Shown: positions 1-64,000 of the stretch, one piece after another
Layout: every line of letters starts with the position of its first letter
How positions within the stretch are numbered: position 1 is the stretch's first letter
Assembly (NCBI GenBank): GCA_049515535.1
Contig: JBEKTZ010000015.1
Span: forward strand, 1-64,000
Length of the DNA: 64,000 bases
Source of the DNA: Candidatus Aminicenantales bacterium
GTDB taxonomy: Bacteria > Acidobacteriota > Aminicenantia > Aminicenantales > UBA4085
Reading direction: 5' to 3'
The notes under the pieces: generated by a model
What the model saw: only the letters and a program-made list of their open reading frames with translations
What the model was told of the DNA's origin: nothing
Database searches by the model: none
Program-made: the position numbers and the translations under genes

Positions 1-176
1 TGAGAGTATTGACGATGATGATCAATTCCAAGATAATTCATCTGTGCACCTCCTAATAAAATGTTTCCAACGGGAAGTCTACCAGACTCCCCGAGGAGGT
101 GCATCACATCATCATGTTATCTTATCCAGCGCAAGCAACGCAACGGACCGTGGCGCGGGCCGGGAGGTGAGCCGGG

Positions 177-2780
177 ATGAGCGACATCGATTGGCTAGGC
201 AAGCTTGTCGGGCACGTGCGTGTGGTGGACGTGCTCGGGCACGGAGGGATGGGCAGTGTCTACGTCGGCTATGATGAGAAGCTCGGCCGGAAGGTCGCGC
301 TCAAGTCGATCCGCGACCAGGAACGGCTAGACCCGGAGACACGCGCGAGGTTCCAGCGCGAGGCGCGGGTTCTCTCCCAGCTGGATCACCCCAACATCTG
401 CCGGATCTACGACTACGTGGAAGGGGAACAGAGGGACTTCCTGATCCTCGAGCTCATCGCCGGGAAGAGCCTGAAGGACGTGATCCGGGAGGGCAAGACC
501 AGCCACGAGGAACGACTCGCCCTGGCCGAGCAGGTGACCAGCGCCCTCGCCCTGGCCCACGAGCGCGGGATCATCCACCGGGACCTTAAACCCGCCAACA
601 TCATGGTGACGGACGAGGGGGTGGCGAAGGTGCTGGACTTCGGTCTGGCCCATGCCGCGAGTGATCAGCCCGCCCCCACCCTGACCGTAACCTCTGGCGA
701 GCCGCTCGCATCGACTCCGGAGGCCCGGGCCGAGTCCGAGTCGGGCTACGTCGTCACGAAGCTCGGCACGCTCATGGGCACGCTCGCCTACATGAGCCCC
801 GAGCAGGCGCGCGGCGAGGCGGTCGCTCCGGCGAGCGACATGTACTCGCTTGGCCTCGTGCTGCAGGAGCTCTTCACGGGGCAATTTCCCATCGACCTCG
901 GCCTCCCCGCGCCCGAGCTCCTCCAGCAGGCGCGGGAGGGTCGGACTCGGCCCGTCGTCGGGCTGGACCTCGATCTGACGGCGCTACTGGGGCGGCTCAA
1001 GTCCATCGCGCCCGGGGCGCGTCCCTCTGCGCGCGACACGCTCGAGCGCATCCGCTGGATCCGCTCCACGCCGGCCCGGCGGCGCAAGAAAAGGCTCGCC
1101 GTCACGGCCTTCGCCGCCCTGGCCGTGCTCGCCGCCGGCCTCGGGGTGGCTTCCTGGCGGGCGAACCGCGAGGCCGCCCGGGCGAACCGCGAGGCCGAGA
1201 CGGCGCGGCGGATCTCCGAGTTCCTCGTGGATCTCTTCAAAACCAGTGATCCCGGCCGGAGTCGCGGCAACGTCGTTACCGCGCGGGAGCTGCTCGACGC
1301 CGGTGCCAGGCGGCTCGACGCCGAGCTCTCGGATCAGCCCCGCATCCAGGCCCGGCTCCTCGACACGGTCGGCAAGGTGTACATGGAGCTCGGCCTCTAC
1401 GAGCAGGCGCAGCCGCTCCAGGAGCGGGCTCTCAAGATCCGGCAGGCGACGCTGGGAGGCGAGGACCCCGAGGTGGCGGAATCGCTGGCCGGGCTCGGCA
1501 TCCTGGTGGGGCGCCGCGGCGACGTCGAGCGATCGGCGGCGCTGCTGCGCCAGGCGCTCGGGATCCAGGAGAAGGTGCTGGGACCCGCCCATCCCCGCGT
1601 GGCCATCACCCTCAAGGCCCTGGGCGTGGGTGCCCGGTACCGCAGCGACTGGGCGGAGGCGGACCGGCTCTACCGGAAAGCCCTCGCGATCCTGGAGAAG
1701 GCCCTCGGCCCCGAGGCCCCCGAGGTGGCGTCCACCCTCAACAACCTCGGCGTCAACGCCCGCGACCTCGGCGACTACATGGAGGCCGAGCGGCTGTGTC
1801 GCAAGGCGCTGGCCATCCGGGAGAAGGCCCTGGGCCCGGATCACCCGGACCTTGCTGACACCCTCAACAACCTGGGCGTGATCGCCTCCTCCGGCCGCAG
1901 CGACTACGTGGAGGCGGACCGGCTCTATCGGAGGGCCCTCGCCATCCGGGAGAAAGCCATCGGCCCAGACAGCCTGGCCGTGGGCGAGGTGCTCAACAAC
2001 CTGGGCGTCAACGCCCGTGACCTCGGCGACTACGCGGAGGCGGACCGTCTGTACCGCAGGAGCCTCGCCATCCGGGAGAAAGCCCTGGGTCCGGACCACG
2101 CGGCTGTGTCCGACATCCTGCACAACCTTGGAGTCAACGCCGGCGATCGCGGCGAATACACCGAGGCGGAACGGCTGTTCCGGAGGTCCCTCGCCATCCA
2201 GGAGAAGGCCCTGGGTCCCGATCACCCGGACCTGGCCATGACCGCCTCCGAGCTCGGGTGGACGCTCCGCAACCAGGGTCGCGACAGGGAGGCGGAGCAG
2301 ATCCTCAGTCGGGCGTTCCGCGCGCTGGAGGGGTCGTCTTACGGCCCCGGTCACGAGCTCACGCTGGAGGTCGCCGTCAACCTCTCGGACGTCCTGAGGC
2401 GTCGAGGCCGGCCCTCCGAGGCTCTCGGCCTGGCGCTCCGCGCGATGGAGGCGGTGAAGAAGGCCGACCCGTCATCCCAGGAGCGCCTGAGCGCCGCTCA
2501 CGCCGCCCTGGAGGCCGGCCTCATAGCGCAGGCCCGCGGCGATCATCCGGGTGCGGTGAAGCTCTGGGAAGAGGGGCTCTCCCGCGACCTGGAGCGCCTG
2601 CTCATGCCTCGAGGCCCCTCGGTCAAGGCGAGCCTGCTCCTGCTGCTGGGGCGACCCGCCGAGGCGCGTCCGCTCCTCAGCCCGGCCGCTCTCGCATACG
2701 ACGTGGAGCTCGCCACGCGGGCAAAGCAGCAGGGGCTATCCGCGGTTGGCCGCTCGGGGTCGCAGGCGGAGGCGAGATAG
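177..2780 (+). CDS. Hanks-type Ser/Thr protein kinase with TM helix and C-terminal TPR repeats
   Basis: [21 protein letters not shown] and YMSPE motifs; hydrophobic helix after RRRKKR; multiple ~42-aa repeats (LNNLG...Y.EA.RL.R.ALAI.EKALGP). Confidence 0.93.
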
Positions 2781-2817
2781 GTCCGGCACGACGCGGCCCC
2801 GGCAGCGAGTCAAGGGA

Positions 2818-2909
2818 CGAGCCTTCGGCTCGCCACTCGCCCGTGGCTTTTAACCACGGGCGAGTACGGCGGAAGTAGACCCCCGGGATAAGCCCGGGGC
2901 CCCCGCCGC
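2818..2909. repeat. Cluster of REP-like hairpins between convergent ORFs (may also act as terminator)
   Basis: cgagcc-ttc-ggctcg; perfect 12-bp stem actcgcccgtgg/ccacgggcgagt (2835-2865); ccccggg-ataag-cccgggg enclosed by cggcgg/ccgccg. Confidence 0.6.
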
Positions 2910-2937
2910 CGTGGAGTAGCCGTCGTGTAGTCCGACC

Positions 2938-3309
2938 TCAGCAAAGCCCCATGATTCCCGGTGTTTCAGGGTGGTCGAAAGGGCTACAGGTACTTGACAT
3001 GTGATGAAGCGACGAATTTATGCCGATCCGGGGCATCGGCGAAGTGAATTCGATTAATTTATCTCTTATATCCTGAAAAACTTTCGCGCAGAGCTTCCTT
3101 GCAGTCGTGTCTATTTCAAGCAGCCAATTTGCTGTATTCTTGTACAAATCAGGGAATCGCGGGATCGAGTGGATCTTCAGCAACGGAACCTGGATAGCTT
3201 CCAGATTCCTCAAGTCTTCCGCGAGCTGTCCTCTGATGTACGGCTTCCGCCAGGCCTTGGCATGCAGCTTGGCCCCGAGCTCTGCGATCGTGGGGCTCAC
3301 AACTCTCAT
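2938..3309 (-). CDS. hypothetical protein
   Basis: 123-aa ORF with lower GC than the kinase; TTGCAC..TAAAAT promoter-like motif overlaps the ATG, so the start may be GTG at 3300; no recognisable motif. Confidence 0.35.
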   Translation of the reverse strand: MRVVSPTIAELGAKLHAKAWRKPYIRGQLAEDLRNLEAIQVPLLKIHSIPRFPDLYKNTANWLLEIDTTARKLCAKVFQDIRDKLIEFTSPMPRIGINSSLHHMSSTCSPFDHPETPGIMGLC

Positions 3310-3353
3310 TTTACCGAGTCATGGAATCGTGCAAGTTGTTGATAAGAAGGGAA

Positions 3354-3426
3354 TGGGCGATACAGGATTTGAACCTGTGACTTCTACCGTGTGAAGGTAG
3401 CACTCTGGCCACTGAGTTAATCGCCC
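3354..3426 (-). tRNA. tRNA-Val (anticodon CAC), CCA not encoded
   Basis: Reverse complement GGGCGATTAACTCAGTGGCCAGAGTGCTACCTT-CAC-ACGGTAGAAGTCACAGGTTCAAATCCTGTATCGCCCA folds as a cloverleaf with TTCAAATC T-loop. Confidence 0.96.
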
Positions 3427-3436
3427 AGCGGCCCTC

Positions 3437-3464
3437 ATTTTAATTAAATTTCCGACGATGTCAA
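3437..3464 (-). promoter_or_regulatory. sigma70 promoter for tRNA-Val
   Basis: TTGACA-N16-TAAAAT on the minus strand just upstream of the tRNA. Confidence 0.6.
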
Positions 3465-3481
3465 TTTATCGACGAGCGGCG

Positions 3482-3650
3482 TTGACGAGCGGTTTCCCGC
3501 GGCTTGCTGCGTGAAACCGCTCGTAGAGGGATCCAAGGGGGAGCCGCCCCCTTGGTCGCAGTCCTATGCGGAGCATAGGGCGAGAAGGGGAGGCAGGGCG
3601 ACCGGGTCTTCCCGGTGCCCGTTGGAAGGGGTCTTCCCCTCCAAGTTGAC
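3482..3650 (+). repeat. Structured intergenic repeat, copy 1 (MITE/ncRNA-like)
   Basis: Shares ttgacgagcggtt...gtagagggatccaagggggagccgcccccttggtcgcag...tgcccgttggaagggg...cccctccaagttga with 26948-27148 and 42498-42680. Confidence 0.92.
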
Positions 3651-3681
3651 TTTCCGCCTTATTCCTTTTATAAATAGAGTA

Positions 3682-5043
3682 ATGGCCATTCGACGCTGCC
3701 CCTACTGCAAAGCGATCATCGACGAATCCCAGAAATATTGCAATAACTGCGGCACCCAACTCCTCTTTCCCGAGGACGAGCTTGTCGAGGAGGACATCAA
3801 GGGCGAGAAGATCATCGACGAGGACTTCAAGGATAGCGAAGCGGAATTCGATGAATCTCTGGAAGCCGGCGAAGAGGACGACGACCGGAAAGAAGAAATC
3901 GATCTCGAGAAAGTCCTGGAGGGCGGAGCGTCTTTTCCCGGCGAAGAGAAAATGGCCGAGGACGAGATCCGGGACGAAGAGCCCGTGACAAAAGTCGAGA
4001 CGTCCGTCAAGAAAGTCAAAAGAGCGGGAACAAGAGTCCCGGAAAAGGCCGATCCCGACGCCGCACCCAAGACCGGCATAAAACCGGAACCGAAAGCCGA
4101 AGCGGTGCCTGAACCTAAAGCGGAGCCCAAGACGCTGGAAAAAATCGGGAAGACAAAAGCGGAATCGGCGGAAAAACCGAAACCGAAAGAAAAAAAGGCA
4201 GCCGTCGAAGAGCCCCCCAAAAGAGCGGCGAAAACTCCGATCATCGAAGAGCGCGAAGTCCAAGCGCTGGCCGCGGATGAACCTCCTGAGGATATGGACG
4301 AAGAGCCGGAAGCGGATGAGGATGAGGAAGAAGAGGACGATCAACAAGGAGAAAGCAAGCCCGACACCGATACGCGGGAGGAGATCGTCCGGCTCATCGC
4401 CGCGCTTGAAAAGAAGCACAAAAAAAGGACGCTGTCCAAAGACGAGGAAAAGATCCTGGCGCCGCTGGAGGAAGCGGTCGATATTCCGCCCTGGGAGGCC
4501 ATGGGCCGGGAAACGGCGTCGTCGGAAGGCATCGAAGAAGAACCCGAGGAAAAATCTCCCGACAAGGACTTCGCCCCCGGTGATACGGTGGATTTCGAGG
4601 AAGAGGTTTTAAGCCGGACCAAAAGCATGTCCGCGACCCGATCGACCATCGGAATTCCCGAAACCGTGACGAAAGACAAGACCTCGTTCCCTTTCAACAG
4701 GGACGAAGAGGAATTGGAGAGCCGTCCCTACGAGGCGGGAGAGATCGAAAAGGACGTCGAACAAGAGGCCGAATCCCCGGCTTTTGAAACTCCCCGCACC
4801 CGGCTCGGGTTTTTCAGCAGGCTGACGGCCGTCGTTTTCGACCTGATTTTCGTCGCTCTCATGTGGCTCGGCGCCGCCTGGCTGGCTGCGCGCCTGATGG
4901 ACGTTCCGATCAAGACGCTGGTCTCGACGGTCCCCGTTCCCTTCGGGATCTTTTATCTCGTCCTTCTGGTGGGCTACTTATTCCTGTTCTTCTTTTTCCT
5001 GGGCGAGACGCTCGGCGGCAGGCTGTCGTCGCCGCGCGAGTGA
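3682..5043 (+). CDS. Zinc-ribbon protein with long acidic linker and C-terminal RDD-like membrane domain
   Basis: CPYC-x10-CNNCG at the N-terminus; D/E/K/P-rich middle; R..A..FD plus two TM helices and GETLG; the ORF-track extension to 3511 lies inside the repeat. Confidence 0.8.
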   Translation: MAIRRCPYCKAIIDESQKYCNNCGTQLLFPEDELVEEDIKGEKIIDEDFKDSEAEFDESLEAGEEDDDRKEEIDLEKVLEGGASFPGEEKMAEDEIRDEEPVTKVETSVKKVKRAGTRVPEKADPDAAPKTGIKPEPKAEAVPEPKAEPKTLEKIGKTKAESAEKPKPKEKKAAVEEPPKRAAKTPIIEEREVQALAADEPPEDMDEEPEADEDEEEEDDQQGESKPDTDTREEIVRLIAALEKKHKKRTLSKDEEKILAPLEEAVDIPPWEAMGRETASSEGIEEEPEEKSPDKDFAPGDTVDFEEEVLSRTKSMSATRSTIGIPETVTKDKTSFPFNRDEEELESRPYEAGEIEKDVEQEAESPAFETPRTRLGFFSRLTAVVFDLIFVALMWLGAAWLAARLMDVPIKTLVSTVPVPFGIFYLVLLVGYLFLFFFFLGETLGGRLSSPRE

Positions 5044-5780
5044 ATCTTCCGCTCTTCGCCGAAGGCGAATTCCGTTCCCAGAAACCGCTGCCGCGCTTTT
5101 TGGTCGTCGGCGATGATTTGAGGGATGTCATGGATCAGGATTTCCCCTTCGTCGATGATATAGACCCGGTCGGCGATCATGAATGTGTCGCGCACATTGT
5201 GGTCCGACAAGAGGATCCCTATCCCCCGTTTTTTGAGGGCCGCCATGATCTTTTGCAGCTCGGCAATGGTCAGGGGATCGATGCCCGTGAACGGTTCGTC
5301 CAGGAGAAGGAACTTCGGTTTGAGGATCAGGGCGCGGCCGATTTCGAGCCGGCGCCGCTCGCCTCCGGACAAGCTGTGAGCCGGTTGGGCGGCCAGCGGC
5401 AGAAGTCCGAACTCCCGGAGGATCTCCCGGGCCGGCGTTTTCCAGTCGCGCCTGGAATCGGGCTGAAGCTCAAGGGCGAGACGGAGGTTGTCCGACACCG
5501 ACGCATTGAGGAAAACGGAGTTTTCCTGGGGGAGATAAGTCAGGCCGGCGATCGCCCGCTTGTGGGTCGGGGCCCGGGAAATGTCCTTGCCGTCGATGAA
5601 GATCCCGCCGCGATCAGGCCTGATCAGCCCGACGATCATCTGGAAGATCGTCGTCTTGCCCGCGCCGTTCGGCCCGAGAAGGCCGATGATCTCCCCGGAG
5701 CGGACGGCGACGGTCACGCCTTTGACAACGAGCCGGTTCCCATAGCTCTTGACGAGTTCTCGGGCTTCAAGGATCGGCAT
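4974..5780 (-). CDS. lptB: LPS export ABC transporter ATP-binding protein
   Basis: LVKSYG..VV, GPNGAGKTT, YLPQENSVF, LSGGERRRLEI, LLDEPFTGIDP, DHNVRDT. Confidence 0.9.
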   Translation of the reverse strand: MPILEARELVKSYGNRLVVKGVTVAVRSGEIIGLLGPNGAGKTTIFQMIVGLIRPDRGGIFIDGKDISRAPTHKRAIAGLTYLPQENSVFLNASVSDNLRLALELQPDSRRDWKTPAREILREFGLLPLAAQPAHSLSGGERRRLEIGRALILKPKFLLLDEPFTGIDPLTIAELQKIMAALKKRGIGILLSDHNVRDTFMIADRVYIIDEGEILIHDIPQIIADDQKARQRFLGTEFAFGEERKIHSRGDDSLPPSVSPRKKKNRNK

Positions 5781-5806
5781 TGATGAACGCGGCCTCGGAA
5801 GCTAAA

Positions 5807-5835
5807 ATACTAAAGTCATTCGTCCGGGCTGTCAA
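5807..5835 (-). promoter_or_regulatory. sigma70 promoter for lptB
   Basis: TTGACA-N17-TAGTAT. Confidence 0.55.
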
Positions 5836-5841
5836 GGAAAG

Positions 5842-6693
5842 ATGAAAAAGATCGTCAGCGCTTCCCGAAGGACCGACCTGGTCGCCTTTTTCCCGGACTG
5901 GCTGGCCCGCGTTTTCCGGGAGGAAAAAGCGCGGATCATCGGGCCGCGCGGCCGTGCTTACGAAGCGGACTTGACGCCATCGGCCGTCCACACCGTCGTC
6001 CTCTGGTCCAAGGATTTTTCCCATTTGATCGGCGACGCCCACGGAATTCGCCGGGCTATAGGAGCCTACGATCAGATTTATTTGCTGTTCACGGTCACCG
6101 GGCTCGGCGGGACGTTCATCGAAAAGGGCGCCCCATCGCCGGCCGCGGCCCTCGCCCAGCTTCCCGCGCTCGTGTCCTTGGCCGGAAATCCAAAGCGGGT
6201 TTCCCTCCGCTTCGACCCGGTCGTGTTTTGGAGGGAAGAGTCGGCGATCAAAAACAATCTTCATTTCTTCGCCGAGGCCGCCGAACGGGCGGCTTGCGCC
6301 GGCATCGAAGATATCCGGATCAGTTTCGCCCAGTGGTATGGAAAGGGCCTGCACCGGGCGCGAAAAAACGGATTCGATTATGTGGACCCCGGCGAGAACG
6401 AAAAAATCGACGCGGCCTCGAGCTTGGCGGAGACGGCCCATCAATGGAAGCTCTCTCTTCATGCCTGCAGCCAGAATTTTCTGACGCGCGTCCCCGGCAT
6501 TCGGGCCTCGGCCTGCATCGACGGGAAGCTTTTGCGGGATCTGCATCCGCGGAAGGAAGAGGCGTCGACGATCCAGGACAAGAGCCAGCGCGACGAATGC
6601 GGCTGCACGGAATCCGTCGATATCGGCAGCTATACGCAGGCCTGTCCGCACGGCTGCCTTTATTGCTACGCGAATCCGAATATCGCGATATGA
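5842..6693 (+). CDS. DUF1848 family protein (Fe-S/radical SAM-related)
   Basis: SASRRTD..AF N-terminus, LRFDP, and C-terminal CGC..S.DIG.Y...CPHGCLYCYAN. Confidence 0.88.
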   Translation: MKKIVSASRRTDLVAFFPDWLARVFREEKARIIGPRGRAYEADLTPSAVHTVVLWSKDFSHLIGDAHGIRRAIGAYDQIYLLFTVTGLGGTFIEKGAPSPAAALAQLPALVSLAGNPKRVSLRFDPVVFWREESAIKNNLHFFAEAAERAACAGIEDIRISFAQWYGKGLHRARKNGFDYVDPGENEKIDAASSLAETAHQWKLSLHACSQNFLTRVPGIRASACIDGKLLRDLHPRKEEASTIQDKSQRDECGCTESVDIGSYTQACPHGCLYCYANPNIAI

Positions 6694-6820
6694 TCTCCCC
6701 CGCCGGCATGATAAAAATCGTTCGACGGCGATGGGAAAATAAATCTATAATAATGCAAAGGAAAAGCCGGTTTTTTTGTCAAAATTGAGTTAGGCGACAA
6801 CATGATGGAGAGGATGTGGA

Positions 6821-7753
6821 ATGGAGCAAATCTCGGTCCGCCGACTGACTCATCGTTATCGCGGAGGCCAGGTCGCCCTTAAAGACGTCGATTTCGATAT
6901 CGGCAAGGGGATATTCGGGCTTCTCGGCCCCAATGGGGCCGGGAAGACCACCCTGATCCGGATCCTTGTGACCCTCCTCGAACCCACGTCCGGCCAGATC
7001 ACGATCAACGGACTGGATCTCAAAAAAAACCGCAAGCGGATTCGGGAACTGACGGGTTACCTCCCCCAGGAATTCTCCTCGTTTCCCCGGCTGACGGCAT
7101 GGGAATTTCTGGACTACGTGGGCAGTTTGAGAAGGATCCGGCCCCGGCAAAAGCGCCACGCGCTCGTGGAGCAGGTCCTCGAGGACGTGGGCCTTTACGA
7201 AGCGCGCGATCGGAAGGCCGCCAATCTTTCGGGCGGCATGAAACGAAGGCTGGGCATCGCCCAGACGCTTCTCGGCGATCCGAAGATCCTGATCATCGAC
7301 GAGCCGACGGCCGGCCTGGACCCGGAAGAGCGGGTCCGGTTCCGCAACCTGCTCTCGGATCTTTCCCGAAAGGACAAAATTATTCTTCTTTCGACGCACA
7401 TCGTGGGCGATATCTCCTCCACGTGCATGCGCATCGCTCTCTTGGATAAGGGCCGGGTCGTTTTCGACGGATCGCCGACGGCCTTGACCGACGAGGTCAG
7501 AGGGAAAGTCTGGAAGGCCTCGGTTCCGGCCCTGGAGATGGACGCGATCAAAACCAAGTACCCGGTGATCTCGGCGGTTCCTTCGGAATTGGGATACGAG
7601 CTTCGGATCGTCGCTGACCGATATACCGAAGGGACGGCGGAAACCCTGGAGCCGAATCTCGAGGATGCCTACGTGTATTTCATGCGTTCACAAGCCGGTC
7701 CCTCTCCGTTTTCAAGCGAACTTTTTCCGGTCGATGATAGGAGCCAAGGATGA
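6821..7753 (+). CDS. ABC transporter ATP-binding protein (ABC-2 exporter type)
   Basis: GPNGAGKTT, LSGGMKRR, DEPTAGLDPEER, STHIVGD. Confidence 0.93.
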   Translation: MEQISVRRLTHRYRGGQVALKDVDFDIGKGIFGLLGPNGAGKTTLIRILVTLLEPTSGQITINGLDLKKNRKRIRELTGYLPQEFSSFPRLTAWEFLDYVGSLRRIRPRQKRHALVEQVLEDVGLYEARDRKAANLSGGMKRRLGIAQTLLGDPKILIIDEPTAGLDPEERVRFRNLLSDLSRKDKIILLSTHIVGDISSTCMRIALLDKGRVVFDGSPTALTDEVRGKVWKASVPALEMDAIKTKYPVISAVPSELGYELRIVADRYTEGTAETLEPNLEDAYVYFMRSQAGPSPFSSELFPVDDRSQG

Positions 7754-10700
7754 GCGCCCCGCGAACCATTTTCACGATCGGCCGCTATGAGGCCAAGCTG
7801 ATCTCCCGGTCTTGGGGATTCCGGATTTTCTCCGGATTGACGCTGGCCGCCCTGACCCTGATCATGGTGACCCTCACCATTCCCGCCTATTCGGGATTCT
7901 ACTTCAGCCGGGCGCTGTCCGGAGCTTTTCCCCTGATCGTCATCAAGCTGCTGAACGTCTTTCAGGGCATCATGGCCATCATCATCGGCACGGACTTCCT
8001 GAAGCGCGACCGGAAACAGGATACGACCGAGGTGATTTACGCCCATCCCTTCGCGAACGGCGAGTATATTCTCGGCAAGTTCGCGGGTATCTTCGGCATC
8101 TTCGCCGTCCTCGACATCCTGATCCTGGCCATCGCGGCCGTGATCCATATCTTTTTTTCGCGTTCCCTTTTCGCCGGATCCGCCTATCTTCTTTATATCG
8201 CCCTCCTGAGCTTGCCGACCCTGGCTTTCATGATCGGCCTGACCATTTTCATCGGTTCCTTGATCCGAAGCCAGGCGGCGGTCTACCTTCTGACCTTGTC
8301 CTACGTTTTCATCTCGCTTATCGTCGTCGGACCCAGCGGACATTTCATTCTGGACGGTTTCGGCTTCCACACTCCGATCCTTTATTCCGATTTCATAGGC
8401 CTGGGCAATCTTCCCGATCTCATCCTGCTGCGGGGCGCATATCTTTTCCTGGGGCTGGGCCTGGCCCTCGGATCGACGCTGCTCATGAAAAGGCTGAAGC
8501 AGTCTTCCGGTCAGAACCGGATTTTTGGATTCGCGGCCATTTTCTGCGCGGCCCTCGCTTTCGTCCTGGGCGCCGTTTATCTTCGCGGCAAAGCCGCCGA
8601 TGAGGACTTCAGGGCGGCATTGAAGGCGGAGAGCCGCGAACCCGCGGGCGCGCCGGCGATGACGCTCGAATCCTGCAATATCCGGCTCCGGCACGAAGGG
8701 AAACGCATTGCGGCGACGGCCGATCTGGCGCTGGTGAACAACCAGAACGTTCCCTTGAAAACGACGACTCTTTCTCTCAATCCGGGACTCCTCGTCAGTG
8801 CATGTCGAGGCGACGCCGGCGCCTTGACCTATAAAAGGCGACATCATCTTTTGACAGTCGAGGCCGGCGCGGCTATCGAACCGGGCGGCCGGATCCGTCT
8901 CTCCGTATCGTATGCGGGGACCATCGATGAACGCTATTGCTATCTCGATATCGACGATGCGATCCGGGACGAAGCGCTGCGCATCTGGTTCGTCACCATC
9001 CCCAAACGGTACGCGGTGGTGAGTCCGGAATTCGTCCACTTGACGCCCGAATGCGGCTGGTATCCCCGGCCGGGTCTTCCCGAATCCCTGCTTTTTCCGT
9101 CCAGGACCAAGCGGGATTTCACGCGGTACGCTCTGACGGTCACCGTGCCGGCGGCCCTCACGGCCGTTTCCCAAGGAACGCCGACGGCGAGCGACGCGGG
9201 CAACGAACGGCAATTCGTTTTTCAGCCAGAGACGCCTCTCCCGCAACTCTCGCTGACGGTCGGCCGTTATGATCAAAAGTCGGTCACCGTGGACGGAGTC
9301 CGCTACGGGCTCTATCTGCTCGCCGGGCATGATCGGTTCACTTCGAATTTCAAGGATATTTCCGGAGACCTGCCTCAGCTCATTAAGCAGATCAAGGACG
9401 GATACGAGATCCAGCTGGGATTGAACTATCCTTATAAGCAATTTTCCCTTGTGGAAACGCCGATCCAGGTGACGAGCTTGAGCCGGCCCTGGACCATGGC
9501 CCAGGAACAAGTCCAGCCGCAGATCGTTTTCCTGCCCGAGATGGGAGTCTTTTGCGCCAACGCCAATTTCCTGACCGGGGTGCGAATCCCCGGCCAAAGC
9601 GCACCGGCCGCCGCCCGTCGCGCCGGGGCCGGACGGGGGGGAGCGGACGTCAGCCCGAAAGATATTCAGCGTCAGATGTTCAATCTTTTTGTCCAGAGTA
9701 ACCTGATCGCGACGCAGTCGGCCCTGGCCCTCCTGGGAGGGCTGCAGCGGGCCCCTTTGGGCCTCCGGATCGACTCGAATTTCGATGCCGGCTTTAATAT
9801 ATATCCGAATTTTCTGACCTATGCGTCCCACTTCGATATCGCGGAGTGGCCTCTTTTCGGTTACTCGATGGAAACCTACCTCCGGGAGCGGGTCATTTTG
9901 CAGGCCGGCGGCCTGATGCGTATCGGTCTGGGAAACAATACTGTCCAGGAGGAGATCAATAAATTTCTATTGGATCACTCTCTTTCCGACGCCCTCCGGC
10001 CCTCGGGCCGGGTGACCTGGCCGGAGGCCTCGATTCTGCAGGAAAAAGGAAAAGCTCTCCTGATTCTCATCCGGGCCAAGCTCGGAACGGCCGACTTCGA
10101 TGAGCGGCTTCTCGGATTTCTCAAAGAACATCGTTTCCAATCGATCTCGCGGAAAGCCGTTGAGGATTTCTTCGCGAGAATGGGACGACTGGATTTGGAC
10201 AAGACGATCGCCTCCTGGTATCTGGGCAAGGGTTTGCCGGGGTTCGTCTTCGACGATGTCGAAAGTTACCGGGTTCTTGAAGGCGAAAAAACCAAATTCC
10301 AGATCAAATTCCAGGTCGCCAATCCGACGGACGTGGAAGGCGTCATCAAGATCAATCTCGCGTTGAGAGGCGGCGGCGCCCGCGGCGGAATGGGGGGGGG
10401 CATGGGTCTGGGCGCGTTGGCCTCGGCGCAGGAAACGCGCACCGTTCTTCTTCCGCCGCAGACCGTCAAGGAGGTCGGCATCGTCCTCGATCAGGCCTCG
10501 GCCATGACGACCATCGACACCTCCATGTCCAGGAATCTGCCCGGAGTTTTCACCCTGCCTTTCAGCAACCAGCAGCCGCGTCCCGGGATCAAGGCGTTCG
10601 ACGGCGAATCGGCCAGACCCTATGTCCAGGCCCCGCCCGGAGCGGATGGAGAATATACCGTCGATAATGTAGATGCGGGTTTCATGCTTCCCGAAAAGGG

Positions 10701-11310
10701 ACGGGAAAACTGGCTGCGGAACATGGTCCGCGGCCTCTTTGTCCCGAATGCCGATGAAGGGGATTCCGTCGCCCTCGCGACTCTGAGGAATCCTCCGGAT
10801 TATTGGGAGCCGATCATCAGTCAGAATTTCTACGGCCGGTTCGTCCGGTCCGCTTATGTGAAGAAATCCGGACAAGGCGCGAGCAAGGTCGTCTGGACGG
10901 TCAATCTCAGCGCGGCCGGAACCTACAATATCTATTTTTATCATGAAGGGATGGGCGCGGGCATGGGCCGGGGAGGCAATGTCGTTTCCATGATGGCGGG
11001 CCGCGGTTTCGCGCCGCAGGCCGGGGGCCAGCCTTCGGGCGGCCAGCGCGGAGGCGGAATGGCGGCCGGAGGGCAGGCGTCGGGCCGCGGAATGGCCGGA
11101 CCGCAGATGCAGCCCGGGAAGAAGCATTTTCTGATTCATCACGACGGCAAGGTCGAGGAGGTCGTCGTCGACCTCAAGGACGTGCCGATCGGTTGGACTT
11201 TGATCGGGAGCTACACCTTGGCCGCCGGCGAGAACCGCATCGAATTGACGGACAAGAATGAGGAGCGTTTTGTCTTGGCGGATGCCGTCAAATGGGTCCA
11301 ACAGCGGTAG
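7750..11310 (+). CDS. Large ABC-2 permease fused to an M1-aminopeptidase-like extracytoplasmic region and a golvesin/CBM-like C-terminal domain
   Basis: ~6-7 N-terminal TM helices with EYILGK; WYP, LTVTVP, YPYKQFSLVETP; C-terminal VDN.D.GF...W..IG.Y...ADAVKWV; no HExxH motif. Confidence 0.72.
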   Translation: MSAPRTIFTIGRYEAKLISRSWGFRIFSGLTLAALTLIMVTLTIPAYSGFYFSRALSGAFPLIVIKLLNVFQGIMAIIIGTDFLKRDRKQDTTEVIYAHPFANGEYILGKFAGIFGIFAVLDILILAIAAVIHIFFSRSLFAGSAYLLYIALLSLPTLAFMIGLTIFIGSLIRSQAAVYLLTLSYVFISLIVVGPSGHFILDGFGFHTPILYSDFIGLGNLPDLILLRGAYLFLGLGLALGSTLLMKRLKQSSGQNRIFGFAAIFCAALAFVLGAVYLRGKAADEDFRAALKAESREPAGAPAMTLESCNIRLRHEGKRIAATADLALVNNQNVPLKTTTLSLNPGLLVSACRGDAGALTYKRRHHLLTVEAGAAIEPGGRIRLSVSYAGTIDERYCYLDIDDAIRDEALRIWFVTIPKRYAVVSPEFVHLTPECGWYPRPGLPESLLFPSRTKRDFTRYALTVTVPAALTAVSQGTPTASDAGNERQFVFQPETPLPQLSLTVGRYDQKSVTVDGVRYGLYLLAGHDRFTSNFKDISGDLPQLIKQIKDGYEIQLGLNYPYKQFSLVETPIQVTSLSRPWTMAQEQVQPQIVFLPEMGVFCANANFLTGVRIPGQSAPAAARRAGAGRGGADVSPKDIQRQMFNLFVQSNLIATQSALALLGGLQRAPLGLRIDSNFDAGFNIYPNFLTYASHFDIAEWPLFGYSMETYLRERVILQAGGLMRIGLGNNTVQEEINKFLLDHSLSDALRPSGRVTWPEASILQEKGKALLILIRAKLGTADFDERLLGFLKEHRFQSISRKAVEDFFARMGRLDLDKTIASWYLGKGLPGFVFDDVESYRVLEGEKTKFQIKFQVANPTDVEGVIKINLALRGGGARGGMGGGMGLGALASAQETRTVLLPPQTVKEVGIVLDQASAMTTIDTSMSRNLPGVFTLPFSNQQPRPGIKAFDGESARPYVQAPPGADGEYTVDNVDAGFMLPEKGRENWLRNMVRGLFVPNADEGDSVALATLRNPPDYWEPIISQNFYGRFVRSAYVKKSGQGASKVVWTVNLSAAGTYNIYFYHEGMGAGMGRGGNVVSMMAGRGFAPQAGGQPSGGQRGGGMAAGGQASGRGMAGPQMQPGKKHFLIHHDGKVEEVVVDLKDVPIGWTLIGSYTLAAGENRIELTDKNEERFVLADAVKWVQQR

Positions 11311-11346
11311 GCGACCGCCGAGGAAATTCCTATTCTATCAGGAGCG

Positions 11347-12855
11347 ATGGACATGATATTAAAAGCGGCAAGATCCTCTATGCCTCGCAAATGGGCGAGG
11401 TTCCGGTATTTGTTCCTGGCGGGCGGCCTGGCCTTCCTCTTCCGCCTGCCGCTCCCGGCGACGGAGATCCTGACTCTGGATAAAGCCCTGGAATTTGCTT
11501 TTCGCAACAGCCCTTCCATCCAGGAGGCTGCTTTCCGGCTGCAGACCAGCGCGGAAAACCTCAAGGCCCAGCAGGCCGGATTGAAGTCCCAGTTCAGCAT
11601 CACCCTCAACCCGATCAGCATCTCGGACACGAGAACCTTCAGCGATCTGACGTCCAGCTACAATACCCAGAGCATTACCAAAACCGCGGCCAGCTTTTCC
11701 GTCCGCCAGCCCATCAAATGGACGGACGGCACTCTGACGATCACCGATAGCTTCAACTGGCAGGAGTCCTCGAGTTCTTTCGTGGGCGGGGCCAAGGCGG
11801 GCGCTTACAGCAACTCCTTGTATTTAAAATTCAGTCAGCCCCTATTCACTTATAACCGGACCACGATGCAGATCAGGGAGCTCGAGCTGTCCCTGGAAAA
11901 CGCCCAGCTGAACTACGACCTCCAGAAGCTCTCGATCGAGCGGCAGGTCACCCAACAATTTCTCAACCTTTATTACGACCGGGAAAGCGTCAAGATCGCC
12001 CAAGAACAGTTCAAGAATGCCGACGAACAGTTAAAGATCATGGAAAGCAAGGTCCAAGCCGGGATCTCCGCGCAGGGAGAACTCTATGAGGCCGACTTGA
12101 CCCGGTTGAACAGCCAGTCCGATCTCGAAAACAAGCAGATCACGTACGAAAACGCCATGGACAGCTTCAAGATCCTGGTCGGCATGCAGCTCGATAGAGA
12201 CATCGAGATCTTGACCGATATCCGCAAGCATCTTGTGGACGTCGATCTTCAAAAAGCCATGGCTCACGGCCTGGAGAATCGGATGGAGCTCCGCCAGAAG
12301 GACATCTCCATTCAGACCGCCCTCGACGACCTCATCCAGGCCGGAGCGCAGAACGAATTCAAGGCCCAGGTGGACCTCACCCTGGGCTTGACCGGGGTCA
12401 ACCAAGCCTTTAAAAGCATCTACGATTCCGCGAATGTCGATCAGGTGGTCGCCCTCACCCTGAATATCCCGGTTTTCGACTGGGGCCAGAAAAAACACGT
12501 CCTGGCGGCCAGCCAGGCGCAGGTGGACACCCAGAGACTTTCCCTCGATGAACAGAAAAATCAGATCCAGCTCGATGTCCGGCAGGCTTACCGAAACCTA
12601 CAAAACCAGAAGCTGCAGATCGAGATCGCCGAAAAAAACACGAAGAACGCCCAATTGACTTATGACATCAACCTGGAACAATACAAGAGCGGAGATCTTT
12701 CGTCCAAGGACATGCAATTTTACCAGCAGCAGCTCTCCACCCAGAAGCTCAGCCAGGTCTCGGCCTTGATCAACTATAAGCTGGCCCTTCTGGATATCAA
12801 AATCCGGTCTCTCTGGGATTTTGAAAACAATATTTCCGTGGTCAGCAAGCAATAG
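11347..12855 (+). CDS. TolC family outer membrane efflux protein
   Basis: Signal peptide, LTLDKAL, FSQPLF, LNIPVFDWG, coiled-coil repeats; position in operon. Confidence 0.9.
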   Translation: MDMILKAARSSMPRKWARFRYLFLAGGLAFLFRLPLPATEILTLDKALEFAFRNSPSIQEAAFRLQTSAENLKAQQAGLKSQFSITLNPISISDTRTFSDLTSSYNTQSITKTAASFSVRQPIKWTDGTLTITDSFNWQESSSSFVGGAKAGAYSNSLYLKFSQPLFTYNRTTMQIRELELSLENAQLNYDLQKLSIERQVTQQFLNLYYDRESVKIAQEQFKNADEQLKIMESKVQAGISAQGELYEADLTRLNSQSDLENKQITYENAMDSFKILVGMQLDRDIEILTDIRKHLVDVDLQKAMAHGLENRMELRQKDISIQTALDDLIQAGAQNEFKAQVDLTLGLTGVNQAFKSIYDSANVDQVVALTLNIPVFDWGQKKHVLAASQAQVDTQRLSLDEQKNQIQLDVRQAYRNLQNQKLQIEIAEKNTKNAQLTYDINLEQYKSGDLSSKDMQFYQQQLSTQKLSQVSALINYKLALLDIKIRSLWDFENNISVVSKQ

Positions 12856-12859
12856 GAGC

Positions 12860-13924
12860 ATGACTTTGAAAAAAACAACGATCGTCTTTTTCGGCTTAGC
12901 GGCCCTCCTGGCGTTCTCCAGCTGCAAGGAGGAGACGCTCAGCGTAAATACGGAATCGACCATTCCGGTCAAGGCCGCGGAGCTCCAGCCCAAGGCCATT
13001 CAGGAATTCGTGACCGCCACGGGAACGGCGTTCCCCATCCGCGACGTCCAGCTCAAGACCGAACAGGCCGGCCGGTATCTACTCCATGCCGGCTCCTTGA
13101 CGGGCCAGGCGTTCCGCATGAACGATGCCGTCAAGAAGGATGACATCCTGATTTCCCTGGAGAATCCGGAATACGTCAATCAGGTCGCTTTTGATTCCAA
13201 AAAATTACAGCATGAATCCGCCCAGCGGGAATACACCAAGGAGCAGGGCGTTTATGAAAAGGGCGGGATCACGATCAAAGATCTGGCCGATTCGCAAAGA
13301 GCCTTCGTCGATGCGACGTACGCTTTCGATAATGCCGCCCTGGCTTTGAAGAAACTGGAGATCCGAGCTCCCTTTGACGGGGTCATCGTCGACCTGCCTC
13401 ATTTCACCGACAGCCAATGGATCGACGCGAGTACGGCCGTCATTCGGATCATGGACTATTCCCGCGTGTATGCCGACTTGACCCTTCCCGGCAAAGAAAT
13501 GGGGCGCTTGGCCCAAGGACAACGCGTCGTCGTCACCGATTACAGCCAGCCCAACACCGCCCTGACGGGAGTCGTGACCCAGATCTCCCCGGCCCTCGAT
13601 GCGGAAAGCCGCATGTTCAAGATGAGGATCGAGATCCCCAATCAGAATCTCCGGCTCAAACCCGGCACCTTCATCAAGACCGACATCGTCGTCCAGGAAA
13701 AAGCCTCGGCCCTGGTTATCCCTAAATCCATCATCCTCGATCGCCGCGGAGTCAAGGTCGTGTTCGTCGTCGAACGGGGCATCGCTCTCGAACGGAGGAT
13801 TCAAACCGGGATCGAAAATATCGATGAGGCCGAAGTCGTCACTGGTCTCAAGGCCTCGGACCGTGTCGTGACCGAAGGTTTCGAGACGCTGCGCGTGAAC
13901 GCCCGCGTCAAGATCATCGAATAA
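12860..13924 (+). CDS. RND efflux periplasmic adaptor (MFP), lipoprotein
   Basis: Lipobox FSSC, IRAPFDGVI, ISPALD, LKPG; GGAG RBS before ATG 12860. Confidence 0.88.
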   Translation: MTLKKTTIVFFGLAALLAFSSCKEETLSVNTESTIPVKAAELQPKAIQEFVTATGTAFPIRDVQLKTEQAGRYLLHAGSLTGQAFRMNDAVKKDDILISLENPEYVNQVAFDSKKLQHESAQREYTKEQGVYEKGGITIKDLADSQRAFVDATYAFDNAALALKKLEIRAPFDGVIVDLPHFTDSQWIDASTAVIRIMDYSRVYADLTLPGKEMGRLAQGQRVVVTDYSQPNTALTGVVTQISPALDAESRMFKMRIEIPNQNLRLKPGTFIKTDIVVQEKASALVIPKSIILDRRGVKVVFVVERGIALERRIQTGIENIDEAEVVTGLKASDRVVTEGFETLRVNARVKIIE

Positions 13925-13930
13925 GCCCCC

Positions 13931-16900
13931 ATGTTCAAACTCGCCAGGTTCGCGGTCAAATATCCGACGACGGTCGCGATGGCCGTCCTCGCCGTCCTCC
14001 TGCTCGGGTACATTTCCTACCAGAGACTGGGCATGGACCTCCTGCCCCGCATCAACAACCCCCGGCTGTTCATCGAGGTCGAAGCCGGCGAGCGGCCTCC
14101 GGAAGAAATGGAGAAGCAATTCGTCCAAAACATCGAATCGCTCGCCTCCCGGGGACGCAACGTCACGAATGTCATCTCCCTGTCGCAGGTCGGCAAGGCC
14201 CTGATCACCGTGGAATACCAATGGAGCGCGGACATGGAGGAAGCCTATCTGGATCTCCAGAAGGCCGTCGCCGATTTCGGCCAGACGAGCGGGGCCGACA
14301 GCCTGACCGTCACGCAGCTCGATCCCAACGCTCAGGCGGTCATCACCGCTGTCTTGACCCACGATGAAATTACCGACCTGGACAAGCTGCGGATGACGGC
14401 GGAGAACAACATCCGGAATGAGCTCATCCGCCTGCCGGGGATCGCGGCCGTCGAGCTCCTGGGAGACCGCCGGCGGGAGATCGAGGTCAAATCGGACGCC
14501 TCCACACTCGAGTCGTGCGGCCTGACCATGGACCAGCTCGGCGCGGTGATCCAGAACTTCAACCGGAACCTCACCGGCGGGGCGATCGTCGAGATGGGGA
14601 TCCGTTACACGATCCGGGGGGTCGGCCAGTTGACCTCGCTCGAGGACATCAAGAACCTCATCGTCGCCTACAAAATCAAGGATGCGACGAGCCAGCAGCC
14701 GGCGGAACGCACGCCCATCTATCTCCGGGACGTGGCCGACGTCCGCTTCGATCTGAGCGATGCGAAGAACGTCGTCCGCTACAACGGCCGGCCGGCCCTC
14801 GCCCTGGAGATCTACAAAGAAGCCGGGTCTAATACTACGGCCGCGTCCAAGGCCATCCGGGACGAACTGGATGTGTTGGGCCGGTCTCTGCCGGGATACC
14901 ACATCCCCATCATTCAGGACCAGGCCATCTTCATCAAGGACGCGATCGGCGAAGTCCAGCAATCGGGGATCTTCGGAGGTCTCCTGGCCATCCTGATCCT
15001 TTTTCTCTTCCTCCGAAAAATCGGCGTCACGGCCATCATCAGTCTGTCCATTCCCATTTCCATTATCGCGGCCTTCAGCTTGATGTATTTCAACAACTTG
15101 ACGCTGAACATCATGACCCTCGGGGGGCTGGCCCTCGGCCTCGGAAGGCTCGTGGACGACGCCATTGTCGTCGGAGAAAACATCTTCCGCCATGTCGAAG
15201 CAGGATTGCCCGTGGCGGAAGCGGCCGTCCGGGGGACCGGAGAGGTGGGCGGGGCCATCACCAGTTCCACCATCACCACGATCATCGTCTACTTGCCCAT
15301 CGTCTTCCTGCATGGGATCGCCGGAGAGCTCTTCAAGGACCACGCCCGGACCGTCGCTTATTCCCTGTTTTCATCGCTCCTGGTGGCGATGACCGTCATC
15401 CCGATGCTTTTTTCCCGGACGGTCAAACCCCGGAGCATGCTCGCCGCATCGAAATCCGTCCGGTTCCATTTTTACGGACGGGCCCTCGAGAGGATCCTGC
15501 GGAGGAGATGGCTCGTCATCGGACTGACCCTGGTCGTGATCGGGATCGCGCTGTTTTGCATCCGTTTCATCGGCAGCGAGTTCATGCCCCAGCAGACCCA
15601 GAGCCAGTTGATCATCAATGTCAAACTGCCCGAAGGGACCGGCCTCGAACGGACGGAAGGCGCCGTCCGGAATCTCGAAGCCATGGTCCGGGACCGGGCG
15701 GGCGATAAGATCGAGCGGATCTTCGCCCGGGTCGGGCCCAAGGGAACCGCCCAGACCGCCGCCGAAGCGCTCGAGGACGAGAACAACGCTGTCCTCCAGA
15801 TTGATTTCAAAAAAGAAACCCAGCGCTCCCTGCCGGGCCTGATCGCCGGCCTGGAAAAGGAGATGTCGGAAATTCCGGACCTCACCGTCCAGTTCGTGAG
15901 GCAGCAGACGACGCTTCAGGCGGCCCTCGGCACGGAAAACGCCCCGCTCGTCGTCGAGATCAAAGGCAAAGACCTGGATGCTTTGGTCAAGCTGGCTGAC
16001 GGCGTCAAGGCCAAGCTCGCGAGTCTCCCCGAGCTGGCCAACGTCGAAACGAGTTTTCAGGCCGGCCGTCCCGAGGTCGATATCGAGGTCGACAAGGCGC
16101 AGGCGGCCCGGTATAACCTGCGGACGGACACCATCGGCACCCAGATCAAGAACGTCCTGGCCGGCACCGACCTGGGCGAGCTGGAAGACAAAGGCGAATA
16201 CGTCAAGATCATGCTCCGCAATCCGAAGGTTTCCGTCGGCAAACTCCAGGATCTCGTTCTGGTCACGTCGTCCGGGCTCCATCTTCCCCTGAGTGATGTG
16301 GCCAAGCTGGTGCGGACGGAATCCCCCCGCGAGATCATCCGCAATAATCAGACGCGCGTCGCCGAGGTCCAGGCCCAGCTCGCCGGCAAGATACCGTTCG
16401 ACCGGGTCATCGCCCGGGTCAAGGACGCGATCAAGGACACGATCCTGCCCGAAGGCTATCTGATGTCGATCACAGGCGAGGAACTCCTCCGGCGCGAATC
16501 CTTCAAGAATCTCAAGTTCGCCCTGCTCCTGGCGATCATTCTCGTCTACATGGTCATGGCCGCCCAGTTCGAATCCCTCATTCATCCGTTGATCGTGCTT
16601 CTCACGATCCCTCTCGCCGGCGTCGGCGCGATCTTTCTTATGCTCCTCCTGGGCGTCCCGTTCAGCATCATGTCGATCATCGGCCTGATCATGCTGGCCG
16701 GGATCGCGGTGAGCAACTCCATCGTCCTCGTGGACATGATCAACCAGAGCCGGCGCGCCGGGATGGCGCTCGACGAGGCGATCGTCTTCGCCGGCCGGAA
16801 CAGGATCCGGCCCATCCTGATGACCAGCCTGACCACGATTCTCGCCCTCCTCCCCTTCATCCTGGGGGTCGGCGCGGGCGCGTCGCTCCGGGCGCCGATG

Positions 16901-17017
16901 GCCGTCGCCGTGACCGGAGGGCTGATCAGCTCCACGTTCCTGACTCTTGTCGTGATCCCGGCCGTTTACCGCCTGATGGGAAAGCGAACCCTGACCCCCG
17001 GAGAAAAACGTTCATGA
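13931..17017 (+). CDS. RND efflux permease (AcrB/CzcA family)
   Basis: 1028 aa; TM4 [35 protein letters not shown]. Confidence 0.93.
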
Positions 17018-20000
17018 TCGAGTTCTTCATCCGGCGTCCCGTCTTCGTGGCCATGATCCTGATCGGCTTCTGCCTCCTCGGGGTCATCTCCTATCTGCAG
17101 CTCCCCATGGAGCTTTTCCCCCAGTCCGAATCACCGCGGATGATCGTCACCGTCCGCGGCAGCCAGACCTCGGATCCCGCCTACGTCGAGCTGCATGCCG
17201 TCATCCCCCTGGAAAGCGCCATCGCCGGTCTGGACAAGATCGAGCGGATCGAGACGCAGATCGACCAGCGGCGGGCGACGATCTACGTCTATTACGGGAA
17301 AGACGTCAACCTGAAATACGCCTACCTCAAGCTCCAGCAATGCGCCTCGACGGTCCGGACTCAGATCGGGACCGAGTTCACGTTCACGGTTTCGAAGTCC
17401 GACACCGAGCAGCTCTCCAACCGGTACCTCGTCCTCCAGGCGCGGGGTGAGGGAAGCCTCGACCAGATCCGGGCGATCATCGACGAAAAGATCACGCCCG
17501 AACTGTTGAGCATCGACGGCGTCGCGAGCGTCGAGGTCTACGGCGGCCGGAAACGCTCGATCGAGGTCCTCCTGGACGATGACGCCATGAAATCCTACGG
17601 ACTGACCGTGGGCCAGGTGCAATCGAAAATCTCCGAACAGTCCGGCAAGCGCGTTTACCTCGGCCAGGTCCACGATGCGCGGAAGGAGTATTTCGTCAAT
17701 CTGATCAGCGAATATTCGACGCTTCCGGCGATCGGAGACCTCATCGTCAAGGACAAGGGGCCTATCGTCCTCAAGCAAATAGCGAAAATTTCAGAAGGCG
17801 GAGCGGATCAGGAGACGATTTCCCGCATCAACGGCCGGGAGGCCGTCACCCTCTCGCTCCAACGGAGCTGGGAAGCCAATCTGATCAGCCTCGCCGGACG
17901 AACCCGCCAGGCCGTCTCGAAGCTCGATGAGACGGTCAAGCCGGACGGAGTCAGCCTGGTCATCGAAGATGATACGGCCAAAACGATCCAAGACAACATG
18001 CAGTCCATTTTCTGGCTGATCGTGGCGGGAGGGCTTCTGGCCATCGCCGTCCTCTGGCTATTTCTGCGCAATGCGTCCCTGGTCTTGACGGTTTCGGCGA
18101 GCGTTCCCATCTCCATCCTCATTTCCATGAATGTCTTTTACGCGCTGCACATCACGATCAACACGCTGACGATGGTCGGGCTGGCCATCGCCATCGGGAT
18201 GCTCGTGGACTGCAGCGTCGTCGTCCTGGAGAACATCGTGCGCCACGCGGACCGGACGCCGGATGTCCGTCACGCCGTCGTCCACGGGACGACGGAAGTG
18301 GCGCGCGCGGTCTTCGCCTCCACGCTGACGACGATCGCCGTTTTTCTGCCGTTCCTTTTTTCCACCAACTCCGAAGTGCGGACCCTGGGCGCGCAGGCCG
18401 GCGCCTCCATCATCACGACGCTGCTCATCTCTCTGGCCGTGGCTTTTTTCCTGATCCCGGTTCTGGCTTTCCGGTTCTTCACCCGCCGCCAAAAGAAAAA
18501 CGCGGGGAAGCCGGCCTCCGTCCGCCCGCTGAGCCGGATGAGGCAGATTTACATCGTCTTGCTGAAAACCAGCCTGCGTTATCCGGCCCGGACGCTCGTC
18601 GCGACGGTCGCCCTTTTCTTCTTGAGCCTCGGCTTGTGCTTGACTCTCAGCGTCAACGTCCCGCGCGAAGTCCAGTTGCTCACGTTCAACATCTACGCCG
18701 TGATGCCTTCGGGAACGACCCTCGAGACCGCCGACGATCAGGTCAAAACCATGGACGGACTCCTCCAGAACATCCCCGAAGTCTCCGAGCGGCTGGCGAC
18801 GATCGAGGAAGATAACGTCACGCTCACGTTCAAGCTCGTCGATGATTTCCATCAAACGTCCTCGCGCACCGTCACGGAGATCACGGACGACATCATCGGC
18901 CGTCTCTCCAAAGCTTACCCGCGCATTGATTTCTCCACGACGGAGCCCCAGCAGAACTCCCGCTATATGGGAGGATCGGGGGGCGCGGGAGGCCTGGGCG
19001 GAGGTGGAAGCGGCCGGCAAAGCGGGGTGAGCTTGACCCGGCTGCTCGGCATCGGCGCCGCCCAGGAAAAAGTCCTGGTCCGGGGCCAGGACCTGGGACT
19101 CCTCCGCTCCGTGGCCGAGGACGTCCAGTACAACATCTCCAACCTGGAAACGGTCCTGAGCGCGCAAATCAGCGTCGCGAACCAGTCTCCGAGCCTCGAT
19201 CTCCTTCTCGACCAGGCCTCGATGAGCCATTTCGATGTCAGCCTCCAGAACGTGAGGAACGAGCTGTCGGGCTTCCAGAAAGAAACCACGGCCGATGTCA
19301 AATTCAAGGCCGGGAACGATGAGTTCGACATCATCCTCAAGAGCGCCTCCGATAAGGAGAAAAAAACCGAGGACCTTCGAAGGCTCCAATTCCCATCCTC
19401 GACCGGAGGGCTCGTCCCGCTCCAGCAGATCTCGCGTCTCGTGTATTCCACGGGATATTCCAATATCAACCGGGTCAATCAGGAAAAGCAGGTCCAAGTG
19501 ACTTACCGGTTCAACACCGACATCGAGCAATCCAAGAGTCTTCTCGAGGCGGCCCGGACATCCGTGGAAGATATCGTGTCCAGTATCACGCCGCCGCCCG
19601 GGGTGATCATCGAGGTCGTTCGCGACGAAAGCGACATGTCGGAGTTCTATTTCCTGATCGCTCTCGGGATCCTCCTGATCTACATGGTCCTGGCCTCGAC
19701 GTTCGAAGGCTTCCGAACGCCGCTGGTCATGATGTTCACTCTGCCGCTGGCCGGGATCGGGGCGTTTTCCGGACTCGCCCTGACCTCCAATTCGCTTTAC
19801 AACGCTAATGTCCTGATCGGATTTCTCATTCTTTTCGGCGTCGTGGTCAACAACGGCGTTCTTCTGATCGATTATTCCCGCCGGCTCGAGCGCCAGAAAC
19901 AGAGGCGGGAGCGGGCGTTGATGACGGCGGGCTTGACCCGCGTCAGGCCCATTCTGATCACGGCCATCACCACCATCCTGGGCATGCTTCCGGTCGCCAT

Positions 20001-21744
20001 GGGCAAGCAGGCGTACGTCTCCCTCATCGGCGCGCCGTTCGCGATCACGGTGATCGGGGGATTGGGAGTGGCGACGCTTTTCACCTTGGTCCTGATCCCG
20101 ACGTTTTCTTTCGGCCTCGAGAACGCCCTGAAGTGGTGGCGCGGATTGAATTGGAAGACCAAGGCGATCCAGGCTTTGATATTCGCCGCCGGGGAATGGT
20201 TCCTCATCGCCGAAATCGATTCCTTCCTTTGGCAGGTGGCGTACTCCTTGATCCTGTTCGTGGGCATTCCGTCGTTCACTTTTTTCGCCTTGACGAGCTT
20301 GCGGCGAAGCCGGACGAAACTGGTCCCGCCGGGAACCTCCTTGACCATCACCATCCGAAACATCAGCAAGCTTTATGACGATTTCGCCCGGTTCACGAAG
20401 GAATGGCGCAAGGGCCAACGGGAAAAAGAACACCGGAACGTGTCCGCCTCCGTCCTCCGCCATGAGCGGAGGCAGACTCTTCTCTGGGAGATCCCCATCT
20501 ATGGATTCCTGATCTATTTCACTTATTTTTACTTGCAGGGGGCGGCCTGGCTTTTGCTTTTTTCGGTGCTGGACTATCTGCTCGTCATGAGGCTCATTGA
20601 GATCCGGACGGTGAGCGGAAAACCCACCGGAGGGATTTCCGGACGGGCGAGGCTATGGAAGCTGATCTCGGCCTTGATCGCCTGGGGCCTGCCTCTGGCC
20701 AACGGCATTTGGTTGCAATCCCGCTGGCAGAGGTTGGGGGCCGTGCTCGTCGTCATGGTCCTGTGGTACGGGGCCCTCCTCGTTTACCGGACCTCGCGCA
20801 AGATCGAAGAGCGCAACATCAACATCAACCGCGTCACTGGCCGTGGACGCAGAGCCAGGACGATTTTTTATCGGTTCGTCCGGAAGATCCCGGTCATTGG
20901 CGGCCGGCGCGCTCCTTTTCAAGCGCTGGACCGGATTAGCCTGGAGATCGGCAGCGGCATGTTCGGCCTGGTCGGTCCCAACGGATCCGGGAAGACGACG
21001 CTGATGCGGATCATCTGCGGGATCCTTCCTCCGAGCCGGGGGAAAGTCTATTTCAACGAGCTGGACCTCGGCGAGTTCCGGGAAGAACTCCAGGCGCTCA
21101 TCGGATACCTGCCCCAGGAATTCGGCACCTACGAAAACATGACCGCCGCCCAATTCCTGGACTATCAGGCCCAGCTCAAGGGCCTCTGGAACCGGCGGAA
21201 ACGGCGGGCGGCCGTGGACGCGTCCTTGCGCTCCGTCCATCTCTTTGACCGGAAAGACGACCGGATCAGAACGTATTCCGGCGGAATGAAACAGCGTCTC
21301 GGCATCGCCCAGACGCTTCTCCATCTTCCCCGGATCCTCGTGGTGGACGAGCCGACAGCGGGCCTCGACCCGACGGAGAGAATCGCTTTCCGCAACCTTC
21401 TTTCGGAATTGGCCCGCGACCGCATCGTGATCTTCTCGACCCATATCATCGAGGATATTTCCATCTCCTGCAACCGGCTCGCGATCCTGCTCAAGGGCCG
21501 GGTGCGATTCATCGGAACCCCGACCGAGCTGGTCAATCTGACGAGAGGCTCGGTCTGGCAGATCTTCGTGGATGACGCGGGCTTCGAATCGATTCGCCGG
21601 GTCCATAAGGTCGTCCATCATCTCCGCGACGGGAACAGGATCAGGGCCCGGATCCTCTCCGCGAAAAGGCCGGCGGAGGACGCCCAGCCGGTCGTCCCGA
21701 CGCTCGAGGATTCTTATATGTGGCTGCTGGGACAGGAGGGATGA
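17014..21744 (+). CDS. RND permease fused to extra TM helices and a C-terminal ABC ATPase
   Basis: RND motifs (GMLVDCSVVVLEN, RVRPILIT) followed in the same frame by GPNGSGKTT, YSGGMKQR, DEPTAGLDP, STHIIED. Confidence 0.9.
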   Translation: MIEFFIRRPVFVAMILIGFCLLGVISYLQLPMELFPQSESPRMIVTVRGSQTSDPAYVELHAVIPLESAIAGLDKIERIETQIDQRRATIYVYYGKDVNLKYAYLKLQQCASTVRTQIGTEFTFTVSKSDTEQLSNRYLVLQARGEGSLDQIRAIIDEKITPELLSIDGVASVEVYGGRKRSIEVLLDDDAMKSYGLTVGQVQSKISEQSGKRVYLGQVHDARKEYFVNLISEYSTLPAIGDLIVKDKGPIVLKQIAKISEGGADQETISRINGREAVTLSLQRSWEANLISLAGRTRQAVSKLDETVKPDGVSLVIEDDTAKTIQDNMQSIFWLIVAGGLLAIAVLWLFLRNASLVLTVSASVPISILISMNVFYALHITINTLTMVGLAIAIGMLVDCSVVVLENIVRHADRTPDVRHAVVHGTTEVARAVFASTLTTIAVFLPFLFSTNSEVRTLGAQAGASIITTLLISLAVAFFLIPVLAFRFFTRRQKKNAGKPASVRPLSRMRQIYIVLLKTSLRYPARTLVATVALFFLSLGLCLTLSVNVPREVQLLTFNIYAVMPSGTTLETADDQVKTMDGLLQNIPEVSERLATIEEDNVTLTFKLVDDFHQTSSRTVTEITDDIIGRLSKAYPRIDFSTTEPQQNSRYMGGSGGAGGLGGGGSGRQSGVSLTRLLGIGAAQEKVLVRGQDLGLLRSVAEDVQYNISNLETVLSAQISVANQSPSLDLLLDQASMSHFDVSLQNVRNELSGFQKETTADVKFKAGNDEFDIILKSASDKEKKTEDLRRLQFPSSTGGLVPLQQISRLVYSTGYSNINRVNQEKQVQVTYRFNTDIEQSKSLLEAARTSVEDIVSSITPPPGVIIEVVRDESDMSEFYFLIALGILLIYMVLASTFEGFRTPLVMMFTLPLAGIGAFSGLALTSNSLYNANVLIGFLILFGVVVNNGVLLIDYSRRLERQKQRRERALMTAGLTRVRPILITAITTILGMLPVAMGKQAYVSLIGAPFAITVIGGLGVATLFTLVLIPTFSFGLENALKWWRGLNWKTKAIQALIFAAGEWFLIAEIDSFLWQVAYSLILFVGIPSFTFFALTSLRRSRTKLVPPGTSLTITIRNISKLYDDFARFTKEWRKGQREKEHRNVSASVLRHERRQTLLWEIPIYGFLIYFTYFYLQGAAWLLLFSVLDYLLVMRLIEIRTVSGKPTGGISGRARLWKLISALIAWGLPLANGIWLQSRWQRLGAVLVVMVLWYGALLVYRTSRKIEERNININRVTGRGRRARTIFYRFVRKIPVIGGRRAPFQALDRISLEIGSGMFGLVGPNGSGKTTLMRIICGILPPSRGKVYFNELDLGEFREELQALIGYLPQEFGTYENMTAAQFLDYQAQLKGLWNRRKRRAAVDASLRSVHLFDRKDDRIRTYSGGMKQRLGIAQTLLHLPRILVVDEPTAGLDPTERIAFRNLLSELARDRIVIFSTHIIEDISISCNRLAILLKGRVRFIGTPTELVNLTRGSVWQIFVDDAGFESIRRVHKVVHHLRDGNRIRARILSAKRPAEDAQPVVPTLEDSYMWLLGQEG

Positions 21745-21748
21745 TCCG

Positions 21749-22492
21749 ATGACGGACAGCAACGGCAAGGGCCGGATCGGCCGCGGGTTGGTTGACGGGA
21801 TCCTCGAGGGATTGATCTTTTTCCGTTATAACGCCGCCAACGTGTTCGCCGGCCGGGCGATCCTCTTCATGATCCTGGCCAGCTCCGTTTTCCTGGCGGT
21901 CGTCGTCCTGAATCTCCTGAGCCGCTCCGGGGATTTTTCCGGCCAGAAAATATACGATCTTCTTCTTGTCCCGGGGATCCTGCTCGTCTTCTATCCCGCC
22001 GTCTTCGCCCTCCAGAACGACAAGGACGCCGGGATGATCGAGAATCTTTTCGGCATTCCGGACTACCGGTACAAGATCTGGCTGGCTCGCTATTTCACTC
22101 TCTATGTTCTCGTGGCCGCTCTTCTTTTTCTCCTGGGGGTCTTTTGCCGGGTAGGGCTGGCTTCCTTTCCCCTGGGCAAGATGATGCTGGAGCTCATGGT
22201 CCCGGTCGTCTTCGTGGGGAGCCTTTCCTTTTTTATCGCCAGCCGGACGGGCAGCGGGCTCGCCACCGCCGTCATCATGGTCGTCGTCCTCCTCCTGTTC
22301 TGGCTTTTCCGGAACTCCCTCGCGGACAGCCCCTGGTACCTCTTTCACAATCCTTTCACCGCCGGGAACGAAGTCAAGACCATGCTCCTGGCCCGAACGA
22401 CGATCGCCAACCGGCTTTATTTCATCAGCGCCTCGATTTTTCTGACGATGCTGGCCCTGCTCCGCCTGCAGAAAAGGGAAAAATACGTCTGA
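21749..22492 (+). CDS. ABC-2 type permease
   Basis: ~6 TM helices; GGAGG RBS before ATG 21749; last gene of the operon. Confidence 0.75.
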   Translation: MTDSNGKGRIGRGLVDGILEGLIFFRYNAANVFAGRAILFMILASSVFLAVVVLNLLSRSGDFSGQKIYDLLLVPGILLVFYPAVFALQNDKDAGMIENLFGIPDYRYKIWLARYFTLYVLVAALLFLLGVFCRVGLASFPLGKMMLELMVPVVFVGSLSFFIASRTGSGLATAVIMVVVLLLFWLFRNSLADSPWYLFHNPFTAGNEVKTMLLARTTIANRLYFISASIFLTMLALLRLQKREKYV

Positions 22493-22510
22493 TTATGGAT
22501 TATTGATACG

Positions 22511-22603
22511 TTCGACGGCGCCAAACCCCGATTTTAAATCGGGGTTTGGCGCCGCTCAGTATTAACCCTGAGCATACCCCGGGCTTCAGCCCGGGGAGTC
22601 GAA
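22511..22603. repeat. Cruciform REP-like palindromic element between convergent genes
   Basis: ttcgac-[ggcgccaaaccccgatt/aatcggggtttggcgcc]-gctcag...ctgagc-[ccccgggc-ttca-gcccgggg]-gtcgaa. Confidence 0.75.
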
Positions 22604-22670
22604 TGGGTTGATTTTTGAATTCCCCGCGCGCGATCCCCCCCCCCGCGGGATTTTTGGGTAAAACCGAGAA

Positions 22671-23411
22671 TCAAATCCCCAGCGACAATCGTTCGGCCAG
22701 TGCGGGCGGAAGGCCGGCCTTGATGATTTTCGCTTGAGCGTCGTCGAGATCGTATTCGAGACGATGGAACTTGACGGTGTGGACGTCCGAGTCGTAAATG
22801 GCGAAGGCCGCGCGCGGATTCCGGTCGCGAGGCTGACCGACGGAGCCGGGGTTGATGAGATAAGTCACGTCCTTCTCGAGCTTGACTTCGTTGGCATTCC
22901 CCTCGAGGAAAGTGCTCTCCACCGCGCCGTCGCGCTTGGCATACACGAAGGGAAAGTGGGTATGGCCGAAAAAGCAAAGAGGGCGTTTCAAATAGTCGAA
23001 CGCCTCCGCGGCGTCGAACTCGCCGAAGATATAGTAGTCTTCATCGAATGGGGAGCCGTGGCAGATGGAGAACCGCTCGTCGACGACCTGAGGGCCTTTT
23101 TTGACGTGGCCCAGGAATTCGGCGTTCTTTTTCAGGATCTTTTTTTTGGTCCAATAGATCGCCGCCGCCGCGATGGGATTGAACGTCTCGATCGAGTCCT
23201 GCCCGGTGACGGCCTTGTCGTGGTTGCCTCGGATGATCGACAAGGGTCTGAGGTTCCGGACTTTTTGGATGGTTTCGTTGGGTGAGGCGCCGTAACCGAC
23301 CAGATCTCCGAGGCAGACGAAATGGTCGATCTTTTTTTTCTGGATGAACTTCAGAAGGGCGTTGAGCGCCTCGAGGTTGCCGTGGATATCACTGAAGATC
23401 AGATAGCGCAT
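22671..23411 (-). CDS. Calcineurin-like metallophosphoesterase (YfcE/MJ0936-like)
   Basis: SDIHGN, GDLVGYG, GNHD, HGSP, GHTH, NPGSVGQPRD. Confidence 0.92.
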   Translation of the reverse strand: MRYLIFSDIHGNLEALNALLKFIQKKKIDHFVCLGDLVGYGASPNETIQKVRNLRPLSIIRGNHDKAVTGQDSIETFNPIAAAAIYWTKKKILKKNAEFLGHVKKGPQVVDERFSICHGSPFDEDYYIFGEFDAAEAFDYLKRPLCFFGHTHFPFVYAKRDGAVESTFLEGNANEVKLEKDVTYLINPGSVGQPRDRNPRAAFAIYDSDVHTVKFHRLEYDLDDAQAKIIKAGLPPALAERLSLGI

Positions 23412-24310
23412 GCCGTTCCTCTCCGGGATTTCTTAAACGTATCATAAAGCTTGTGGGCGTGAAAAGAGCTGCGCACGAGCGGCCCCGATGAAACATCGGA
23501 AAAGCCGAGCTCCAGGGCGATATCCCCGAGCCGGGCGAATTCCTCCGGCGGATGAAATTCGACGACGGCCGCGTGGGCGCGGGTCGGTTGGAGATACTGC
23601 CCGATGGTCAGCAGGTCGCAGCCGGCCGCTCGCAGGTCGCCAAAGGTCCGGAGCAGGTCGTCTTCGGATTCTCCCAACCCGATCATCAGCCCGGATTTCG
23701 TCAGGGCGCCCCAAGTTTTGGCCTTGCCGAGGACGCCCAGCGACCTCCGGTAATTCGTTGCCGGACGGCCGATTTTCGGATAGAGAGATTCCGTGGTTTC
23801 GAGGTTATGATTGAGAATGTCGGGACCGGCGTCCACCACGCTCTTGAGCGCGTCCTCGCGGCCGTCGAAATCCGGGACGAGGACCTCGACGCTCGCGGCC
23901 GGGATCCTTTTTCGGAGGGCCCGGATGGTCCGGACGAATTGCGACGCGCCCCCGTCCGGCAGATCGTCCCGCGTCACCGACGTGACGACGACATGCGCGA
24001 GTCCGAGCGTCGCTGCGGCCTCGGCGATGTGCTCCGGCTCTTCAGCCGACAAGGGGAGCGGCTTTCCTTTCTCGACCGCGCAGAACGCGCAGGCCCGGGT
24101 GCAGATATTTCCTAAAATCAAAAAAGTCGCCGTTTTTTCCGTCCAGCATTCGGCGATATTCGGGCATCGGGCGCTCCGGCAGATCGTGTTGAGGCGATGT
24201 TTTTCCAGGAGTGAGGCGACCGAAAAATAGCCGGACTGCGAGGGAAAGGCAACCTTTAACCAGGACGGTTTTTTTGCCGATCGGGTCTCTTCAGGGAGAT
24301 AAGTGATCAA
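23399..24310 (-). CDS. lipA: Lipoyl synthase
   Basis: KPSWLK, CX4CX5C (CRSARCPNIAEC), radical SAM CTRACAFC, TSVTRDDL, NHNLET, GPLVRSS. Confidence 0.96.
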   Translation of the reverse strand: MITYLPEETRSAKKPSWLKVAFPSQSGYFSVASLLEKHRLNTICRSARCPNIAECWTEKTATFLILGNICTRACAFCAVEKGKPLPLSAEEPEHIAEAAATLGLAHVVVTSVTRDDLPDGGASQFVRTIRALRKRIPAASVEVLVPDFDGREDALKSVVDAGPDILNHNLETTESLYPKIGRPATNYRRSLGVLGKAKTWGALTKSGLMIGLGESEDDLLRTFGDLRAAGCDLLTIGQYLQPTRAHAAVVEFHPPEEFARLGDIALELGFSDVSSGPLVRSSFHAHKLYDTFKKSRRGTACAI

Positions 24311-24513
24311 TATTCGAAGTCTTTTTCTCTCTTCATCCGCCGCCGCATCCGCTTACGGGCCTGGGCTTCCTTCATCCGTTTGCGTTCGCCCGGCTTGAAA
24401 TAAACGGAATGCTTCTTGATTTCCTTGATGATCGCTTCCTGCTGAACTCTTCTTTTAAATCTTTTGAGCGCGCTTTCGAGAGATTCGCCCTCATCGATAA
24501 CGACAAAAGCCAA
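24307..24513 (-). CDS. rpsU: 30S ribosomal protein S21
   Basis: ESLESALKRFKR...YFKPGE; TTG start after GGAGGTG RBS. Confidence 0.93.
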   Translation of the reverse strand: MAFVVIDEGESLESALKRFKRRVQQEAIIKEIKKHSVYFKPGERKRMKEAQARKRMRRRMKREKDFEY

Positions 24514-24547
24514 TAAATTCACCTCCTCCCGTATGGGGAGTATCGAC

Positions 24548-24576
24548 GTTATACCCGAACGGAACGCGGTTGTCAA
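24548..24576 (-). promoter_or_regulatory. sigma70 promoter for rpsU-lipA operon
   Basis: TTGACA-N17-TATAAC. Confidence 0.7.
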
Positions 24577-24618
24577 GGCGGCGAGGGCCTGACCGCTCCG
24601 GGAATTCGGATCTTTCCC

Positions 24619-26850
24619 TTACTTTGTTTTTCCCAGTCCGAGGCGCAGGCTGACCATCCATTCGGCCGTAGCTGCGGGCTGATAGGAGTTGCCGTCCGGG
24701 TCGGGTTCCGTGAAGCCGTAGTATTCGACGCCGAAAATATTCCGGCCGGAGAGCATGATCTCCCAAGGCGATCCGCCGACCTCGAACTTATAACCGAGCC
24801 GGATATGGACGAGCGCGTAGGGATCGGTCTTGCCGTAGCCGTTCGAGAATATTAAGTTGGTCGAGTCGATATACCAGGAGCTCACGTATTCAAGCGCGGC
24901 GCCGGCGGTCAACGCGGGCGTGATCTTGTATTCCGTATCGAGATAGAGCTGATGCTGGGGGCAGTTAGGGAGCCATGTTTTATTAAAAGTGGTTCCGGCG
25001 AGCGTCTCGACGGTATCATATTTGAAGCGAGAATAGGTATAGGCCAGTCTCATCGCCAGAGGCTCGACGGGATACCAGGCCAGGGATGCTTCCAGGCCGT
25101 AACGGGTGGTCGATCCGACGTTGCCGTAGAATGTTTCGAGCAGACGCGAAGGCACTCTGAACCGGCCGAAATCATGGTCCGTCGCAAGATGGAAGAGGGC
25201 GAGATCGTAGACGAACGATTCGCTGATTGAACCGCGCGCTCCGATCTCCTGGCCGCTCGACGTGGCCGGCTTGAGATCCTGGTTGAATCCGCCAAAAGCA
25301 TTGGGGTTGTTGGCCAGCTCCTCGGTGCCCGGCGGCAGGAAGCCGGTGCCCCAGCTCGCGTAGAGACCGAAGTCCGAGACGGGATTCCAGGTCAGGCCGA
25401 GACGGCCCGTCGCCTTATTATAGGATGCGTCGCCCGAAAGGCCGCCGACATGGTCGTCCAGCTTGCAGGTGACGTTGTCATAGCGGAGGTTGAGGGACAC
25501 GCCCCACTGGGGGCCCAGTTCGACCCGATCGAGAACGAAAACCCCAGCGCTGTGCTGGGTCATGGTTTGGTCGGATTGGATGTCCGAGCCCTCAACGGCA
25601 TCGCCGAGGTTGGGATGTTTGATCTCGTCAATCGTCTGCCAGCCAAAGTCGGCGCCGGCGCTGAGGTGGTTCTTGAGCCAGTCGTCTCCAGCATTGTGGT
25701 TGAGCTGGATCGATGCGCCGGGCGTGTCATAGCCGCGATGGATGAGAGAGGAGGGAACCGATTCGGTGTATTTGGTGTGGCGATAGAACGCGGTCAGGGC
25801 CAGATCGAGGTTGTCGGCCAGCCCGATCGAGCCCGTCAGGCCGCTCGTGAACCGGCCCGTCCGCTGGTATTCATTGCCGGGGATATGGTCGACGCCGAAC
25901 ATTTGCTGAAACCAACTGGGCGTCTTCCGGTATTCGCTAAGGGAGTAGCCGTCCGGATTGGCCAACTTCCGGAATTCGCTCACGTTGGCGCTGATCCAGT
26001 CAAGGTTGAGCCCTTCGGCGTTGTCGTTGAAGAAATCGGTGTAGCCGAGGATCGCGGTCAGCTTGACCTTGGGGGCGATGTCGAGCCGGAACTTGCCATA
26101 GAAATTATCCGCCCAATATTTCGTGTGCTCCCGATAGCCGGTGCCGTTGGTGTAAGACCCGGCGACGCGGTAATTCAGAAGGTCGGTCGTCCCGCCCGCT
26201 TCGGCCATGCCCTTATAAAAGCCGTAGGATCCGCCGGCGAGATAAGCGTCGGCGGAAATCGGAGCGGCGCCGCCGTCGCGGGTCAGGATATTGAGGATGC
26301 CGCCCGACGAGCCGCTGCCGTAAAAGGCGGCCGCGGGCCCGCGCAGGATCTCGATGCGGCGCACGGTGGCCCAGTCGATGTCGAAAAAGTCGGGGACGAA
26401 GCCCGAGGGATCGTTGAGCGGGATGCCGTCGACAATGGTTTTGATGCCGCGCGTTCCCCGCTCGGTCAGAATGCCCTGGCCGCGGATCGAGAGGTGGACG
26501 CGCTCGCCGTCGGCCTGGTTGTCGACTTTGACGCCCGGGACGAGCTTCATGGCTTCGTCGATGCCGATCGTCCGGGCCATGGTTTGCAGGATTTGGGTCT
26601 CGATGACCGTGGTCGCGGCGGGGTTCTGCTTGAGGAGGATCTCGACGCGGGGCGCGGTGACCGTGATCTCGATTTTTTCCTTGGTCTGGACCGCCTGCTC
26701 TTTTTCCTTTTCTTGGGTCTGCGGGTCCGCGGTTTTTTTCGCGTCCTTCTTTTCTTCGGAGGACGAGGCGAAGGATGGACCGGCTAGGAAAAACAATATA
26801 AAGAGGATAAAGAACGAGAAAAGAATAGGGTGAAAGCGTAATTTGTGCAT
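24619..26850 (-). CDS. TonB-dependent receptor
   Basis: Signal peptide, TonB-box-like EITVTAPR, plug motifs (SIRG, DGIPL, RIEILRGP..FYG...GG.LNI), GRNIF barrel end; AGGAGG RBS before ATG 26850. Confidence 0.92.
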   Translation of the reverse strand: MHKLRFHPILFSFFILFILFFLAGPSFASSSEEKKDAKKTADPQTQEKEKEQAVQTKEKIEITVTAPRVEILLKQNPAATTVIETQILQTMARTIGIDEAMKLVPGVKVDNQADGERVHLSIRGQGILTERGTRGIKTIVDGIPLNDPSGFVPDFFDIDWATVRRIEILRGPAAAFYGSGSSGGILNILTRDGGAAPISADAYLAGGSYGFYKGMAEAGGTTDLLNYRVAGSYTNGTGYREHTKYWADNFYGKFRLDIAPKVKLTAILGYTDFFNDNAEGLNLDWISANVSEFRKLANPDGYSLSEYRKTPSWFQQMFGVDHIPGNEYQRTGRFTSGLTGSIGLADNLDLALTAFYRHTKYTESVPSSLIHRGYDTPGASIQLNHNAGDDWLKNHLSAGADFGWQTIDEIKHPNLGDAVEGSDIQSDQTMTQHSAGVFVLDRVELGPQWGVSLNLRYDNVTCKLDDHVGGLSGDASYNKATGRLGLTWNPVSDFGLYASWGTGFLPPGTEELANNPNAFGGFNQDLKPATSSGQEIGARGSISESFVYDLALFHLATDHDFGRFRVPSRLLETFYGNVGSTTRYGLEASLAWYPVEPLAMRLAYTYSRFKYDTVETLAGTTFNKTWLPNCPQHQLYLDTEYKITPALTAGAALEYVSSWYIDSTNLIFSNGYGKTDPYALVHIRLGYKFEVGGSPWEIMLSGRNIFGVEYYGFTEPDPDGNSYQPAATAEWMVSLRLGLGKTK

Positions 26851-26947
26851 AAGATAGCCTCCTACATTTATATTAGACACAGGCTGAGCTTGTTTCTTCC
26901 ATTTCTCCGAAACGTTCGCTTTTTGTGGACTTTCGTTGTTGGTTTCC

Positions 26948-27148
26948 TTGACGAGCGGTTCCCCGCGGCAAGCCGCGGGAAACTGCTTGTAGAGGGATCC
27001 AAGGGGGAGCCGCCCCCTTGGTCGCAGTCCTATGCGGAGCATAGGGCGAGAAAGGGAGGCAGGGCAACGCCGTTTTGTACCCTAAAGTACAAAACGGTGT
27101 GCCCGTTGGAAGGGGGAAACGCGAAGCGGGTTCCCCCTCCAAGTTGAC
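26948..27148 (+). repeat. Structured intergenic repeat, copy 2
   Basis: Same conserved core as copy 1, with longer hairpins 4 and 5. Confidence 0.92.
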
Positions 27149-27249
27149 ATCGTATATCGGCCGAGGATATATTTCGGGAGCAGGCATGACGATATTCGCT
27201 GCTATATGCGATCCGTAAGCATGCCGCGTGAAAGTCGAGCGAAAAACCG

Positions 27250-27843
27250 ATGGCGACGCAGATTCTTGATGGGGCAGAAGCCATGAGTATTGGCGGCAAC
27301 GAACAGGAGCGGAGTCTCGCCCTGGCCGCGCAACGCGGCGATTCGGGAGCGTTTCGGGAACTCTACGATGCTTATCGCGAGCGGATCTGGACCCTGGTCG
27401 TTTATTCGATCGGAGATGCCCTCCAGGCCCAGGACGTGCTGCAGACCGTCTTTCTTAAGGCATTCCGGGGTCTCCGGAGTTTCAGGTTTCAATCCAGTCT
27501 GTTTACGTGGATTTACCGGATCGCCTGCAATGAATGTCGGAATTATCACCGGCGGCGCGGCATTCGGCACGTGCCTCTCGAGGCGATTCTCGGCAGCAGC
27601 GACGAAATGGATAGGAGGCCCATCTCGGACGGCCTCGAGGCGCGCAGGGTCATCCTGCGAAACGCGGTGATACAATTGCCTTTCAAGATGCGGGATGTCA
27701 TCGTGCTGAAGTACGTCGAAGAGCTTTCCTATGAAGAGATGAGCCGGGTGCTCGGGTGCTCGCCCGGGACGGTGGCTTCAAGGCTGAACCGGGCGTTGGC
27801 GGAACTCGAAGAAAGGCTGCGGCCTTTCAGGCGATTCTTGTGA
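27250..27843 (+). CDS. ECF RNA polymerase sigma factor
   Basis: GD..AF.ELY, AQDVLQTVFLKA, FTWIYRIA.N, LSYEEMS.VLG...GTV.SRL.RA; start may be 27283. Confidence 0.93.
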   Translation: MATQILDGAEAMSIGGNEQERSLALAAQRGDSGAFRELYDAYRERIWTLVVYSIGDALQAQDVLQTVFLKAFRGLRSFRFQSSLFTWIYRIACNECRNYHRRRGIRHVPLEAILGSSDEMDRRPISDGLEARRVILRNAVIQLPFKMRDVIVLKYVEELSYEEMSRVLGCSPGTVASRLNRALAELEERLRPFRRFL

Positions 27844-27871
27844 AGAAATCGGAAAGCAAGGAGTATCGGCG

Positions 27872-28600
27872 ATGAGTTGCTTGCGTTTTGGCCTGCGAAA
27901 GAAGTTCGTGCCTTATCTTGAGGGTGAACTCCCGCCTCGCGAGGCGAAGCGAGTGGAGAAGCATCTGCTCGACTGCGGACGGTGCCGGGCCATATTTGGC
28001 CGGCTTCGAGCCGGACACCGGTCGGCGCAGCAACTCCGTCACCTCAGCCCGGATGGCGCTCATCCCGCGCCTGAGTTCGAAACGATGATGGCCGATGTCG
28101 GCGAAATTGTCCCTGTCCGCCACAAGTGGGTTCGGGCGTGGGAGGATTGGTTCTATGCGCTGACAACTCCTCGCCTGGTCCAGGTCCTCATGGTGTTGGT
28201 GCTGGCCCTGACGGCGGTCCTGGTGGTTTCGAACCGGAGATATTTGTTCGGAGATCGGAACAGCGGCCTGGATAAATCGACGGCTCTGAAATTCAGCGAA
28301 TTCCATCCACTCAGTATCCCCGAGCTCCAGTCGAACACCCGGCCTCACATCGCGATCGAAGGTTACGTGCGCGACGTCCATATCGATCAAGAGGAAGGGA
28401 CCCTGCATTTCACGTTGGCGGAGATCCCGCAAGGGTTAGGACCCTTTGTCATATGCGAGATCATGAGCCCGATCGGGATGCCTATCCCGCGCGACGGCAA
28501 TCGCGTCCGCGTCTACGGCGTGGCCCGCTACGACGCCCAACCCGGCCGCGAGTGGTACGAAGTCAATCCCGTCCTGAACATCGCCGTCCTGAAGCGCTGA
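27872..28600 (+). CDS. Anti-sigma factor (zf-HC2) with TM helix and extracytoplasmic OB-fold-like domain
   Basis: YLEGEL...HLLDCGRC (HxxxCxxC); TM helix; C-terminal beta-rich IEGYV..V.....G..H....G.RVRV.G....W.EV.P. Confidence 0.85.
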   Translation: MSCLRFGLRKKFVPYLEGELPPREAKRVEKHLLDCGRCRAIFGRLRAGHRSAQQLRHLSPDGAHPAPEFETMMADVGEIVPVRHKWVRAWEDWFYALTTPRLVQVLMVLVLALTAVLVVSNRRYLFGDRNSGLDKSTALKFSEFHPLSIPELQSNTRPHIAIEGYVRDVHIDQEEGTLHFTLAEIPQGLGPFVICEIMSPIGMPIPRDGNRVRVYGVARYDAQPGREWYEVNPVLNIAVLKR

Positions 28601-28610
28601 GAGGCAACGT

Positions 28611-30137
28611 ATGTCGCCCATGGCCGGGGGGAAAAAGATTATTGCCGCGTTTTTCATCGCCGCCGTCCTCATCTATTATGGGTGGCTCCTGGGAACGAAT
28701 CTTTGCACCGTGGCGGGAGGCTCGGACAGCTCGGGCTACCTGAATTTCGCCCGGCGGCTGAGGAACGGGCCCCTGGTGGAACCCGTGAAAACCGTGGAGG
28801 CTCTCGGCCTGAGCGAGGAATTCCGTCCGCTCTTTCAGCCGATCGGATTCACGAGGGGCTCCCGGAGCCAGACTATCGCTCCCGCTTATCCCCCGGGACT
28901 GCCCCTGCACATGGCTGCGTTGGCCGCGATTCTCGGCTGGAAAATCGGCCCATTTCTTGTCAGCCCGCTGGCGGCTTTGGCTGGGTTGTTTCTCATCTAT
29001 GGCCTCGCCCGACAATTGGGGCTGTCAAGGCCGCTGTCCTTGGTCGGAGGGTGCGTTTTAGCCGCGTTTCCCGCATATCTGTTCATCGCCGTTCAGCCCC
29101 TGAGCGATGTTCTGGCGAGCTTCTGGGGCATGTTCGCCGTCCTCGCCGCCCTGCTTTCGCGGAAGCGCGCCGGCTGGGCGTGGGCCGCGGGGGCGGCCTT
29201 CGGCCTGGGCGTTCTCGTGCGACCCTCCAACATGTTGATCCTGTTTCCCCTGCTTTGGGCGTTGCCGTCGAAGCCGAAAATCTTCCTGAAATTTTTTTTT
29301 GGCGGCTTTTTTTTCGGCTTCGTCCAATTCTTTTTCAACCGGGTCCTCTATGGAAGCGTGTTCACTACCGGCTATCGAGAGGAGGCGGCCGGCGCGTTCG
29401 CGATTCGGAATTTTCCCACTCTTTTCCTTTTTTTCGGCCGATGGCTCTCCCGCATGTTGACGCCTCTCGTTCCCTTGGCCTGGCCGGCGCTCATTGCCGA
29501 CCGGAACGTGCCGCGCCGGGACAGGCTCCTCCTTGTTTTCTGGTTCGCTCCGTTCCTGATTTTCTACGGCTTGTACCAGCCGTTTGAAAGCTGGACCTTT
29601 GTCCGCTTCTTCCTTCCCGCCCTGCCGGCGCTGATCCTTTCCGCTCTGCTGCTCTTGCGGGACGGCACGAATTATGCCCTCGAGAAAATCCGCGCCGCTC
29701 GATTCCGGGATTCCAAGACGCGGGAGATCCTGGCTTGGATTCCCAGGGTCATGGCCGGTCTGCTTGTCGTCCTGGTCGTTCACGCGGAAATCGGCCAGGT
29801 CAAGAAATTGAAGCTTTTGGATGTCAATGAATTCGAATCCGTTTACGAGCAAAGCTGTCTCGCCGTCAAAGGCCGATTGCCGGAGACGTCGATCCTCGTC
29901 TCCGGGCAATTGAGCGGAGCTCTGACCTTTTACACGCATTTCCCGATCTGCCTTTGGGATTCCCTGCGGCCGCAGTCCTTTTTTCTCCTTCAGCAAAAAG
30001 CGGCGCTCCGCGGCTGGGGCCTCTATGCTCTCCTTTTTCCAAGCGAAGAGAAAGAATTCCAAAACTTCGCGCCCGGTCCGTGGGAGAAAATCGAAAGCTA
30101 TCGCTTCGTCTCCCTTTGGCAATACAAACCGAAATGA
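28611..30137 (+). CDS. GT-C fold membrane glycosyltransferase (PMT/ArnT/GT39-like)
   Basis: GGSDSSGY after TM1, YPPGLP, PLSD, VRP, RFFLP; many TM helices. Confidence 0.75.
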   Translation: MSPMAGGKKIIAAFFIAAVLIYYGWLLGTNLCTVAGGSDSSGYLNFARRLRNGPLVEPVKTVEALGLSEEFRPLFQPIGFTRGSRSQTIAPAYPPGLPLHMAALAAILGWKIGPFLVSPLAALAGLFLIYGLARQLGLSRPLSLVGGCVLAAFPAYLFIAVQPLSDVLASFWGMFAVLAALLSRKRAGWAWAAGAAFGLGVLVRPSNMLILFPLLWALPSKPKIFLKFFFGGFFFGFVQFFFNRVLYGSVFTTGYREEAAGAFAIRNFPTLFLFFGRWLSRMLTPLVPLAWPALIADRNVPRRDRLLLVFWFAPFLIFYGLYQPFESWTFVRFFLPALPALILSALLLLRDGTNYALEKIRAARFRDSKTREILAWIPRVMAGLLVVLVVHAEIGQVKKLKLLDVNEFESVYEQSCLAVKGRLPETSILVSGQLSGALTFYTHFPICLWDSLRPQSFFLLQQKAALRGWGLYALLFPSEEKEFQNFAPGPWEKIESYRFVSLWQYKPK

Positions 30138-32620
30138 AATCTCCGATGGTCCGTCATCCGAAAGTCAAAAAATTCTTGGCGGGATCGGTCGTCTGCATTC
30201 TTTTCGCGGGAGTCACGCTTTTGCAGACCTTCCCGCTTTCCCTCGATCCCGCGCATGCGGTCTATGATCCGGGCGATCCGCTCTTGAATGTCTGGATCCT
30301 GTCCTGGGTCGGCGAGCATCTCGTCCAGGGGCCGTTCCGCCTCTTTGAGGCGAATATTTTCTATCCGTATCACCAAACGCTTGCCTTCTCGGAGCATTTG
30401 CTCCCGCTCAGCGTTCTGTCGGCCCCCGTTTATTTCCTGTCGCGGAATCCCATTCTCCGCTACAACCTCCTCCTCTACCTGACCTTCATCCTCAACGCCC
30501 TGGGGATGTTTTTTCTCGTTAGACATTTGACCCGGAACAAATGGGCGGGCGTCGTCAGCGGTCTTATTTTTTCCTTCAGCGCTTTCAAGATCATGCACAT
30601 CTCGCACCTTCAACTTCTGAGCTCGATGGGTATTCCCTGGTGTTTCCTCTATCTCCATAAATGGATGGCTGAAAAGAAATGGACGAACGCTGCCCTTTTC
30701 TCGTTTTTCTTTTTGCTGCAGGCCCTCAGCTGCGTCTATTATGGGCTCTTCTCGATGGCCATTCTGGTTTTGATCCTTCCCCTCTTTCTCCTTTTCAATA
30801 AGCGGTCGTTCGATCTTCCCTCGCTGGCGAAGCTGGCCGCCCCTCTCGTTCTCGCCGGCGGCATCCTGTATGCCTTCTCCCTTCCCTACCTGCGAGTTTT
30901 TCGCGCGCTCGGCTTGAAACGGGGATTGGCGGCGGGAGCGGAAGTCCAAAACTACCTGGCCGTCCTCCCGACGAATCTCCTTTTCGGCCGGCTCCTGTCC
31001 GGATGGGGCGAGCCTGAGAGATATCTTTTTCCCGGCCTGGCCGCCTGCGTCTTGATGATCGTCGCGATCGCCGGCAGGAGCATGTTTGCGGCCGGGGCCG
31101 ATCGAAGCGGGATTGTCCGGCGTATCGGCAGCGTCGCGAAGATCCTTTTCCTCGCCCTCGTGGCCGCGAACCTCCTGAGCCTTGTCGTCGCCCTGGCGGG
31201 GGGCGTCAGCTTTGCCTGGGGCGGACTCAAGTTTTCGGCGAACCGGGCGGAAAAACCCCTTCTCTTTCTTTTTATCCTTGGCGCTCTCTTTCTTGCCGCC
31301 AAGGTTTTCGAACGCCTCAGGGCCCGGCCAGAAGCGGACCGGAGCGCCTGGATTCTGGGCTATTCAATTCTGGCGTTCTGGGCCGCTCTGCTGTCGTTCG
31401 GCGCCGTTTTCACGCTCTCGGGAAAGACCACGACGGCTTTTCCGATGCCCTTTCCCTGGTTTTTCCGGCATGTGACCGGGTTTGACGGGATCAGGGAGCC
31501 GGCCAGAATCTCCGTTTTCGTGCTTTTCGGCATCAGCGTCCTGGCCGGCTTCGGCTGGGAACGGATCCTGGCCAAAATGACTAAAAAGGCCTGGCGGGGC
31601 GTCTTGACGGGAGCCCTCCTTGTTTTCATCAATCTCGAGTATCTTTCCATTCCCATCGAAGGCATCTCCGTCCCTGTCGGGAAGGATCTCCCGCCCACCT
31701 ACGCATGGCTCAAAGAGCAAAGGAAGGAAGCCGTTGTCCTGGAGCTTCCGTTCGCCGAGTGGATCCCCTGTGAGGCCCTCTATCTTTATTTCTCCACGTA
31801 CCACAAAAAAAGAATCGTCAACGGCTATAGCGGGTTCATCCCGGCTTCGGCCTATTGGCTGAAGGAGACGTTCAGGAAATTCCCCGATCCGGAGAGTCTC
31901 CGTCTTTTGGAAGCCCTCCACGTGGATTTTGTCGTTTTTCACGCGAAGCTGCTCCCCCCGGCGTTCGTTCCCGGCGTCGCGGCGCAAAGCGAATCCCTCA
32001 CCGGCGGAGAGCTCCGTCTGGCCGCGCGTTTTCAATATCCCTTCTCCCGGCCGAACACGTTCAAGGAATTTCTCGGGGACGATCTCGTCTTCTCCGTCCA
32101 TCCGGAACGCGCTTTCCGGAAATCGGGACCGGCCGAGGAGTCGCCGGCCATGGCCGAAATCCCTTCCGACCAATGGCGGATCACGGTCTCTCAAAATCAG
32201 CCGGCGGCTTCTTTGATGACGGACAAGGATCTTGCCTCCGGCTGGACGTCCGAGAAGGCGATCAGGCCCGGTGAATTCATCCAGATCGACCTCGGAAAAG
32301 CCCGTGATGTCCGCAGGGTTTCCATTTTTGGCGGCGCGACCTATTATGATTACGGCCTGGATTTTCAGATGGAAATCTCAGATGACGGGGCTCATTGGCG
32401 GCCCGTCCCATCGCGGTTCTCGAAGGCGGAATTTTGTCTTTCGCTCATCGCGGATCAGGTCCATGCTAATCAAGATCTGTGGCTGGAGGGCGGCCCGGCC
32501 AGATATCTGAAGATCATCCAGACGGGGAAAAGCGAGGCGTTCTCCTGGTCGGTCTCGGAATTGCGGATTTTCGAACGCCTGCCCTCAACCGGACGTCAGG
32601 CCCCAAACGAGGCGCGCTAG
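30134..32620 (+). CDS. GT-C/YfhO-like membrane protein with C-terminal discoidin (F5/8 type C) domain
   Basis: GDPLLNVWIL, EANIFYP, IREPAR, VNGYSG; C-terminal W....IQIDLG...SDDG..W...ARYLKI....WSVSEL; ATG overlaps the upstream stop. Confidence 0.78.
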   Translation: MKSPMVRHPKVKKFLAGSVVCILFAGVTLLQTFPLSLDPAHAVYDPGDPLLNVWILSWVGEHLVQGPFRLFEANIFYPYHQTLAFSEHLLPLSVLSAPVYFLSRNPILRYNLLLYLTFILNALGMFFLVRHLTRNKWAGVVSGLIFSFSAFKIMHISHLQLLSSMGIPWCFLYLHKWMAEKKWTNAALFSFFFLLQALSCVYYGLFSMAILVLILPLFLLFNKRSFDLPSLAKLAAPLVLAGGILYAFSLPYLRVFRALGLKRGLAAGAEVQNYLAVLPTNLLFGRLLSGWGEPERYLFPGLAACVLMIVAIAGRSMFAAGADRSGIVRRIGSVAKILFLALVAANLLSLVVALAGGVSFAWGGLKFSANRAEKPLLFLFILGALFLAAKVFERLRARPEADRSAWILGYSILAFWAALLSFGAVFTLSGKTTTAFPMPFPWFFRHVTGFDGIREPARISVFVLFGISVLAGFGWERILAKMTKKAWRGVLTGALLVFINLEYLSIPIEGISVPVGKDLPPTYAWLKEQRKEAVVLELPFAEWIPCEALYLYFSTYHKKRIVNGYSGFIPASAYWLKETFRKFPDPESLRLLEALHVDFVVFHAKLLPPAFVPGVAAQSESLTGGELRLAARFQYPFSRPNTFKEFLGDDLVFSVHPERAFRKSGPAEESPAMAEIPSDQWRITVSQNQPAASLMTDKDLASGWTSEKAIRPGEFIQIDLGKARDVRRVSIFGGATYYDYGLDFQMEISDDGAHWRPVPSRFSKAEFCLSLIADQVHANQDLWLEGGPARYLKIIQTGKSEAFSWSVSELRIFERLPSTGRQAPNEAR

Positions 32621-32632
32621 CCCGCCCTCGCC
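32554..32632 (+). repeat. 79-bp direct repeat, copy A (3' end of the discoidin-domain gene)
   Basis: 73/79 identical to 34198-34276. Confidence 0.9.
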
Positions 32633-32651
32633 GGAGCGCATTCGGATACGG

Positions 32652-34040
32652 TCAGCGATTGATGAATTCTGAGACACGATCCCGATTAGCCCAATATCCC
32701 GGCGGTCCCGAAACCGGGTCCGTTGGGATCGGCGTTAATAACGGGGGGAGCGAGGCATCCATCCTCACCCCGCGCCGTCTTTCTTGATGAGGCCGGCTGG
32801 AGGGCGTCACGAGATGAGACACGGCATCGATCGTCGCCCGGCCGAGGCCTCGGCCTCGGGTCGCGGCGCGGATCTCGCCGGTCAGCATGATCACGCCGAC
32901 GATCGCGTAAGCGATCGCCACCGAACGCAGGCTCCATCGTCGCCAGGCCGACTTTTGGCGTTCGGCGACATGAATCGCCAGGAAAGGCAGGACGATGAGA
33001 ATCCGGGTAAACCCCCAGGCCTCGATATAGACGGAATAGCTCAAAAACGGAATGAGGATGGTGAAACCTAGGAACGTATAGTCAGGGGCGGTCCATCGCG
33101 ATTTTTGAGACGCGACGGCCGCCAACCCCACCAGAGAAGCGGCCACCGCGATAAGACCGGCGATTTCCATCGAGGGAGTGCTGACGAAGCCGTAAATGAT
33201 TTCGCCGATTTTTCTCACGACCCCGGAGAAGGGCGAGCTGAAGATCTTTTCGCCCGCCGTAAAGGCCGTTCCCAACCAGATCTGCATATAGACTTTCCAC
33301 GCCAACCATACCGCGATGGGCGCAGCCACGAACGAGATGCTCCGGACAAATTTCTGTTCCCGGAGCTCGGCCGCGGCCAGACCGAGCGCGAGGATCACCG
33401 CGATTTCGCGCGAGAGGACGGCCGCCACGACGAAGCCGAGCGCGGCCCCGAATCGGCCTCGGCGGTGGAACCAAAGGGCGGCGAGGATGAACGCGACTGT
33501 TGCGGCATCCGGCGTCGTGCGGATGAGCGACGCGACCAATCCGCCGCTGAGGATTAAAATCAAGGCCCAGGCCGGACAACGGCCGTCTTCGCTGAGCATC
33601 CGGGCGATGAGGACGATTGCCGCGATCCCGAGAGTCCAGCACAGAAATTGATAGATATAAACGGCCAGATCCGCATTCCCCAGGCTTAGGATCCAGGCGA
33701 GCAACGGAATCATCAAACGGGACCCGCGAAAAGCCGGATTGTCCAGGGCAGCGATCGTGTCGTGGTTTCTCATGAACGGGTCCGTGGCGAGTGCCGCGTA
33801 GAACTGGCCGTCGTAGCCGTCCCGGCTCGTTTTCGGCGCGGTCGCGAGCGCGCTGGGATGCGGCATATCCTTGCCGAGACAGAGAAAGCCGCGAATATCC
33901 CCGGCGTATCGGCCGTCCGCAACAATCAACAACAAATAGCCCCAGCTTAGAAAAGCGGCCGCCAAAACGAACCATGACCGGAATTTGGTCTTCGGCGGCC
34001 CGTCCCGCTTTTCGTTAATCGTCGGTTTAATCCCGCCCAT
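32652..34040 (-). CDS. GT-C-like membrane protein (GYDGQFY; AZOBR_p60025-like glycopolymer formation family)
   Basis: GYDGQFY.ALA.DP, R.SR..IPLLAW, SRE motif, multiple TM helices; TATAAT 9 nt upstream of ATG 34040. Confidence 0.72.
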   Translation of the reverse strand: MGGIKPTINEKRDGPPKTKFRSWFVLAAAFLSWGYLLLIVADGRYAGDIRGFLCLGKDMPHPSALATAPKTSRDGYDGQFYAALATDPFMRNHDTIAALDNPAFRGSRLMIPLLAWILSLGNADLAVYIYQFLCWTLGIAAIVLIARMLSEDGRCPAWALILILSGGLVASLIRTTPDAATVAFILAALWFHRRGRFGAALGFVVAAVLSREIAVILALGLAAAELREQKFVRSISFVAAPIAVWLAWKVYMQIWLGTAFTAGEKIFSSPFSGVVRKIGEIIYGFVSTPSMEIAGLIAVAASLVGLAAVASQKSRWTAPDYTFLGFTILIPFLSYSVYIEAWGFTRILIVLPFLAIHVAERQKSAWRRWSLRSVAIAYAIVGVIMLTGEIRAATRGRGLGRATIDAVSHLVTPSSRPHQERRRGVRMDASLPPLLTPIPTDPVSGPPGYWANRDRVSEFINR

Positions 34041-34197
34041 ATCCGAAGTATTATATCCGATGCTCCGGACAATGGGCAAATTGGGATTGTGTCCCCTTTT
34101 TTCCTGATGGCATAAGGCAGATGCCGGTATCGTTCGAAATTCAATTTCGCGCCGACCCAGGTCCTCTCGGCTTTTCTCGTGCAGGCGGACAAACTCC

Positions 34198-34276
34198 CTC
34201 GGAATTGCGGATTTTCGAACGTCTGCCCTCAAACGGACATCCGGCTCCAAACGAGGCGCGCTAGCCCGTCCTCGCC
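34198..34276 (+). repeat. 79-bp direct repeat, copy B
   Basis: Intergenic duplicate of 32554-32632 with 6 mismatches. Confidence 0.9.
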
Positions 34277-34422
34277 AGCCATCCTCCGGTCTCTTCAAGG
34301 GAGATACGGACTTCTCCGTGACCTTGGCCCGTTTCTTGAGATCATTCTCCCGCCATGCCGGGAATCTGTCGCCCTCGCCATCCGGAACGCACGGTTCTCT
34401 ATCGGACGCATCAGGTTCTCTC

Positions 34423-34491
34423 GAGTGTGGCGGCTCGATGAAGATCGTCGCCTTTATCACAGACCACGAGGCAGTCGAAAAGTAAATTCTT
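34423..34491 (+). pseudogene. Remnant of an IS91/ISCR-like transposase C-terminus
   Basis: Translates ECGGSMKIVAFITDHEAVEK*IL, resembling the C..CGG.M.I.AFIT....I..IL end of IS91-family transposases. Confidence 0.6.
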
Positions 34492-34536
34492 ATAACCCCA
34501 GCCGCCGTTTCCAAATTGTGCCCGCCGAAAAATCGA

Positions 34537-34565
34537 TTGACGCATGGATTTTCGGGACGTATAAT
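34537..34565 (+). promoter_or_regulatory. Near-consensus sigma70 promoter for the Cys-rich operon
   Basis: TTGACG-N17-TATAAT; GGAGGAGGTG RBS before ATG 34613. Confidence 0.75.
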
Positions 34566-34612
34566 CTAACCATAATCGAGGGGCCTTCCCCGGTTCAGGG
34601 AGGAGGTGCTTT

Positions 34613-35662
34613 ATGGCTCGGATCATCCGTCACAAAGAGGTTCTTGGGGCTTTCACCGTCCTCGTCGTTTTCGCCCTTCTGTTTCTCTGGGGCCAGAGTT
34701 CTGCCGCTAAAACCAGTCCGGCGGCGGCCGATTCCGCGGCCCTCTCGGCCGCACGCGTCGATGCCGCCACGATGCCGGCCGCTCCGCCGGCCATGACCTA
34801 TCGCGCCGGAACGCCGCCGAAGTACACCGAATCGGTCTGGGATTTCCTCAGCTATCAGACCTACACGATGGGCGTTTATCTGAGCAACGTCGAAACGTCG
34901 AAGCTGACGACGACGCAGATCACGACCATCACCCGCGACTTCGGCGCCTGGTTGAAGAGAGCCTTCCCCAACGCCAACCGCGACTACCGGGCTCTCTGCC
35001 TGGTCAAATATCCGAACTCGGTCAAAGCCCTGCAAACGCCCAAGGGCACCGCGGAGTCGATCATGAAGGCCGGGTATTTTTCCGAGGCGATCATCACCTT
35101 TGGCCGGAATTTCTCCAACTCGGCCAACTATCAGAAGACGATCAACGGCTTCTACCAGGACTACCTGAAGCGGCCGGAGAAAAATCGTCCCGTTCCGCAG
35201 GCCCAGTTCGTCGGTATCCTGGAGGGTTACGGCAAGTGGATCTCGGCCCTCGATGATTGCGTGACGATCAACACCGCCGGGGCCCGGGGCGCCGGCGGGA
35301 ACCAGGTCGCGGCCGCCCAGAGCTGCGGCGTCTGTGTCGGGCCGATCATCATATCCGCGAACAACATGAGCTGCGGCGTCTGCGTCATCACCCTCTCCGG
35401 GGCCGGCGCGGCCAGCTGCGCCCAGCAGACCTGCGGCGGCGGCATCACCTGCGGCAACAACGCTTCGACCTGCGGGGCCACCTGCGGACAAGCCGCGACC
35501 TGTCTGGGCGTGACCTGCGGCGGCGGAACGTGTCTCGGCGTTTCGTGTTCTTCTAACACCTGCGGCGTGGCCCTGACCTGCGGCTCGGGCGTCGCCACTT
35601 GCGGTGCGGCCACGTGCGCGGGCGCCAGTTCGTGCGCCCTTGTATGTGACGTAAAACGGTGA
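34613..35662 (+). CDS. Exported protein with C-terminal [S/T]C-repeat Cys-rich tail
   Basis: Signal peptide-like N-terminus; 11 TC and 5 SC dipeptides in the last ~115 aa; strong RBS and promoter. Confidence 0.85.
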   Translation: MARIIRHKEVLGAFTVLVVFALLFLWGQSSAAKTSPAAADSAALSAARVDAATMPAAPPAMTYRAGTPPKYTESVWDFLSYQTYTMGVYLSNVETSKLTTTQITTITRDFGAWLKRAFPNANRDYRALCLVKYPNSVKALQTPKGTAESIMKAGYFSEAIITFGRNFSNSANYQKTINGFYQDYLKRPEKNRPVPQAQFVGILEGYGKWISALDDCVTINTAGARGAGGNQVAAAQSCGVCVGPIIISANNMSCGVCVITLSGAGAASCAQQTCGGGITCGNNASTCGATCGQAATCLGVTCGGGTCLGVSCSSNTCGVALTCGSGVATCGAATCAGASSCALVCDVKR

Positions 35663-35674
35663 CGGTTATCCGTA

Positions 35675-38077
35675 ATGCCGGCTGACTCCAGGCGAAGCCG
35701 GCGGGTCGTCCTTTTCGCGTCGGGGTTCGTTCTTCTCGGCCTGATCGCCGGATGGGTCACTCCGCTCGAGATGCCGTCCCTCCGGGCCGCCGCGTTGACC
35801 CTCGGCTTGGGGATCGTCCTCACGGGCGGCTCAAACCGGAAGGGGAGCGCCGTGCTCACGATCGCCGCTCTCGCCGCCTGCTTACTAATCTTTTTCGCCG
35901 CGACACCCGTCCAGGCTCTGTTTTGCCTGGCCGCGGCGACGGCCGTGTCTTTTCCGTGGCCGGGCGCATTCGCCCGCGGCTTGCGGACCGCGCTCCTCGG
36001 CGCCGGAGGCGTTCTCCTGCTTTATCATATGTCGCCGGCTATCGCTGCGGCGTTGAACAACGCGGCCGCCTCGCTGACGAAAGCCTTATCGCCCGGGGGC
36101 GGACTGATCCTGGGCTGGAACGAAAGCGGGTTGTTCGCCATGGGCGCGGCCATGGCCGCCGTGCTGTCGGCCGCGGGTTTCCGGCGCGGACGGATCATCC
36201 GCGCCCTCGCCGCGGCGGCCGGATTTGCCGTCGCCTGGATCGTCCTGGTCAACCTTCGTGCTCATTTTCCTGAAGGGAACTTCACGTCTTCCCTTGTCTG
36301 GCAGCTCGGATGGCTGGAGTTCCTCGGTCTGGCGAGCGGATGGGCCGTCAGCCTCGTTTCCTGCGGATCGTCCGCTCTTCCCACTCGCGCACGCTCGGTC
36401 CGGATCATCCTCGCCGCCGGTCTCACCGCGATTTTCTGCTTGGTCATCTGGTTCGGACTCCGCCCCGGCGCCGGCCTTGGACACCCGCTCAAGATCGGCC
36501 TCTGGCAGGGCAAGTTCATCGGCACCTGGGAGATGCCGAGCTGGGAAAGGCCGGGTGTCGAGCTCACGTCGGCCCACTTCGGAATGCTGCCATCGTATTT
36601 GAAGGCTCTCGGCTGGAAAATCGAGACCTTCGGTCCCGATCTCTCGTCCGACCGCCTCGCCGGCCTCGACGCGGTCTTGGTCATCAACCCGCTCGAGCTC
36701 TCGGACGGGACCGTGTCGGCCTTCCGCGATTTCGTCTCGCGCGGCGGCGGACTTCTCGTCGCCGGCGACCATACGAACATGTTCGGCCTCCGAGCTCCCG
36801 TCAACCGCCTTCTCGCCGGCACCGGGATCTCCCTGGGCGATGATACGGTCATACCGGCCCGCGAAACCTGGCCGGGGTCGCTCGATATCGTCGGAGACCG
36901 CTGGTGGACGGCCGGGGTGTCCGAGACCTTCCTCGGATATGGCGTCGGTGCTTCGCTCGATGTCCGCCGGCCCGGACGTCCGCTCCTCATTGGCCGGGCC
37001 GCTTTCGCGGACGGGCCCAACCCCGATGATCCCTCCGGGAACCACATCGGCGATTACACGCAGCGTCCGGGAGAACCGATCGGCGGATTGACCCTGGTCG
37101 CTTGGGCGCCCGTGGGGCGCGGGCGACTCGTCGCCTGCGGCGACACGTCGATCTTCCAGAGCCTGAGCCTGAGGACCAGTCATTCGTTCGTCCGGCATCT
37201 CGTCGAATTCGCCGCGGCTGGAGCTTTGTCAGGCGGTCCAGCTGGACGCGTTTCCCCCTGGGGCTTACTCTATCCGGCGCTCCTGGGCGTGTTCGGTCTT
37301 TTGGCGCTCTTCCTTGCTGGCGGGATCGGCCCGCTCGCTCGTGCCCTCGTTCCGCTCGCCTTCGCCGCCGTGATCGCGACCGCGTCGTTCTCCGCGCGCG
37401 CCGAGGTCGAAAGGTTTAATGCCGTCCCGGGCTCGCGGGTCGCGGCGGTGGACCTCTCCCACGCCAATGCCTTCGATCCCCGCGGTGCGACCGACGACAG
37501 CGTGGACGGCCTCTACCTCAATCTCATGCGGGCGGGGTATCTTCCCGTTAACGCCCCGCGCGGACTGGCCGGGTTCGCCGGCGGCGCCGGGGTGGAGGCG
37601 GCCATCGTGATTGCTCCGACACGCCCCCTCGGCCCGGCCGAACGCGACGCCCTGCTCGACCTCGCCGACAAAGGCGGCCTGGCCCTGATCGCGGCCGGGG
37701 CGCGTGAGGAGCCGTTCACGCGCGACCTGCTCGCGGCGGCCGGGCTTAAACTTCGCCCGGTCGCTCTGGGCCCCGTGCCGTACCTCGATTCCTCGACCCC
37801 GGGTCCCTGGACGAACCAGCCCCGGTTCAGCGACACCTGGCCTCTCGAGATCGACCCGGCGGGCCCTGCCCGCTCCCTCTACGGCGTGGAGCTCGGCGGA
37901 CGCGGCTGGGACATCATCGCCGAGGCGCCTCGCGGCCGCGGCCGGATCCTCGTGATCGCCGACCCGCGCTTTTTCTGCGATATGAACCTCGAAGCCATCG
38001 GGACGTACTGGAAGCCGAACATCGATCTGTTGCGGCAGCTCCTGGGCGGGAACACGGATGGAAAAGACGAACATTAG
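35675..38077 (+). CDS. Multi-pass membrane protein with two class I GATase-like (DUF4350-like) domains
   Basis: N-terminal TM bundle; DAVLVINP...FVSRGGGLLVAGDHT...GRGRLVACGD; TM pair; VDLSH...GRGRILVIAD. Confidence 0.78.
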   Translation: MPADSRRSRRVVLFASGFVLLGLIAGWVTPLEMPSLRAAALTLGLGIVLTGGSNRKGSAVLTIAALAACLLIFFAATPVQALFCLAAATAVSFPWPGAFARGLRTALLGAGGVLLLYHMSPAIAAALNNAAASLTKALSPGGGLILGWNESGLFAMGAAMAAVLSAAGFRRGRIIRALAAAAGFAVAWIVLVNLRAHFPEGNFTSSLVWQLGWLEFLGLASGWAVSLVSCGSSALPTRARSVRIILAAGLTAIFCLVIWFGLRPGAGLGHPLKIGLWQGKFIGTWEMPSWERPGVELTSAHFGMLPSYLKALGWKIETFGPDLSSDRLAGLDAVLVINPLELSDGTVSAFRDFVSRGGGLLVAGDHTNMFGLRAPVNRLLAGTGISLGDDTVIPARETWPGSLDIVGDRWWTAGVSETFLGYGVGASLDVRRPGRPLLIGRAAFADGPNPDDPSGNHIGDYTQRPGEPIGGLTLVAWAPVGRGRLVACGDTSIFQSLSLRTSHSFVRHLVEFAAAGALSGGPAGRVSPWGLLYPALLGVFGLLALFLAGGIGPLARALVPLAFAAVIATASFSARAEVERFNAVPGSRVAAVDLSHANAFDPRGATDDSVDGLYLNLMRAGYLPVNAPRGLAGFAGGAGVEAAIVIAPTRPLGPAERDALLDLADKGGLALIAAGAREEPFTRDLLAAAGLKLRPVALGPVPYLDSSTPGPWTNQPRFSDTWPLEIDPAGPARSLYGVELGGRGWDIIAEAPRGRGRILVIADPRFFCDMNLEAIGTYWKPNIDLLRQLLGGNTDGKDEH

Positions 38078-40496
38078 CTGGCTCCTCCTCGGGGCCGCGA
38101 TGATCTGGTCCGAAGGGACCTTCGGCTGGCGGAGTGCCGCCGGCAGCGCGGCGCTGATCGCCGTTGCCGTAGCCTGGCTCTGGAAGTCTGGCGCTCTCTC
38201 AGCGGCGGGCGTTTCGGCCGCGCGGCCCGCGTATGCGCTTCGCGTTCTTTCCGCGGCCGCGCTGCTGGGCCTGGCTGTCTGGATGGGCGGCGCTTACATT
38301 TATCTCTCCGCCCTCGTCGCGCTGGCTCTCGTTCTCGACCGCGGAGCCGCGCCCCAGGTCCGCCGCTTGATGGATGCCGTTCTCGCCGCGGCCTGGTTCA
38401 TCGGCCTCATGACGCTTGTCCGGGCCGTCGTCGGGGCCCGCCTTCATGACCTGCCCGCGGCGACGCCCATTCTTGCCGCCGTCGTGCGCGCCCTCGGCTT
38501 CAACGCCTCGTTCCAGGGATATATCGTTCACGTCCAGCAATCGCATCAGGTTCTCTCCGTCGCAGTCAGCTGGCCGCTTCTCGGCGGATGGGCGATCCTC
38601 GCCCTCGTCGTCGGCCCGATCGTTCTATTCTTTACGGGCTCGATCAAGCCGCGCCTTGGTCAGATTCTCAAATTCGCCGCGGCGCTCGTTGCCGGCGCCC
38701 TGATCCGCCTCGTGCTGATCGTCGTCTTCCTCACGGAAGCGCCTTCCCGGGTGACGGTCCTCTTCCATCCGCTCGTCCAGCTCGCGACGATCCTTCCCAT
38801 TCTTCTTGCGCTTCGCGGCTGGGAGAGGCGGGAGACGGCCCGCTCATTCCGCGCGGCCGCCCTCTTCCGCGTCGGTCTATTTGCCCTTGCCGGGATCGGC
38901 CTTGGGATGGCTCTGTTCTGGATGCCGGCCGGATCGGTCAAAGCCGGCCGCCTGATGATCGACGAGACGCATTCGAACTGGGAACTCTCGACCGAGAAGA
39001 TGGACACCCATTGGTATGGGCGGTACTCGACTTACAGCTTCTGGACGCTGGCCCGCTGGCTCGATCATTTCTACGAAGTGAGGACCCTGACATCCGGCCG
39101 TCTCGACGCGGCCGCTCTCGCCGCCGGCGATGTTCTCATGCTCAAGTGCCCGACCCGCGCCTATGAGCCCGCTGAGGTCGCGGCCGTGCTGGATTTCGTC
39201 CGGGGAGGCGGGGGAGTCCTGATGGTCGGCGACCACACCGACGTCTTTTCCATGAACACCTACCTGAACCAGATCGCCGGGCCCCTCGGCCTGCATTTCA
39301 ATTATGACGCGACCTATGATTTTCTGACCGGCGCGCTTTCGAATTTCCAACCGCCCCGTGGCGGGCGCCATCCGATCGTCCGCGGCGTCGATGAGTTCGA
39401 TTTTATGACCAGCTGCACCCTGTCCCTGGGCCGGAACGCGCGGCCGGTCATCGTCGGGCCGGGGCTCATCGTCGGCCAGGCCGATTACTCGACCCAGAAT
39501 TTTTTCGACCGGCCGAGCCCGTTCATCAAGGCGGGGAGCCTCCCGGGGGCGTTCGTCCAATCGGCCGCCGGCGAATACGGCCGCGGCCGGTTCTTCGCCT
39601 GGACGGACAGCACGTGCTGGTCGAACTTCTCCGTCTTGATGGACGGCAACCCAGCCCTCATCCAGGGCGTGATGGCGTTTCTGAACCATCGCGCCGCTCC
39701 GATCGATGGACGGGTCGCGGGGTTGATCGTGATGACGCTGGCCGCGGTGATCCTGGCGGCTCTACGGAAAAAAGGGGGCCGCCCTATGCGGGATGTCGCG
39801 ACGACCGCGTTCCTGGCCGGCGTTATGGCCACGGCCCTTCTTGCGTCCGTTCTGCACGCGCGGATTTATCGGCCGCCAGCACCGCGGACTGAGATGACCC
39901 GGGTCGCCTTCGACCTGGCCCACGGCGATTTTATCCTCCGGCCCGCTTCGGGAATGTCCGTGGACATCAACCGGAGCGACCGGAAACTTCTCGACCTATC
40001 CACTTTCTATGTCTGGAGTCAGCGCCTCGACCTTTTCCCGAATGAGGCCCTCGGCTGGAGCGAACTCGAACAAGCCTCCATGGTCGTTCTGCCGCTGCCC
40101 GGCCGCAACTTGAGCGAAAAGGACGCCAAGCGGCTTCTCGCCTGGGTGCGCGGCGGAGGCCGGCTCCTTGTCCTGGCCGACGCCCAACACGAATCATCGC
40201 GGGCGCATCTCCTTCTCAACCCGGCCGGACTCGCTGCCATACCCGGGATCGCTTATACGGGCTACGGCACGCCCGTCCTGACGATTCAGGGAGGCGAGGT
40301 TCTCTGGAAAGACGACCGCGGCCGCGTCGTCGCCGCGCGCGCACGGCTGGGAAAGGGGATGATCGTGGCCTGCGGTGTCGCCCGCACCTTCGGCGCGGCG
40401 GTCATAGGCGGGGTGTTCACCGAACCGGATGCCGACCGTGAACGCGTTTACGAATTCGAGTATACTCTCCTCCGTGCCTGCCTCGAACTCAAATGA
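38058..40496 (+). CDS. Paralogous membrane protein with exosortase-like TM region and two GATase-like (DUF4350-like) domains
   Basis: IDETH...DVLMLKCP...FVRGGGGVLMVGDHT...GRGRFFAWTD; FDLAH...GKGMIV; overlaps the upstream ORF by 20 bp. Confidence 0.78.
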   Translation: MEKTNISWLLLGAAMIWSEGTFGWRSAAGSAALIAVAVAWLWKSGALSAAGVSAARPAYALRVLSAAALLGLAVWMGGAYIYLSALVALALVLDRGAAPQVRRLMDAVLAAAWFIGLMTLVRAVVGARLHDLPAATPILAAVVRALGFNASFQGYIVHVQQSHQVLSVAVSWPLLGGWAILALVVGPIVLFFTGSIKPRLGQILKFAAALVAGALIRLVLIVVFLTEAPSRVTVLFHPLVQLATILPILLALRGWERRETARSFRAAALFRVGLFALAGIGLGMALFWMPAGSVKAGRLMIDETHSNWELSTEKMDTHWYGRYSTYSFWTLARWLDHFYEVRTLTSGRLDAAALAAGDVLMLKCPTRAYEPAEVAAVLDFVRGGGGVLMVGDHTDVFSMNTYLNQIAGPLGLHFNYDATYDFLTGALSNFQPPRGGRHPIVRGVDEFDFMTSCTLSLGRNARPVIVGPGLIVGQADYSTQNFFDRPSPFIKAGSLPGAFVQSAAGEYGRGRFFAWTDSTCWSNFSVLMDGNPALIQGVMAFLNHRAAPIDGRVAGLIVMTLAAVILAALRKKGGRPMRDVATTAFLAGVMATALLASVLHARIYRPPAPRTEMTRVAFDLAHGDFILRPASGMSVDINRSDRKLLDLSTFYVWSQRLDLFPNEALGWSELEQASMVVLPLPGRNLSEKDAKRLLAWVRGGGRLLVLADAQHESSRAHLLLNPAGLAAIPGIAYTGYGTPVLTIQGGEVLWKDDRGRVVAARARLGKGMIVACGVARTFGAAVIGGVFTEPDADRERVYEFEYTLLRACLELK

Positions 40497-40517
40497 TCGC
40501 CCGCCTCGCCGGCCATA

Positions 40518-41231
40518 TTATTTCTTTATCCTATATCCCGCTTTCTTTATGCAAGCCCGCGCGGCGATTTGCATCGGCTCAATGAGAGGGACGGAGAGGT
40601 CCGATTCCCGCAGGACGAGCGGGACCTCGGTGCATCCCGCGATGACGGCTTGGGCGCCGCGGCCGATGAGCCGGCGGGCGGCCCGGACAATCATGGTCCG
40701 CGGGCGTCCCGACGCGAATCCCGCTTTGATGCCGCAGTCGCCGAGGATGGCTTCCATGACCGCCTTTTGTTCGCGCTCATCGGGCGTCAGGATCTCGATC
40801 TTTTTTTTCCCGAAGACGTCATGCCAGAGCCGGGATTCCACTGTTCCCGTGGTGGCGATGAGTCCCGCTTTCTTGAGGCCGGGGATGTTGACGGCGGCGT
40901 AGCGCAAGGCCTCATCGAGAAGGTTGACGAACGGCACGTTCGACCGGGTTTCGATTTTCGAAGCCCAGTAATGGGCCGTGATGCAGGGCATGACGATCAG
41001 CTCCGCCCCTCCCTTTTCCAGGATCTTCACGCCTTCGAGGAGCGAGGGGAGCGGGCTGCGGCGGCCGTCGAGGATGGCGTCCGTCCGCGGCGGGATTTTT
41101 GGGTTGTTCCAGACCAAGACTCGAATGTGCTCCTGGTCCGAGAGGGCGTCCGTGTTTTTTATGATCAGGCCGAAAAAATAAGCCGTCGCTTCGGGCCCCA
41201 TCCCCCCGAGGACGCCGATCGTCTTCTTCAT
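40518..41231 (-). CDS. Aspartate/glutamate racemase
   Basis: IGVLGGMGPEAT, IPPRT, PCITAH, GCTEVP. Confidence 0.93.
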   Translation of the reverse strand: MKKTIGVLGGMGPEATAYFFGLIIKNTDALSDQEHIRVLVWNNPKIPPRTDAILDGRRSPLPSLLEGVKILEKGGAELIVMPCITAHYWASKIETRSNVPFVNLLDEALRYAAVNIPGLKKAGLIATTGTVESRLWHDVFGKKKIEILTPDEREQKAVMEAILGDCGIKAGFASGRPRTMIVRAARRLIGRGAQAVIAGCTEVPLVLRESDLSVPLIEPMQIAARACIKKAGYRIKK

Positions 41232-41276
41232 GATTTCCTCTCCGGTAAAAAATAGGGCAATAGGTATCGTGTTTCC

Positions 41277-42416
41277 CTATTTGATGAATTCTTTGATTTT
41301 GTCCAAAGGCAGGGCCGCGACGACGCGGCCGTTCTTCCCCTCCATCCGCTGAGCTTTGAACAGCGAGTTGAGAATAGCCTCCTCCGTCGCTTCGGCCGCG
41401 GCCAGAAAAAGAGTGGACAGGTTATCGTTCCGAAGGACGGTTATCGTCTGCGTCGGCGAAGCCGAACGGTACGGGACTCGGACCTCCTTGGCCGTCGAGA
41501 AAGCGACGGCGTAGTCGCCGCTCCCATTGGCGTTGGTTCCGCCCGTCCGGGCGATCCCGAGAAGAGCGCGCTTGGCGAGTCGCTTCAAGTTGCGGCTGTC
41601 GAGAGGCGCGTCGGTCGCGACGACGATCATGCACGAGCCTTCGACCGGCGGATCGTCGCGCCATCGGGGATCTTCTTCCGGGCTTCCCGGCGTGATTTTC
41701 AATTTATCGCCGAGGGGAATCCCGGCGATCCGGAGGAGGCCTCCGTGGTTGGTCTGGACCAGAACGCCGACGGTATAACCGCCCCGCGCGGCCAGGAGCT
41801 TTCTTGAGGCGGTCCCGATCCCCCCCTTGAAGCCGTAACATTCCGTCCCCGTCCCAGCGCCGACCGCGCCTTCTTCGACAGGGCCGGAACGGGCGGTCCG
41901 GATGGCCGCGAGCACGTGTTCTTTCGTCACGTGCCGGCCGCGGATGTCGTTCAGACCGCCGTCGTTGGTCTCGCCGACGACGGGGTTGACCGAGGCGATG
42001 TTCTCGTTTTCAGGAAGCCCCAGGATGTAGTCGATGACGGCTTCGGCGGCCGTGGGCACGCTCAGCGTGTTGGTCAGAACGATCGGCGTTTCGAGATTGC
42101 CGAGCTCGTCGATCTGGGTCGAGCCCGTGAGTTTTCCGAACCCGTTGGCGACATCGACGGCGGCCGGGACCTTGTCCTGGAAGATGTTGCCTTCGTGAGG
42201 CAGGATCGCGGTGACTCGCGTTCGGACGTCCCGGCCTTCGATGAGCGTCACCTGGCCGACGCCCACACCCGCCACGTCGGTGATGGCGTTAAGCGGTCCC
42301 GGTTCAAGGACGCCGATCTTGATGCCGAACTCCCTGAGGCGCGGCCGGTCTTCCGGCGCGAAACGGACGCCGCCCGCGAGAAAAAAAAGAAGCGCGCAGA
42401 AAGCAAAAGATTTCAT
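41277..42416 (-). CDS. DmpA-type aminopeptidase (peptidase S58/P1 family), exported
   Basis: NAITDV.GV.VG, NGFGK..G, GETNDG.LND, GAGTG, G-S autocleavage site EGSCMIVVATDAPL, GSGD. Confidence 0.92.
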   Translation of the reverse strand: MKSFAFCALLFFLAGGVRFAPEDRPRLREFGIKIGVLEPGPLNAITDVAGVGVGQVTLIEGRDVRTRVTAILPHEGNIFQDKVPAAVDVANGFGKLTGSTQIDELGNLETPIVLTNTLSVPTAAEAVIDYILGLPENENIASVNPVVGETNDGGLNDIRGRHVTKEHVLAAIRTARSGPVEEGAVGAGTGTECYGFKGGIGTASRKLLAARGGYTVGVLVQTNHGGLLRIAGIPLGDKLKITPGSPEEDPRWRDDPPVEGSCMIVVATDAPLDSRNLKRLAKRALLGIARTGGTNANGSGDYAVAFSTAKEVRVPYRSASPTQTITVLRNDNLSTLFLAAAEATEEAILNSLFKAQRMEGKNGRVVAALPLDKIKEFIK

Positions 42417-42497
42417 GGCTTTCCTCGATCTTCGCGACGATGAAGCTTATGATACATTCCCCTCTCTTAAAGGGCAATATTTTCGTCCGCCCGTCTT

Positions 42498-42680
42498 TTG
42501 ACGAGCGGTTCCCTGTGGCTTGCCACGGGGAACCGCTCGTAGAGGGATCCAAGGGGGAGCCGCCCCCTTGGTCGCAGGGAGGGGTTTCATGCCCCCCCGA
42601 GAAGGGGAGGCAGGGCGACCGGGTCTTCCCGGTGCCCGTTGGAAGGGGGAAACGCGAAGCGGGTTCCCCCTCCAAGTTGA
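42498..42680 (+). repeat. Structured intergenic repeat, copy 3
   Basis: Same core as copies 1 and 2; hairpin 3 replaced. Confidence 0.92.
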
Positions 42681-42713
42681 ATCTGGGGCCGTTCGGTATA
42701 ATATAGGATATCC

Positions 42714-43424
42714 ATGAACGCTCCGGCCGCTCCTTCATTTTTGACTGTCCCCCGCTTGTCCCGGATTCCCTGGCTCGTCCACGGCTTCGGCACGCGCCTT
42801 TGGGCGCTCGAAGATTTCGGGAAGCGCGCGCCGTGGAAGGATTTCAAGGTCGTCAGGCTCAAACAGACCCATTCGGACGACGTCCATTTCATCGACGATC
42901 AGCCGCGCCGGCGGCTTCTTGGCGACGCGCTGGCGACTGGCGAGCCGGAGATCCTGCTGGTCGTCAAAACGGCGGACTGCCTGCCCGTTTTTCTGGTCGA
43001 TGAAGGAGCGCGCGTCGTCGCCGCCGTCCACGCCGGATGGCGCGGGACGCGCCGGCGCATCCTGGAGCGCGCCGTCCAGGGGCTTTGGGATCGGCGCGGC
43101 TCCTCGCCTCAATCTCTCCTCGCCGCGCTCGGGCCGTGCATCGGCGCATCTTGCTACGAGGTCGGCGAGGACGTGCGGCGCAGCTACCTGGAGGCGGGCT
43201 TGGACGGAGATCTTTTCCGGCCGATATCGGGGGCCGCGTCCGAGCCCAAATATCTTCTGGATCTGAAAGAGGCCAATCGCCGTCAGCTCATCGGCCGGGG
43301 ACTCCGGCCCGAGAACATCTTCGATGTGGCGCTCTGCACGCACTGCGACAGACGCCTCCTCTCTTTCCGGCGCGACCGCGACAGGACCGCCCGCCTTTAC
43401 AATTTCATCGGCATGACCCGGTGA
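42714..43424 (+). CDS. pgeF: Peptidoglycan editing factor PgeF/YfiH
   Basis: HGFGTR, QTHS, TADCLP, HAGWRG, GPCI...CYEV, CT.C...SFRR. Confidence 0.92.
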   Translation: MNAPAAPSFLTVPRLSRIPWLVHGFGTRLWALEDFGKRAPWKDFKVVRLKQTHSDDVHFIDDQPRRRLLGDALATGEPEILLVVKTADCLPVFLVDEGARVVAAVHAGWRGTRRRILERAVQGLWDRRGSSPQSLLAALGPCIGASCYEVGEDVRRSYLEAGLDGDLFRPISGAASEPKYLLDLKEANRRQLIGRGLRPENIFDVALCTHCDRRLLSFRRDRDRTARLYNFIGMTR

Positions 43425-43597
43425 AGCGCGGAATTCCTTGGACCACGACACTCAATCCAGAGATTGAGTGCAAGTCCCGGAATTCCGCGTCGCATCTTCT
43501 CGGCAATTTCGGGCCGCGGCCTCCATTTGACCCCGTTTCCATATTTCTGTATCATAACCGCTGGACCGACACTCCGCATAATAAAAAATGGTGGACC

Positions 43598-44488
43598 ATG
43601 GATAAAATGTATTCCGATATCGTTCTTCCCGAACTGACTCTTTTCAGGAAAGGCAAGGTCCGGAACGTCTATGAAATCGGCGACCAACTGTTGATCGTCG
43701 CCACGGACCGGATCTCGGCTTTCGACTTCATCCTGCCCTCGCTCATCCCGGACAAAGGCAAGGTCCTGACCCAGCTTTCCAAATTCTGGTTTGATTTCAC
43801 GTCGCTCGTCTGTCCCAATCATCTGATTACGGCCGAGGCCGACAAGTTCCCGCCCATTCTCGATAAATACCGGGACATGCTCGACAAGCGGACGATGTTG
43901 GTCAAGAAGACCAAGGTCGTGCCTTTCGAGTGCGTCGTCCGCGGTTATCTCTCGGGCTCCGGCTGGAAAGAGTACCAATCGACCGGAAAGGTGAGCGGTA
44001 TCAAGCTGCCGGCCGGACTGCGCGAATCGAGCCAGTTGAACGAGCCCATTTTCACGCCTTCGACGAAGGCCGAGGTGGGCCACGACCAGAACATCACCTT
44101 CAAAGAGATGCAGAAAACCTTGGGAAACGCCCTAGCCAGCAAGATCAGAAAAATCAGCCTCGAACTCTACCAGAAAGCGTCTCTCCACGCCCTGTCCAAG
44201 GGCATCATCATCGCCGACACCAAGTTCGAGTTCGGGCAAGAGGGGAGCGGGCTCGTCCTGGTGGACGAAATCTTCACCCCCGATTCCTCGCGGTTTTGGC
44301 CTCTGACGACCTACGAACCCGGCAGGGGGCAGCCGAGCTTCGATAAGCAGATTGTCCGCGACTATCTCGAAAGCACGAAATGGGACAAGATATCGGATCC
44401 GCCGGCCCTGCCGCCCGATATCATCGCCAAGACCTCCCGGAAATATCTGGAAATTTATAAGCTCCTCACCGGCAAGCCCGAGCTGTAA
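43598..44488 (+). CDS. purC: SAICAR synthetase
   Basis: GKVR.VY, TDRISAFD, ECVVRGY, FTPSTKA, DTKFEFG, DE..TPDSSRFW, DKQ.VRD. Confidence 0.96.
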   Translation: MDKMYSDIVLPELTLFRKGKVRNVYEIGDQLLIVATDRISAFDFILPSLIPDKGKVLTQLSKFWFDFTSLVCPNHLITAEADKFPPILDKYRDMLDKRTMLVKKTKVVPFECVVRGYLSGSGWKEYQSTGKVSGIKLPAGLRESSQLNEPIFTPSTKAEVGHDQNITFKEMQKTLGNALASKIRKISLELYQKASLHALSKGIIIADTKFEFGQEGSGLVLVDEIFTPDSSRFWPLTTYEPGRGQPSFDKQIVRDYLESTKWDKISDPPALPPDIIAKTSRKYLEIYKLLTGKPEL

Positions 44489-44497
44489 GCGTTTTTC

Positions 44498-45379
44498 ATG
44501 AGCGGGTTCGTCGACCTCCACATCCATTCGGACCGTTCGAGCGACGGTGAGTATTCGCCGGCCGAGCTCATCCGCATGGCGAGCGAGAGCGGCTTCGTCG
44601 CCATCTCCATCGCCGACCACGACACGGTCGCGGCCTATCCTGAGGCCGTGAAGGCCGCCGAGGGATCGGGCGTCGAAGTCGTCCCGAGCATGGAAGTCAC
44701 GACCCTGTTCGCCGGCCGCGAATTCCACGTGCTCCTTCCGTTCTTGAACTGGGAAAGCCCGGCCATCCGGCGGCTCGCCGAGCGCGTCTCGGAAGAGCGG
44801 CTGATCGAGGCGCGAGAGCGCGTGGCGAAACTGCGCGTGCTCGGCCTGGACCTCACCTGGGAAGAAGTGGACGCGGCGACGAAATCCACGCCCCCCCTGG
44901 GCGTCACGATTGCCCAGATCTTGCTCGAAAAGCCCGGTTCGAAGAATGACCCCGCACTGAAGACATATTATGAAGGGGAAGCGAAAATGCGGGCTCCCTC
45001 TCGCTTTTACAAGGATTATTTCATGGAAGGGAAACCGGCCTTCGTCACGAAAAGGCATATTCCGCTGCTCGAGGTCCTGGCGATGGCCCCCGAGGCGGGC
45101 GCGGTCCCTGTGCTTGCCCACCCAGGCGCCTATTTCGAGAACGCGACGCGGGACGACATCATTCGGCTCAAAGACCGCGGCCTGGCCGGTCTCGAAGTCT
45201 ATACGTCTTATCATGAGCCCGGACAGACCGCTTTCTTTGCGGAAATCGCCCGGGACCTCGACCTCGTGCCGACGGCGGGATCGGATTTCCATGGCCGCAT
45301 CAAGCCCCATGTCCATTTCGGCTTCGTCAAAGACGGGGGCATCTGGATGGTCGAGGAGCTCCGGAAAAGGAGGCGATGA
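44498..45379 (+). CDS. PHP domain metal-dependent phosphoesterase (TrpH-like)
   Basis: DLHIHS..SDG, ADHDT, LAHP, GSDFHG. Confidence 0.92.
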   Translation: MSGFVDLHIHSDRSSDGEYSPAELIRMASESGFVAISIADHDTVAAYPEAVKAAEGSGVEVVPSMEVTTLFAGREFHVLLPFLNWESPAIRRLAERVSEERLIEARERVAKLRVLGLDLTWEEVDAATKSTPPLGVTIAQILLEKPGSKNDPALKTYYEGEAKMRAPSRFYKDYFMEGKPAFVTKRHIPLLEVLAMAPEAGAVPVLAHPGAYFENATRDDIIRLKDRGLAGLEVYTSYHEPGQTAFFAEIARDLDLVPTAGSDFHGRIKPHVHFGFVKDGGIWMVEELRKRRR

Positions 45380-45380
45380 G

Positions 45381-45932
45381 ATGATTGGATGGGTGGATAT
45401 CATTTTGGTCGTCATCCTGGCCGGCACGATGATCGCGGGGCTGATCAGGGGCCTTGTGAAAGAGGTCATCGGGCTCGCTGCGGTCGTCATCGGTTTCATC
45501 ATCGCCAGCCGCTCCTATAACGATGTCGCCGGATTTTTGCTGAAGGCAATCCATGAGCCCGCGATCGGCAAGTTCCTTGGCTTCCTCATCGTCTTTCTCG
45601 GGGTGCTGATCCTCGGTTGGCTCGCGGCTTGGCTGCTGTCAAAGCTCATGATCGGGCCGCTGAAATTCATCAACCATATCCTGGGCGGAGCGTTCGGCCT
45701 GCTCGAGGGAATCCTCATCTGCGGCGTGCTTGTCTTCGCCTTGCTCGTTTTTCCGATCGATAACAAGGCCCTGGCCGACTCGAGACTGGCGCCGTATTGT
45801 TATGGACTGACAAAGGCTCTGGTCCATCTCGTTCCCCAGGAGCTGAAAAATCAATTCAAGGATGCCTATCGGAAATTCATCGAAGAGCTTAAGAGCATCA
45901 AGGAAGGGACCAAAAATGGACAAGAAAATTGA
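45381..45932 (+). CDS. cvpA: CvpA family membrane protein
   Basis: WVDII...G..RG..KE; N..LG..FG; located near purC. Confidence 0.88.
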   Translation: MIGWVDIILVVILAGTMIAGLIRGLVKEVIGLAAVVIGFIIASRSYNDVAGFLLKAIHEPAIGKFLGFLIVFLGVLILGWLAAWLLSKLMIGPLKFINHILGGAFGLLEGILICGVLVFALLVFPIDNKALADSRLAPYCYGLTKALVHLVPQELKNQFKDAYRKFIEELKSIKEGTKNGQEN

Positions 45933-46158
45933 CCAGCTCAACCTCCACCAGAAATTAGAAATTCTCATCGCCGATATGGTCGAGAAAGAGGTTCGTTTCC
46001 GCGACGCCTTGAAGGAATTTCAAAAAGTCTACATTGAGCTCGCCGCGAAAAAATACAACGGAAACAAGACAAAAATGGCGGATGCGCTTGGCATTCACCG
46101 GAATACCCTTCATAACCGAGCAAAATCTCTGAAAATTAAAAGATTGTCTGGCAGTTAA
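45916..46158 (+). CDS. Small Fis-type HTH protein
   Basis: GNKTKMADALGIHRNTL. Confidence 0.82.
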   Translation: MDKKIDQLNLHQKLEILIADMVEKEVRFRDALKEFQKVYIELAAKKYNGNKTKMADALGIHRNTLHNRAKSLKIKRLSGS

Positions 46159-46192
46159 AGCTCGGATTTGCCAGTTTTACCGTCCTGGGGTC

Positions 46193-46246
46193 TTGACATA
46201 AGCCATTTTTTTGTGTATATTGGCAATCTCTTTAACTGTCTGCTAA
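46193..46246 (+). promoter_or_regulatory. groESL sigma70 promoter with overlapping CIRCE (HrcA operator)
   Basis: TTGACA-N17-TATATT; TTGGCAATC-N9-GTCTGCTAA at 46220-46246. Confidence 0.82.
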
Positions 46247-46265
46247 AATTTTAAAGGAGGTTTTT

Positions 46266-46553
46266 ATGAAGATTTCCCCGTTATACGACCGAGTTCTTCT
46301 GAAAAGAAAAGAAGAACAAGAAGTCCGGAAGAGCGGCATCATTATCCCCGATACCGCCAAGGAAAAACCCCAGGAGGCGGAAGTGATCGCCGTGGGGAAG
46401 GGCCGCCTTACCGAGGACGGAAAAGTGATCGCCCTCGAACTTAAAAAGGGCGACAAAGTTCTGATCGGCAAGTACAGCGGCACGGAAGTGACCATCGACG
46501 GCGAAGAGCTCGTGATTCTTCGCGAAGAAGAAATTCTGGCCAAGATCGGTTGA
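46266..46553 (+). CDS. groES: Co-chaperonin GroES
   Basis: PL.DRV, GIIIPDTAKEKPQ, KYSGTEV. Confidence 0.98.
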   Translation: MKISPLYDRVLLKRKEEQEVRKSGIIIPDTAKEKPQEAEVIAVGKGRLTEDGKVIALELKKGDKVLIGKYSGTEVTIDGEELVILREEEILAKIG

Positions 46554-46561
46554 TCGGCTGA

Positions 46562-48196
<1,635 letters not shown>

Positions 48197-48221
48197 TCCC
48201 CGCCACAACAACGAAGGCACC

Positions 48222-48254
48222 AAGGGGGCGGCCGAAAGCCGCCCCCTTTTTTTT
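48222..48254 (+). terminator. Intrinsic terminator after groEL
   Basis: gggggcggc-cgaaa-gccgccccc followed by T8. Confidence 0.9.
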
Positions 48255-48261
48255 CGTCCAT

Positions 48262-48307
48262 AATCCCCCCTTCCCCCTCCTTTAGAAAAGGGGGGTGAGG
48301 GCGGATT
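48262..48307. repeat. REP-like imperfect palindrome
   Basis: aatcccccc...ccctccttt-aga-aaagggggg...ggatt. Confidence 0.45.
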
Positions 48308-48354
48308 TGATGAAGTCTTGTGTCCCCTCCGGATTGTCTATAAAATGGGGGCGC

Positions 48355-50751
48355 ATGCTGAAGTATTTCGACCGCTATATTCTCAAGGAGGTCGTCCCGC
48401 CGTTCTCCATCGGGCTCCTGATCTTCAGCTTCGTTTTTCTCATGGATTGGCTCCTCCGGACGCCCGAGCTTTTTATCGCCAAAGGCGTTTCCCTCGGCGT
48501 CACGCTCAAGCTGCTCATCTATCTCATCCCCGCGATCCTTGCCTTCACCGTGCCGATGTCGGTCCTGATGGGCATTCTCGCCGGGCTGAGCCGGCTCTCC
48601 TCCGATTCCGAGGTCACGGCCTTAAAAACCCTGGGCATCCGGCCTTTCCGCATGCTCCGCCCGCTTCTCGTCTTCGCCCTCGGCGGCTGGATCCTGACCT
48701 CGGTTTTAACCCTTTACCTGGCCCCCTATTTCAACTATCAATGGGACCAGACGCTGGCCGCCGCCGTTCTCAACAAGGCGGAATTGCAGTTCAATGCCCG
48801 TGAATTCAACGAATCCACGGCGAATATGGTCCTGTTCATCGAGGACATCAACCGAGACAAGAGCTGGCGGGACGTCTTTCTCTATTTTACCGATACCGCG
48901 GACGAGCCGCGGGTCGTGTTGGCCCGCCAAGGGCAGATGCACATCTATCCCGACGCGAAACGAGCGGTCCTCGAGCTTTTCGATTCGATCCAGCATTCGG
49001 GCTCTCTCTCCGATCCTGAAAAATATTACCGCGTTGAGTCCTCGGCGCACATCACCCAGGAGCTCGAAGCCGAGAATCTTTTCCCCTCCTATTCGCCGGA
49101 AAAGCGGGTGCGGATGAAAAACATCCGGGAACTTGGGCAGGGGCTGAGGGCCGTCGAGGCCCGGCGTCCGCTTTTGGACCTCGACAAGCGGGACGTCGAG
49201 CGACGCCGGCTCAAAAAAGACGATTTCCAGAGCATCGAAAACGCCGCGGCCATCGCCCAATCGGAGCACGACCGGCGGGCCTATCAGGTGGAAATCCAGA
49301 AGAAGTACGCGCTGCCCTTCGCCTGTTGGATCTTCGTTTTCCTCGGCCTGCCGTTGGGGAGCTCGACGAAGAAGGGCGGGCGGACGAGCGGCTTCACCCT
49401 CAGCATCGTCATCATCCTCGTCTATTATATTCTCATCACCGCCGGGGAGAAGACGGCCATGGACGGCCGCATCTCGCCCTTCATGGGGATCTGGGGCGGG
49501 AATATCCTCTTCGGGCTATTCAGCCTTTTTCTTTTTTCGAGATCCGCCCGCGATCTTACGGCCTTCGCTTCCGTCCTGTCCTTCGCCCGCCGGTTCCGCC
49601 GCGCGGAAGCGGCGGCGCCCTCCGACGCCGCCGGGGGGCGGCGCGGACCGCGGCTCTCCCTGCCTTTTCCGAACATCCTGGACCGCTATCTCATCAGGCG
49701 CTATCTCTTCATCGGCGTTCTGATCTTCGCCGGCCTCATTTCCATCTTTGTTATCGTCACTCTGTTCGACCGGATCGGAAATATCTATGAGCATCACAAG
49801 CCGCTCTCCATGCTTTTAACCTATATTCGATACCGGATCCCCGAATTCATCCATTACAGCCTGCCCGTGACGGCCTTGATGTCCGTCCTCCTGACCCTCG
49901 GCCTGTTCACAAAATCCAACGAGATCACGGCGATGAAAGCCTGCGGGATCAGCGTCTACCGGGTGGTGGCGCCCTTGATCGTGCTGGCCGTGTTCGTCGG
50001 CGGGATGGCCTTTCACATCCAGGAGAACATTTTACCGCGATCCAACAAGAAAGCGGAGGAGATGTGGAACAGGATCAATGACGTGACGCCGCGGACCTAC
50101 AGCTATGAGAACCGCCGCTGGGTTCTCAGCAAGAACGGGGACCGGTTTTACCATTACAGCTATTTCGATCCGAAGACCTCGACGTTCAACCGGCTCTCGA
50201 TCTTCGACCTCGACTTCACCCGCTGGGCGATCACGCGCCGGGTTTTCGCGGAGAAGGCCGTCTTGAAAGGCCCAAGCCTGCACTTGGAAAACGGCTGGAT
50301 CCGGGAATTCGCCGGGGACAAGCAGGTGAAATTCGAGAAGCAAACGGCCGCGGACCTGCCGCTCGCGGAAGGCGAGAGCCTTTTCTTGCAGGAAAGCAGG
50401 GAACCGGCGCAGATGACCTACGGAGAGCTGCGGCGGCACATTCAAGACGTTGGGAACATGGGATTCGACACCACCCACTTCCGCGTCGACCTGGGCGCGA
50501 AAATATCGTTCCCCTTCGTCGCCCTGATCATGACCCTCCTCGGCATTCCCTTCGCTTTTTCCATGGGAAAGCGCGGCGCTCTCGTCGGCATCGGGATCGG
50601 CCTGGCCGTCTCGATCGTTTATTGGGTGACCATCGGGATTTTTCTGAGTCTCGGTTACGTGAGTTTTCTCAATGCGTTTCTCGCGGCCTGGGGCCCGAAT
50701 TTGATCTTCGGCCTGATCGGTCTGTCCCTGCTCTTCCGGCTGCGAACCTAG
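48355..50751 (+). CDS. lptF/lptG: Fused LptF-LptG LPS export permease
   Basis: Two YjgP/YjgQ-type halves (FDRYIL...SE..A...G; LDRYL...NEITAMKACG...AAWGPN). Confidence 0.9.
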   Translation: MLKYFDRYILKEVVPPFSIGLLIFSFVFLMDWLLRTPELFIAKGVSLGVTLKLLIYLIPAILAFTVPMSVLMGILAGLSRLSSDSEVTALKTLGIRPFRMLRPLLVFALGGWILTSVLTLYLAPYFNYQWDQTLAAAVLNKAELQFNAREFNESTANMVLFIEDINRDKSWRDVFLYFTDTADEPRVVLARQGQMHIYPDAKRAVLELFDSIQHSGSLSDPEKYYRVESSAHITQELEAENLFPSYSPEKRVRMKNIRELGQGLRAVEARRPLLDLDKRDVERRRLKKDDFQSIENAAAIAQSEHDRRAYQVEIQKKYALPFACWIFVFLGLPLGSSTKKGGRTSGFTLSIVIILVYYILITAGEKTAMDGRISPFMGIWGGNILFGLFSLFLFSRSARDLTAFASVLSFARRFRRAEAAAPSDAAGGRRGPRLSLPFPNILDRYLIRRYLFIGVLIFAGLISIFVIVTLFDRIGNIYEHHKPLSMLLTYIRYRIPEFIHYSLPVTALMSVLLTLGLFTKSNEITAMKACGISVYRVVAPLIVLAVFVGGMAFHIQENILPRSNKKAEEMWNRINDVTPRTYSYENRRWVLSKNGDRFYHYSYFDPKTSTFNRLSIFDLDFTRWAITRRVFAEKAVLKGPSLHLENGWIREFAGDKQVKFEKQTAADLPLAEGESLFLQESREPAQMTYGELRRHIQDVGNMGFDTTHFRVDLGAKISFPFVALIMTLLGIPFAFSMGKRGALVGIGIGLAVSIVYWVTIGIFLSLGYVSFLNAFLAAWGPNLIFGLIGLSLLFRLRT

Positions 50752-50800
50752 GAACAAACGTTAAGATTTCCGCGAGGAGCGAGATTCTTCCCCGAGCCCC

Positions 50801-51286
50801 CTACATTTTGTATTTCCCGAAATCCTCGGGCTTCAGCGTCTCCAGCCACTTCTTCAGGTTCTCCGAGGTCTCGAGGTTGTCTTCGAACTTGAGGCCGTGG
50901 GCTTTCTTCACCACATTTTCGTCGACGAAAATGGGGGAATGCGTCCGGAGAGCGAGGGCGATGGCGTCGGACGGCCGGGAATCGATGACGATCTCCTGGT
51001 CCCGGCGGCGGCAGTGGATGGACGCATAGAACGTGTTGTCCCGGACGTCCGTGACGACGATCCGGTCCACGGCGATGTCGAAGTGCGACAGGACGCTCTT
51101 CAGAAGATCATGCGTCATGGGGCGGGGCGTCGGAATATTTTCGATGGTCAGGGCGATGGCATTGGCTTCGAAGACGCCGATCCAGATCGGGAGGAGCCGG
51201 TCGCTCTGAACGCTTTCCAGGACGATGATCGGCATTTTGGAAATGGGATCCACCACCAGTCCCTTGATTTTCATTTCGATTTCCAT
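50801..51286 (-). CDS. Bifunctional nuclease domain protein (DUF151)
   Basis: LPIWIG..EA.AI, RPMTHDL, DSRPSDAIALA. Confidence 0.93.
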   Translation of the reverse strand: MEIEMKIKGLVVDPISKMPIIVLESVQSDRLLPIWIGVFEANAIALTIENIPTPRPMTHDLLKSVLSHFDIAVDRIVVTDVRDNTFYASIHCRRRDQEIVIDSRPSDAIALALRTHSPIFVDENVVKKAHGLKFEDNLETSENLKKWLETLKPEDFGKYKM

Positions 51287-51314
51287 CGCGGTGCTCCTTC
51301 CTGCCTAAGCCATC

Positions 51315-51343
51315 AATATAAATTCCCATAACCACATTGTCAA
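51315..51343 (-). promoter_or_regulatory. sigma70 promoter for the DUF151 gene
   Basis: TTGACA-N17-TATATT. Confidence 0.6.
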
Positions 51344-51462
51344 GGAAACGGAACAGGAAACGAAAAATCCATTATATTGGAAATAATTCAAATATTTGGA
51401 TTACATGTCTTGAAATTCAAAGTTATTATGCTGATAACAAACAAATTATATTCATTTTTATC

Positions 51463-51479
51463 TTGGCATGATTTTTGCG
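51463..51479 (+). promoter_or_regulatory. sigma54 (-24/-12) promoter for the TonB receptor
   Basis: TTGGCATGATTTTTGCG (GG-N10-GC) downstream of an AT-rich tract. Confidence 0.75.
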
Positions 51480-51658
51480 TATATCTAGATGAATAGGCAA
51501 GGTAAAAGTATGTTTAAGGAGGTGAGAATCGAGATAAACGGTTCGTTTTTTTTGATGTCCGGAGCGAAGCCCGAACGTTCTTCGCCCCAAGGTTTTGGTT
51601 TTTTTATTCCCAATGCGTCTCCGTTTGAGATGTGAGGGAAAAGGAGAAATACGCGAGA

Positions 51659-54600
51659 ATGAACAGATTCAAAAAAAGCATTTTCTTTATGCTTGTCGTA
51701 GCCATGGCGTTCTCCTATGTTTCCGCGCAGCAGGCGACCGGACGGCTGACCGGCAAGGTCACCGACGAACAGGGCGCGCCTCTCCCCGGCGTCACCGTCG
51801 AGGCGACGAGCCCGAGGATGCCCGGCAAAGCGGCCTCCGTGACGGACGAAATGGGCATTTACCGCCTCTTTTCGCTCCCCGGCGGCCTCTACACCGTCGT
51901 CTTCAAGCTGCCCGGATTCAAGGATAAAATCCGCAAGGAAATCGTCGTTCAGGCCCAGGAAACCGTGAACCTGAATGAAACCCTGACCCAGAGCGCCATT
52001 GCCGAAGAAGTCACGGTTATCGGGCAGAGCCCGTTGATCGATGTCAAGAGCACGGTCAAGGGCGGCACGATGACCAAGGACATCTTCATGCAACTGCCCC
52101 GGAGCAGAAACTTCGACGGCCTGTTGAGCACCGTCCCCGGCGTCCAGTATGACGGCAACACCGGCGGCTTATCGGTCGACGGCTCCACCGGCATCGAAAA
52201 CATGTGGTACATGGACGGCGCCGACATCACCGACCCCCACCGCGGCGGGAGAGCCCAGGGCGCGGTGATGGAATTGGTCGAAGAAGTCAAGGTCACGGCG
52301 TCCGGATACACCGCTGAGTTCGCCGGCGGGATGGGCGGGGTCATCAACGTCATCACCCGGTCGGGCGGCAACGAATTCCACGGCGACGTGTACGGCTATT
52401 ACAACAACAACAAGACGTACATGTCGGGCAAGACCAATACGTTCCTCCGAATGAATCCCTATATAGGAAACGCTCAGCTCTACACATACGAGGACAACGA
52501 CGATCTCTATTTCAACGGCGGATCCAACCGGGATGCCGTAGACCGCATGGAAGGCGTTTTCAACCTCGGCGGCTTCATTTTCAAGGACAAGGTCTGGTTC
52601 TTCGGCTCCTTTAACCCGATTTACCAGAGCCAGGACGCGCAGCGGTGGTTCTTGAGCGATCCCGCGGGCAATGCGGCCGACGACTGGACGAAAGATAAAA
52701 TCCGCCAGGGCCGCCCCTTGACGACCTTCAATGTGAAAAACTATAACTTCAACGCTCAGATCAAATTGACGGCGGCTCCGATCGCCGGAATGCGGATTTC
52801 GGCCAGCTTCGTCGACAACTTCTCCAAGTACAGGGGCGCCGTTCCGGCCGTCACCGGCTCGGGCAACATTCTCTATAACTATGCCAAGGAGGGACTTGAT
52901 TATCCCGACATGAGCGCGGCCGTCAACGTGGACTACAGCGTCAGCAACAACCTGCTGGTGAGCCTCCGCGGCGGCTGGGCTATGTCGAATACCAACAACC
53001 AGCAGCTCACCAACCCGACCTCGATCTACACATTCGCCCGGGCCAACACCTCATATGCCGATATTCCGGACGCGTATAAACATATCATCAACTATACCAA
53101 CTGGCCCGGAACTTGGGCGACTTTTAACAAGGCCATTTACGGAAAGATGAGCGCCAACCTGGACATCACCTACTATATGAACCTGGCCGGCGAACACGCC
53201 TTCAAGTTCGGCGCCCAATTGACCCGCCCCTTCGAGAACCTCGACGAGGTCGCTGCGCATCCCCGGATCACCCTGAACTGGACGCAGAGCTACGCCGGCT
53301 TGGCCACGGGTGAACTCGTAAAGGGCACATACGGCTACTACCAGGTCCGCGGCGGGTTCACGTCTCCCTACGGCTACTACTGGGACATCCACGCCAACGA
53401 CTGGGCCATCTACCTCCAGGATTCCTGGACGATCGGCCAGCGCCTGACCCTGAACCTCGGCATCCGGGACGAATACGAGTACATTCCCTCGTTCTCCAAC
53501 GATCCCCAGTATTCGAGCGTCATCCCCCTGAAGTTCAACTTCAGCCAGAAGATCGCTCCCCGTTTGGGCGTCGTCTATGACGTCTTCGGCGATTCGAGCC
53601 TCAAGGTTTTCGGCAGCTTCGGCATTTACTACGACGTCATGAAGCTGTATATCGCTGAAGGCGCCTACGGCGGATTCAAGTGGAAAACCGACTACTACGA
53701 GCTCAACAACTACGACTGGACGCTGATCGCGGCCAGCGGCAAGATCGATGACGCGTACAGCCAATCGGCGAACGGAACCAACCGCTACGTCGGCACGATG
53801 GACTGGCGCATTCCTTCGTGGGACTCGACCGACCCCGCTCTGAAACCCGTGGCCCAGCGCGAGATCTCCTTCGGCGCGGAAAAGAAGCTGATGGAAGATC
53901 TGTCCCTGTCCGTCCGCTTGATCCAGAAGCACCTGATCCGGACCATTGAAGACGTCGGCGTCGAAACACCGGCCGGAGAATCGTATTACACCTGCAACCC
54001 GGGATTCGGCTATTCGCTGCCGGTTTCCCAGGGCGGACAATTCAGCGACTTCTACTGGCCGACGCCCCATGCCAAGAGAGAATACTACGGCCTGAACGTC
54101 TCGTTGGAAAAACGGTTCAGCAACAACTGGCAGGGCGGCTTCAACTACACCTTGAGCCGCACCGCGGGCAACTACGGCGGCTTGGCCAGCACCGACGAGG
54201 GCGGCCGTCTCGGCCCCAACACGGAACGTTATTTCGACCTCTGGTTCATGTCCTATCAGATGAACGGAACCCCGCTCGACGGCCCGCTGCCGCAAGACAG
54301 AACCCATTATTTCAAGGCCTACGGCTCCTATGCTTTCCCGTTCGGTCTGACTGTGGGCGTGGTCGGATACGGCCGCAGCGGACAGCCGATATCGACCTGG
54401 CTGAATATCAATAACACCTACCAGTATCCCAACGGTTATGGCGATCTGGGCCGCATGCCCTTTGCCGTTTGGGCCGACCTCTACCTCGAATACACGCTGA
54501 GAGTCGCCAAGAAATACAACATCGGAATCAACCTCACCATCACCAACGTCACCAACACCAAGACCTGGCAGACCGTTAATGAACAGGTTAACCGAGTCAC

Positions 54601-54748
54601 GATGGCCGTCAGCGACGCGGAGATCAAATCCACGACGTTCGACTACACAACAAGACTCGCCTCGGTCGATCCCGACCCGTCCTTCAAGATGTACACCGCA
54701 CAAATGGGGACATGGACGGCTCGGCTCGGCCTCCGGTTCTCGTTCTAA
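51659..54748 (+). CDS. Oar-like TonB-dependent receptor with N-terminal carboxypeptidase regulatory-like domain
   Basis: Signal peptide, G.VTD..GA.LPGVTV, GGVINVITRSG.N..HG, YLQDSW....LTLNLG.R, C-terminal LRFSF. Confidence 0.92.
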   Translation: MNRFKKSIFFMLVVAMAFSYVSAQQATGRLTGKVTDEQGAPLPGVTVEATSPRMPGKAASVTDEMGIYRLFSLPGGLYTVVFKLPGFKDKIRKEIVVQAQETVNLNETLTQSAIAEEVTVIGQSPLIDVKSTVKGGTMTKDIFMQLPRSRNFDGLLSTVPGVQYDGNTGGLSVDGSTGIENMWYMDGADITDPHRGGRAQGAVMELVEEVKVTASGYTAEFAGGMGGVINVITRSGGNEFHGDVYGYYNNNKTYMSGKTNTFLRMNPYIGNAQLYTYEDNDDLYFNGGSNRDAVDRMEGVFNLGGFIFKDKVWFFGSFNPIYQSQDAQRWFLSDPAGNAADDWTKDKIRQGRPLTTFNVKNYNFNAQIKLTAAPIAGMRISASFVDNFSKYRGAVPAVTGSGNILYNYAKEGLDYPDMSAAVNVDYSVSNNLLVSLRGGWAMSNTNNQQLTNPTSIYTFARANTSYADIPDAYKHIINYTNWPGTWATFNKAIYGKMSANLDITYYMNLAGEHAFKFGAQLTRPFENLDEVAAHPRITLNWTQSYAGLATGELVKGTYGYYQVRGGFTSPYGYYWDIHANDWAIYLQDSWTIGQRLTLNLGIRDEYEYIPSFSNDPQYSSVIPLKFNFSQKIAPRLGVVYDVFGDSSLKVFGSFGIYYDVMKLYIAEGAYGGFKWKTDYYELNNYDWTLIAASGKIDDAYSQSANGTNRYVGTMDWRIPSWDSTDPALKPVAQREISFGAEKKLMEDLSLSVRLIQKHLIRTIEDVGVETPAGESYYTCNPGFGYSLPVSQGGQFSDFYWPTPHAKREYYGLNVSLEKRFSNNWQGGFNYTLSRTAGNYGGLASTDEGGRLGPNTERYFDLWFMSYQMNGTPLDGPLPQDRTHYFKAYGSYAFPFGLTVGVVGYGRSGQPISTWLNINNTYQYPNGYGDLGRMPFAVWADLYLEYTLRVAKKYNIGINLTITNVTNTKTWQTVNEQVNRVTMAVSDAEIKSTTFDYTTRLASVDPDPSFKMYTAQMGTWTARLGLRFSF

Positions 54749-54788
54749 CGCAGGAGTTCAAGCAGAAGCACGTATCGCAGACTGATAC

Positions 54789-54827
54789 AAAGGCCCGGTC
54801 CCCTCGCGGGGGCCGGGCTTTTTTTTT
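54789..54827 (+). terminator. Intrinsic terminator
   Basis: gcccggtccc...gggccgggc followed by T9. Confidence 0.85.
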
Positions 54828-54950
54828 GGCGGGAGAGCATTGGGCCTGATCAGCGACAGGCCCCGCACCCAGCAATAACATTCCGATAGGGAGTGAAACT
54901 CTTTATCCGAGCCGTTATCCGCAGGGGATCGGGATTCTTCTCAGGGAGCC

Positions 54951-57203
54951 CTATTTATTCAAAATCTTCTTCAGATACTCCGCGCCGGCCTGGGCGTTCT
55001 TGACCCGAGCGGGATTCTCCCCTCTCGTATCTTCAAGATAAAGCTCCAAATAGCGGAGGGCCTCCGGGGCGTCCCCTTTTTCCTTGAAGGCCATGGCCAG
55101 GAAATAATAGGCGGGCGGCGAAGGTTTGATATAGGTCGCTTCTTTTAAATTATCGATGGCTTTGTCGTAGTCCTTGAGTATCGAGTAGGTGATGCCCAGC
55201 AGCTGGTAGGGCAGCGGGTCTTTTGGATAATCCTTTTTCAGGCGCGTGTAGATGTCGACCGTATCGGCGACCCGGCCGGTCGCGGCCAGATTTTGGGCAT
55301 AGCTCATCCGCAGGAATTTATTTTCCGGCTCGATGGCGAGAGCGCGCTCGAAATAGCCCTGGGCCTCTTCTTTCTTTCCCATGTCGTCGAGAATCACCGA
55401 CGTCGCTGTGAGCGCGTCCATGGAGCGGGGATTGATCTTCAAGACATCAGCCATCACGGCCAGGGCTTCCCCCGTGCGGTCCGTCACCAGATACGTATAG
55501 CCCAGCCGCGTCTGAAGGATTTCCGAATGGGGGATTCTCTCGATTCCCTTTTTGAGGGTTTGGATGGCCTCCTCGAATTTCTTCAGGCGCGCCAGGGCGA
55601 GGGCCAGGTTGATGTAGCTCGAGGCCGCCCCCGGCCGGAGGGCGAGCATTTTCTCGTGGAGGTCGGCCGCGTCCTGGTAACGACTCTCGAACTCGAATTT
55701 TTCGGCGTCCTGAATCATCTTCAGCTCGGCCGTCTTGTCCTTCGGGTCCGCTCCTTGGCCCTTGGCCGTCGCGTCCGAATAATCCACGTAGCCGAGCGAG
55801 CGGAGCCGCGCTTGTTCCTCGGGAGTGAGCGGCTTTTTCGGGTTCGAATCGGGGGATCCGATCAATGGGAAGAACCGGACGAGCTCGTTTTCGAGCTCGG
55901 TCGCGTTCTTTTTGTCCGAGAGAAAGAGATTGACGTTCTCTCCGGGGTCGGCTTTGACGTCGTACAACTCTTCTTTCGGGGCCCGGATATATTTCCGGTC
56001 GCCCGCGACCAGGCCGAAGAGAGGGGCCCAGCCGTAATTTTCCTTGGGGTAATAGGTTTCGAGATAAGATTCGAGATCGGCTTTCTTTTTTTTCAGTATG
56101 TAGGGGACCAGGCTCGTTCCCTGGACGGACTCCGGCCGGGGCAAGCCGAGGATGTCCAGCACGGTCGGCATGATGTCGATCAGCCGGACGCGGGCCGGGA
56201 CGACTCTTTGGGGCGGCAAATGGTTTTCCGCGTAAAAAATCAGCGGCACTTTCATCGTGTTGTCGTAAAGGAAGACGCCGTGGCCGGATTCCCCTTTTTC
56301 GCCGAATCCTTCGCCGTGATCGCCGGCCACGACGACCAGGGTCCGGCCGAGAATATTTTTATCCTTGAGCCGGCGCATGACAAGGCCGATGATGTAGTCC
56401 ATATAGGCGAGCTCGCCGTCATAAGGACTGTCGGCGAACTGCTCCCGGTACGGCGACGGGGGATTGTACGGCAGATGGGGATCGAAGAAATGCAGCCAGC
56501 AGAAAAACGGCCTGTCCTGGAGCTTGTCGAACCACGGCGAAAACACGGCGTAGACCTGCTCGGCTTTGCGCTCGGCGTTCAAGGCCTTGAAAGCCGTGCT
56601 TTCCTGGAAATTATCGTCATAAAGATCGAAGCCCTGGTCCAGGCCGAAGCGCGAATCGACCGAGAACGAGGCGACGAAGGCGGCGGTTTGGAACCCTTTG
56701 TCCTTCAGGATCTTGGCCAGGGTCAATTTATCGGGAGCGAGCGTGTAGGTCCCGTTGTTGTGGACCTGGTGGGCCTGGGGGTACATCCCCGTCATGATCG
56801 AGCAGTGGGACGGAAGCGTGAGCGGCGCCGGGGCGTAGGTGTTGGCGAACCGGATCCCGTTCTGGGCGAGGGCGTCGAGGTTCGGCGTCTTCGCTTTGGC
56901 ATATCCGTAGCAGCCGAGTCGGTCGGCCCGCGTGGTGTCGAGGGTGATGAGCAGGACGTTCAGCTTATCGTCCCGGACGATGGAATTTTTCGCGGGGCGG
57001 AGAAGAAAGGCCCAAATTCCGGCGGCGGCCGCGACGAGGGCGAAGCCAAGGGCCACCCGGATCTTTCGGCGATCCTTGCGAACAGGGCCGGCCGCCTTCG
57101 CCTTTTTGTCTTGATGGCCCGGCCCCCGGGCCGGCTGTTTCTGCGGGACCCGCAGGACGGGGCGCCCTCTTTTCTTGTCGCGGGCCCGTTTTTTATTAGC
57201 CAT
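54951..57203 (-). CDS. Sulfatase-like hydrolase with N-terminal TM anchor and C-terminal TPRs
   Basis: NVLLITLDTTRAD, TLPSH.S..TG, DPH.PY, GDHGE, ELYD...DP.E, LRSLGY, then TPR repeats. Confidence 0.9.
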   Translation of the reverse strand: MANKKRARDKKRGRPVLRVPQKQPARGPGHQDKKAKAAGPVRKDRRKIRVALGFALVAAAAGIWAFLLRPAKNSIVRDDKLNVLLITLDTTRADRLGCYGYAKAKTPNLDALAQNGIRFANTYAPAPLTLPSHCSIMTGMYPQAHQVHNNGTYTLAPDKLTLAKILKDKGFQTAAFVASFSVDSRFGLDQGFDLYDDNFQESTAFKALNAERKAEQVYAVFSPWFDKLQDRPFFCWLHFFDPHLPYNPPSPYREQFADSPYDGELAYMDYIIGLVMRRLKDKNILGRTLVVVAGDHGEGFGEKGESGHGVFLYDNTMKVPLIFYAENHLPPQRVVPARVRLIDIMPTVLDILGLPRPESVQGTSLVPYILKKKKADLESYLETYYPKENYGWAPLFGLVAGDRKYIRAPKEELYDVKADPGENVNLFLSDKKNATELENELVRFFPLIGSPDSNPKKPLTPEEQARLRSLGYVDYSDATAKGQGADPKDKTAELKMIQDAEKFEFESRYQDAADLHEKMLALRPGAASSYINLALALARLKKFEEAIQTLKKGIERIPHSEILQTRLGYTYLVTDRTGEALAVMADVLKINPRSMDALTATSVILDDMGKKEEAQGYFERALAIEPENKFLRMSYAQNLAATGRVADTVDIYTRLKKDYPKDPLPYQLLGITYSILKDYDKAIDNLKEATYIKPSPPAYYFLAMAFKEKGDAPEALRYLELYLEDTRGENPARVKNAQAGAEYLKKILNK

Positions 57204-57223
57204 GCGATGACGTCGTCACCGGA

Positions 57224-58195
57224 TTACTTCTTGATGGTTTTCAAGATATTTCGGGCCAGGGCGGCTCGCTCGCCCTCGGGTTCGAGGGTCAGGAATTTCT
57301 CGAATTTCTCGGCGGCCTTGGCCATATCGCCTTTGTTGAGAAAAACATAGCCCATTTTGAGATAGGAATCGGGCCATTCCGGCTTGATCTGGGAGGCCAG
57401 GTCAAAATAGCGGAGCGCATCATCCATGTTCTGGTTGGAGAAATAGATTTCGCCGACGTTGAAGGCCAGGATCTCGTCCTTGGGGGAGTTTTCGATCGAC
57501 TTCTTGAAGAAATCCTGGGCTTCCTTGAGTTTGTTCTGCTTGAGATAGCAATTGCCGATGCCGGATAAAGCTTTCGCGCTCATCTCCTTGCCCATGGCGG
57601 CGTCCATGGACGCTCCCGTGAGGGCGTCGTTGTAAGCGGCGACGGCTTTCTCGAAATCCCCTTTTTCCCTGTAGCAGTCGCCGATGCTGATCAGGATCTG
57701 GTAAACGCCTGGATTTTTATCGCGGAATTCCTGGAAAACAGCGAGCGCGGAATCGTATTTTTCATCTTTGAAAAGCTGGTTGCCCTGGTCGATAAGCTGA
57801 AGAACGGCTTCGTCCCGGATGCTCCCGCCGCCTGTCGCCTTCTGGGGGACCTGGAGTTCCACGATGATCCTCGGATTGACTTCGAGTTGGCTGACGTAAA
57901 CGTTTTTAGAGAAAGGTGCGAACCCTGTCGCCGTCACCGCCAGTTCAAAGTTTCCCGTGCCCAGGCCGATAAACGACCATTCGCCCTTTTTATTCGAGGT
58001 CGAATCGAATTTCAGATTTTCGTTTTGAGAGAAGGCAAGGGTGAGCTTGGCTCCTTCTATGAGTTTTCCTTGCGCGTCCTTGACGACGCCGCCGATGCGG
58101 CCGGTGCCCCGGCCGGCTTGAGAGAATGCCGCGCTTGTTGACAAAAGAACGGCGATAGCCAGTAAACATAATGTTTTTAATGCGTTAGCCTTCAT
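57224..58195 (-). CDS. Exported carboxypeptidase-regulatory-like domain plus TPR protein
   Basis: Signal peptide, GRIGGVVKD..GK.I.GA, TPR repeats; GGAGG RBS. Confidence 0.85.
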   Translation of the reverse strand: MKANALKTLCLLAIAVLLSTSAAFSQAGRGTGRIGGVVKDAQGKLIEGAKLTLAFSQNENLKFDSTSNKKGEWSFIGLGTGNFELAVTATGFAPFSKNVYVSQLEVNPRIIVELQVPQKATGGGSIRDEAVLQLIDQGNQLFKDEKYDSALAVFQEFRDKNPGVYQILISIGDCYREKGDFEKAVAAYNDALTGASMDAAMGKEMSAKALSGIGNCYLKQNKLKEAQDFFKKSIENSPKDEILAFNVGEIYFSNQNMDDALRYFDLASQIKPEWPDSYLKMGYVFLNKGDMAKAAEKFEKFLTLEPEGERAALARNILKTIKK

Positions 58196-58215
58196 GTTGG
58201 CCTCCATATATTTTT

Positions 58216-58235
58216 ACGCAATCTTCATGCCAAGA
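58216..58235 (-). promoter_or_regulatory. sigma54 promoter for the TPR/sulfatase genes
   Basis: TCTTGGCATGAAGATTGCGT (GG-N10-GC). Confidence 0.72.
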
Positions 58236-58250
58236 TAATCCGGCTGCCAT

Positions 58251-59150
58251 TTAAAAATGGATCTTGGCTCTTTTAAAGATCTTTGTGCCGTCCGCCCCGT
58301 TCGTCAAGGCCAGATTGAGCATGTAATCGCCGGACTTCAAGGCCAGGGGAACCTCGATGACGATATCGTCGAGAATGATCTGTTCGAGGCGCTCTTCCGT
58401 CAGGGAGAGCGGCCAGTCCTGATGGTGATCCCAGACCTTTGCCCCCGCGGCATCCAGGGCTTCAAGCGAGACGGCGAGCGTTGTTTTGAGCTTTTTATCT
58501 TCCGAGGTCATCCAGATCGTTCGATAGGGAATCAGGATCCGGACCGTCGCCTGCCCGCCTTTCGGCCCTTTCACGTCCAAAGAACAGTCCAGCGTTCTTT
58601 CTTCTGATTGGATCGTGGGCTTCCATTCCATCTGGGCCCGCATGATCACCGTGAGTTGGGCGGCGCTGTCGGGATCCAGTCTGTATTTGCCGTTCCAATA
58701 ATCGTCGATGAAGACGATCTGGAAGAAGCCGTAATACCAGTACTCCGTGGGCAGCCCATAGAACGTGACGCCGCGGGGATACGCCAGACGCTCGCTCGGA
58801 GGCCCGAGGAGGATATAGATCCTTCCCCGGTCCTGGAGCCATCCCGGCTCTCCGCCTTCGGTGAAAAGATGGTTGGCTTCCTCGATGCGTTGGAAGTACT
58901 GGTCTTTGAACTCGTTCTCTTCCGTGTCGGGATCGGGGTCCCGCTTTTTCCAGAATTCAACGATGAACTTCGGCCGCTCGGCGGCCGGCAGGTTGACGAA
59001 CGATTTCCGCTCCGCGCCGGTGATAATATAGCGGACCTTCGAAAGGAATTCTTTGCTATCCGGGTCCAGGGTCTTGGCCAGACGATATGTCGCGCAGCCC
59101 ATGAGCGTCAGGACGCTCACGGCAAGGAGGGCCGGCGCGAGTTTTTTCAT
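58251..59150 (-). CDS. GWxTD domain lipoprotein
   Basis: Lipobox LMGC; FWKKRDP.P.T..NEF; GWLQDRGRIYILLG. Confidence 0.88.
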   Translation of the reverse strand: MKKLAPALLAVSVLTLMGCATYRLAKTLDPDSKEFLSKVRYIITGAERKSFVNLPAAERPKFIVEFWKKRDPDPDTEENEFKDQYFQRIEEANHLFTEGGEPGWLQDRGRIYILLGPPSERLAYPRGVTFYGLPTEYWYYGFFQIVFIDDYWNGKYRLDPDSAAQLTVIMRAQMEWKPTIQSEERTLDCSLDVKGPKGGQATVRILIPYRTIWMTSEDKKLKTTLAVSLEALDAAGAKVWDHHQDWPLSLTEERLEQIILDDIVIEVPLALKSGDYMLNLALTNGADGTKIFKRAKIHF

Positions 59151-61213
59151 TTCTTTTCCTTCAGAGATTTGACGAGAGCCTTGATGTTCTCCTGGTTGGG
59201 GTTCAGCTGGAGCGATCGCTCATAGGCGACAAGCGCTTCGGCCGTGTTCCCGATCTTGACATAGCATTCTCCGATCGCGTTCAAGACCAAGAGGTTTGTC
59301 CCGAAACGGGCCAGGTCGTCCTTGAAATAGGCGATCGCCTCGGCGTACTCTCCCAGGGCCTGGGAGGTCTCTCCCATGATCTGCAGGAAGTCGAACTTTC
59401 GGTCGTCGTTCATGAACGGAAGCGCGGCCTTCTTGACCTCCGTGTATTCCTTGGCGGCGAACAGGACCCGGCAGAAATCCAGAGCGAATGTCTTCGAGTT
59501 AGGATCGCGCCGGTAGGCCGACTCGAGCAACGCGCGGGCTTTAGCCGGCTCATTCCTGTTGAGATACTGGATGCCGAGGACGGCATCGAACGAAGGGTCA
59601 TTGGAAGCCGGCAAGGGGCGGGACAGGACCCACGGCCGCGCGATGGCGGCGGCGGGGGTGATGTCGAACATGATCTGAGTCGAGAGCTTTTCGGCTTTCT
59701 CGCCGTTCAGGACGGCGATTTTGATCTGATAGTAGGCGGGCAAATAGCCGGCCAGGGGGAATTCCTCGAAGAAGTCGGACTGGCCGGGATATTCGGCGAG
59801 GCTCCGCGTCAAGGAGTGGACTTTGACGCCTTCCTTGAGAATCGTATATTCCACGGCGCCGCGGGATTTGATGTCCGCCGGAAGCCCGTGCAGCTGGAAA
59901 AAGACGGAAAGCGTGTCGGAGGGCAAAAAGATGTTGCGCGCGGACGGGACCAGTTGGATGTTGCCCAGAAGGAACGACTTGTTCGATCCCCTATATTTGG
60001 AGTTCCTGTCCGCGCGGAAGGCGAGGACGGGGGCGCTCATCGAAAACGCGCCAGGGTCCGGGATCAGAAGATCAGCTTCGACGGACGTGAATTCCCGGGA
60101 CATCGTGTTTTTCCACAGGATATTGATTTTGTACTGGCCGGGAATGAGAGGAAAGAGGTCCTGGTAGCTGAAAAGCTTCGCCTGGATGTTCTTGATGGTG
60201 TCGACGTCGAAATCGAGCGGCTCTGTCCGTTCGAATTGATAGACGGTGTTCCCCTTCAAATCGGAGATCTTGCCGTTCACCTGGATTTCCGCGCGAAACC
60301 GATCCTGGACCTGATAGAACGTCAATTTTTTCGGCTCGATGAGATAGTGGACGAAAGACAGACCGGCCGCGTCCTGATAGACCTTGATCAGGGGGTCGGA
60401 GTCGATGTAATTGGAGGTGTATTCGACTTCGATGACGTCCTTATAGCGGAGAAGCTTTTCGGCATAGTCGTCCTTGACTTTGACGAAAGGTGCCGAGGGG
60501 ATTTTTTGGGAAAGGAGGATATCGGACATCATCGAGGGATTGGCCGAGGTATCCGCTTCGCCCGGGATGAGCGATAAGGAGATGCCCGCAATCGTGGGTT
60601 CGAGTTTATAGAGCTCCTGATAAGCCTGTGTCGGTTCGGTCATGTCTCCCATGTAATACATCATGAGCTGCTGCGGGCCGTTCCGGAGCGGGGAGTAAAG
60701 TTCATAAACACCGCCCGCCCCATCCTTTTTGAAAAAAACGACATTAAAAGCATTGGGCAGGCCGTATTCCGCCATCCCGTCGTAGAACCAGATGACGACC
60801 GGATTGATCGTTTCCTCGTTCTCGAACTTCAGGATGTGCTTGGATTCTCCCAGAAGGATATAGATCCGGCCTTGGTCCGTTCTCCAGCCCTGGATGGGCC
60901 CCCCTTTTCCAAACCATTGGTTGGCGTAGGCGATTCTGCGGTAGTGCTCCGTCTTGAATTCGTTCTCCGGGGTGTTGGGCGTCGGGTCCCGTTGTTTCCA
61001 GAAGGCCTCGACGAAAATGTCCCGTTCCCTGTCCGTTTCGAGCTGGAGATAGACATCCTTTTCTTTCGGGGTAATGATGTAGACGACTTCCTCCTCCAGC
61101 CATTTCCGGTAATAGAGAGGAAGATCTTTGGGCGATTTCTTTTTCTGAGCGGGAAGGAAGGGACTGAGGCAAAGCAGACAGATGATGATAAAAAGTATGG
61201 TTCGTTTATTCAC
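59147..61213 (-). CDS. GWxTD domain protein with C-terminal TPRs
   Basis: WL.EEV.YII, FWKQRDPTP.T.ENEF, GWRTDQGRIYI; GTG start followed by a signal peptide. Confidence 0.88.
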   Translation of the reverse strand: MNKRTILFIIICLLCLSPFLPAQKKKSPKDLPLYYRKWLEEEVVYIITPKEKDVYLQLETDRERDIFVEAFWKQRDPTPNTPENEFKTEHYRRIAYANQWFGKGGPIQGWRTDQGRIYILLGESKHILKFENEETINPVVIWFYDGMAEYGLPNAFNVVFFKKDGAGGVYELYSPLRNGPQQLMMYYMGDMTEPTQAYQELYKLEPTIAGISLSLIPGEADTSANPSMMSDILLSQKIPSAPFVKVKDDYAEKLLRYKDVIEVEYTSNYIDSDPLIKVYQDAAGLSFVHYLIEPKKLTFYQVQDRFRAEIQVNGKISDLKGNTVYQFERTEPLDFDVDTIKNIQAKLFSYQDLFPLIPGQYKINILWKNTMSREFTSVEADLLIPDPGAFSMSAPVLAFRADRNSKYRGSNKSFLLGNIQLVPSARNIFLPSDTLSVFFQLHGLPADIKSRGAVEYTILKEGVKVHSLTRSLAEYPGQSDFFEEFPLAGYLPAYYQIKIAVLNGEKAEKLSTQIMFDITPAAAIARPWVLSRPLPASNDPSFDAVLGIQYLNRNEPAKARALLESAYRRDPNSKTFALDFCRVLFAAKEYTEVKKAALPFMNDDRKFDFLQIMGETSQALGEYAEAIAYFKDDLARFGTNLLVLNAIGECYVKIGNTAEALVAYERSLQLNPNQENIKALVKSLKEKK

Positions 61214-61286
61214 GCCTACATTATAGCGCACTCTCCGTAGGACCTTCAAGTTCAAGCGTGGTCCCGGGGAGGAAGCTTGAGGCGGA

Positions 61287-62582
61287 TTAAAACAACGACA
61301 ATTGCCCGGCGCCGGATTCGCTCTTCTCCTCTTCCCGATCGAAGAGGCGGATGATCCCATATTCGCCGTCGTGGCCGGGGACGATTTTGACCAGGCCTTT
61401 GCGCATCCGGTCGATGCCCAGGCTTATCTTTTCCGGCTGCATCCGGCTCAGCTCGCCGATGGGGATCTCGGTCAGGATCCTGTGTTCGTCGCCGAACTCG
61501 CGGATGAAGCGGAAATAAGCGTCCCGGACGCTCTGGCATTCCGGCGTCTTGCCGCAGGCCTCGGCGATGACCTCGTTCAGGGGGATGAGATTCCGATAGG
61601 GAACGCGCAGCCCGGAGTCCCGGACCTCCTCGCGATCCGCGAGTTCTTCCACGCGGTGAGCGACGCCGATGGTGAGTTTCTTGCCGCAAGACGGGCAGAG
61701 GTCGTGGCGGGCGATCGATTCTTTGGGAGAAGAGAGGATCCGGCATTTGCGGTGGCCGTCGTAATGGTATTTCCCTTCCTCGGGAAAAAATTCGATGGTC
61801 GAAAGAAATTTGGCCGGGTCCTTGCTTTTGATGGCGTCCACGAGTCCCTTGTAGCTGAATTCCGTGTCGAAGGCGTTGGCTTCGCGGCCGATCTTGGACG
61901 GAGAATGCGCGTCCGAGTTGGAGACCAGAGCGAACCGGTCGAGCGCCGAAAGGCGCCAGTTCATCGGCGGGTCCGACGACAGGCCGGTTTCCAGGGCGAA
62001 GATGAACGGGGTCATTTCTTCGAAGCATTCCTCGATGGCATCGAAGCCCGAGTTGGCCCCGAAAAGGGAGAACCAAGGCGTCCAGATGTGGGCCGGGATG
62101 ATGACGCACTTCGGGCAGCTGTCGGCCGCCATCTTCACGAAATTCTTGGCGTCCATGCCCAGGATGGGACGGCCGTCCGAACGCAGGTTTCCGATCCCGG
62201 CCAGCCGGCCGTTGAGCTTTTCGACGGATTCAAAATCGGGCGCCAGGATCAGGAGATGGATTTTCCGGACCTTTCCCTTTTTGGAATAGATGAAGCTGAT
62301 CTCCGTGGAGAGGATGAAGGCCATGTCCCCGGGAGCGAAGGGCACGGATTTCAGATATTCGTCGTCCGGTTTCGGGGGGCTTTTCAAACGGAAAAAGCCG
62401 TTGCCGGCCGGCTCGAGCTTCTCCTTGATCAGAAAGAGCCATTCGGGATGCGTGAAATCGGCCGTCGCCAGGACGGAGATGCCTTTGATTTTCGCCCACA
62501 AAGCCATGGTCTCGAGGGTCATGTCCCGGGAGGTGGCGCGCGAGAACTTCGAGTGGAGGTGGAGGTCGGCGACGAACTTCAT
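61287..62582 (-). CDS. Endonuclease Q family (PHP-like) protein
   Basis: ADLHLHSKFS, PAHIWTPW, SNSDAHS, GKYH.DGHRKC, CPSCG....GV..RV.EL. Confidence 0.88.
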   Translation of the reverse strand: MKFVADLHLHSKFSRATSRDMTLETMALWAKIKGISVLATADFTHPEWLFLIKEKLEPAGNGFFRLKSPPKPDDEYLKSVPFAPGDMAFILSTEISFIYSKKGKVRKIHLLILAPDFESVEKLNGRLAGIGNLRSDGRPILGMDAKNFVKMAADSCPKCVIIPAHIWTPWFSLFGANSGFDAIEECFEEMTPFIFALETGLSSDPPMNWRLSALDRFALVSNSDAHSPSKIGREANAFDTEFSYKGLVDAIKSKDPAKFLSTIEFFPEEGKYHYDGHRKCRILSSPKESIARHDLCPSCGKKLTIGVAHRVEELADREEVRDSGLRVPYRNLIPLNEVIAEACGKTPECQSVRDAYFRFIREFGDEHRILTEIPIGELSRMQPEKISLGIDRMRKGLVKIVPGHDGEYGIIRLFDREEEKSESGAGQLSLF

Positions 62583-62754
62583 GATCGAAGAATGAGTTTA
62601 GAGAAATCGGAAGACAATTGCAAGGAACGAAAGGGCTTTTTTTTTGGCGCCGCCGATGATACAATAAAATTTCCCCGCCGCTGCGGACGACCGGAGAGCG
62701 GAGGGTCGAGCGTTGACATGCCGTAGGCATGGAGTTTTTTCGAGGAGGCATGCG

Positions 62755-63672
62755 ATGAGAAAAGCCGTCTTGATTCTCGCGGGTATCATCATCATCGGCG
62801 GATGCCTGGCCGCCCAGGATTGGAAGGGGAAAGGCAGATTGGGCGGCGTCGTCTTGGACCAGGACGGCAAGCCGATCCAGGGTGTCACCGTGAAACTGAC
62901 CTGGTCGACCTCCGAGACCGGATTCGAAACCATGACGGACCAAGATGGGAAATGGACCGGCGCCTGGCTCCATGGGGGCGCATGGAATCTCAATTTCGAG
63001 AAAATCGGCTTTTCGACCGTCATGAAAACCGTGACCGTCACGGAGTGGACCCGGACGCCCGAGCTCAAATTGACGATGCAAAAGGCCCAGGGGGCGGCCC
63101 TCACCGGCGACTTGATAGCTTTCCTGGAAAAGGCCAACGAGCTCTTCGATCAGAAGAATTATCCCGGCGCCATCGACGCCTACACCGCGATTCTGGCGAA
63201 ATTCCCGGACGCCTACGTCATTTGGAAGAATATCGGCAACTGTTACTTCAACCAGGAGCTTTATGACAAGGCCGAAGAGGCTTATCAAAAGATTCTGGCC
63301 AAGAACCCTATCGACAGCGACGTCATGCTTCTCATCGGCAACTGTTATTTCAATCGCAACCAGACGGATAAGGCCCTGGAATGGTACGGGAAGATCCAAT
63401 TCGAAAAGATCACGGATGCGACCGTCCTCTACAACATCGGCCTGAATTTCTTCAAATCCTCGAAATACGAAGAGGCCTTGAAATATTTCCTAAAGTCGTT
63501 CGAGGTCCAGAAAGACTTTGAGGACGGACTTTATCAGGCGGGCGTGACCTATATCAGCCTGCAGAAGAACGCGGAGGCTGTCGCCGCGTTCGAAAAGTTC
63601 ATGAAGACGTTCCCGAATTCGGAGAAGGCGCCTCAGGTCCAGGGATTTCTGGATTACTTGAAAAAGAAATGA
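62755..63672 (+). CDS. Exported carboxypeptidase-regulatory-like domain plus TPR protein (paralog of 57224-58195)
   Basis: GRLGGVVLD..GKPI.G; TPR repeats; GAGGAGG RBS. Confidence 0.85.
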   Translation: MRKAVLILAGIIIIGGCLAAQDWKGKGRLGGVVLDQDGKPIQGVTVKLTWSTSETGFETMTDQDGKWTGAWLHGGAWNLNFEKIGFSTVMKTVTVTEWTRTPELKLTMQKAQGAALTGDLIAFLEKANELFDQKNYPGAIDAYTAILAKFPDAYVIWKNIGNCYFNQELYDKAEEAYQKILAKNPIDSDVMLLIGNCYFNRNQTDKALEWYGKIQFEKITDATVLYNIGLNFFKSSKYEEALKYFLKSFEVQKDFEDGLYQAGVTYISLQKNAEAVAAFEKFMKTFPNSEKAPQVQGFLDYLKKK

Positions 63673-63737
63673 ACGACCGCGTCCTCGGCTTCAAGCGCCG
63701 GGGGGGCCGGCTCGCCGTTCTCCATCGCGAGGACATA

Positions 63738-64000
63738 ATGAATAAGACGTCATTTCTTTTCGTCGCCGCGGCCGTCGTTCTTCTCGCCGCCTGCGAGCCG
63801 CGGGTCAATCCGCAGCTCGATCCGGAAAGCCGCGATTTTTACGAGACGTCCCGCCTGGTCATGACCGACGCCGAGCGGGACATTTTCAACCATCTTCCGA
63901 ACATCGATTCCCGACGGGAATTCATCAAGGATTTCTGGGAGAAAAGGGATCCCGACCCAACGACCGAGGTCAATGAGTTCAAGGAAGAATTCGAGAATCG
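63738..64000 (+). CDS. GWxTD-type lipoprotein, truncated by the window end
   Basis: My translation: MNKTSFLFVAAAVVLLAAC...LDPESRDF...FWEKRDPDPTTEVNEFKEEF; not in the ORF track. Confidence 0.82.
   Translation, partial: MNKTSFLFVAAAVVLLAACEPRVNPQLDPESRDFYETSRLVMTDAERDIFNHLPNIDSRREFIKDFWEKRDPDPTTEVNEFKEEFEN

Follow-up and report, generated by a model that had tools for sequence, protein, structure and literature searches.

What are the three look-alike, hairpin-rich segments on the plus strand of this 64,000-nucleotide stretch (hereafter the window), and how did they come to lie there? A sequence-only reading had placed them at 3482-3650, 26948-27148 and 42498-42680, all in the same orientation, and pointed either to an unannotated non-coding RNA or to a non-autonomous element mobilised as single-stranded DNA. 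The copies are present at these positions, with the element proper probably slightly narrower in each case (3485-3648, 26951-27146 and 42501-42679), and the common orientation is true inside the window but not genome-wide, where both orientations occur. Of the two suggestions, the second is backed by empty sites, by replichore bias, by DNA-type loops confined almost to one strand and by homology to an IS200 left end, whereas a non-coding RNA is not needed. The element is mobile DNA rather than primarily an RNA gene, and it constitutes an undescribed PATE/REPIN-like family in Aminicenantes.

Hairpins, paired changes and exchanged modules

Folding of copy 2 and alignment of the copies bear out five hairpins per element. 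In copy 2 (26951-27146, plus strand, like all features below unless noted), hairpin 1 (26951-26990) has an outer stem of the ACGAGCGG/CCGCTCGT type enclosing an inner CCCCGCGG-loop-CCGCGGGG hairpin that is common to the element and IS200 ends. Hairpin 2 (26999-27021, CCAAGGGGG/CCCCCTTGG) is the best-conserved stem and resembles the second hairpin of the IS200 left end. Hairpins 3 (27026-27046, GCGGAGC loop variant) and 4 (27061-27102, long variant) are exchangeable modules, and hairpin 5 (27104-27142, a long variant with a GCGAAGC loop) is followed by the R-TTG end. Hairpin feet read xATG, G(A/T)TC and xxCG. Copy 1 (3485-3648, AC...TTG, its ends set from junction statistics) has a bulge-less hairpin 1 and a short hairpin 5. 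Its divergent neighbour is a tRNA gene (3354-3426, minus strand, an Rfam match), and immediately upstream of it lies a second left-end-like motif, TCGACGAGCGG (3469-3479), possibly a relic of an earlier insertion; nested and head-to-tail ends are also found at loci L005, L008 and L009. Copy 3 (42501-42679) has the 3' junction TTG|AAT, and in contigs of runs X5 and X6, which come from two other studies, a deletion of 46 nt has removed its left end.

Copy 2 folds better than all 200 of its shuffles (z of -8.3 as RNA and -8.8 as DNA), and the better fold is on the plus strand in 78 of 83 copies as RNA and in 77 of 83 as DNA. GCGNAGC loops, which are of DNA type, number 46 on the plus strand and 1 on the minus strand. 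The compensating changes reported for stem 1 (GCGGC/GCCGC versus GTGGC/GCCAC) were recovered, as were the C>T changes that yield G-T or G-U pairs on the plus strand. In an alignment of 48 copies, pairing holds in 96% of cells, and both sides have changed in 13 of the 37 pairs; no shuffle in 500 reaches this level and slid controls give 45-56%, although kinship among the sequences may by itself pass the shuffle test, without selection. Double changes in hairpins can also arise by template switching without selection. The proposal that structure rather than sequence is selected is only partly right: sequence conservation in the core is 88-100% for each alignment column, the inner stem of hairpin 1 may be lost in some copies, and hairpin perfecting is visible in others (L136, L186). 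The swapping of hairpins among the window copies is as had been described (hairpin 3 common to copies 1 and 2, hairpin 4 to copies 1 and 3, hairpin 5 to copies 2 and 3), and module shuffling is real, because all four variant combinations exist for each pair of hairpins 3, 4 and 5 among 17 parsed copies of the source genome (G000).

A dispersed family with an IS200-like left end

The family numbers about 35 copies per genome. Blastn finds 41 loci in G000, about 35 of them this element and the others fragments or sister repeats, and matches occur in 21 of the 41 Aminicenantes genomes searched. Copies are 160-300 nt long, contain no gene, lie upstream of genes that are unrelated to one another, and may be 5'-truncated, 3'-truncated or nested. 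The Rfam scan suggested earlier returned no family for the element at gathering threshold (only the neighbouring tRNA), its sub-threshold hits by E-value being chance matches. The hairpin-2 pattern has no match in viral contigs, and the literature searched, which took in few subscription papers and did not extend to ISfinder, holds no description of the family. A metagenome scan for the empty site of the copy on contig C13 returned one locus, filled and identical.

In the one-contig relative G013, 22 of the 26 listed copies have the G-rich strand as their folded strand; compared with 58 of 103 TTGACT sites this gives p=0.005. The set leaves out core-only, low-identity matches, and without the two copies nearest the skew switch the count is 20 of 24. 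The G-rich strand is the lagging-strand template. The bias is weak in the draft G000 (22 of 32, p=0.26 against background), and the IS200 copies of G026 lie on the G-rich strand in 11 of 11 cases, with skew sampled at four places.

The 5' half of the element is similar to the left end of a tnpA-bearing IS200 that relatives carry and that also lies on a different contig of the genome (56-60 nt, 75-79% identity, E down to 8e-8), and the hairpin core is identical over 23-25 nt. As in that left end, hairpin 1 and a guide-like TATG/CATG tetramer stand about 10 nt after TTGAC. The right end of the element does not match the IS200 right end and is without its hairpin and guide. The local IS200 is tnpA-only and obeys the guide rule, under which the 4 nt preceding the left hairpin select a tetranucleotide and insertion takes place on its 3' side: true IS200 elements fit it in 7 of 7 local left ends, and their copies keep a strict guide-set tetranucleotide (GCAC in 11/11, CTAA in 6/6). 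The element appears not to follow this rule. Its hairpin-1 guide bulge is absent in 22 of 91 copies (the inner hairpin went unrecognised in 7), and bulge-less copies have the same flanks as the others. The hairpin-2 foot, G(A/T)TC, a candidate substitute guide, shows no covariation with the base that precedes TTG (p=0.5).

Could these loci instead hold a structured non-coding or cis-regulatory RNA kept for its function there? Such a family would account for the strong one-strand folding, the paired changes and the position upstream of genes. It would leave unexplained the unrelated neighbour genes, the empty alleles, the left-end deletion, the truncated and nested copies, the replichore bias and the lack of an Rfam match. 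Moreover, the element stands upstream of the promoter-like site described below and would thus be outside that transcript. I consider a functional RNA family highly improbable.

The insertion junction

The element starts with AC and ends with TTG; it splits a relaxed TTG|AC(T) hexamer after its third base. Of 94 copies, 3 mis-anchored rows were removed, and the remaining 91 were used for junction, promoter, module, decay and guide-bulge counts. Deviation from AC occurs in 4/91 copies at the 5' end and 20/91 at the 3' end; deviation from TTG shows the reverse, with 31/91 at 5' and 3/91 at 3'. The pattern is also present in a set gathered without conditioning on TTG (3/201 versus 16/134 sites, p=1e-4). 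Since the 5' and 3' pentamers are often unequal, there is no target duplication. The base after the right end is T in 67 of 94 element copies and 16 of 17 IS200 copies; for intergenic TTGAC sites the figure is 354 of 1490. The junction appears to be TTG|AC, which lies inside a TTG|ACT-like hexamer and two bases short of the position behind TTGAC where an IS200 enzyme would be expected to cut.

Empty-site comparisons, tried at 12 element loci, bear on this placement directly. Runs X3 and X4 each have one contig that lacks copy 2, and the single TTGAC that remains there cannot place the cut. Four clear empty orthologues (L078, L102, L070 and L071) carry the dinucleotide now at the 3' end of the filled copy (GC, TC, GC and AA, respectively). 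The evidence is partial at L098, weak at L186 and neutral at L133, this last because the 3' C>T change in the orthologue pair L133/L287 versus L288 is equally explained by a G|A junction or by a cut after TTGAC. L073, L075 and L190 were too diverged to inform and L181 lacks an orthologue, so the direct counter-test on the 5' non-AC copies L190 and L181 found nothing alignable. For the IS200 copy L034, the comparison recovered only the tRNA part.

The strongest competitor is a PATE of the ordinary sort, for which IS200 TnpA makes its usual cut behind TTGAC. On this view the 3' ends have varied through decay since insertion, the interior stays uniform by gene conversion, and the TTG is retained through selection on promoters. 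The left end fits this well, with hairpin 1 and the guide-like tetramer placed as in IS200; so do the T preference at +1 and the replichore bias, both the same as in IS200, the lean of the 3' A and C changes towards transitions, and the one orthologue pair compatible with decay. However, each of the four clear empty orthologues would then need two coincident changes, and a private divergence of about 1.2% per site compares with 12% at the 3' AC. Copies with non-AC ends, among them window copy 3 and the G000 copies at C1:21169, C13:83538 and C9:140776, are no more decayed than others, and the unchanged flanks of bulge-less copies also tell against a standard guided cut. On balance an ordinary PATE seems unlikely.

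Because the element starts with AC and ends with TTG, its insertion rebuilds a predicted -35 box and may do the same for stop codons. Behind copy 1, a promoter-like site predicted from sequence, TTGACT-17 nt-TATAAA (3646-3674), takes its TTG from the element and the remainder from the host, and faces a zinc-ribbon gene at 3682. Behind copy 2, the predicted site is TTGACA-18 nt-TATATT (27144-27173), which faces an ECF sigma gene at 27250 and has a 17-nt spacer in the empty allele. Targeting of promoters as such was rejected: a -10 box (TAnnnT) follows at 16-18 nt, with a peak at 17, after 18 of 91 copies and after 408 of 1490 ordinary intergenic TTGAC sites (p=0.14), and orientation toward the downstream gene (26/33) is in line with background (268/373). 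As both counts match background, there is no promoter preference beyond the motif. In dozens of divergent intergenic regions, copies stand between a predicted promoter and its upstream sites, and the -35/-10 core remains intact.

Mobilisation and known systems

Directly observed are multiple copies, presence or absence between close strains, lack of target duplication, one-strand folding and a location mostly on the G-rich strand, as for true IS200. The element is probably a non-autonomous mobile DNA of 160-300 nt, made of an IS200 left end with further hairpin modules and mobilised in trans by a HUH Y1 enzyme with a G|A cut. That enzyme would most likely be the local IS200 TnpA, otherwise a RAYT/TIRYT-type relative. 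It would bind the hairpins on the single-stranded lagging-strand template, cut at G|A instead of after TTGAC, and release a circle that is then reinserted. Copies would persist in intergenic DNA, in which TTGAC frequently serves as a -35 box or consists of a stop codon followed by C; the terminal TTG could restore the box, and the first A could complete a TGA or TAA stop. Modules may be shuffled by strand transfer or by recombination between copies.

Where is the enzyme? As had been noted, no cognate transposase lies in the window: Y1 transposase matches in G000 occur only on contigs C9 and C13, and its tnpA carries an internal stop. Four draft genomes (G004, G007, G010 and G017) have many element copies and no IS200-type tnpA match, G026 has 11 IS200 copies and no element match, and G039 has 6 IS200 copies and 1 element match. 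Relatives encode TnpAs that, judged by sequence, look intact and cognate. Neither the Y1 loci examined nor the genome-scan loci contain an autonomous element that has this right end. In the 51 loci examined, which cover about half of the matches of one Y1 search, no element module lies near a Y1 gene. TnpB and IscB have no match in G000, where the IscB control was also silent.

Other enzymes fare worse. Rolling-circle HUH enzymes (IS91/ISCR Y2 or plasmid Rep) have nick sites that read TTG|A or G|AC, and a host TTG at one end with an element-borne TTG at the other is the topology they would leave; head-to-tail copies exist, and Y2 remnants are present in 5/5 genomes searched. The local IS91-like elements, however, end in AAAAAGCAAAT..TAT and have no oriIS motif or other sequence in common with the element, whose sequence link is to IS200; Rep_1 was absent from 5 genomes (weak, its control also being silent) and Rep_2 and Rep_trans from 41. 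I therefore regard a rolling-circle mobiliser as very unlikely. Least probable of all is a partnership with an IS110/IS1111 recombinase or a reverse transcriptase. IS110 genes occur in 4/5 genomes and some copies are 5'-truncated, but 3'-truncated copies exist too, similarity to IS110 or reverse transcriptase loci does not exceed 12-14 nt, both junctions at L078 are without a common core, and G000 and 3/4 relatives have no reverse transcriptase.

A more far-reaching reading of the Y1-mobilised element is possible, if tentative. An element born of IS200 may have been freed from the guide rule, its Y1/HUH enzyme joining at the central G|A step of a hexamer like the sigma-70 -35 box and reading both sides loosely. 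Insertion would then rebuild -35 boxes and stops and raise weak sites to consensus, TTT|ACT-17-TATAAT being one example, which would give promoter-up alleles in Aminicenantes, and the family would be intermediate between IS200 ends and REP/BIME mosaics. The origin of such mosaics from IS200/IS605 ends is an open question in the field, and here an element whose IS200 left end is still recognisable has a junction that appears to reflect a REP-like cut within a dinucleotide. The shifted cut rule, if true, would widen knowledge of Y1 target choice; if the cut proves standard, this is simply an undescribed PATE family. Since intact, cognate-looking TnpAs appear to exist in relatives, the step from IS200 ends to REP/BIME-type mosaics should be testable in vitro.

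Among known systems, PATEs are described as having palindromes near their ends related to IS200/IS605 ends, no terminal inverted repeats or target duplication, too little length to encode a transposase, insertions that differ between strains, and cases of nesting and core deletion (PMC3119063). The element has all of these features, except that its palindrome is related to an IS200/IS605 end in the left part only. Its right end is an unrelated hairpin whereas both PATE ends are IS-derived, it has five exchangeable modules, and its junction is TTG|AC where that of PATEs is described as following a 4-5 nt target. With IS200/IS605 elements such as IS608 and ISDra2 it shares one active strand, hairpin ends and, as described for them, lagging-strand-template bias (22/26 here; PMC3201880, PMC6006769), as well as a hairpin common to the local IS200 and a T after the right end; unlike them, it has neither tnpA nor tnpB, and its target tolerates variation to either side of the cut. 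MITEs are likewise short, non-coding, multicopy and in need of an enzyme in trans, but the element has no terminal inverted repeats or target duplication. Finally, REP/BIME/REPIN repeats and their TnpA-REP (RAYT) are, as described, likewise intergenic mosaics of hairpins with shuffled modules, cleaved with low specificity inside a dinucleotide, and TnpA-Mb with a GTAC guide cleaves at GA sites in vitro (PMC3333891, PMC8266576). The element's hairpins have no GTAG/GGAG foot, and no RAYT gene was flanked by its repeats in the loci examined; what sets it apart from REP-type repeats is the possession of fixed ends and of sequence homology to an IS200 end.

Copies, fold and exchange of modules

Three copies lie on the + strand of the window (copy 1, 3485..3648; copy 2, 26951..27146; copy 3, 42501..42679), where the sequence-only reading had placed them, and they exchange hairpin modules in the pattern that it described, with hairpin 3 shared by copies 1 and 2, hairpin 4 by copies 1 and 3, and hairpin 5 by copies 2 and 3. 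Copy 2 adopts a five-hairpin fold (z -8.3 as RNA, -8.8 as DNA). An Rfam scan matched only the neighbouring tRNA at threshold and gave chance matches below it.

All three copies occupy divergent intergenic regions between unrelated genes: a tRNA and a zinc-ribbon gene (copy 1), a TonB receptor and an ECF sigma gene (copy 2), and an S58 peptidase and a laccase-like gene (copy 3). A -10-like hexamer stands 17 nt from the rebuilt TTGACN in 11 of 91 copies, and four copies in G000, the genome to which the window belongs, overlap the upstream gene's stop codon. I set promoter seeking aside, as the hexamer occurs at 16-18 nt in 18 of the 91 copies, no higher than 408 of 1490 ordinary intergenic TTGAC sites (genes called by a codon model made for this analysis); the pattern is explained by survival in such places.

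By blastn, the 3.45-Mb G000 holds 41 loci in both orientations, of which about 35 are the element, whole or truncated, and the remainder sister repeats or the IS200 hairpin. Matches occur in 21 of the 41 genomes searched, and scanning the genome collection with a right-end pattern gave at least 105 stretches; the 80 titles among the matches listed are mostly Candidatus Aminicenantes or generically labelled MAGs. The hairpin-2 pattern had no matches in viral contigs. In 17 parsed G000 copies, every pair among hairpins 3, 4 and 5 shows all four combinations.

Across 48 aligned copies the named structure is paired in 96% of cells, with both-side changes in 13 of 37 pairs, and pairing exceeds that in 500 shuffles and slid controls, although kinship inflates this test. 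The paired changes seen earlier are real, but, as hairpin 1 is perfected in some copies and has lost its inner stem in others, they do not prove selection on an RNA. Template switching is an alternative source of paired changes.

Modules are transferred between repeat families. Longer repeats with terminal inverted repeats carry element hairpins 2-5 inside (G000 C8:163038-163349, C3:68900-69229 and C5:55939-56294); family D also has the purine linker and hairpin 5 in common with the element. Family B, the largest repeat cluster of G000 (124 repeated regions, genome-wide, e.g. C1:204913-204980), has an outer stem enclosing a CCCCGGGC-loop-GCCCGGGG hairpin resembling a second IS200 type, ends in TTGAC and lies on the G-rich strand in 45 of 58 cases. 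Family C (about 18 copies genome-wide in G000, e.g. C3:238279-238394) looks like a standard one-hairpin palindrome-associated transposable element (PATE), a natural control; in this family the tetranucleotide preceding the hairpin covaries with the two ends (CATA with TTGAT, TATA with TTTAT).

Movement, probably as single-stranded DNA

The element moves, very probably as single-stranded DNA. The copy 2 site is empty in sequencing runs X3 (depth 6.0) and X4 (depth 2.6), which come from two studies and supply one contig apiece; both contigs join across it with a single TTGAC to give TTGACA-17-TATATT. The left end of copy 3 has a 46-nt deletion in contigs of runs X5 and X6. Of 83 copies, 78 have the better fold on the + strand when treated as RNA, and 77 when treated as DNA. 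GCGNAGC loops, which have special stability in DNA, number 46 on + against 1 on -.

In 16 samples along the related single-contig genome G013, GC skew is positive over the arc that begins at about 3.6 Mb and runs round to 1.45 Mb, and mostly negative over the rest. The folded strand is the G-rich one in 22 of the 26 listed copies (p=0.005 versus TTGACT sites). The same holds for the 11 IS200 copies of another relative, G026. In the draft G000, the bias of 22 in 32 is not significant against background. PMC6006769 gives the lagging-strand template as the target of IS608 and ISDra2.

Elsewhere in the window, an 85-nt intergenic stretch (43427-43511) is missing from the X5 and X6 contigs. A 79-nt direct repeat (32554-32632 and 34198-34276; 92%), with just these two copies in the genome, surrounds part of a 620-aa ORF without a Pfam match, and the sequence after its second copy resembles local IS91-like remnants in their left part. 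A 1576-aa ORF (17014-21744) fuses an AcrB-type RND domain to an ABC ATPase domain, and a 34-nt inverted repeat (51458-51491 and 58205-58238; 79%) has its arms 6.7 kb from each other, with no other copy in the genome.

Position of the junction

Under the standard IS200 rule, the order would be host TTGAC, element, then a TTGAC carried by the element. Deviation counts and empty sites together make it most likely that the element instead runs AC...TTG, inserted at TTG|AC(T). Of 91 full copies, 31 depart from TTG at the 5' end and 3 at the 3' end, while 4 and 20, respectively, depart from AC; the 3' asymmetry persists in loci collected without a TTG requirement, and decay in non-AC copies is not above that in other copies. 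Orthologues in genus g8 discriminate between the models. Filled L078 reads TA|AC...TTG|GC and its empty site TAGC, while the 3' ends TTG|TC (L102), TTG|GC (L070) and TTG|AA (L071) face empty sites CTGTC, AAGGC and CTGAA. L098 agrees partially, L186 weakly, and L133 is neutral. No comparison favours the standard cut, four (both direct counter-tests among them) are uninformative, and the orthologues are different species at 77-98% identity, so that single-base arguments carry some risk.

Two independent truncated copies (G000 C9:159597-159653 and C1:163016-163058) share one start point within the loop of hairpin 4, with TTGA before each. This suggests an alternative enzymatic cut, fitting TTGA|C or TTGAC|, not TTG|AC. 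A G(A/T)TC tetramer comes before hairpin 2 in most copies, and a covariation test of it as a guide was negative. Excerpts of PMC3333891 describe low-specificity cleavage inside a dinucleotide by TnpA-REP, with mosaics produced, and those of PMC8266576 a GTAC guide redirecting TnpA-Mb to GA sites.

Comparison with IS200, PATE and REPIN

Contig C9 of G000 carries a tnpA of IS200 type, interrupted by one internal stop, and the hairpin at the ends of this IS200 is the same as hairpin 1 of the element; an alignment of 56-60 nt at 75-79% joins the IS200 left end to the 5' half of the element. This copy (L001:1418-2026) sits within a gene that has a match to HTH_7 at its N-terminus and looks IS1-like. 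In such left ends, the tetranucleotide 13-14 nt upstream is in 7 of 7 cases the one predicted from the 4 nt preceding the hairpin by the IS608 pairing scheme, its third pair included. Two of the pairs come from excerpts of PMC3201880. Multi-copy IS200s keep the tetranucleotide strictly (GCAC 11/11, CTAA 6/6). T directly follows IS200 in 16 of 17 copies and the element in 67 of 94, versus 354 of 1490 intergenic TTGAC sites. In G026, 5 of 11 IS200 copies (L080, L081, L085, L086, L089) directly adjoin GACCCC-type repeats, the kind flanking TIRYT genes. Some element copies (L065, L108, L109) adjoin such repeats too.

Against a simple link, the element's right end is not IS200-like, the Y1-gene and genome-scan loci examined held no autonomous element with this right end, and IS200 and element copy numbers do not track each other across genomes. 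Tests in this analysis gave the link to IS200, the replichore bias, the empty sites and the position of the junction; the literature excerpts searched contain no description of the family. Very probably the element works like a PATE or REPIN, as non-autonomous single-stranded DNA served by a Y1-type enzyme, an estimate that includes the rival with the standard cut. Because it has neither the right end nor the guide-set cut of IS200, nor the hairpin foot of REP, I file it as a distinct variant within the PATE/REPIN kind.

Follow-up and report, generated by a model that had tools for sequence, protein, structure and literature searches.

In the exosortase/PEP-CTERM, archaeosortase/PGF-CTERM, and rhombosortase/GlyGly-CTERM systems, one polytopic membrane machine serves many clients, which carry a short motif beside a TM helix. 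RiPP precursors are built from a conserved leading segment and a variable remainder. GldG is thought to serve the GldA/GldF ABC transporter of gliding motility as an accessory or scaffold protein, and the GIFT domains of solved structure (IFT52, OST48) are not known to be enzymes. In archaea, arCOG01314 (DUF4350), a MoxR-type ATPase, and a vWA protein were predicted to form a secretion or remodelling complex (PMC5898192).

The locus that we compare with these systems lies in a 64,000-nucleotide stretch of DNA, referred to here as the window. ORF calling identified three same-strand genes. The first, g1 (34613..35662, + strand), encodes a 349-aa putative client, in which a signal anchor and a diverged tag are followed by a domain of 190 aa and a [ST]C-repeat tail. 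The other two encode polytopic membrane proteins: g2 (35675..38077, +; ORF and Pfam), an 800-aa member of the g2-type paralog group, and g3 (38058..40496, +; ORF, Pfam, and AF2), an 812-aa member of the g3-type group. A sigma-70-like promoter, TTGACG-17-TATAAT (34537..34565, +), matches at 11 of 12 positions; the 7.5-kb region holds two such promoter-like sites, versus 0.8 expected from shuffles. The Shine-Dalgarno sequence GGGAGGAGG (34598..34606, +) is located 6 nt 5′ of the g1 ATG. Only 12 nt separate g1 from g2, and the start of g3 overlaps the end of g2 by 20 nt. The preliminary description, which was made from the DNA letters, had proposed an operon with its own promoter, a ribosome-binding site, and overlapping g2 and g3 genes, and all of these are present. 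It had also called the block GC-rich, which it is (0.661 versus a genome mean of 0.569, sd 0.039, over 3298 equal-size genome windows, 0.03% of which are equally GC-rich), and repeat-bounded, which it is not: no strong repeats flank the block, the best spanning pair being a 26-nt direct repeat of 73% identity (34591/40282), inverted pairs around it are similarly weak, and no mobile-element ends were found. The block is probably a diverged copy, gained by horizontal transfer, of a three-part system that is widespread. DNA of the window recurs in peat sequencing runs.

The two membrane proteins share one architecture, in which ~9 N-terminal TM helices are followed by two DUF4350 domains with a TM pair between them, as well as the FV..GGG.L..GDHT(N/D).F motif, much as initially described. 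Pfam DUF4350 (PF14258; cut-off 30.4 bits) matches two stretches in each protein (49.6 bits for g2, 54.1 bits for g3), and IFT52_GIFT (PF23355; cut-off 27.2 bits) is barely exceeded by g3 (28.2 bits). In g2, Pfam and hydropathy delineate a TM region at ~aa 1-262, a DUF4350/GldG-like domain with its Pfam stretch at aa 315-392, TM segment(s) at ~aa 530-575, and the second DUF4350 domain at aa 642-774. The ESM Atlas returned only unnamed DUF4350 clusters for g3. In our reading, g2 and g3 are ancient paralogs. The suggestion that they are exosortase-like is not supported by the sequence: exosortase profiles matched neither full-length g2 and g3 at E<=0.1 nor any of 30 N-terminal domains (15 g3-type and 15 g2-type) at E<=1.

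The AF2 model of g3, based upon a 105-sequence alignment, has a pLDDT of 91.4 and a pTM of 0.93 (pLDDT 51 with 5 sequences). The N-terminal membrane domain (aa 1-287; 38058..38918, +), as delimited by the model, K/R loop counts, and conservation, contains ~9 TM helices, an outward small β-sheet (aa 149-169), and a near-invariant H130 (R128-L-H130-D131). It is followed by a GIFT/GATase1-like domain 1, defined by fold search and conservation (aa 295-545; 38940..39692, +), a TM hairpin (aa 551-603; 39708..39866, +; AF2 and K/R counts), whose turn at aa 570-579 is cytoplasmic and K/R-rich, and a GATase1-like domain 2 (aa 614-812; 39897..40493, +; AF2 and fold search). Since the loops at aa 193-206, 253-263, and 570-579 are K/R-rich, both large domains are placed outside the cytoplasm; both the GATase-like fold, here for g3, and its outward location had been anticipated. 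In a fold search, domain 1 matched the N-terminal domain of IFT52 (Z 23.0, rmsd 2.4, 207 residues aligned), OST48 (Z 18.9), and ThuA-like proteins (Z 16), matches that are dominated by the GIFT domain and scarcely cover residues 1-290.

Among 105 g3-type sequences, mean column identity is 27%, and 20 columns are invariant. The invariant polar residues are for the most part in domain 1 (D302, E303, H305, K363, D392, H393, T394, S452, C453, R511, D517, S518, and T519, with C453 near-invariant). The invariant columns sit in loops after the β-strands at 298-302, 386-390, and 510-515, a strand-loop topology that suggests that these residues cluster spatially. The g3 proteins of the window and of a related locus, L084, share the substitutions N327S and G398S; at each site, 4 of the 105 sequences deviate, and these are not independent, so that a link between the substitutions and the decayed tag of g1 (see below) was considered and set aside.

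A g2-type gene followed by an adjacent g3-type gene, in this order, occurs in 138 of 162 related loci, as well as in the window; the unit proposed in the preliminary description thus recurs across taxa. The pair loci come from Thermoplasmatota and many bacterial phyla. There are 24 single-gene loci, 22 of which have <700 nt upstream, implying that the contig ends there; in the other two (L140 and L147), upstream DNA is present and has no g2-type ORF. By profile, the family numbers 1216 clusters at 50% identity (E<=1e-30). The closest arrangement to that in the window is found in L084, which has the same gene order and a g3 that is 73% identical. Judged by record titles, pair loci are largely sediment-type metagenome-assembled genomes. 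Gene linkage makes it very likely that g2 and g3 form a heterodimer in the cytoplasmic membrane. A literature search found no published description of a pair with tagged clients, in agreement with the initial view that no pathway of such composition had been described.

The secreted proteins encoded beside the pair are mutually unrelated in sequence and have an N-proximal signal in common. The preliminary description had centered on the Cys tail; what the partners share instead is a short tag, consisting of a signal anchor, a spacer of ~10 residues, and S-P-L-[FY]-x-x-R. In an alignment of 111 unique sequences retrieved with the search motif SP[LAIVM][FY], in which S and P are set by the search itself, L occupies the third position in 99, the fourth is F in 76 or Y in 35, and R occurs at +6 in 68. 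Between the TM end and the tag lies a median of 10 residues (IQR 8.5-11, n=103). A signal anchor with SPL[FY] is present in 98 of 2532 ORFs located <=2.5 kb from a pair, versus 5 of 2452 more distant ORFs of these loci and, in the window's own genome, 2 of 15638 ORFs, counts that use a pattern derived from inspection of the very loci in which it was counted. Of 75 loci with >=1.5 kb on both flanks, 52 contain a tagged ORF, 61 a tagged or secreted Cys-rich ORF, and 14 no client by the definitions used.

Clients are also found far from the pair. On the Thermoplasmatales chromosome G061, a single pair is accompanied by 40 tag matches (E<=1e-10), of which 3 adjoin the pair and most are dispersed, and G063 combines one pair with 16 matches, again with 3 adjoining it. 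Thirty tag-motif ORFs from 20 regions of G061 all start in a client-like manner, with one exception: a 130-aa ORF on the minus strand in L172, which was rejected as a chance match. In 81 genomes of the class to which G061 belongs, the pair occurs in 14 and the tag in 13 (12 have both, 2 the pair alone, 1 the tag alone, and the remaining 66 neither), although these genomes are related and the tag model is dominated by their clade. A model built from archaeal clients alone transfers weakly, with 4 of 2542 bacterial-locus ORFs reaching >=10 bits versus 0 of 15638 in the window's own genome. Clients are membrane-anchored, range from 100 to 1200 aa, and occur in part as tandem paralogs, for example three each in L015, L018, and L032. 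Searches of 12 clients against Pfam and NCBIfam identified nothing except a GEVED domain in two, and a secreted archaeal neighbor of 350-390 aa belongs to no Pfam family and has no sequence relative in the PDB (best E 0.26).

Cysteine is the second recurrent feature of clients, and here the expectation that a Cys-rich ORF adjoins the pair held in part. Where both flanks are present, a secreted Cys-rich ORF adjoins the pair in 16 of 28 bacterial-titled and 15 of 26 metagenome loci, but in just 1 of 21 archaeal loci. Among non-archaeal clients (n=47), the median Cys content is 6.0%, and S or T precedes 783 of the 1302 Cys, versus 715 of 4341 in background ORFs; in bacterial clients, the part beyond the tag is usually rich in [ST]C repeats. 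The most extreme clients have up to 139 Cys, arranged in simple 5-7-residue repeats; this number is reached in L138, within 1192 aa. Archaeal clients adjoining the pair have only 2-3 Cys, and in archaeal clients overall (n=47), 137 of 175 Cys lie within the last 30% of the length.

The window's own g1 has a basic N-terminus followed by a hydrophobic segment at aa 9-27 (34637..34693, +; hydropathy), that is, a signal anchor or signal peptide. It contains 21 Cys, 19 of which are in the last 114 aa (aa 236-349; 35318..35659, +), so that the exported, Cys-tailed protein of the preliminary description is indeed encoded there. Sixteen of these 19 Cys are in [ST]C, compared with a shuffled mean of 4.0 (sd 1.6; 0 of 10000 shuffles reach 16), and they are spaced by 3-13 residues, or 4-7 across the C-terminal repeats. 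The protein ends in ...CDVKR with no C-terminal TM segment, and the exosortase-type client end (C-terminal motif, TM, and basic tail) is absent. No Pfam or NCBIfam family was identified for g1, and the ESM Atlas gave no usable feature match, every structural row having TM <0.36. The canonical S-P-L-[FY] is absent as well, and the tag HMM does not match: the segment A42-A43-L44-S45-A46-A47-R48 (34736..34756, +) aligns with S-P-L-Y-G-E-R of the homolog P0011, and the window reads A-A-L-S there, with L44 and R48 alone retained. Both homologs, P0010 and P0011 (48% and 43% identical to g1), have the canonical tag, and their cluster records name contigs whose lengths (11557 and 11044) equal those of contigs with g3-type and g2-type homologs. 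Judged by its sequence, g1 is a diverged client of the tagged-client system. It would be the sole client in its genome, its tag having presumably decayed to Leu and Arg.

How might such a system work? Our preferred reading, which we consider somewhat more probable than its negation, is that the three parts form a widespread system, whose membrane pair docks the N-proximal client tag outside the cytoplasm and then acts on the client. Clients would be picked by the short tag, rather than by overall sequence. Given the geometry of an anchor plus a ~10-residue spacer, the tag should sit at the outer membrane surface, where g3 is predicted to display the near-invariant R-x-H-[DE] loop, the small β-sheet, and GIFT domain 1 with its conserved cleft. 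After docking, the g3 cleft would most likely carry out hydrolysis or group transfer, resulting in either removal of the anchor or modification/assembly of the Cys-cluster part, with g2 as a partner subunit of lower conservation. A complex prediction for the g3-type protein P0003 and the first 100 residues of P0011 returned no answer (score 0.00, mark 0.32) and counts neither for nor against docking. We put forward only tentatively, as a possibility that falls somewhat short of probable, the more specific proposal of a new kind of pan-prokaryotic machine, in which a GIFT heterodimer reads the N-proximal tag and enzymatically processes or assembles Cys-cluster surface proteins.

The pair could instead be a non-catalytic, GldG-like platform, an accessory or scaffold of export or surface assembly that holds or passes on the client unmodified. 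ABC_transp_aux (PF09822; cut-off 34.7 bits) does match g3 at 37.0 bits, just above the cut-off, and g2 at 32.4 bits, below it, over ~90 of 288 profile positions, the top structural matches (IFT52 and OST48) are to non-enzymatic GIFT domains, and one of the 30 N-terminal domains has a weak match to ABC2_membrane_5 (E 0.0062). However, g3 scores only 12.9 bits with the GldG equivalog TIGR03521 (cut-off 389.85 bits) and g2 has no match, so that the homologs, which are paired, resemble GldG in part only. Furthermore, the block in the window contains no ABC transporter ATPase or permease gene of the gldA or gldF type, and signatures of an ABC ATPase (Walker A and LSGGQ) are present in just 3 of 935 neighbor ORFs from 154 loci. 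In addition, with a mean identity of 27%, the 20 invariant columns, the majority of them polar or Gly, exceed the conservation usual in a scaffold. We regard such a platform as unlikely.

The combination of a conserved N-terminal tag and a hypervariable Cys/Ser/Thr-rich remainder would also suit a leader-guided Cys chemistry of whole proteins, in which the tag plays the part of a RiPP leader and the pair equips the Cys cluster, outside the cell, with cross-links (a disulfide ladder or thioether), a lipid, or another group. Tandem client paralogs, Cys clusters in both bacterial and archaeal clients, and the near-invariant C453 of g3 fit this reading. Working against it are the size and membrane anchoring of the clients, which are unlike those of RiPP precursors, and the 2-3 Cys of archaeal clients adjoining the pair. 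In keeping with the preliminary description, Pfam identified no LanB/C/M, YcaO, or radical SAM maturase in g1-g3, nor did it in the flanking genes; no radical SAM gene is recurrent at the related loci, where a radical SAM/SPASM gene occurs in only 5, on the opposite strand. Such chemistry appears quite improbable. We give still less credence to the client as an extracellular metal- or sulfide-binding, metallothionein-like matrix that the pair loads or handles: the extreme Cys density of clients such as that of L138, the largely sediment-type titles, and the peat runs would be in keeping with it, but the pair has no likeness to metal transporters in Pfam, NCBIfam, or N-terminal domain scans, and archaeal clients adjoining it have few Cys. 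Finally, that g1 is an unrelated neighbor in accidental association, as its degenerate tag and the silence of the tag model might suggest, is scarcely credible in light of the single promoter, the 12-nt gap and 20-nt overlap, the gene order kept in L084, the canonically tagged homologs, and the finding that g1 alone among 15638 ORFs of its genome has >=6 [ST]C in 120 aa.

If the docking of tagged clients by the pair is true, the 1216 clusters noted above, a large family that has no name, receive a role, and so do the tagged membrane proteins, whose genes number as many as 40 in one archaeal genome. The system would represent a new tag-and-machine logic for the cell surface, common to archaea and bacteria, and the GIFT domain, familiar from intraflagellar transport and oligosaccharyltransferase, would gain a testable prokaryotic function. 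The tag provides a simple handle for finding all clients of a genome, and in anoxic habitats, the Cys-repeat clients may build unusual fibers or surfaces with redox or metal activity.

Compared with the systems introduced above, the pair resembles GldG/ABC_transp_aux in having an outward GIFT/GATase1-like domain between TM segments, with a partial profile match of ~90 residues, and differs from it in the 9-TM N-terminal domain, two GIFT-like domains per chain, the obligate paralog pairing, and the tagged clients, with ABC genes not nearby. The GIFT domain of IFT52 and OST48/Wbp1 of oligosaccharyltransferase are the best folds for g3 domain 1 (Foldseek E 1.8e-7); these are, however, eukaryotic, soluble or single-pass subunits of other complexes and are 14-16% identical to g3, whose family alignment is defined by its own invariant polar motifs, IDExH, GDHT, TSC, and DSTC. 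The arCOG01314 protein is likewise a membrane protein whose extracellular domain is DUF4350/GldG-like, and it was predicted by genomics alone to serve surface proteins, and neither a pair, a 9-TM domain, nor tagged clients are described in the part of that report that deals with it (PMC5898192). Like RiPP operons, these loci have clients with a conserved leading segment, a variable Cys/Ser/Thr-rich rest, and tandem precursor-like paralogs; the clients here are whole membrane-anchored proteins with no known maturase family present, and, unlike RiPP precursors, they would be processed outside the cytoplasm. The sortase-like CTERM systems have no sequence relation to the pair, and their machine is not a paralog pair with large outer domains. 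They do, however, share with it the service of many clients by one machine, both adjacent and dispersed (40 in G061), and differ in that the tag here is N-terminal, after the anchor, rather than C-terminal. If the more specific proposal of a pan-prokaryotic machine is true, this N-proximal tag mirrors the C-terminal signals of sortases and exosortases, with ~40 clients per 2.3-Mb genome in some Thermoplasmatales.

The trio occupies one strand (+) of the window: g1, for the Cys-rich exported protein (34613-35662, 349 aa), is followed after 12 nt by g2 (35675-38077, 800 aa), which overlaps g3 (38058-40496, 812 aa) by 20 nt, the last two encoding the paralogous large membrane proteins. This overlap had been reported in the preliminary description together with a promoter and a ribosome-binding site, and all three are present: a promoter-like site upstream of g1, TTGACG-17-TATAAT (34537-34565), matches 11 of 12 positions, and on sequence inspection GGGAGGAGG (+) lies 6 nt ahead of the g1 ATG. 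The upstream neighbour is divergent and the downstream neighbour convergent. The block is also GC-rich, as had been described (0.661 vs a mean of 0.569, sd 0.039, for 3298 same-length windows of this genome, only 0.03% of which are as GC-rich), but a repeat search gave no noteworthy examples of the repeats said to bound it. Within the final g1 codons there is a GC-rich hairpin with a weak T-run (35614-35639, +), which could reduce read-through into g2 and g3, leaving more client than machine.

Several flanking genes deserve mention. The gene at 32652-34514 (-), divergent from the trio, matches the AZOBR_p60025 family of "cell surface glycopolymer formation" membrane proteins (151.3 bits, cut-off 150) and possibly encodes a GT-C-type glycosyltransferase; the match begins at residue 178, the first ~150 codons are apparently spurious, and a start near 34040 would agree with a promoter-like site at 34079-34050. 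Genes of this type are not recurrent in the related loci. The 888-aa multi-TM product of 29954-32620 (+), whose only family match is an F5/8 type C (discoidin) domain at its end, may be another envelope glycopolymer enzyme. Convergent with the trio, an Asp/Glu racemase gene adjoins one for a DmpA-type S58 peptidase (40518-42416, -); these look like D-amino-acid peptide metabolism with no relation to the trio.

In an alignment-based scan, 85 of 126 candidate stretches from species-representative genomes and at least 312 of at least 596 from metagenomes proved to be relatives, and we retained 80 from each set. By record title, the genome loci belong to Thermoplasmatota archaea, Desulfobacterota, Planctomycetota, Acidobacteriota, Armatimonadota, Ignavibacteriota, Bacillota and others. 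Among 162 loci, including two pieces of the window, 138 have a g2-type gene and, directly behind it in the same orientation, a g3-type gene, so that the proposed pairing of the two membrane-protein genes holds across taxa. Of the 24 single-gene loci, 22 have less than 700 nt upstream; L140 and L147 have upstream DNA and lack a g2-type ORF, in ORF calls that were mechanical, with some starts over-extended. When 1.84 billion cluster representatives were searched with a profile, 5839 matched at E<=1e-3, 2737 of them at E<=1e-10 and 1216 at E<=1e-30. The pair is of ancient origin and wide distribution.

Closer to the window, we found no g3-type gene among the 60 nearest relatives of its genome, and such genes in five of 301 sampled genomes of the phylum, including the window's own and the unpublished G217. 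Another of the five, G316, is of the same class, and after its pair comes the gene for a 158-aa client that carries 16 Cys and a canonical tag. From this patchy spread and the extreme GC content we infer that the trio was acquired horizontally. Two further studies include peat metagenome runs with near-identical DNA (X2 and X3, with 0.72 and 0.67 of sampled words).

Very often the pair's neighbour is a secreted repeat protein of unrelated sequence with a very high Cys content (for example 139 Cys in 1192 aa at L138, 99 in 785 at L145 and 45 in 336 at L077). Common to them and to the archaeal partners that are not Cys-rich is a signal anchor, a spacer (median 10 residues, IQR 8.5-11, n=103) and the tag S-P-L-[FY]-x-x-R. 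In 111 unique sequences, whose alignment on the search pattern SP[LAIVM][FY] fixes S and P by construction, L occurs in 99, R in 68, and F and Y in 76 and 35, respectively. As far as their sequences tell, what the clients share is the tag and not an overall sequence.

A signal anchor with SPL[FY] occurs in 98 of 2532 ORFs within 2.5 kb of the pair vs 5 of 2452 farther off in the same loci and 2 of 15638 in the window's own genome; since the tag pattern was defined on these same loci, neither this enrichment nor the following flank counts are an independent test. Of the 75 loci flanked on each side by at least 1.5 kb, 52 have a tagged ORF, 32 a secreted Cys-rich ORF and 61 either; the corresponding figures are 17, 1 and 17 for 21 archaeal-titled loci, 17, 16 and 22 for 28 bacterial-titled loci, and 18, 15 and 22 for 26 metagenome loci. 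The expectation that a Cys-rich ORF would adjoin the pair is thus often borne out in bacterial-titled (16/28) and metagenome loci (15/26) and fails in archaeal-titled ones (1/21), in which the tagged ORFs are downstream of the pair in 25 cases out of 26. A tag model built from archaea only transfers weakly, reaching 10 bits in 4 of 2542 bacterial-locus ORFs vs none of 15638 own-genome ORFs.

Non-archaeal clients (n=47) have a median Cys content of 6.0%; 89% contain at least 3% Cys vs 16% of background ORFs, and 783 of their 1302 Cys are preceded by S or T vs 715 of 4341 in the background. In archaeal clients (n=47), 137 of 175 Cys fall within the final 30% of the length. Judged from composition, Cys clusters are a second theme common to the clients, besides the tag. 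In some bacterial clients a GEVED domain (Pfam PF20009) lies behind the Cys repeats (L117:258-2111, L110:3736-5253).

The g1 product agrees with the exported, Cys-tailed protein first described: its N-terminus is basic, residues 9-27 are hydrophobic, and 19 of its 21 Cys lie in the final 114 residues. Sixteen are preceded by Ser or Thr, a count reached in none of 10000 shuffles of the tail (mean 4.0, sd 1.6), and g1 alone among 15638 genome ORFs has at least six [ST]C within 120 aa. It has no paralogs in the genome. With phmmer its relatives were solely copies of the window (contig L083, which is 100% identical, and L002, a piece of the window) and L084; close homologs numbered six for g1, three for g2 and five for g3. 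The tag model gave no match to g1. Both P0010 and P0011 (48% and 43% identical) carry a canonical tag, and the aligned site in g1, A42-A43-L44-S45-A46-A47-R48, keeps the Leu and Arg alone. The tag has decayed in the same way in P0006 and P0007 (98% and 88% identical), where S41 of g1, directly ahead of the site, is replaced by Ala. The Cys tails of P0006-P0009 differ from that of g1 (nt 35318-35659) by whole-unit insertions and deletions, P0007 being 27 aa shorter, and the repeat region appears to grow and shrink fast.

Clients are not confined to the pair's flanks. Searching whole genomes with tag alignment A6, we found 40 tag matches at E<=1e-10, just three of them beside the single pair, in the 2.3-Mb Thermoplasmatales chromosome G061, and 16, three beside the single pair, in G063 (1.9 Mb); in a Phycisphaerales chromosome with two pairs, the sole two strong matches adjoin one pair. 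In 20 G061 regions, 29 of 30 tag-motif ORFs start with anchor and tag; the exception, a 130-aa minus-strand ORF in L172, lacks this start and was rejected as a chance match. In most of the tagged ORFs a helical segment comes next, and the end is formed by a second hydrophobic stretch with 4-8 Cys; in 24 dispersed G061 clients 106 of 129 Cys fall within the final 30% of the length. The G061 family (L163-L182) comprises 40 proteins of ~200 aa, many in small tandem arrays; four matches contain internal stop codons and are probably decaying copies. Among 81 genomes of the class, which are related and were searched with a tag model leaning to that clade, 14 carry the pair and 13 the tag (both 12, pair only 2, tag only 1, neither 66).

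Other recurrent neighbours of the pair, namely creatininase, M24 peptidase, deoxyhypusine synthase and Sua5, look like lineage synteny. At 26 archaeal loci a secreted protein of 350-390 aa is encoded on the same strand 2-5 genes downstream (L015:12688-13773, L090:2608-3786); it has no Pfam family or PDB relative, its "HAGYW ... ATC(D/H)A" motifs could be a His/Cys dyad, and it may be a fourth component in archaea. A radical SAM/SPASM protein is encoded on the opposite strand 3-4 genes downstream at L146 (10013-12076, -) and four similar metagenome loci, in a clade whose very Cys-rich clients start "WSPLY".

Both g2 and g3 match Pfam DUF4350 (49.6 and 54.1 bits, cut-off 30.4) and, partially, GldG-type ABC_transp_aux; g3 also matches IFT52_GIFT, and neither has an NCBIfam family. 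For g3 we built alignment A2, removing ORFs outside 780-900 aa or at contig edges, the window duplicate L083 and near-duplicates (114 to 101 sequences) and adding the window, P0003, P0004 and P0005; the same filter took A3 from 94 to 88, plus the window and P0013. From the 105 sequences of A2, AF2 gave a confident g3 model (pLDDT 91.4, pTM 0.93) with about nine N-terminal helices and a small beta-sheet (149-169), then two alpha/beta domains (295-545 and 614-812) separated by a helical hairpin (551-603). The fold search bore out the earlier term "GATase-like", domain 1 having a GIFT/class-I-amidotransferase-like fold (IFT52 N-terminal domain, Z 23.0, rmsd 2.4, 207 aligned; site-1 protease C-terminal domain, Z 19.4; OST48, Z 18.9; ThuA-like, Z 16). 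Domain 2 resembles GH42-type trimerisation domains (Z ~12) and matches the IFT52 profile (E 1.9e-8). The label "exosortase-like" found no support from sequence: exosortase profiles matched neither the full-length proteins (E<=0.1) nor 30 N-terminal domains (E<=1). In the fold search, the GIFT domain took up the lists of matches. The K/R-rich loops (193-206, 253-263, 570-579) and the helix order of the model suggest, by the positive-inside rule, that g3 is N-in with both large domains outside.

At 27% mean identity, g3-type proteins have 20 invariant and 52 nearly invariant columns in A2. The invariant polar residues form four motifs: IDExH (D302, E303, H305), GDHT (D392, H393, T394), TSC (S452, C453) and R511 with DSTC (D517, S518, T519). 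All except TSC lie directly behind predicted beta-strands (298-302, 386-390, 510-515), at what the strand order of the model indicates is the C-terminal edge of a parallel sheet. Class I amidotransferases and related peptidases carry their catalytic residues at this edge. Two residues of the membrane domain are also nearly invariant, R217 and H130 (in R128-L-H-D131), and the model puts H130 on the outer side, adjoining the small sheet. g2-type proteins have fewer such residues, with 11 invariant columns including GDHT and GDTS.

The constant spacer of ~10 residues would place the tag at the outer membrane surface near H130 and the small sheet, and we therefore propose that it docks on the pair. 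A reaction within the g3 cleft would follow, with g2 as the partner subunit; candidate reactions are removal of the anchor, modification of the Cys cluster or joining of clients. We give roughly equal weight to cleavage of the client and to Cys-directed chemistry on it, and somewhat less to a purely scaffolding role of the pair.

Like the window, its 73% relative L084 has N327S and G398S in g3 (nt 39036-39038 and 39249-39251 of the window), at columns where merely 4 of 105 sequences deviate, and both lineages have a decayed tag; this may reflect co-variation or shared ancestry. Two of the other deviants, L151 and L161, come from the clade whose clients show "xTxCPxx" heptads.

Full-text searches of openly accessible literature gave no description of the pair, tag or clients, and Pfam, NCBIfam and ESM Atlas offer no name past DUF4350. 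A secretion complex predicted by Makarova and co-workers centres on a different DUF4350 protein, single-pass and encoded beside MoxR-type ATPase and vWA genes, an architecture unlike that of the pair (PMC5898192). GldG, IFT52 and OST48 are related to the pair at the level of domains; from GldG the pair differs in scoring below the equivalog cut-off (TIGR03521, 12.9 bits for g3 vs 389.85) and in its neighbourhood, where just 3 of 935 ORFs carry ABC ATPase signatures. Exosortase and archaeosortase systems work by a tag-and-machine logic, with the client signal at the C-terminal end. By analogy, the pair and its tagged clients may follow a similar logic, but they have no sequence relation to these systems and carry the client signal at the opposite end.

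Follow-up and report, generated by a model that had tools for sequence, protein, structure and literature searches.

In our study, the Cys-rich C-terminal tail of a 349-aa protein from a Candidatus Aminicenantales bacterium was found to belong to a real and conserved gene, which is under purifying selection. Tentatively, and with somewhat less than even confidence, we read the tail as a disulfide-braced module of small-residue repeats on an envelope protein. The initial annotation had read it as a RiPP precursor. That reading gained no support, as no modifying enzyme was found at 22.6–50.7 kb or among the families searched genome-wide, and the data agree better with the alternatives that the annotation had named, a disulfide ladder or a metal-binding tail.

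Tail gene and coding evidence

The tail protein is encoded by the open reading frame 34,613..35,662 on the + strand of the window (the whole stretch of 64,000 nucleotides that was analysed) and contains 21 Cys in total. Its last 113 residues are encoded by nucleotides 35,321..35,662 (+), where residue 237 begins at 35,321 and the stop codon ends at 35,662. A sigma-70-like promoter, TTGACG-17-TATAAT (34,537..34,565, +), was found 48 bp upstream of the start codon; it agreed with the consensus at 11 of 12 positions and was the sole site of that quality in the region 34,300–41,000. A putative ribosome-binding site, GGAGGAGG, was read from the sequence at about 34,599–34,606 (+). The + frame is coding, as homologues at 42–48% identity align over its full length. 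Compared with the 77% identical homologue L007, the N-domain had a dN/dS of 0.15 and the tail one of 0.33. The GC3 of the tail gene was 0.81. The DNA runs containing the gene were peat and soil metagenomes; in four of them the contigs differed by point changes only, with no indels. No RNA dataset was found among the 24 runs containing the tail gene. The genome carrying it is 3.45 Mb in size and 94% complete.

Architecture of the protein

Residues 1–32 (34,613..34,708, +) form a predicted N-terminal signal peptide or signal anchor, with a helix at residues 4–32 and a hydrophobic segment at residues 7–32. This part contained a basic N-region (R3, R6, K8) and an 18-residue hydrophobic core, followed by a conserved WGQxxA motif, which was kept in every homologue whose N-terminus is present. 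Judged by eye, the basic region, the hydrophobic core and a small-x-small site (SSA/A) are those of a Sec-exported protein, and the -3/-1 rule suggests that the helix may be cleaved. An Ala/Pro-rich spacer of low complexity follows at residues about 33–60 (34,709..34,792, +), with pLDDT <50 and poor conservation. The next region, residues about 61–213 (34,793..35,251, +), was predicted to be an all-helical domain, with helices of pLDDT 60–91 and the dN/dS of 0.15 given above. The secreted-type N-terminus and the domain of about 200 aa in the initial annotation are consistent with these predictions (hydrophobic helix about 7–32, helical domain about 61–213). Neither the N-domain nor the whole protein had a Pfam or NCBIfam match. 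A PDB sequence search with the tail protein gave no match for the helical domain, and no structural match with Z of at least 5 was found for it among 48,161 chains by VIA-align. The ESM Atlas gave no usable feature match for the tail or the N-domain, and its structural rows had TM ≤0.40.

The junction between domain and tail is formed by the motif [DE]DCVTINTAGAR at residues 214–225 (35,252..35,287, +), which includes the 20th conserved Cys, C216. Except for its first position (D or E), this motif was identical in all rows of both alignments (7 and 6 rows) and in the translation of L007. A Gly/Ala-rich linker, GARGAGG, had been described before the tail; the string is present, and conservation there is limited to TINTAGAR. 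The region is not a plain linker, since it belongs to the invariant 12-residue motif.

The tail begins with two CxxC-type elements (35,321..35,419, +), read from the translation. Copies of SCGVCV were present at residues 237–242 and 253–258, with the hydrophobic GPIIISANNM between them and ITLSGAGAAS after the second. In the distant homologues the CxxC was found as CxxxC, at both places in P0005 and at the first only in P0006, and in P0002 one SCGVCV copy was deleted. Residues 269–349 (35,417..35,659, +) contained the [ST]-C repeat run, with 15 Cys spaced 4–7 residues apart, which ends in CDVKR and is readable as about seven two-Cys units of 10–13 residues. Translation of the last 113 residues bore out the 16 [S/T]C units (11 TC and 5 SC) and the two SCGVCV copies counted earlier, with 19 Cys at successive spacings of 3, 13, 3, 12, 5, 6, 7, 4, 6, 5, 5, 5, 5, 6, 7, 5, 6 and 4. 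The earlier impression of a run with Cys every 4–7 residues and almost only small residues was likewise correct, as G21, C19, A16, S12, T12 and V10 together made up 90 of the 113 residues, and aromatic residues and His were lacking. A tandem duplication of 10 residues, TCLGVTCGGG/TCLGVSCSSN, was also present, and this, together with a composition of only G, C, A, S, T, V, N, I and L, fits a repeat module.

When all six frames of the 3.45-Mb genome were scanned, a 60-aa stretch with at least 8 Cys was found in 69 open frames of at least 60 aa. The tail frame contained 11 [ST]C in such a stretch and the next best frame contained 6, so the pattern of the tail is beyond chance. Both AlphaFold2 runs left the tail unmodelled, with pLDDT of about 25 (full length, 7 sequences) and 31 (tail alone, 2 sequences), and thus demonstrated no tail fold.

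Several other features were considered and rejected. By eye, an intein/Hint start at C216, a double-glycine leader site at TAGA/R, N-glycosylation sequons and C-terminal sorting tags all lacked their other defining motifs, and none had a Pfam or NCBIfam match.

Family and conservation

The relatives of the tail protein comprised only six protein clusters and one more metagenome locus, at 42–98% identity, and they keep the Cys pattern together with the Ser/Thr that precedes each Cys. Members of this very small family have been found in uncultured organisms only. The number of Cys from the junction onward was even in all eight sequences counted (20, 20, 16, 20, 20, 20, 18 and 20), and each of the three indel events in the family removed exactly two adjacent Cys, in a sample of few independent lineages in which one deletion simply dropped one copy of a pair of direct repeats. 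Of 94 alignment cells, 86 retained Cys, and in the remaining eight it was shifted by one residue or, for the last Cys of P0006, by a few residues. The initial annotation had offered unconserved Cys spacing among homologues as grounds for refutation, and this refutation failed, the spacing being conserved. The Ser/Thr before Cys was kept in 71 of 75 cells (28 of 30 in the distant homologues), whereas only 27 of 86 other tail positions were identical in the distant homologues. Judged from these alignments, the conservation of the [ST]C dipeptide equals that of the Cys itself.

The N-domain and the tail were searched separately, as had been recommended. A phmmer search with residues 1–235 against 1.84 billion representatives gave three matches, P0006, the 39-aa fragment P0008 and P0007. 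The last, a 1,681-aa repeat protein, matched only residues 191–217, eight times, and was regarded as a repeat-inflated local match rather than a relative. The tail-only searches found nothing at E ≤0.01 among shorter (27 candidates) or longer (510 candidates) proteins. A search of 5.8 billion proteins gave no short relative consisting of the tail alone, and the family was not found in the 40 related genomes or the 400 genomes of the phylum that were searched. A GTDB pattern scan gave 14 pattern matches, of which none was confirmed. A search of the PDB with a profile of the six tails was empty at E up to 10, and sequence thus links them neither to the beetle proteins nor to any solved disulfide-rich fold. 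The tails matched no NCBIfam precursor model. A literature search for Cys-rich proteins of Aminicenantes found none.

Operon and neighbourhood

The tail gene is followed on the same strand by two genes for polytopic membrane proteins. The first, DUF4350-A (35,675..38,077, +; 800 aa), starts 13 bp after the stop codon of the tail gene and contained DUF4350 and ABC_transp_aux (GldG-like) domains in the domain scan. The second (38,058..40,496, +; 812 aa) overlaps the first by 20 bp, contained a DUF4350 domain in the same scan and is a distant paralogue of it (25% identity over 402 aa). Both genes, and with them the three-gene operon, were kept in L007, where DUF4350-A also stands behind the tail homologue; the upstream gene differs there. 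DUF4350-A had no close relative in 40 related genomes, and a GTDB pattern scan for it gave 109 matches, none confirmed. Its GC content was 0.68 against 0.568 for the genome, a value reached by only 0.07% of 2.4-kb windows of the genome. Horizontal transfer of this gene is not claimed, because GC3 (0.79–0.81) was like that of neighbouring housekeeping genes.

For the DUF4350/ABC_transp_aux family, an extracytoplasmic and membrane-anchored position is predicted in PMC5898192. The operon partners of the tail gene share the DUF4350 and ABC_transp_aux domains with the modules given in that source, and differ from them in their large N-terminal polytopic domains. Those modules include MoxR, DUF58 and other genes, none of which was present at the tail locus. 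The literature mentioning DUF4350, in the passages considered, assigns it no function.

Upstream of the tail gene, three polytopic membrane proteins are encoded. One belonged to the AZOBR_p60025 cell-surface glycopolymer family (151 bits, cut-off 150) and had a weak GT87 match, and another contained a C-terminal F5/8 type C sugar-binding domain. In L007 a PD40-repeat gene stands upstream in place of the AZOBR-family gene. An ECF sigma/anti-sigma pair was found 7 kb upstream. The genes scanned at 22.6–50.7 kb with Pfam and NCBIfam included the ECF sigma and anti-sigma factors, the polytopic membrane proteins, the two DUF4350 genes, a racemase and a peptidase S58, and two ORFs in this region had no family match. 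The only radical SAM gene was that of lipoyl synthase. No RiPP-modifying enzyme family, protease or dedicated exporter was found in the operon or among the scanned genes of this region.

Genome search for modifying and oxidising enzymes

YcaO (PF02624) had no match in the 94%-complete genome, while the control search matched in 5 of 14 genomes. MNIO (PF05114, DUF692) also had no match in the genome, and its control search matched in Caulobacter. The LanC-like cyclase (PF05147), LanB (PF04738) and LanM-type dehydratase DUF4135 (PF13575) families had no genome match, and none of the 14 control genomes matched either. The genome search for SPASM or lanthionine enzymes suggested by the initial annotation was thus positive for SPASM proteins only. 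Five of these were found, all on other contigs than the tail gene. Among them was an anaerobic sulfatase maturase, which scored 396 bits with a cut-off at 349, whereas the remaining four were below every peptide-maturase cut-off (e.g., 43 bits against 600 for CefB).

In one ORF on contig C5, a VKOR domain (CLLC) was found fused with a DsbA-like one (CPDC), and two DsbD_TM proteins are encoded in the genome. In a crude even-Cys test, 174 of 439 exported-like ORFs had an even number of Cys under the loose filter and 54 of 142 under the strict filter, against 418 of 923 cytoplasmic-like ORFs. There was no even-Cys bias in the exported-like ORFs, and thus nothing in this test points to widespread disulfide formation in the presumed anaerobe.

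Comparison with known systems

The closest likeness in building principle was found in the hyperactive antifreeze proteins of beetles, TmAFP and DhbAFP (structure PDB 1EZG), in which each 12-residue coil is described with one internal disulfide and small residues pointing inward (PMC8038014). Like these proteins, the tail is secreted, as far as its N-terminus predicts, and consists of short tandem repeats with two Cys per unit, Thr directly before Cys and nearly all residues small. The repeat number also changes in whole units between isoforms or homologues. There is no sequence relation, the six-tail profile being empty in the PDB. The tail units are irregular and 10–13 residues long, whereas the TCTxSxNCxxAx coils of TmAFP are regular with 12 residues, and the tail motif is [ST]-C-G against T-C-T in TmAFP. 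The tail has no TCT and hence no TxT ice-binding rank. Unlike TmAFP, the module is bacterial and fused to a helical domain. The likeness is in principle only.

SCIFF/ranthipeptide precursors and those of the CcpM and 'Cys-every-fifth' CefB types share with the tail a Cys about every five residues and a small-residue core. In SCIFF cores, Cys is commonly preceded by Ser/Thr. In contrast to the tail protein, precursors of these types are short, cytoplasmic and encoded next to their rSAM/SPASM maturase. The tail gene lacks such a neighbour, which also sets it apart from PapB-type systems. A literature search for peptides named 'Cys-every-fifth' found none.

Bufferins (BufA; DUF2282, BUF_6/12Cys families) are Sec-exported RiPP metallophores; their precursors, as given in PMC11626156, have 80–120 residues with 4, 6 or 12 Cys and are encoded beside MNIO (DUF692) and a DUF2063 partner. 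As that source describes them, they resemble the tail protein in the Sec-type N-terminus, the Cys content, the periplasmic location (predicted for the tail protein), the protein-like size and an ECF sigma/anti-sigma pair in the neighbourhood (PMC11626156). The tail protein differs from them in having no MNIO match in the genome, no Pfam match, 21 Cys in 349 aa and different neighbours.

Discussion

We favour the disulfide-braced module because of the export-type N-terminus, the even Cys counts, the conserved Cys with a tail dN/dS of 0.33, the oxidase/reductase genes, the lack of a RiPP enzyme in the searches, the tandem repeat of small residues and the operon kept in L007. We infer that the product would be a Sec-exported envelope protein working as a protein rather than as a peptide precursor that is cleaved. 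Export would place the last 136 residues and the helical domain outside the cytoplasm, and the N-terminal helix may be cut behind WGQxxA or remain as an anchor. Together, the 19 Cys of the tail and C216 in the invariant DDCVTINTAGAR junction make up the 20 conserved Cys, which would be oxidised to about 10 disulfides by the VKOR-DsbA-type oxidase of the genome, with the DsbD-type proteins available for reshuffling. Pairing would be between neighbouring Cys within each 10–13-residue two-Cys unit. The disulfides would brace a narrow rod or solenoid of small residues only, along which the conserved Ser/Thr hydroxyls would be aligned, on the building principle of the beetle antifreeze coils but without homology. 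The product would probably act with the two presumably co-transcribed DUF4350 membrane proteins in an envelope or surface structure. A plain disulfide ladder by itself leaves the equal conservation of the Ser/Thr before Cys unexplained.

A second reading, possible but on the unlikely side, is that the Cys stay reduced in an anoxic periplasm and that a flexible small-residue tail wraps around soft metals (Cu(I), Zn, Ni, Hg, As) or sulfane sulfur/polysulfide; the protein would then be a periplasmic buffer or carrier anchored by its helical domain. The origin of the DNA runs from peat and soil, the absence of an even-Cys bias among exported-like ORFs and the ECF sigma/anti-sigma pair are consistent with it, as is the prediction of an unstructured tail, since apo metal-binding tails are often unstructured. 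The M-S-C-G-V-C-V element also resembles the M-[TS]-C-x-x-C loop of heavy-metal-associated domains. However, no metal-binding family of Pfam or NCBIfam, HMA and metallothionein included, was matched, the spacing of 4–7 lacks the CxC/CC clusters of metallothioneins, and the tail has no His and no Met-rich motifs. It has only two CxxC elements, with CxxxC at one or both places in the distant homologues. A binding tail explains neither the even number of Cys nor the strictly kept Ser/Thr in front of them, and the genome encodes the oxidising VKOR-DsbA protein. The mucin-like surface stalk, in which GT-C-type glycosyltransferases encoded upstream O-glycosylate the Ser/Thr of the tail and the stalk is cross-linked by Cys, is highly doubtful. 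It could draw on the three upstream membrane proteins, with their AZOBR_p60025/GT87 and F5/8 type C matches, but the AZOBR-family gene is absent beside the homologue in L007, the tail has no known sequon and the Cys are left unexplained.

Enzymatic modification of the [ST]C units would account for a dipeptide conserved like the Cys itself, in contrast to the other tail positions. It is improbable, in our judgement, that an enzyme which is unrecognised or encoded elsewhere turns the units into azol(in)es, (methyl)lanthionines or radical-SAM thioethers, with Sec export as for bufferins. The composition of the tail does resemble that of Gly/Ser/Cys-rich RiPP cores, four SPASM radical SAM proteins without family assignment are encoded elsewhere in the genome, and NCBIfam has, by name, Cys-rich and 'Cys-every-fifth' peptide maturase families. 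Precursors with Sec signals exist, bufferins being an example (PMC11626156). Against this stand the scan at 22.6–50.7 kb and the genome searches for YcaO, LanC-like, LanB, DUF4135 and MNIO, of which the lanthipeptide searches had no matching control, as well as the tails without an NCBIfam precursor model and without a short stand-alone relative. The protein does not have the short leader and core layout either; it has 349 aa, a Sec-type N-terminus and a conserved folded helical domain, so that the 'leader' would be about 236 aa. The sole genes conserved with the tail gene are the two for membrane proteins with GldG-like domains. There is also a slim prospect of an undescribed chemistry on a protein-sized Sec-exported precursor, in which [ST]-C would be turned into, e.g., a thioether or heterocycle ladder by enzymes outside the known RiPP families; these enzymes could be the two DUF4350 proteins, acting outside the cytoplasm.

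The general importance of the tail is limited for now, since the family is very small and known from uncultured organisms only. If the [ST]C units were enzymatically modified, they would represent a new RiPP-like class, and an undescribed chemistry would in addition give a first function to the DUF4350 architecture of the operon partners. Reduced Cys would make the tail a metal or sulfur buffer of a new type, working in the periplasm of anaerobic peat bacteria. Should the disulfide-braced solenoid be true, bacteria would have evolved, independently, a counterpart of the beetle Thr-Cys coil; the tail would also offer a new, compact scaffold and a candidate partner for two unstudied DUF4350 membrane proteins.

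Coding frame and composition of the tail gene

The nucleotides 35321–35662 were found to be the 3' end of a 349-codon open reading frame (34613..35662, plus strand), referred to here as the tail gene. The plus frame was taken as the true coding frame because homologues with 42–48% identity aligned over the entire product, and because dN/dS was low, at 0.15 for the N-domain and 0.33 for the tail, against L007, a JGI metagenome locus with 77% identity, which adds one DNA copy to the family. The GC3 of 0.81, a near-consensus sigma-70-type promoter (TTGACG-17-TATAAT, 11/12) and the ribosome-binding site GGAGGAGG, both ahead of the ATG, also argued for this frame. The product contained SCGVCV at residues 237–242 and 253–258, followed by a run with cysteines at intervals of 4–7 residues. 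The final 113 residues contained 11 TC and 5 SC pairs and a total of 19 cysteines; G, C, A, S, T and V accounted for 90 of the 113, and neither aromatic residues nor histidine were present. The translation matched letter for letter the repeats, TC and SC counts and cysteine intervals described in the initial annotation. When all six frames of the 3.45-Mb genome were scanned, 69 open frames had at least eight cysteines in a 60-aa window. The pattern of the tail was unique in the genome, since the tail-gene frame contained 11 [ST]C in its window vs. 6 in the runner-up.

Protein anatomy

Residues 1–32 combine a basic N-region with a hydrophobic core of 18 residues and the conserved WGQxxA, and were identified from their sequence as a Sec-type signal peptide or signal anchor; the AlphaFold2 model contained a helix at residues 4–32, and cleavage would be expected from the -3/-1 rule. 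An Ala/Pro-rich spacer (residues 33–60) was followed by an all-helical domain at residues ~61–213, whose best helices reached pLDDT 60–91. This domain found no sequence match in Pfam, NCBIfam or PDB and no structural match at Z >=5 among 48,161 chains. The junction motif [DE]DCVTINTAGAR (residues 214–225) was invariant in all homologues except for D/E at the first position; therefore, the stretch earlier described as a Gly/Ala linker does exist, but is in part the best-conserved motif of the protein. From C269 onward the cysteine spacings were 5, 6, 7, 4, 6, 5, 5, 5, 5, 6, 7, 5, 6 and 4, and the run can be read as about seven two-cysteine units of 10–13 residues each, with an obvious tandem pair, TCLGVTCGGG/TCLGVSCSSN.

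Family and conservation

The family was found to be tiny, with six clusters (P0001–P0006) at 42–98% identity recovered from 5.8 billion clustered proteins. The metagenome locus L008 is the window sequence itself (1 mismatch over 14,560 bases). Peat metagenome contigs of other studies also carried the tail gene and differed by point changes only. Searches of 40 genomes from the same family or order and of 400 genomes sampled across the phylum detected no relatives of the tail gene, and neither did a pattern-based scan of the GTDB species set. A phmmer search of residues 1–235 against 1.84 billion representatives returned, beyond the family, only one fragment and one local match, P0007. This representative of 1,681 aa is a long repeat protein with the unit ...EDCGGWVSAMDTCLGKTGKV..., which matched residues 191–217 of the tail gene product eight times (E 6e-14), probably through a local similarity to the LEGYGKWISALDDCVT stretch that the repeats inflate. 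Searched alone, the tail matched neither shorter nor longer proteins and had no usable ESM Atlas neighbour; as a six-sequence profile, it matched nothing in PDB at E up to 10 and nothing relevant in NCBIfam.

Cysteines were retained in 86 of the 94 alignment cells, so the spacing is conserved among homologues, contrary to what the initial annotation had named as grounds for rejecting its reading. The eight misses were one-residue shifts, or, at the last cysteine of the distant homologue P0006, a shift of a few residues. The Ser/Thr preceding cysteine remained Ser/Thr in 71/75 cells, and in 28/30 in the two distant homologues, where merely 27 of the 86 remaining tail positions were identical. 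From the junction onward the number of cysteines was even in 8/8 sequences (20, 20, 16, 20, 20, 20, 18 and 20), and each of the three indel events in the family had removed two adjacent cysteines. The original observation is confirmed, and this undescribed, very narrow family carries an [ST]-Cys repeat of unusual regularity and conservation.

Modification, disulfides or free thiols

The initial annotation had read the tail as RiPP-precursor-like, and the conserved [ST]C is the best argument for enzymatic modification of this kind. However, such modification would require an enzyme outside the known ones; the analysis gave this reading no support, and we consider it improbable. The 22.6–50.7 kb region of the window contained no gene of a RiPP-modifying, leader-protease or dedicated-export family, its sole radical SAM gene being lipoyl synthase. 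Searches of the whole genome (94% complete) for YcaO and MNIO found neither, and their controls were positive; LanC-like, LanB and DUF4135 also gave no match there, but neither did their controls. Five SPASM proteins were encoded, all on other contigs. One of them was an anaerobic sulfatase maturase that exceeded its cut-off, and the other four were below every NCBIfam family cut-off, including those of the SCIFF, CcpM and PapB maturases and of the 'Cys-every-fifth' maturase CefB. These four, of the radical SAM/SPASM or twitch type, are located at C13:16172-17224, C7:44991-45965, C2:36721-38088 and C11:73931-74893. One stand-alone C39-like domain was also encoded on another contig. RiPPs with a Sec signal do exist, as described for the bufferins, which are defined there by a neighbouring MNIO together with a DUF2063 partner (PMC11626156).

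We tentatively favour an exported protein whose last 136 residues may be a module of two-cysteine units, each of small residues only, that would be braced by disulfides. The even cysteine number of the family fits with pairing. One genome ORF (C5:54424-55752, minus strand, 443 codons) joins a VKOR domain, with CLLC and a loop cysteine pair, to a DsbA-like thioredoxin domain with CPDC, and is a fused disulfide-forming system. Since two DsbD_TM proteins are encoded as well, extracytoplasmic disulfide formation and reshuffling is possible in the host; DsbB was not found in the genome. The same building principle is proposed for the tail as for the beetle antifreeze proteins, in which 12-residue TCTxSxNCxxAx coils each contain one internal disulfide (PMC8038014), although the tail is unrelated and not a member of that family. 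Against the disulfide-braced module, exported-like ORFs of the genome had no even-cysteine bias (174/439 with a loose and 54/142 with a strict filter, vs. 418/923 cytoplasmic-like) in a crude test whose home-made filters were noisy, the strict one excluding the tail gene product itself. The fold of the tail was also left unmodelled in both AlphaFold2 structure predictions, and the DNA with the tail gene came from peat and soil metagenomes, which likewise counted against it. A reduced, thiolate-rich tail binding metal or sulfur is rather unlikely, and a glycosylated stalk very improbable.

Operon and genomic neighbourhood

An 800-aa gene (35675..38077, plus strand) lies 13 bp downstream of the tail gene and is itself overlapped over 20 bp by an 812-aa gene (38058..40496, plus strand). 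Both encode polytopic membrane proteins with DUF4350/ABC_transp_aux (GldG-like) domains and share 25% identity over 402 residues. The conserved unit is a three-gene operon, because L007 retains the trio whereas a PD40-repeat gene takes the upstream place that the AZOBR_p60025-family gene has in the window. The GC of the two DUF4350 genes (0.68 and 0.65, vs. 0.568 in the genome) was compositionally extreme, 0.68 being reached by just 0.07% of the genome's 2.4-kb windows; their GC3 was ordinary, so horizontal transfer is not claimed. The 800-aa protein had no relative in 40 related genomes.

Farther upstream (27250-32620, plus strand), an ECF sigma factor, together with an anti-sigma factor of the zf-HC2 type, was followed by two more polytopic membrane proteins. 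The first, of 508 aa, matched no family, and the second, of 888 aa, had an F5/8 type C domain at its C-terminus; these genes may make up an ECF-controlled envelope glycopolymer unit. A single 1,576-aa ORF at 17014-21744 (plus strand) contained AcrB/MMPL-type RND transporter domains (residues 1–1030) and an ABC transporter ATPase domain (residues 1306–1449), and looks like an unusual RND-ABC fusion or a read-through of two genes. The 818-aa ORF at 48295-50751 (plus strand), with two LptF_LptG stretches, is apparently an LptF-LptG permease fusion.

According to the prediction of Makarova et al., DUF4350 (arCOG01314) is extracytoplasmic and anchored in the membrane, as a component of a complex for secretion or membrane remodelling (PMC5898192); the passages mentioning the domain in the literature consulted assign it no function. 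On the reading favoured here, the tail gene product probably works in the envelope alongside both DUF4350 membrane proteins.
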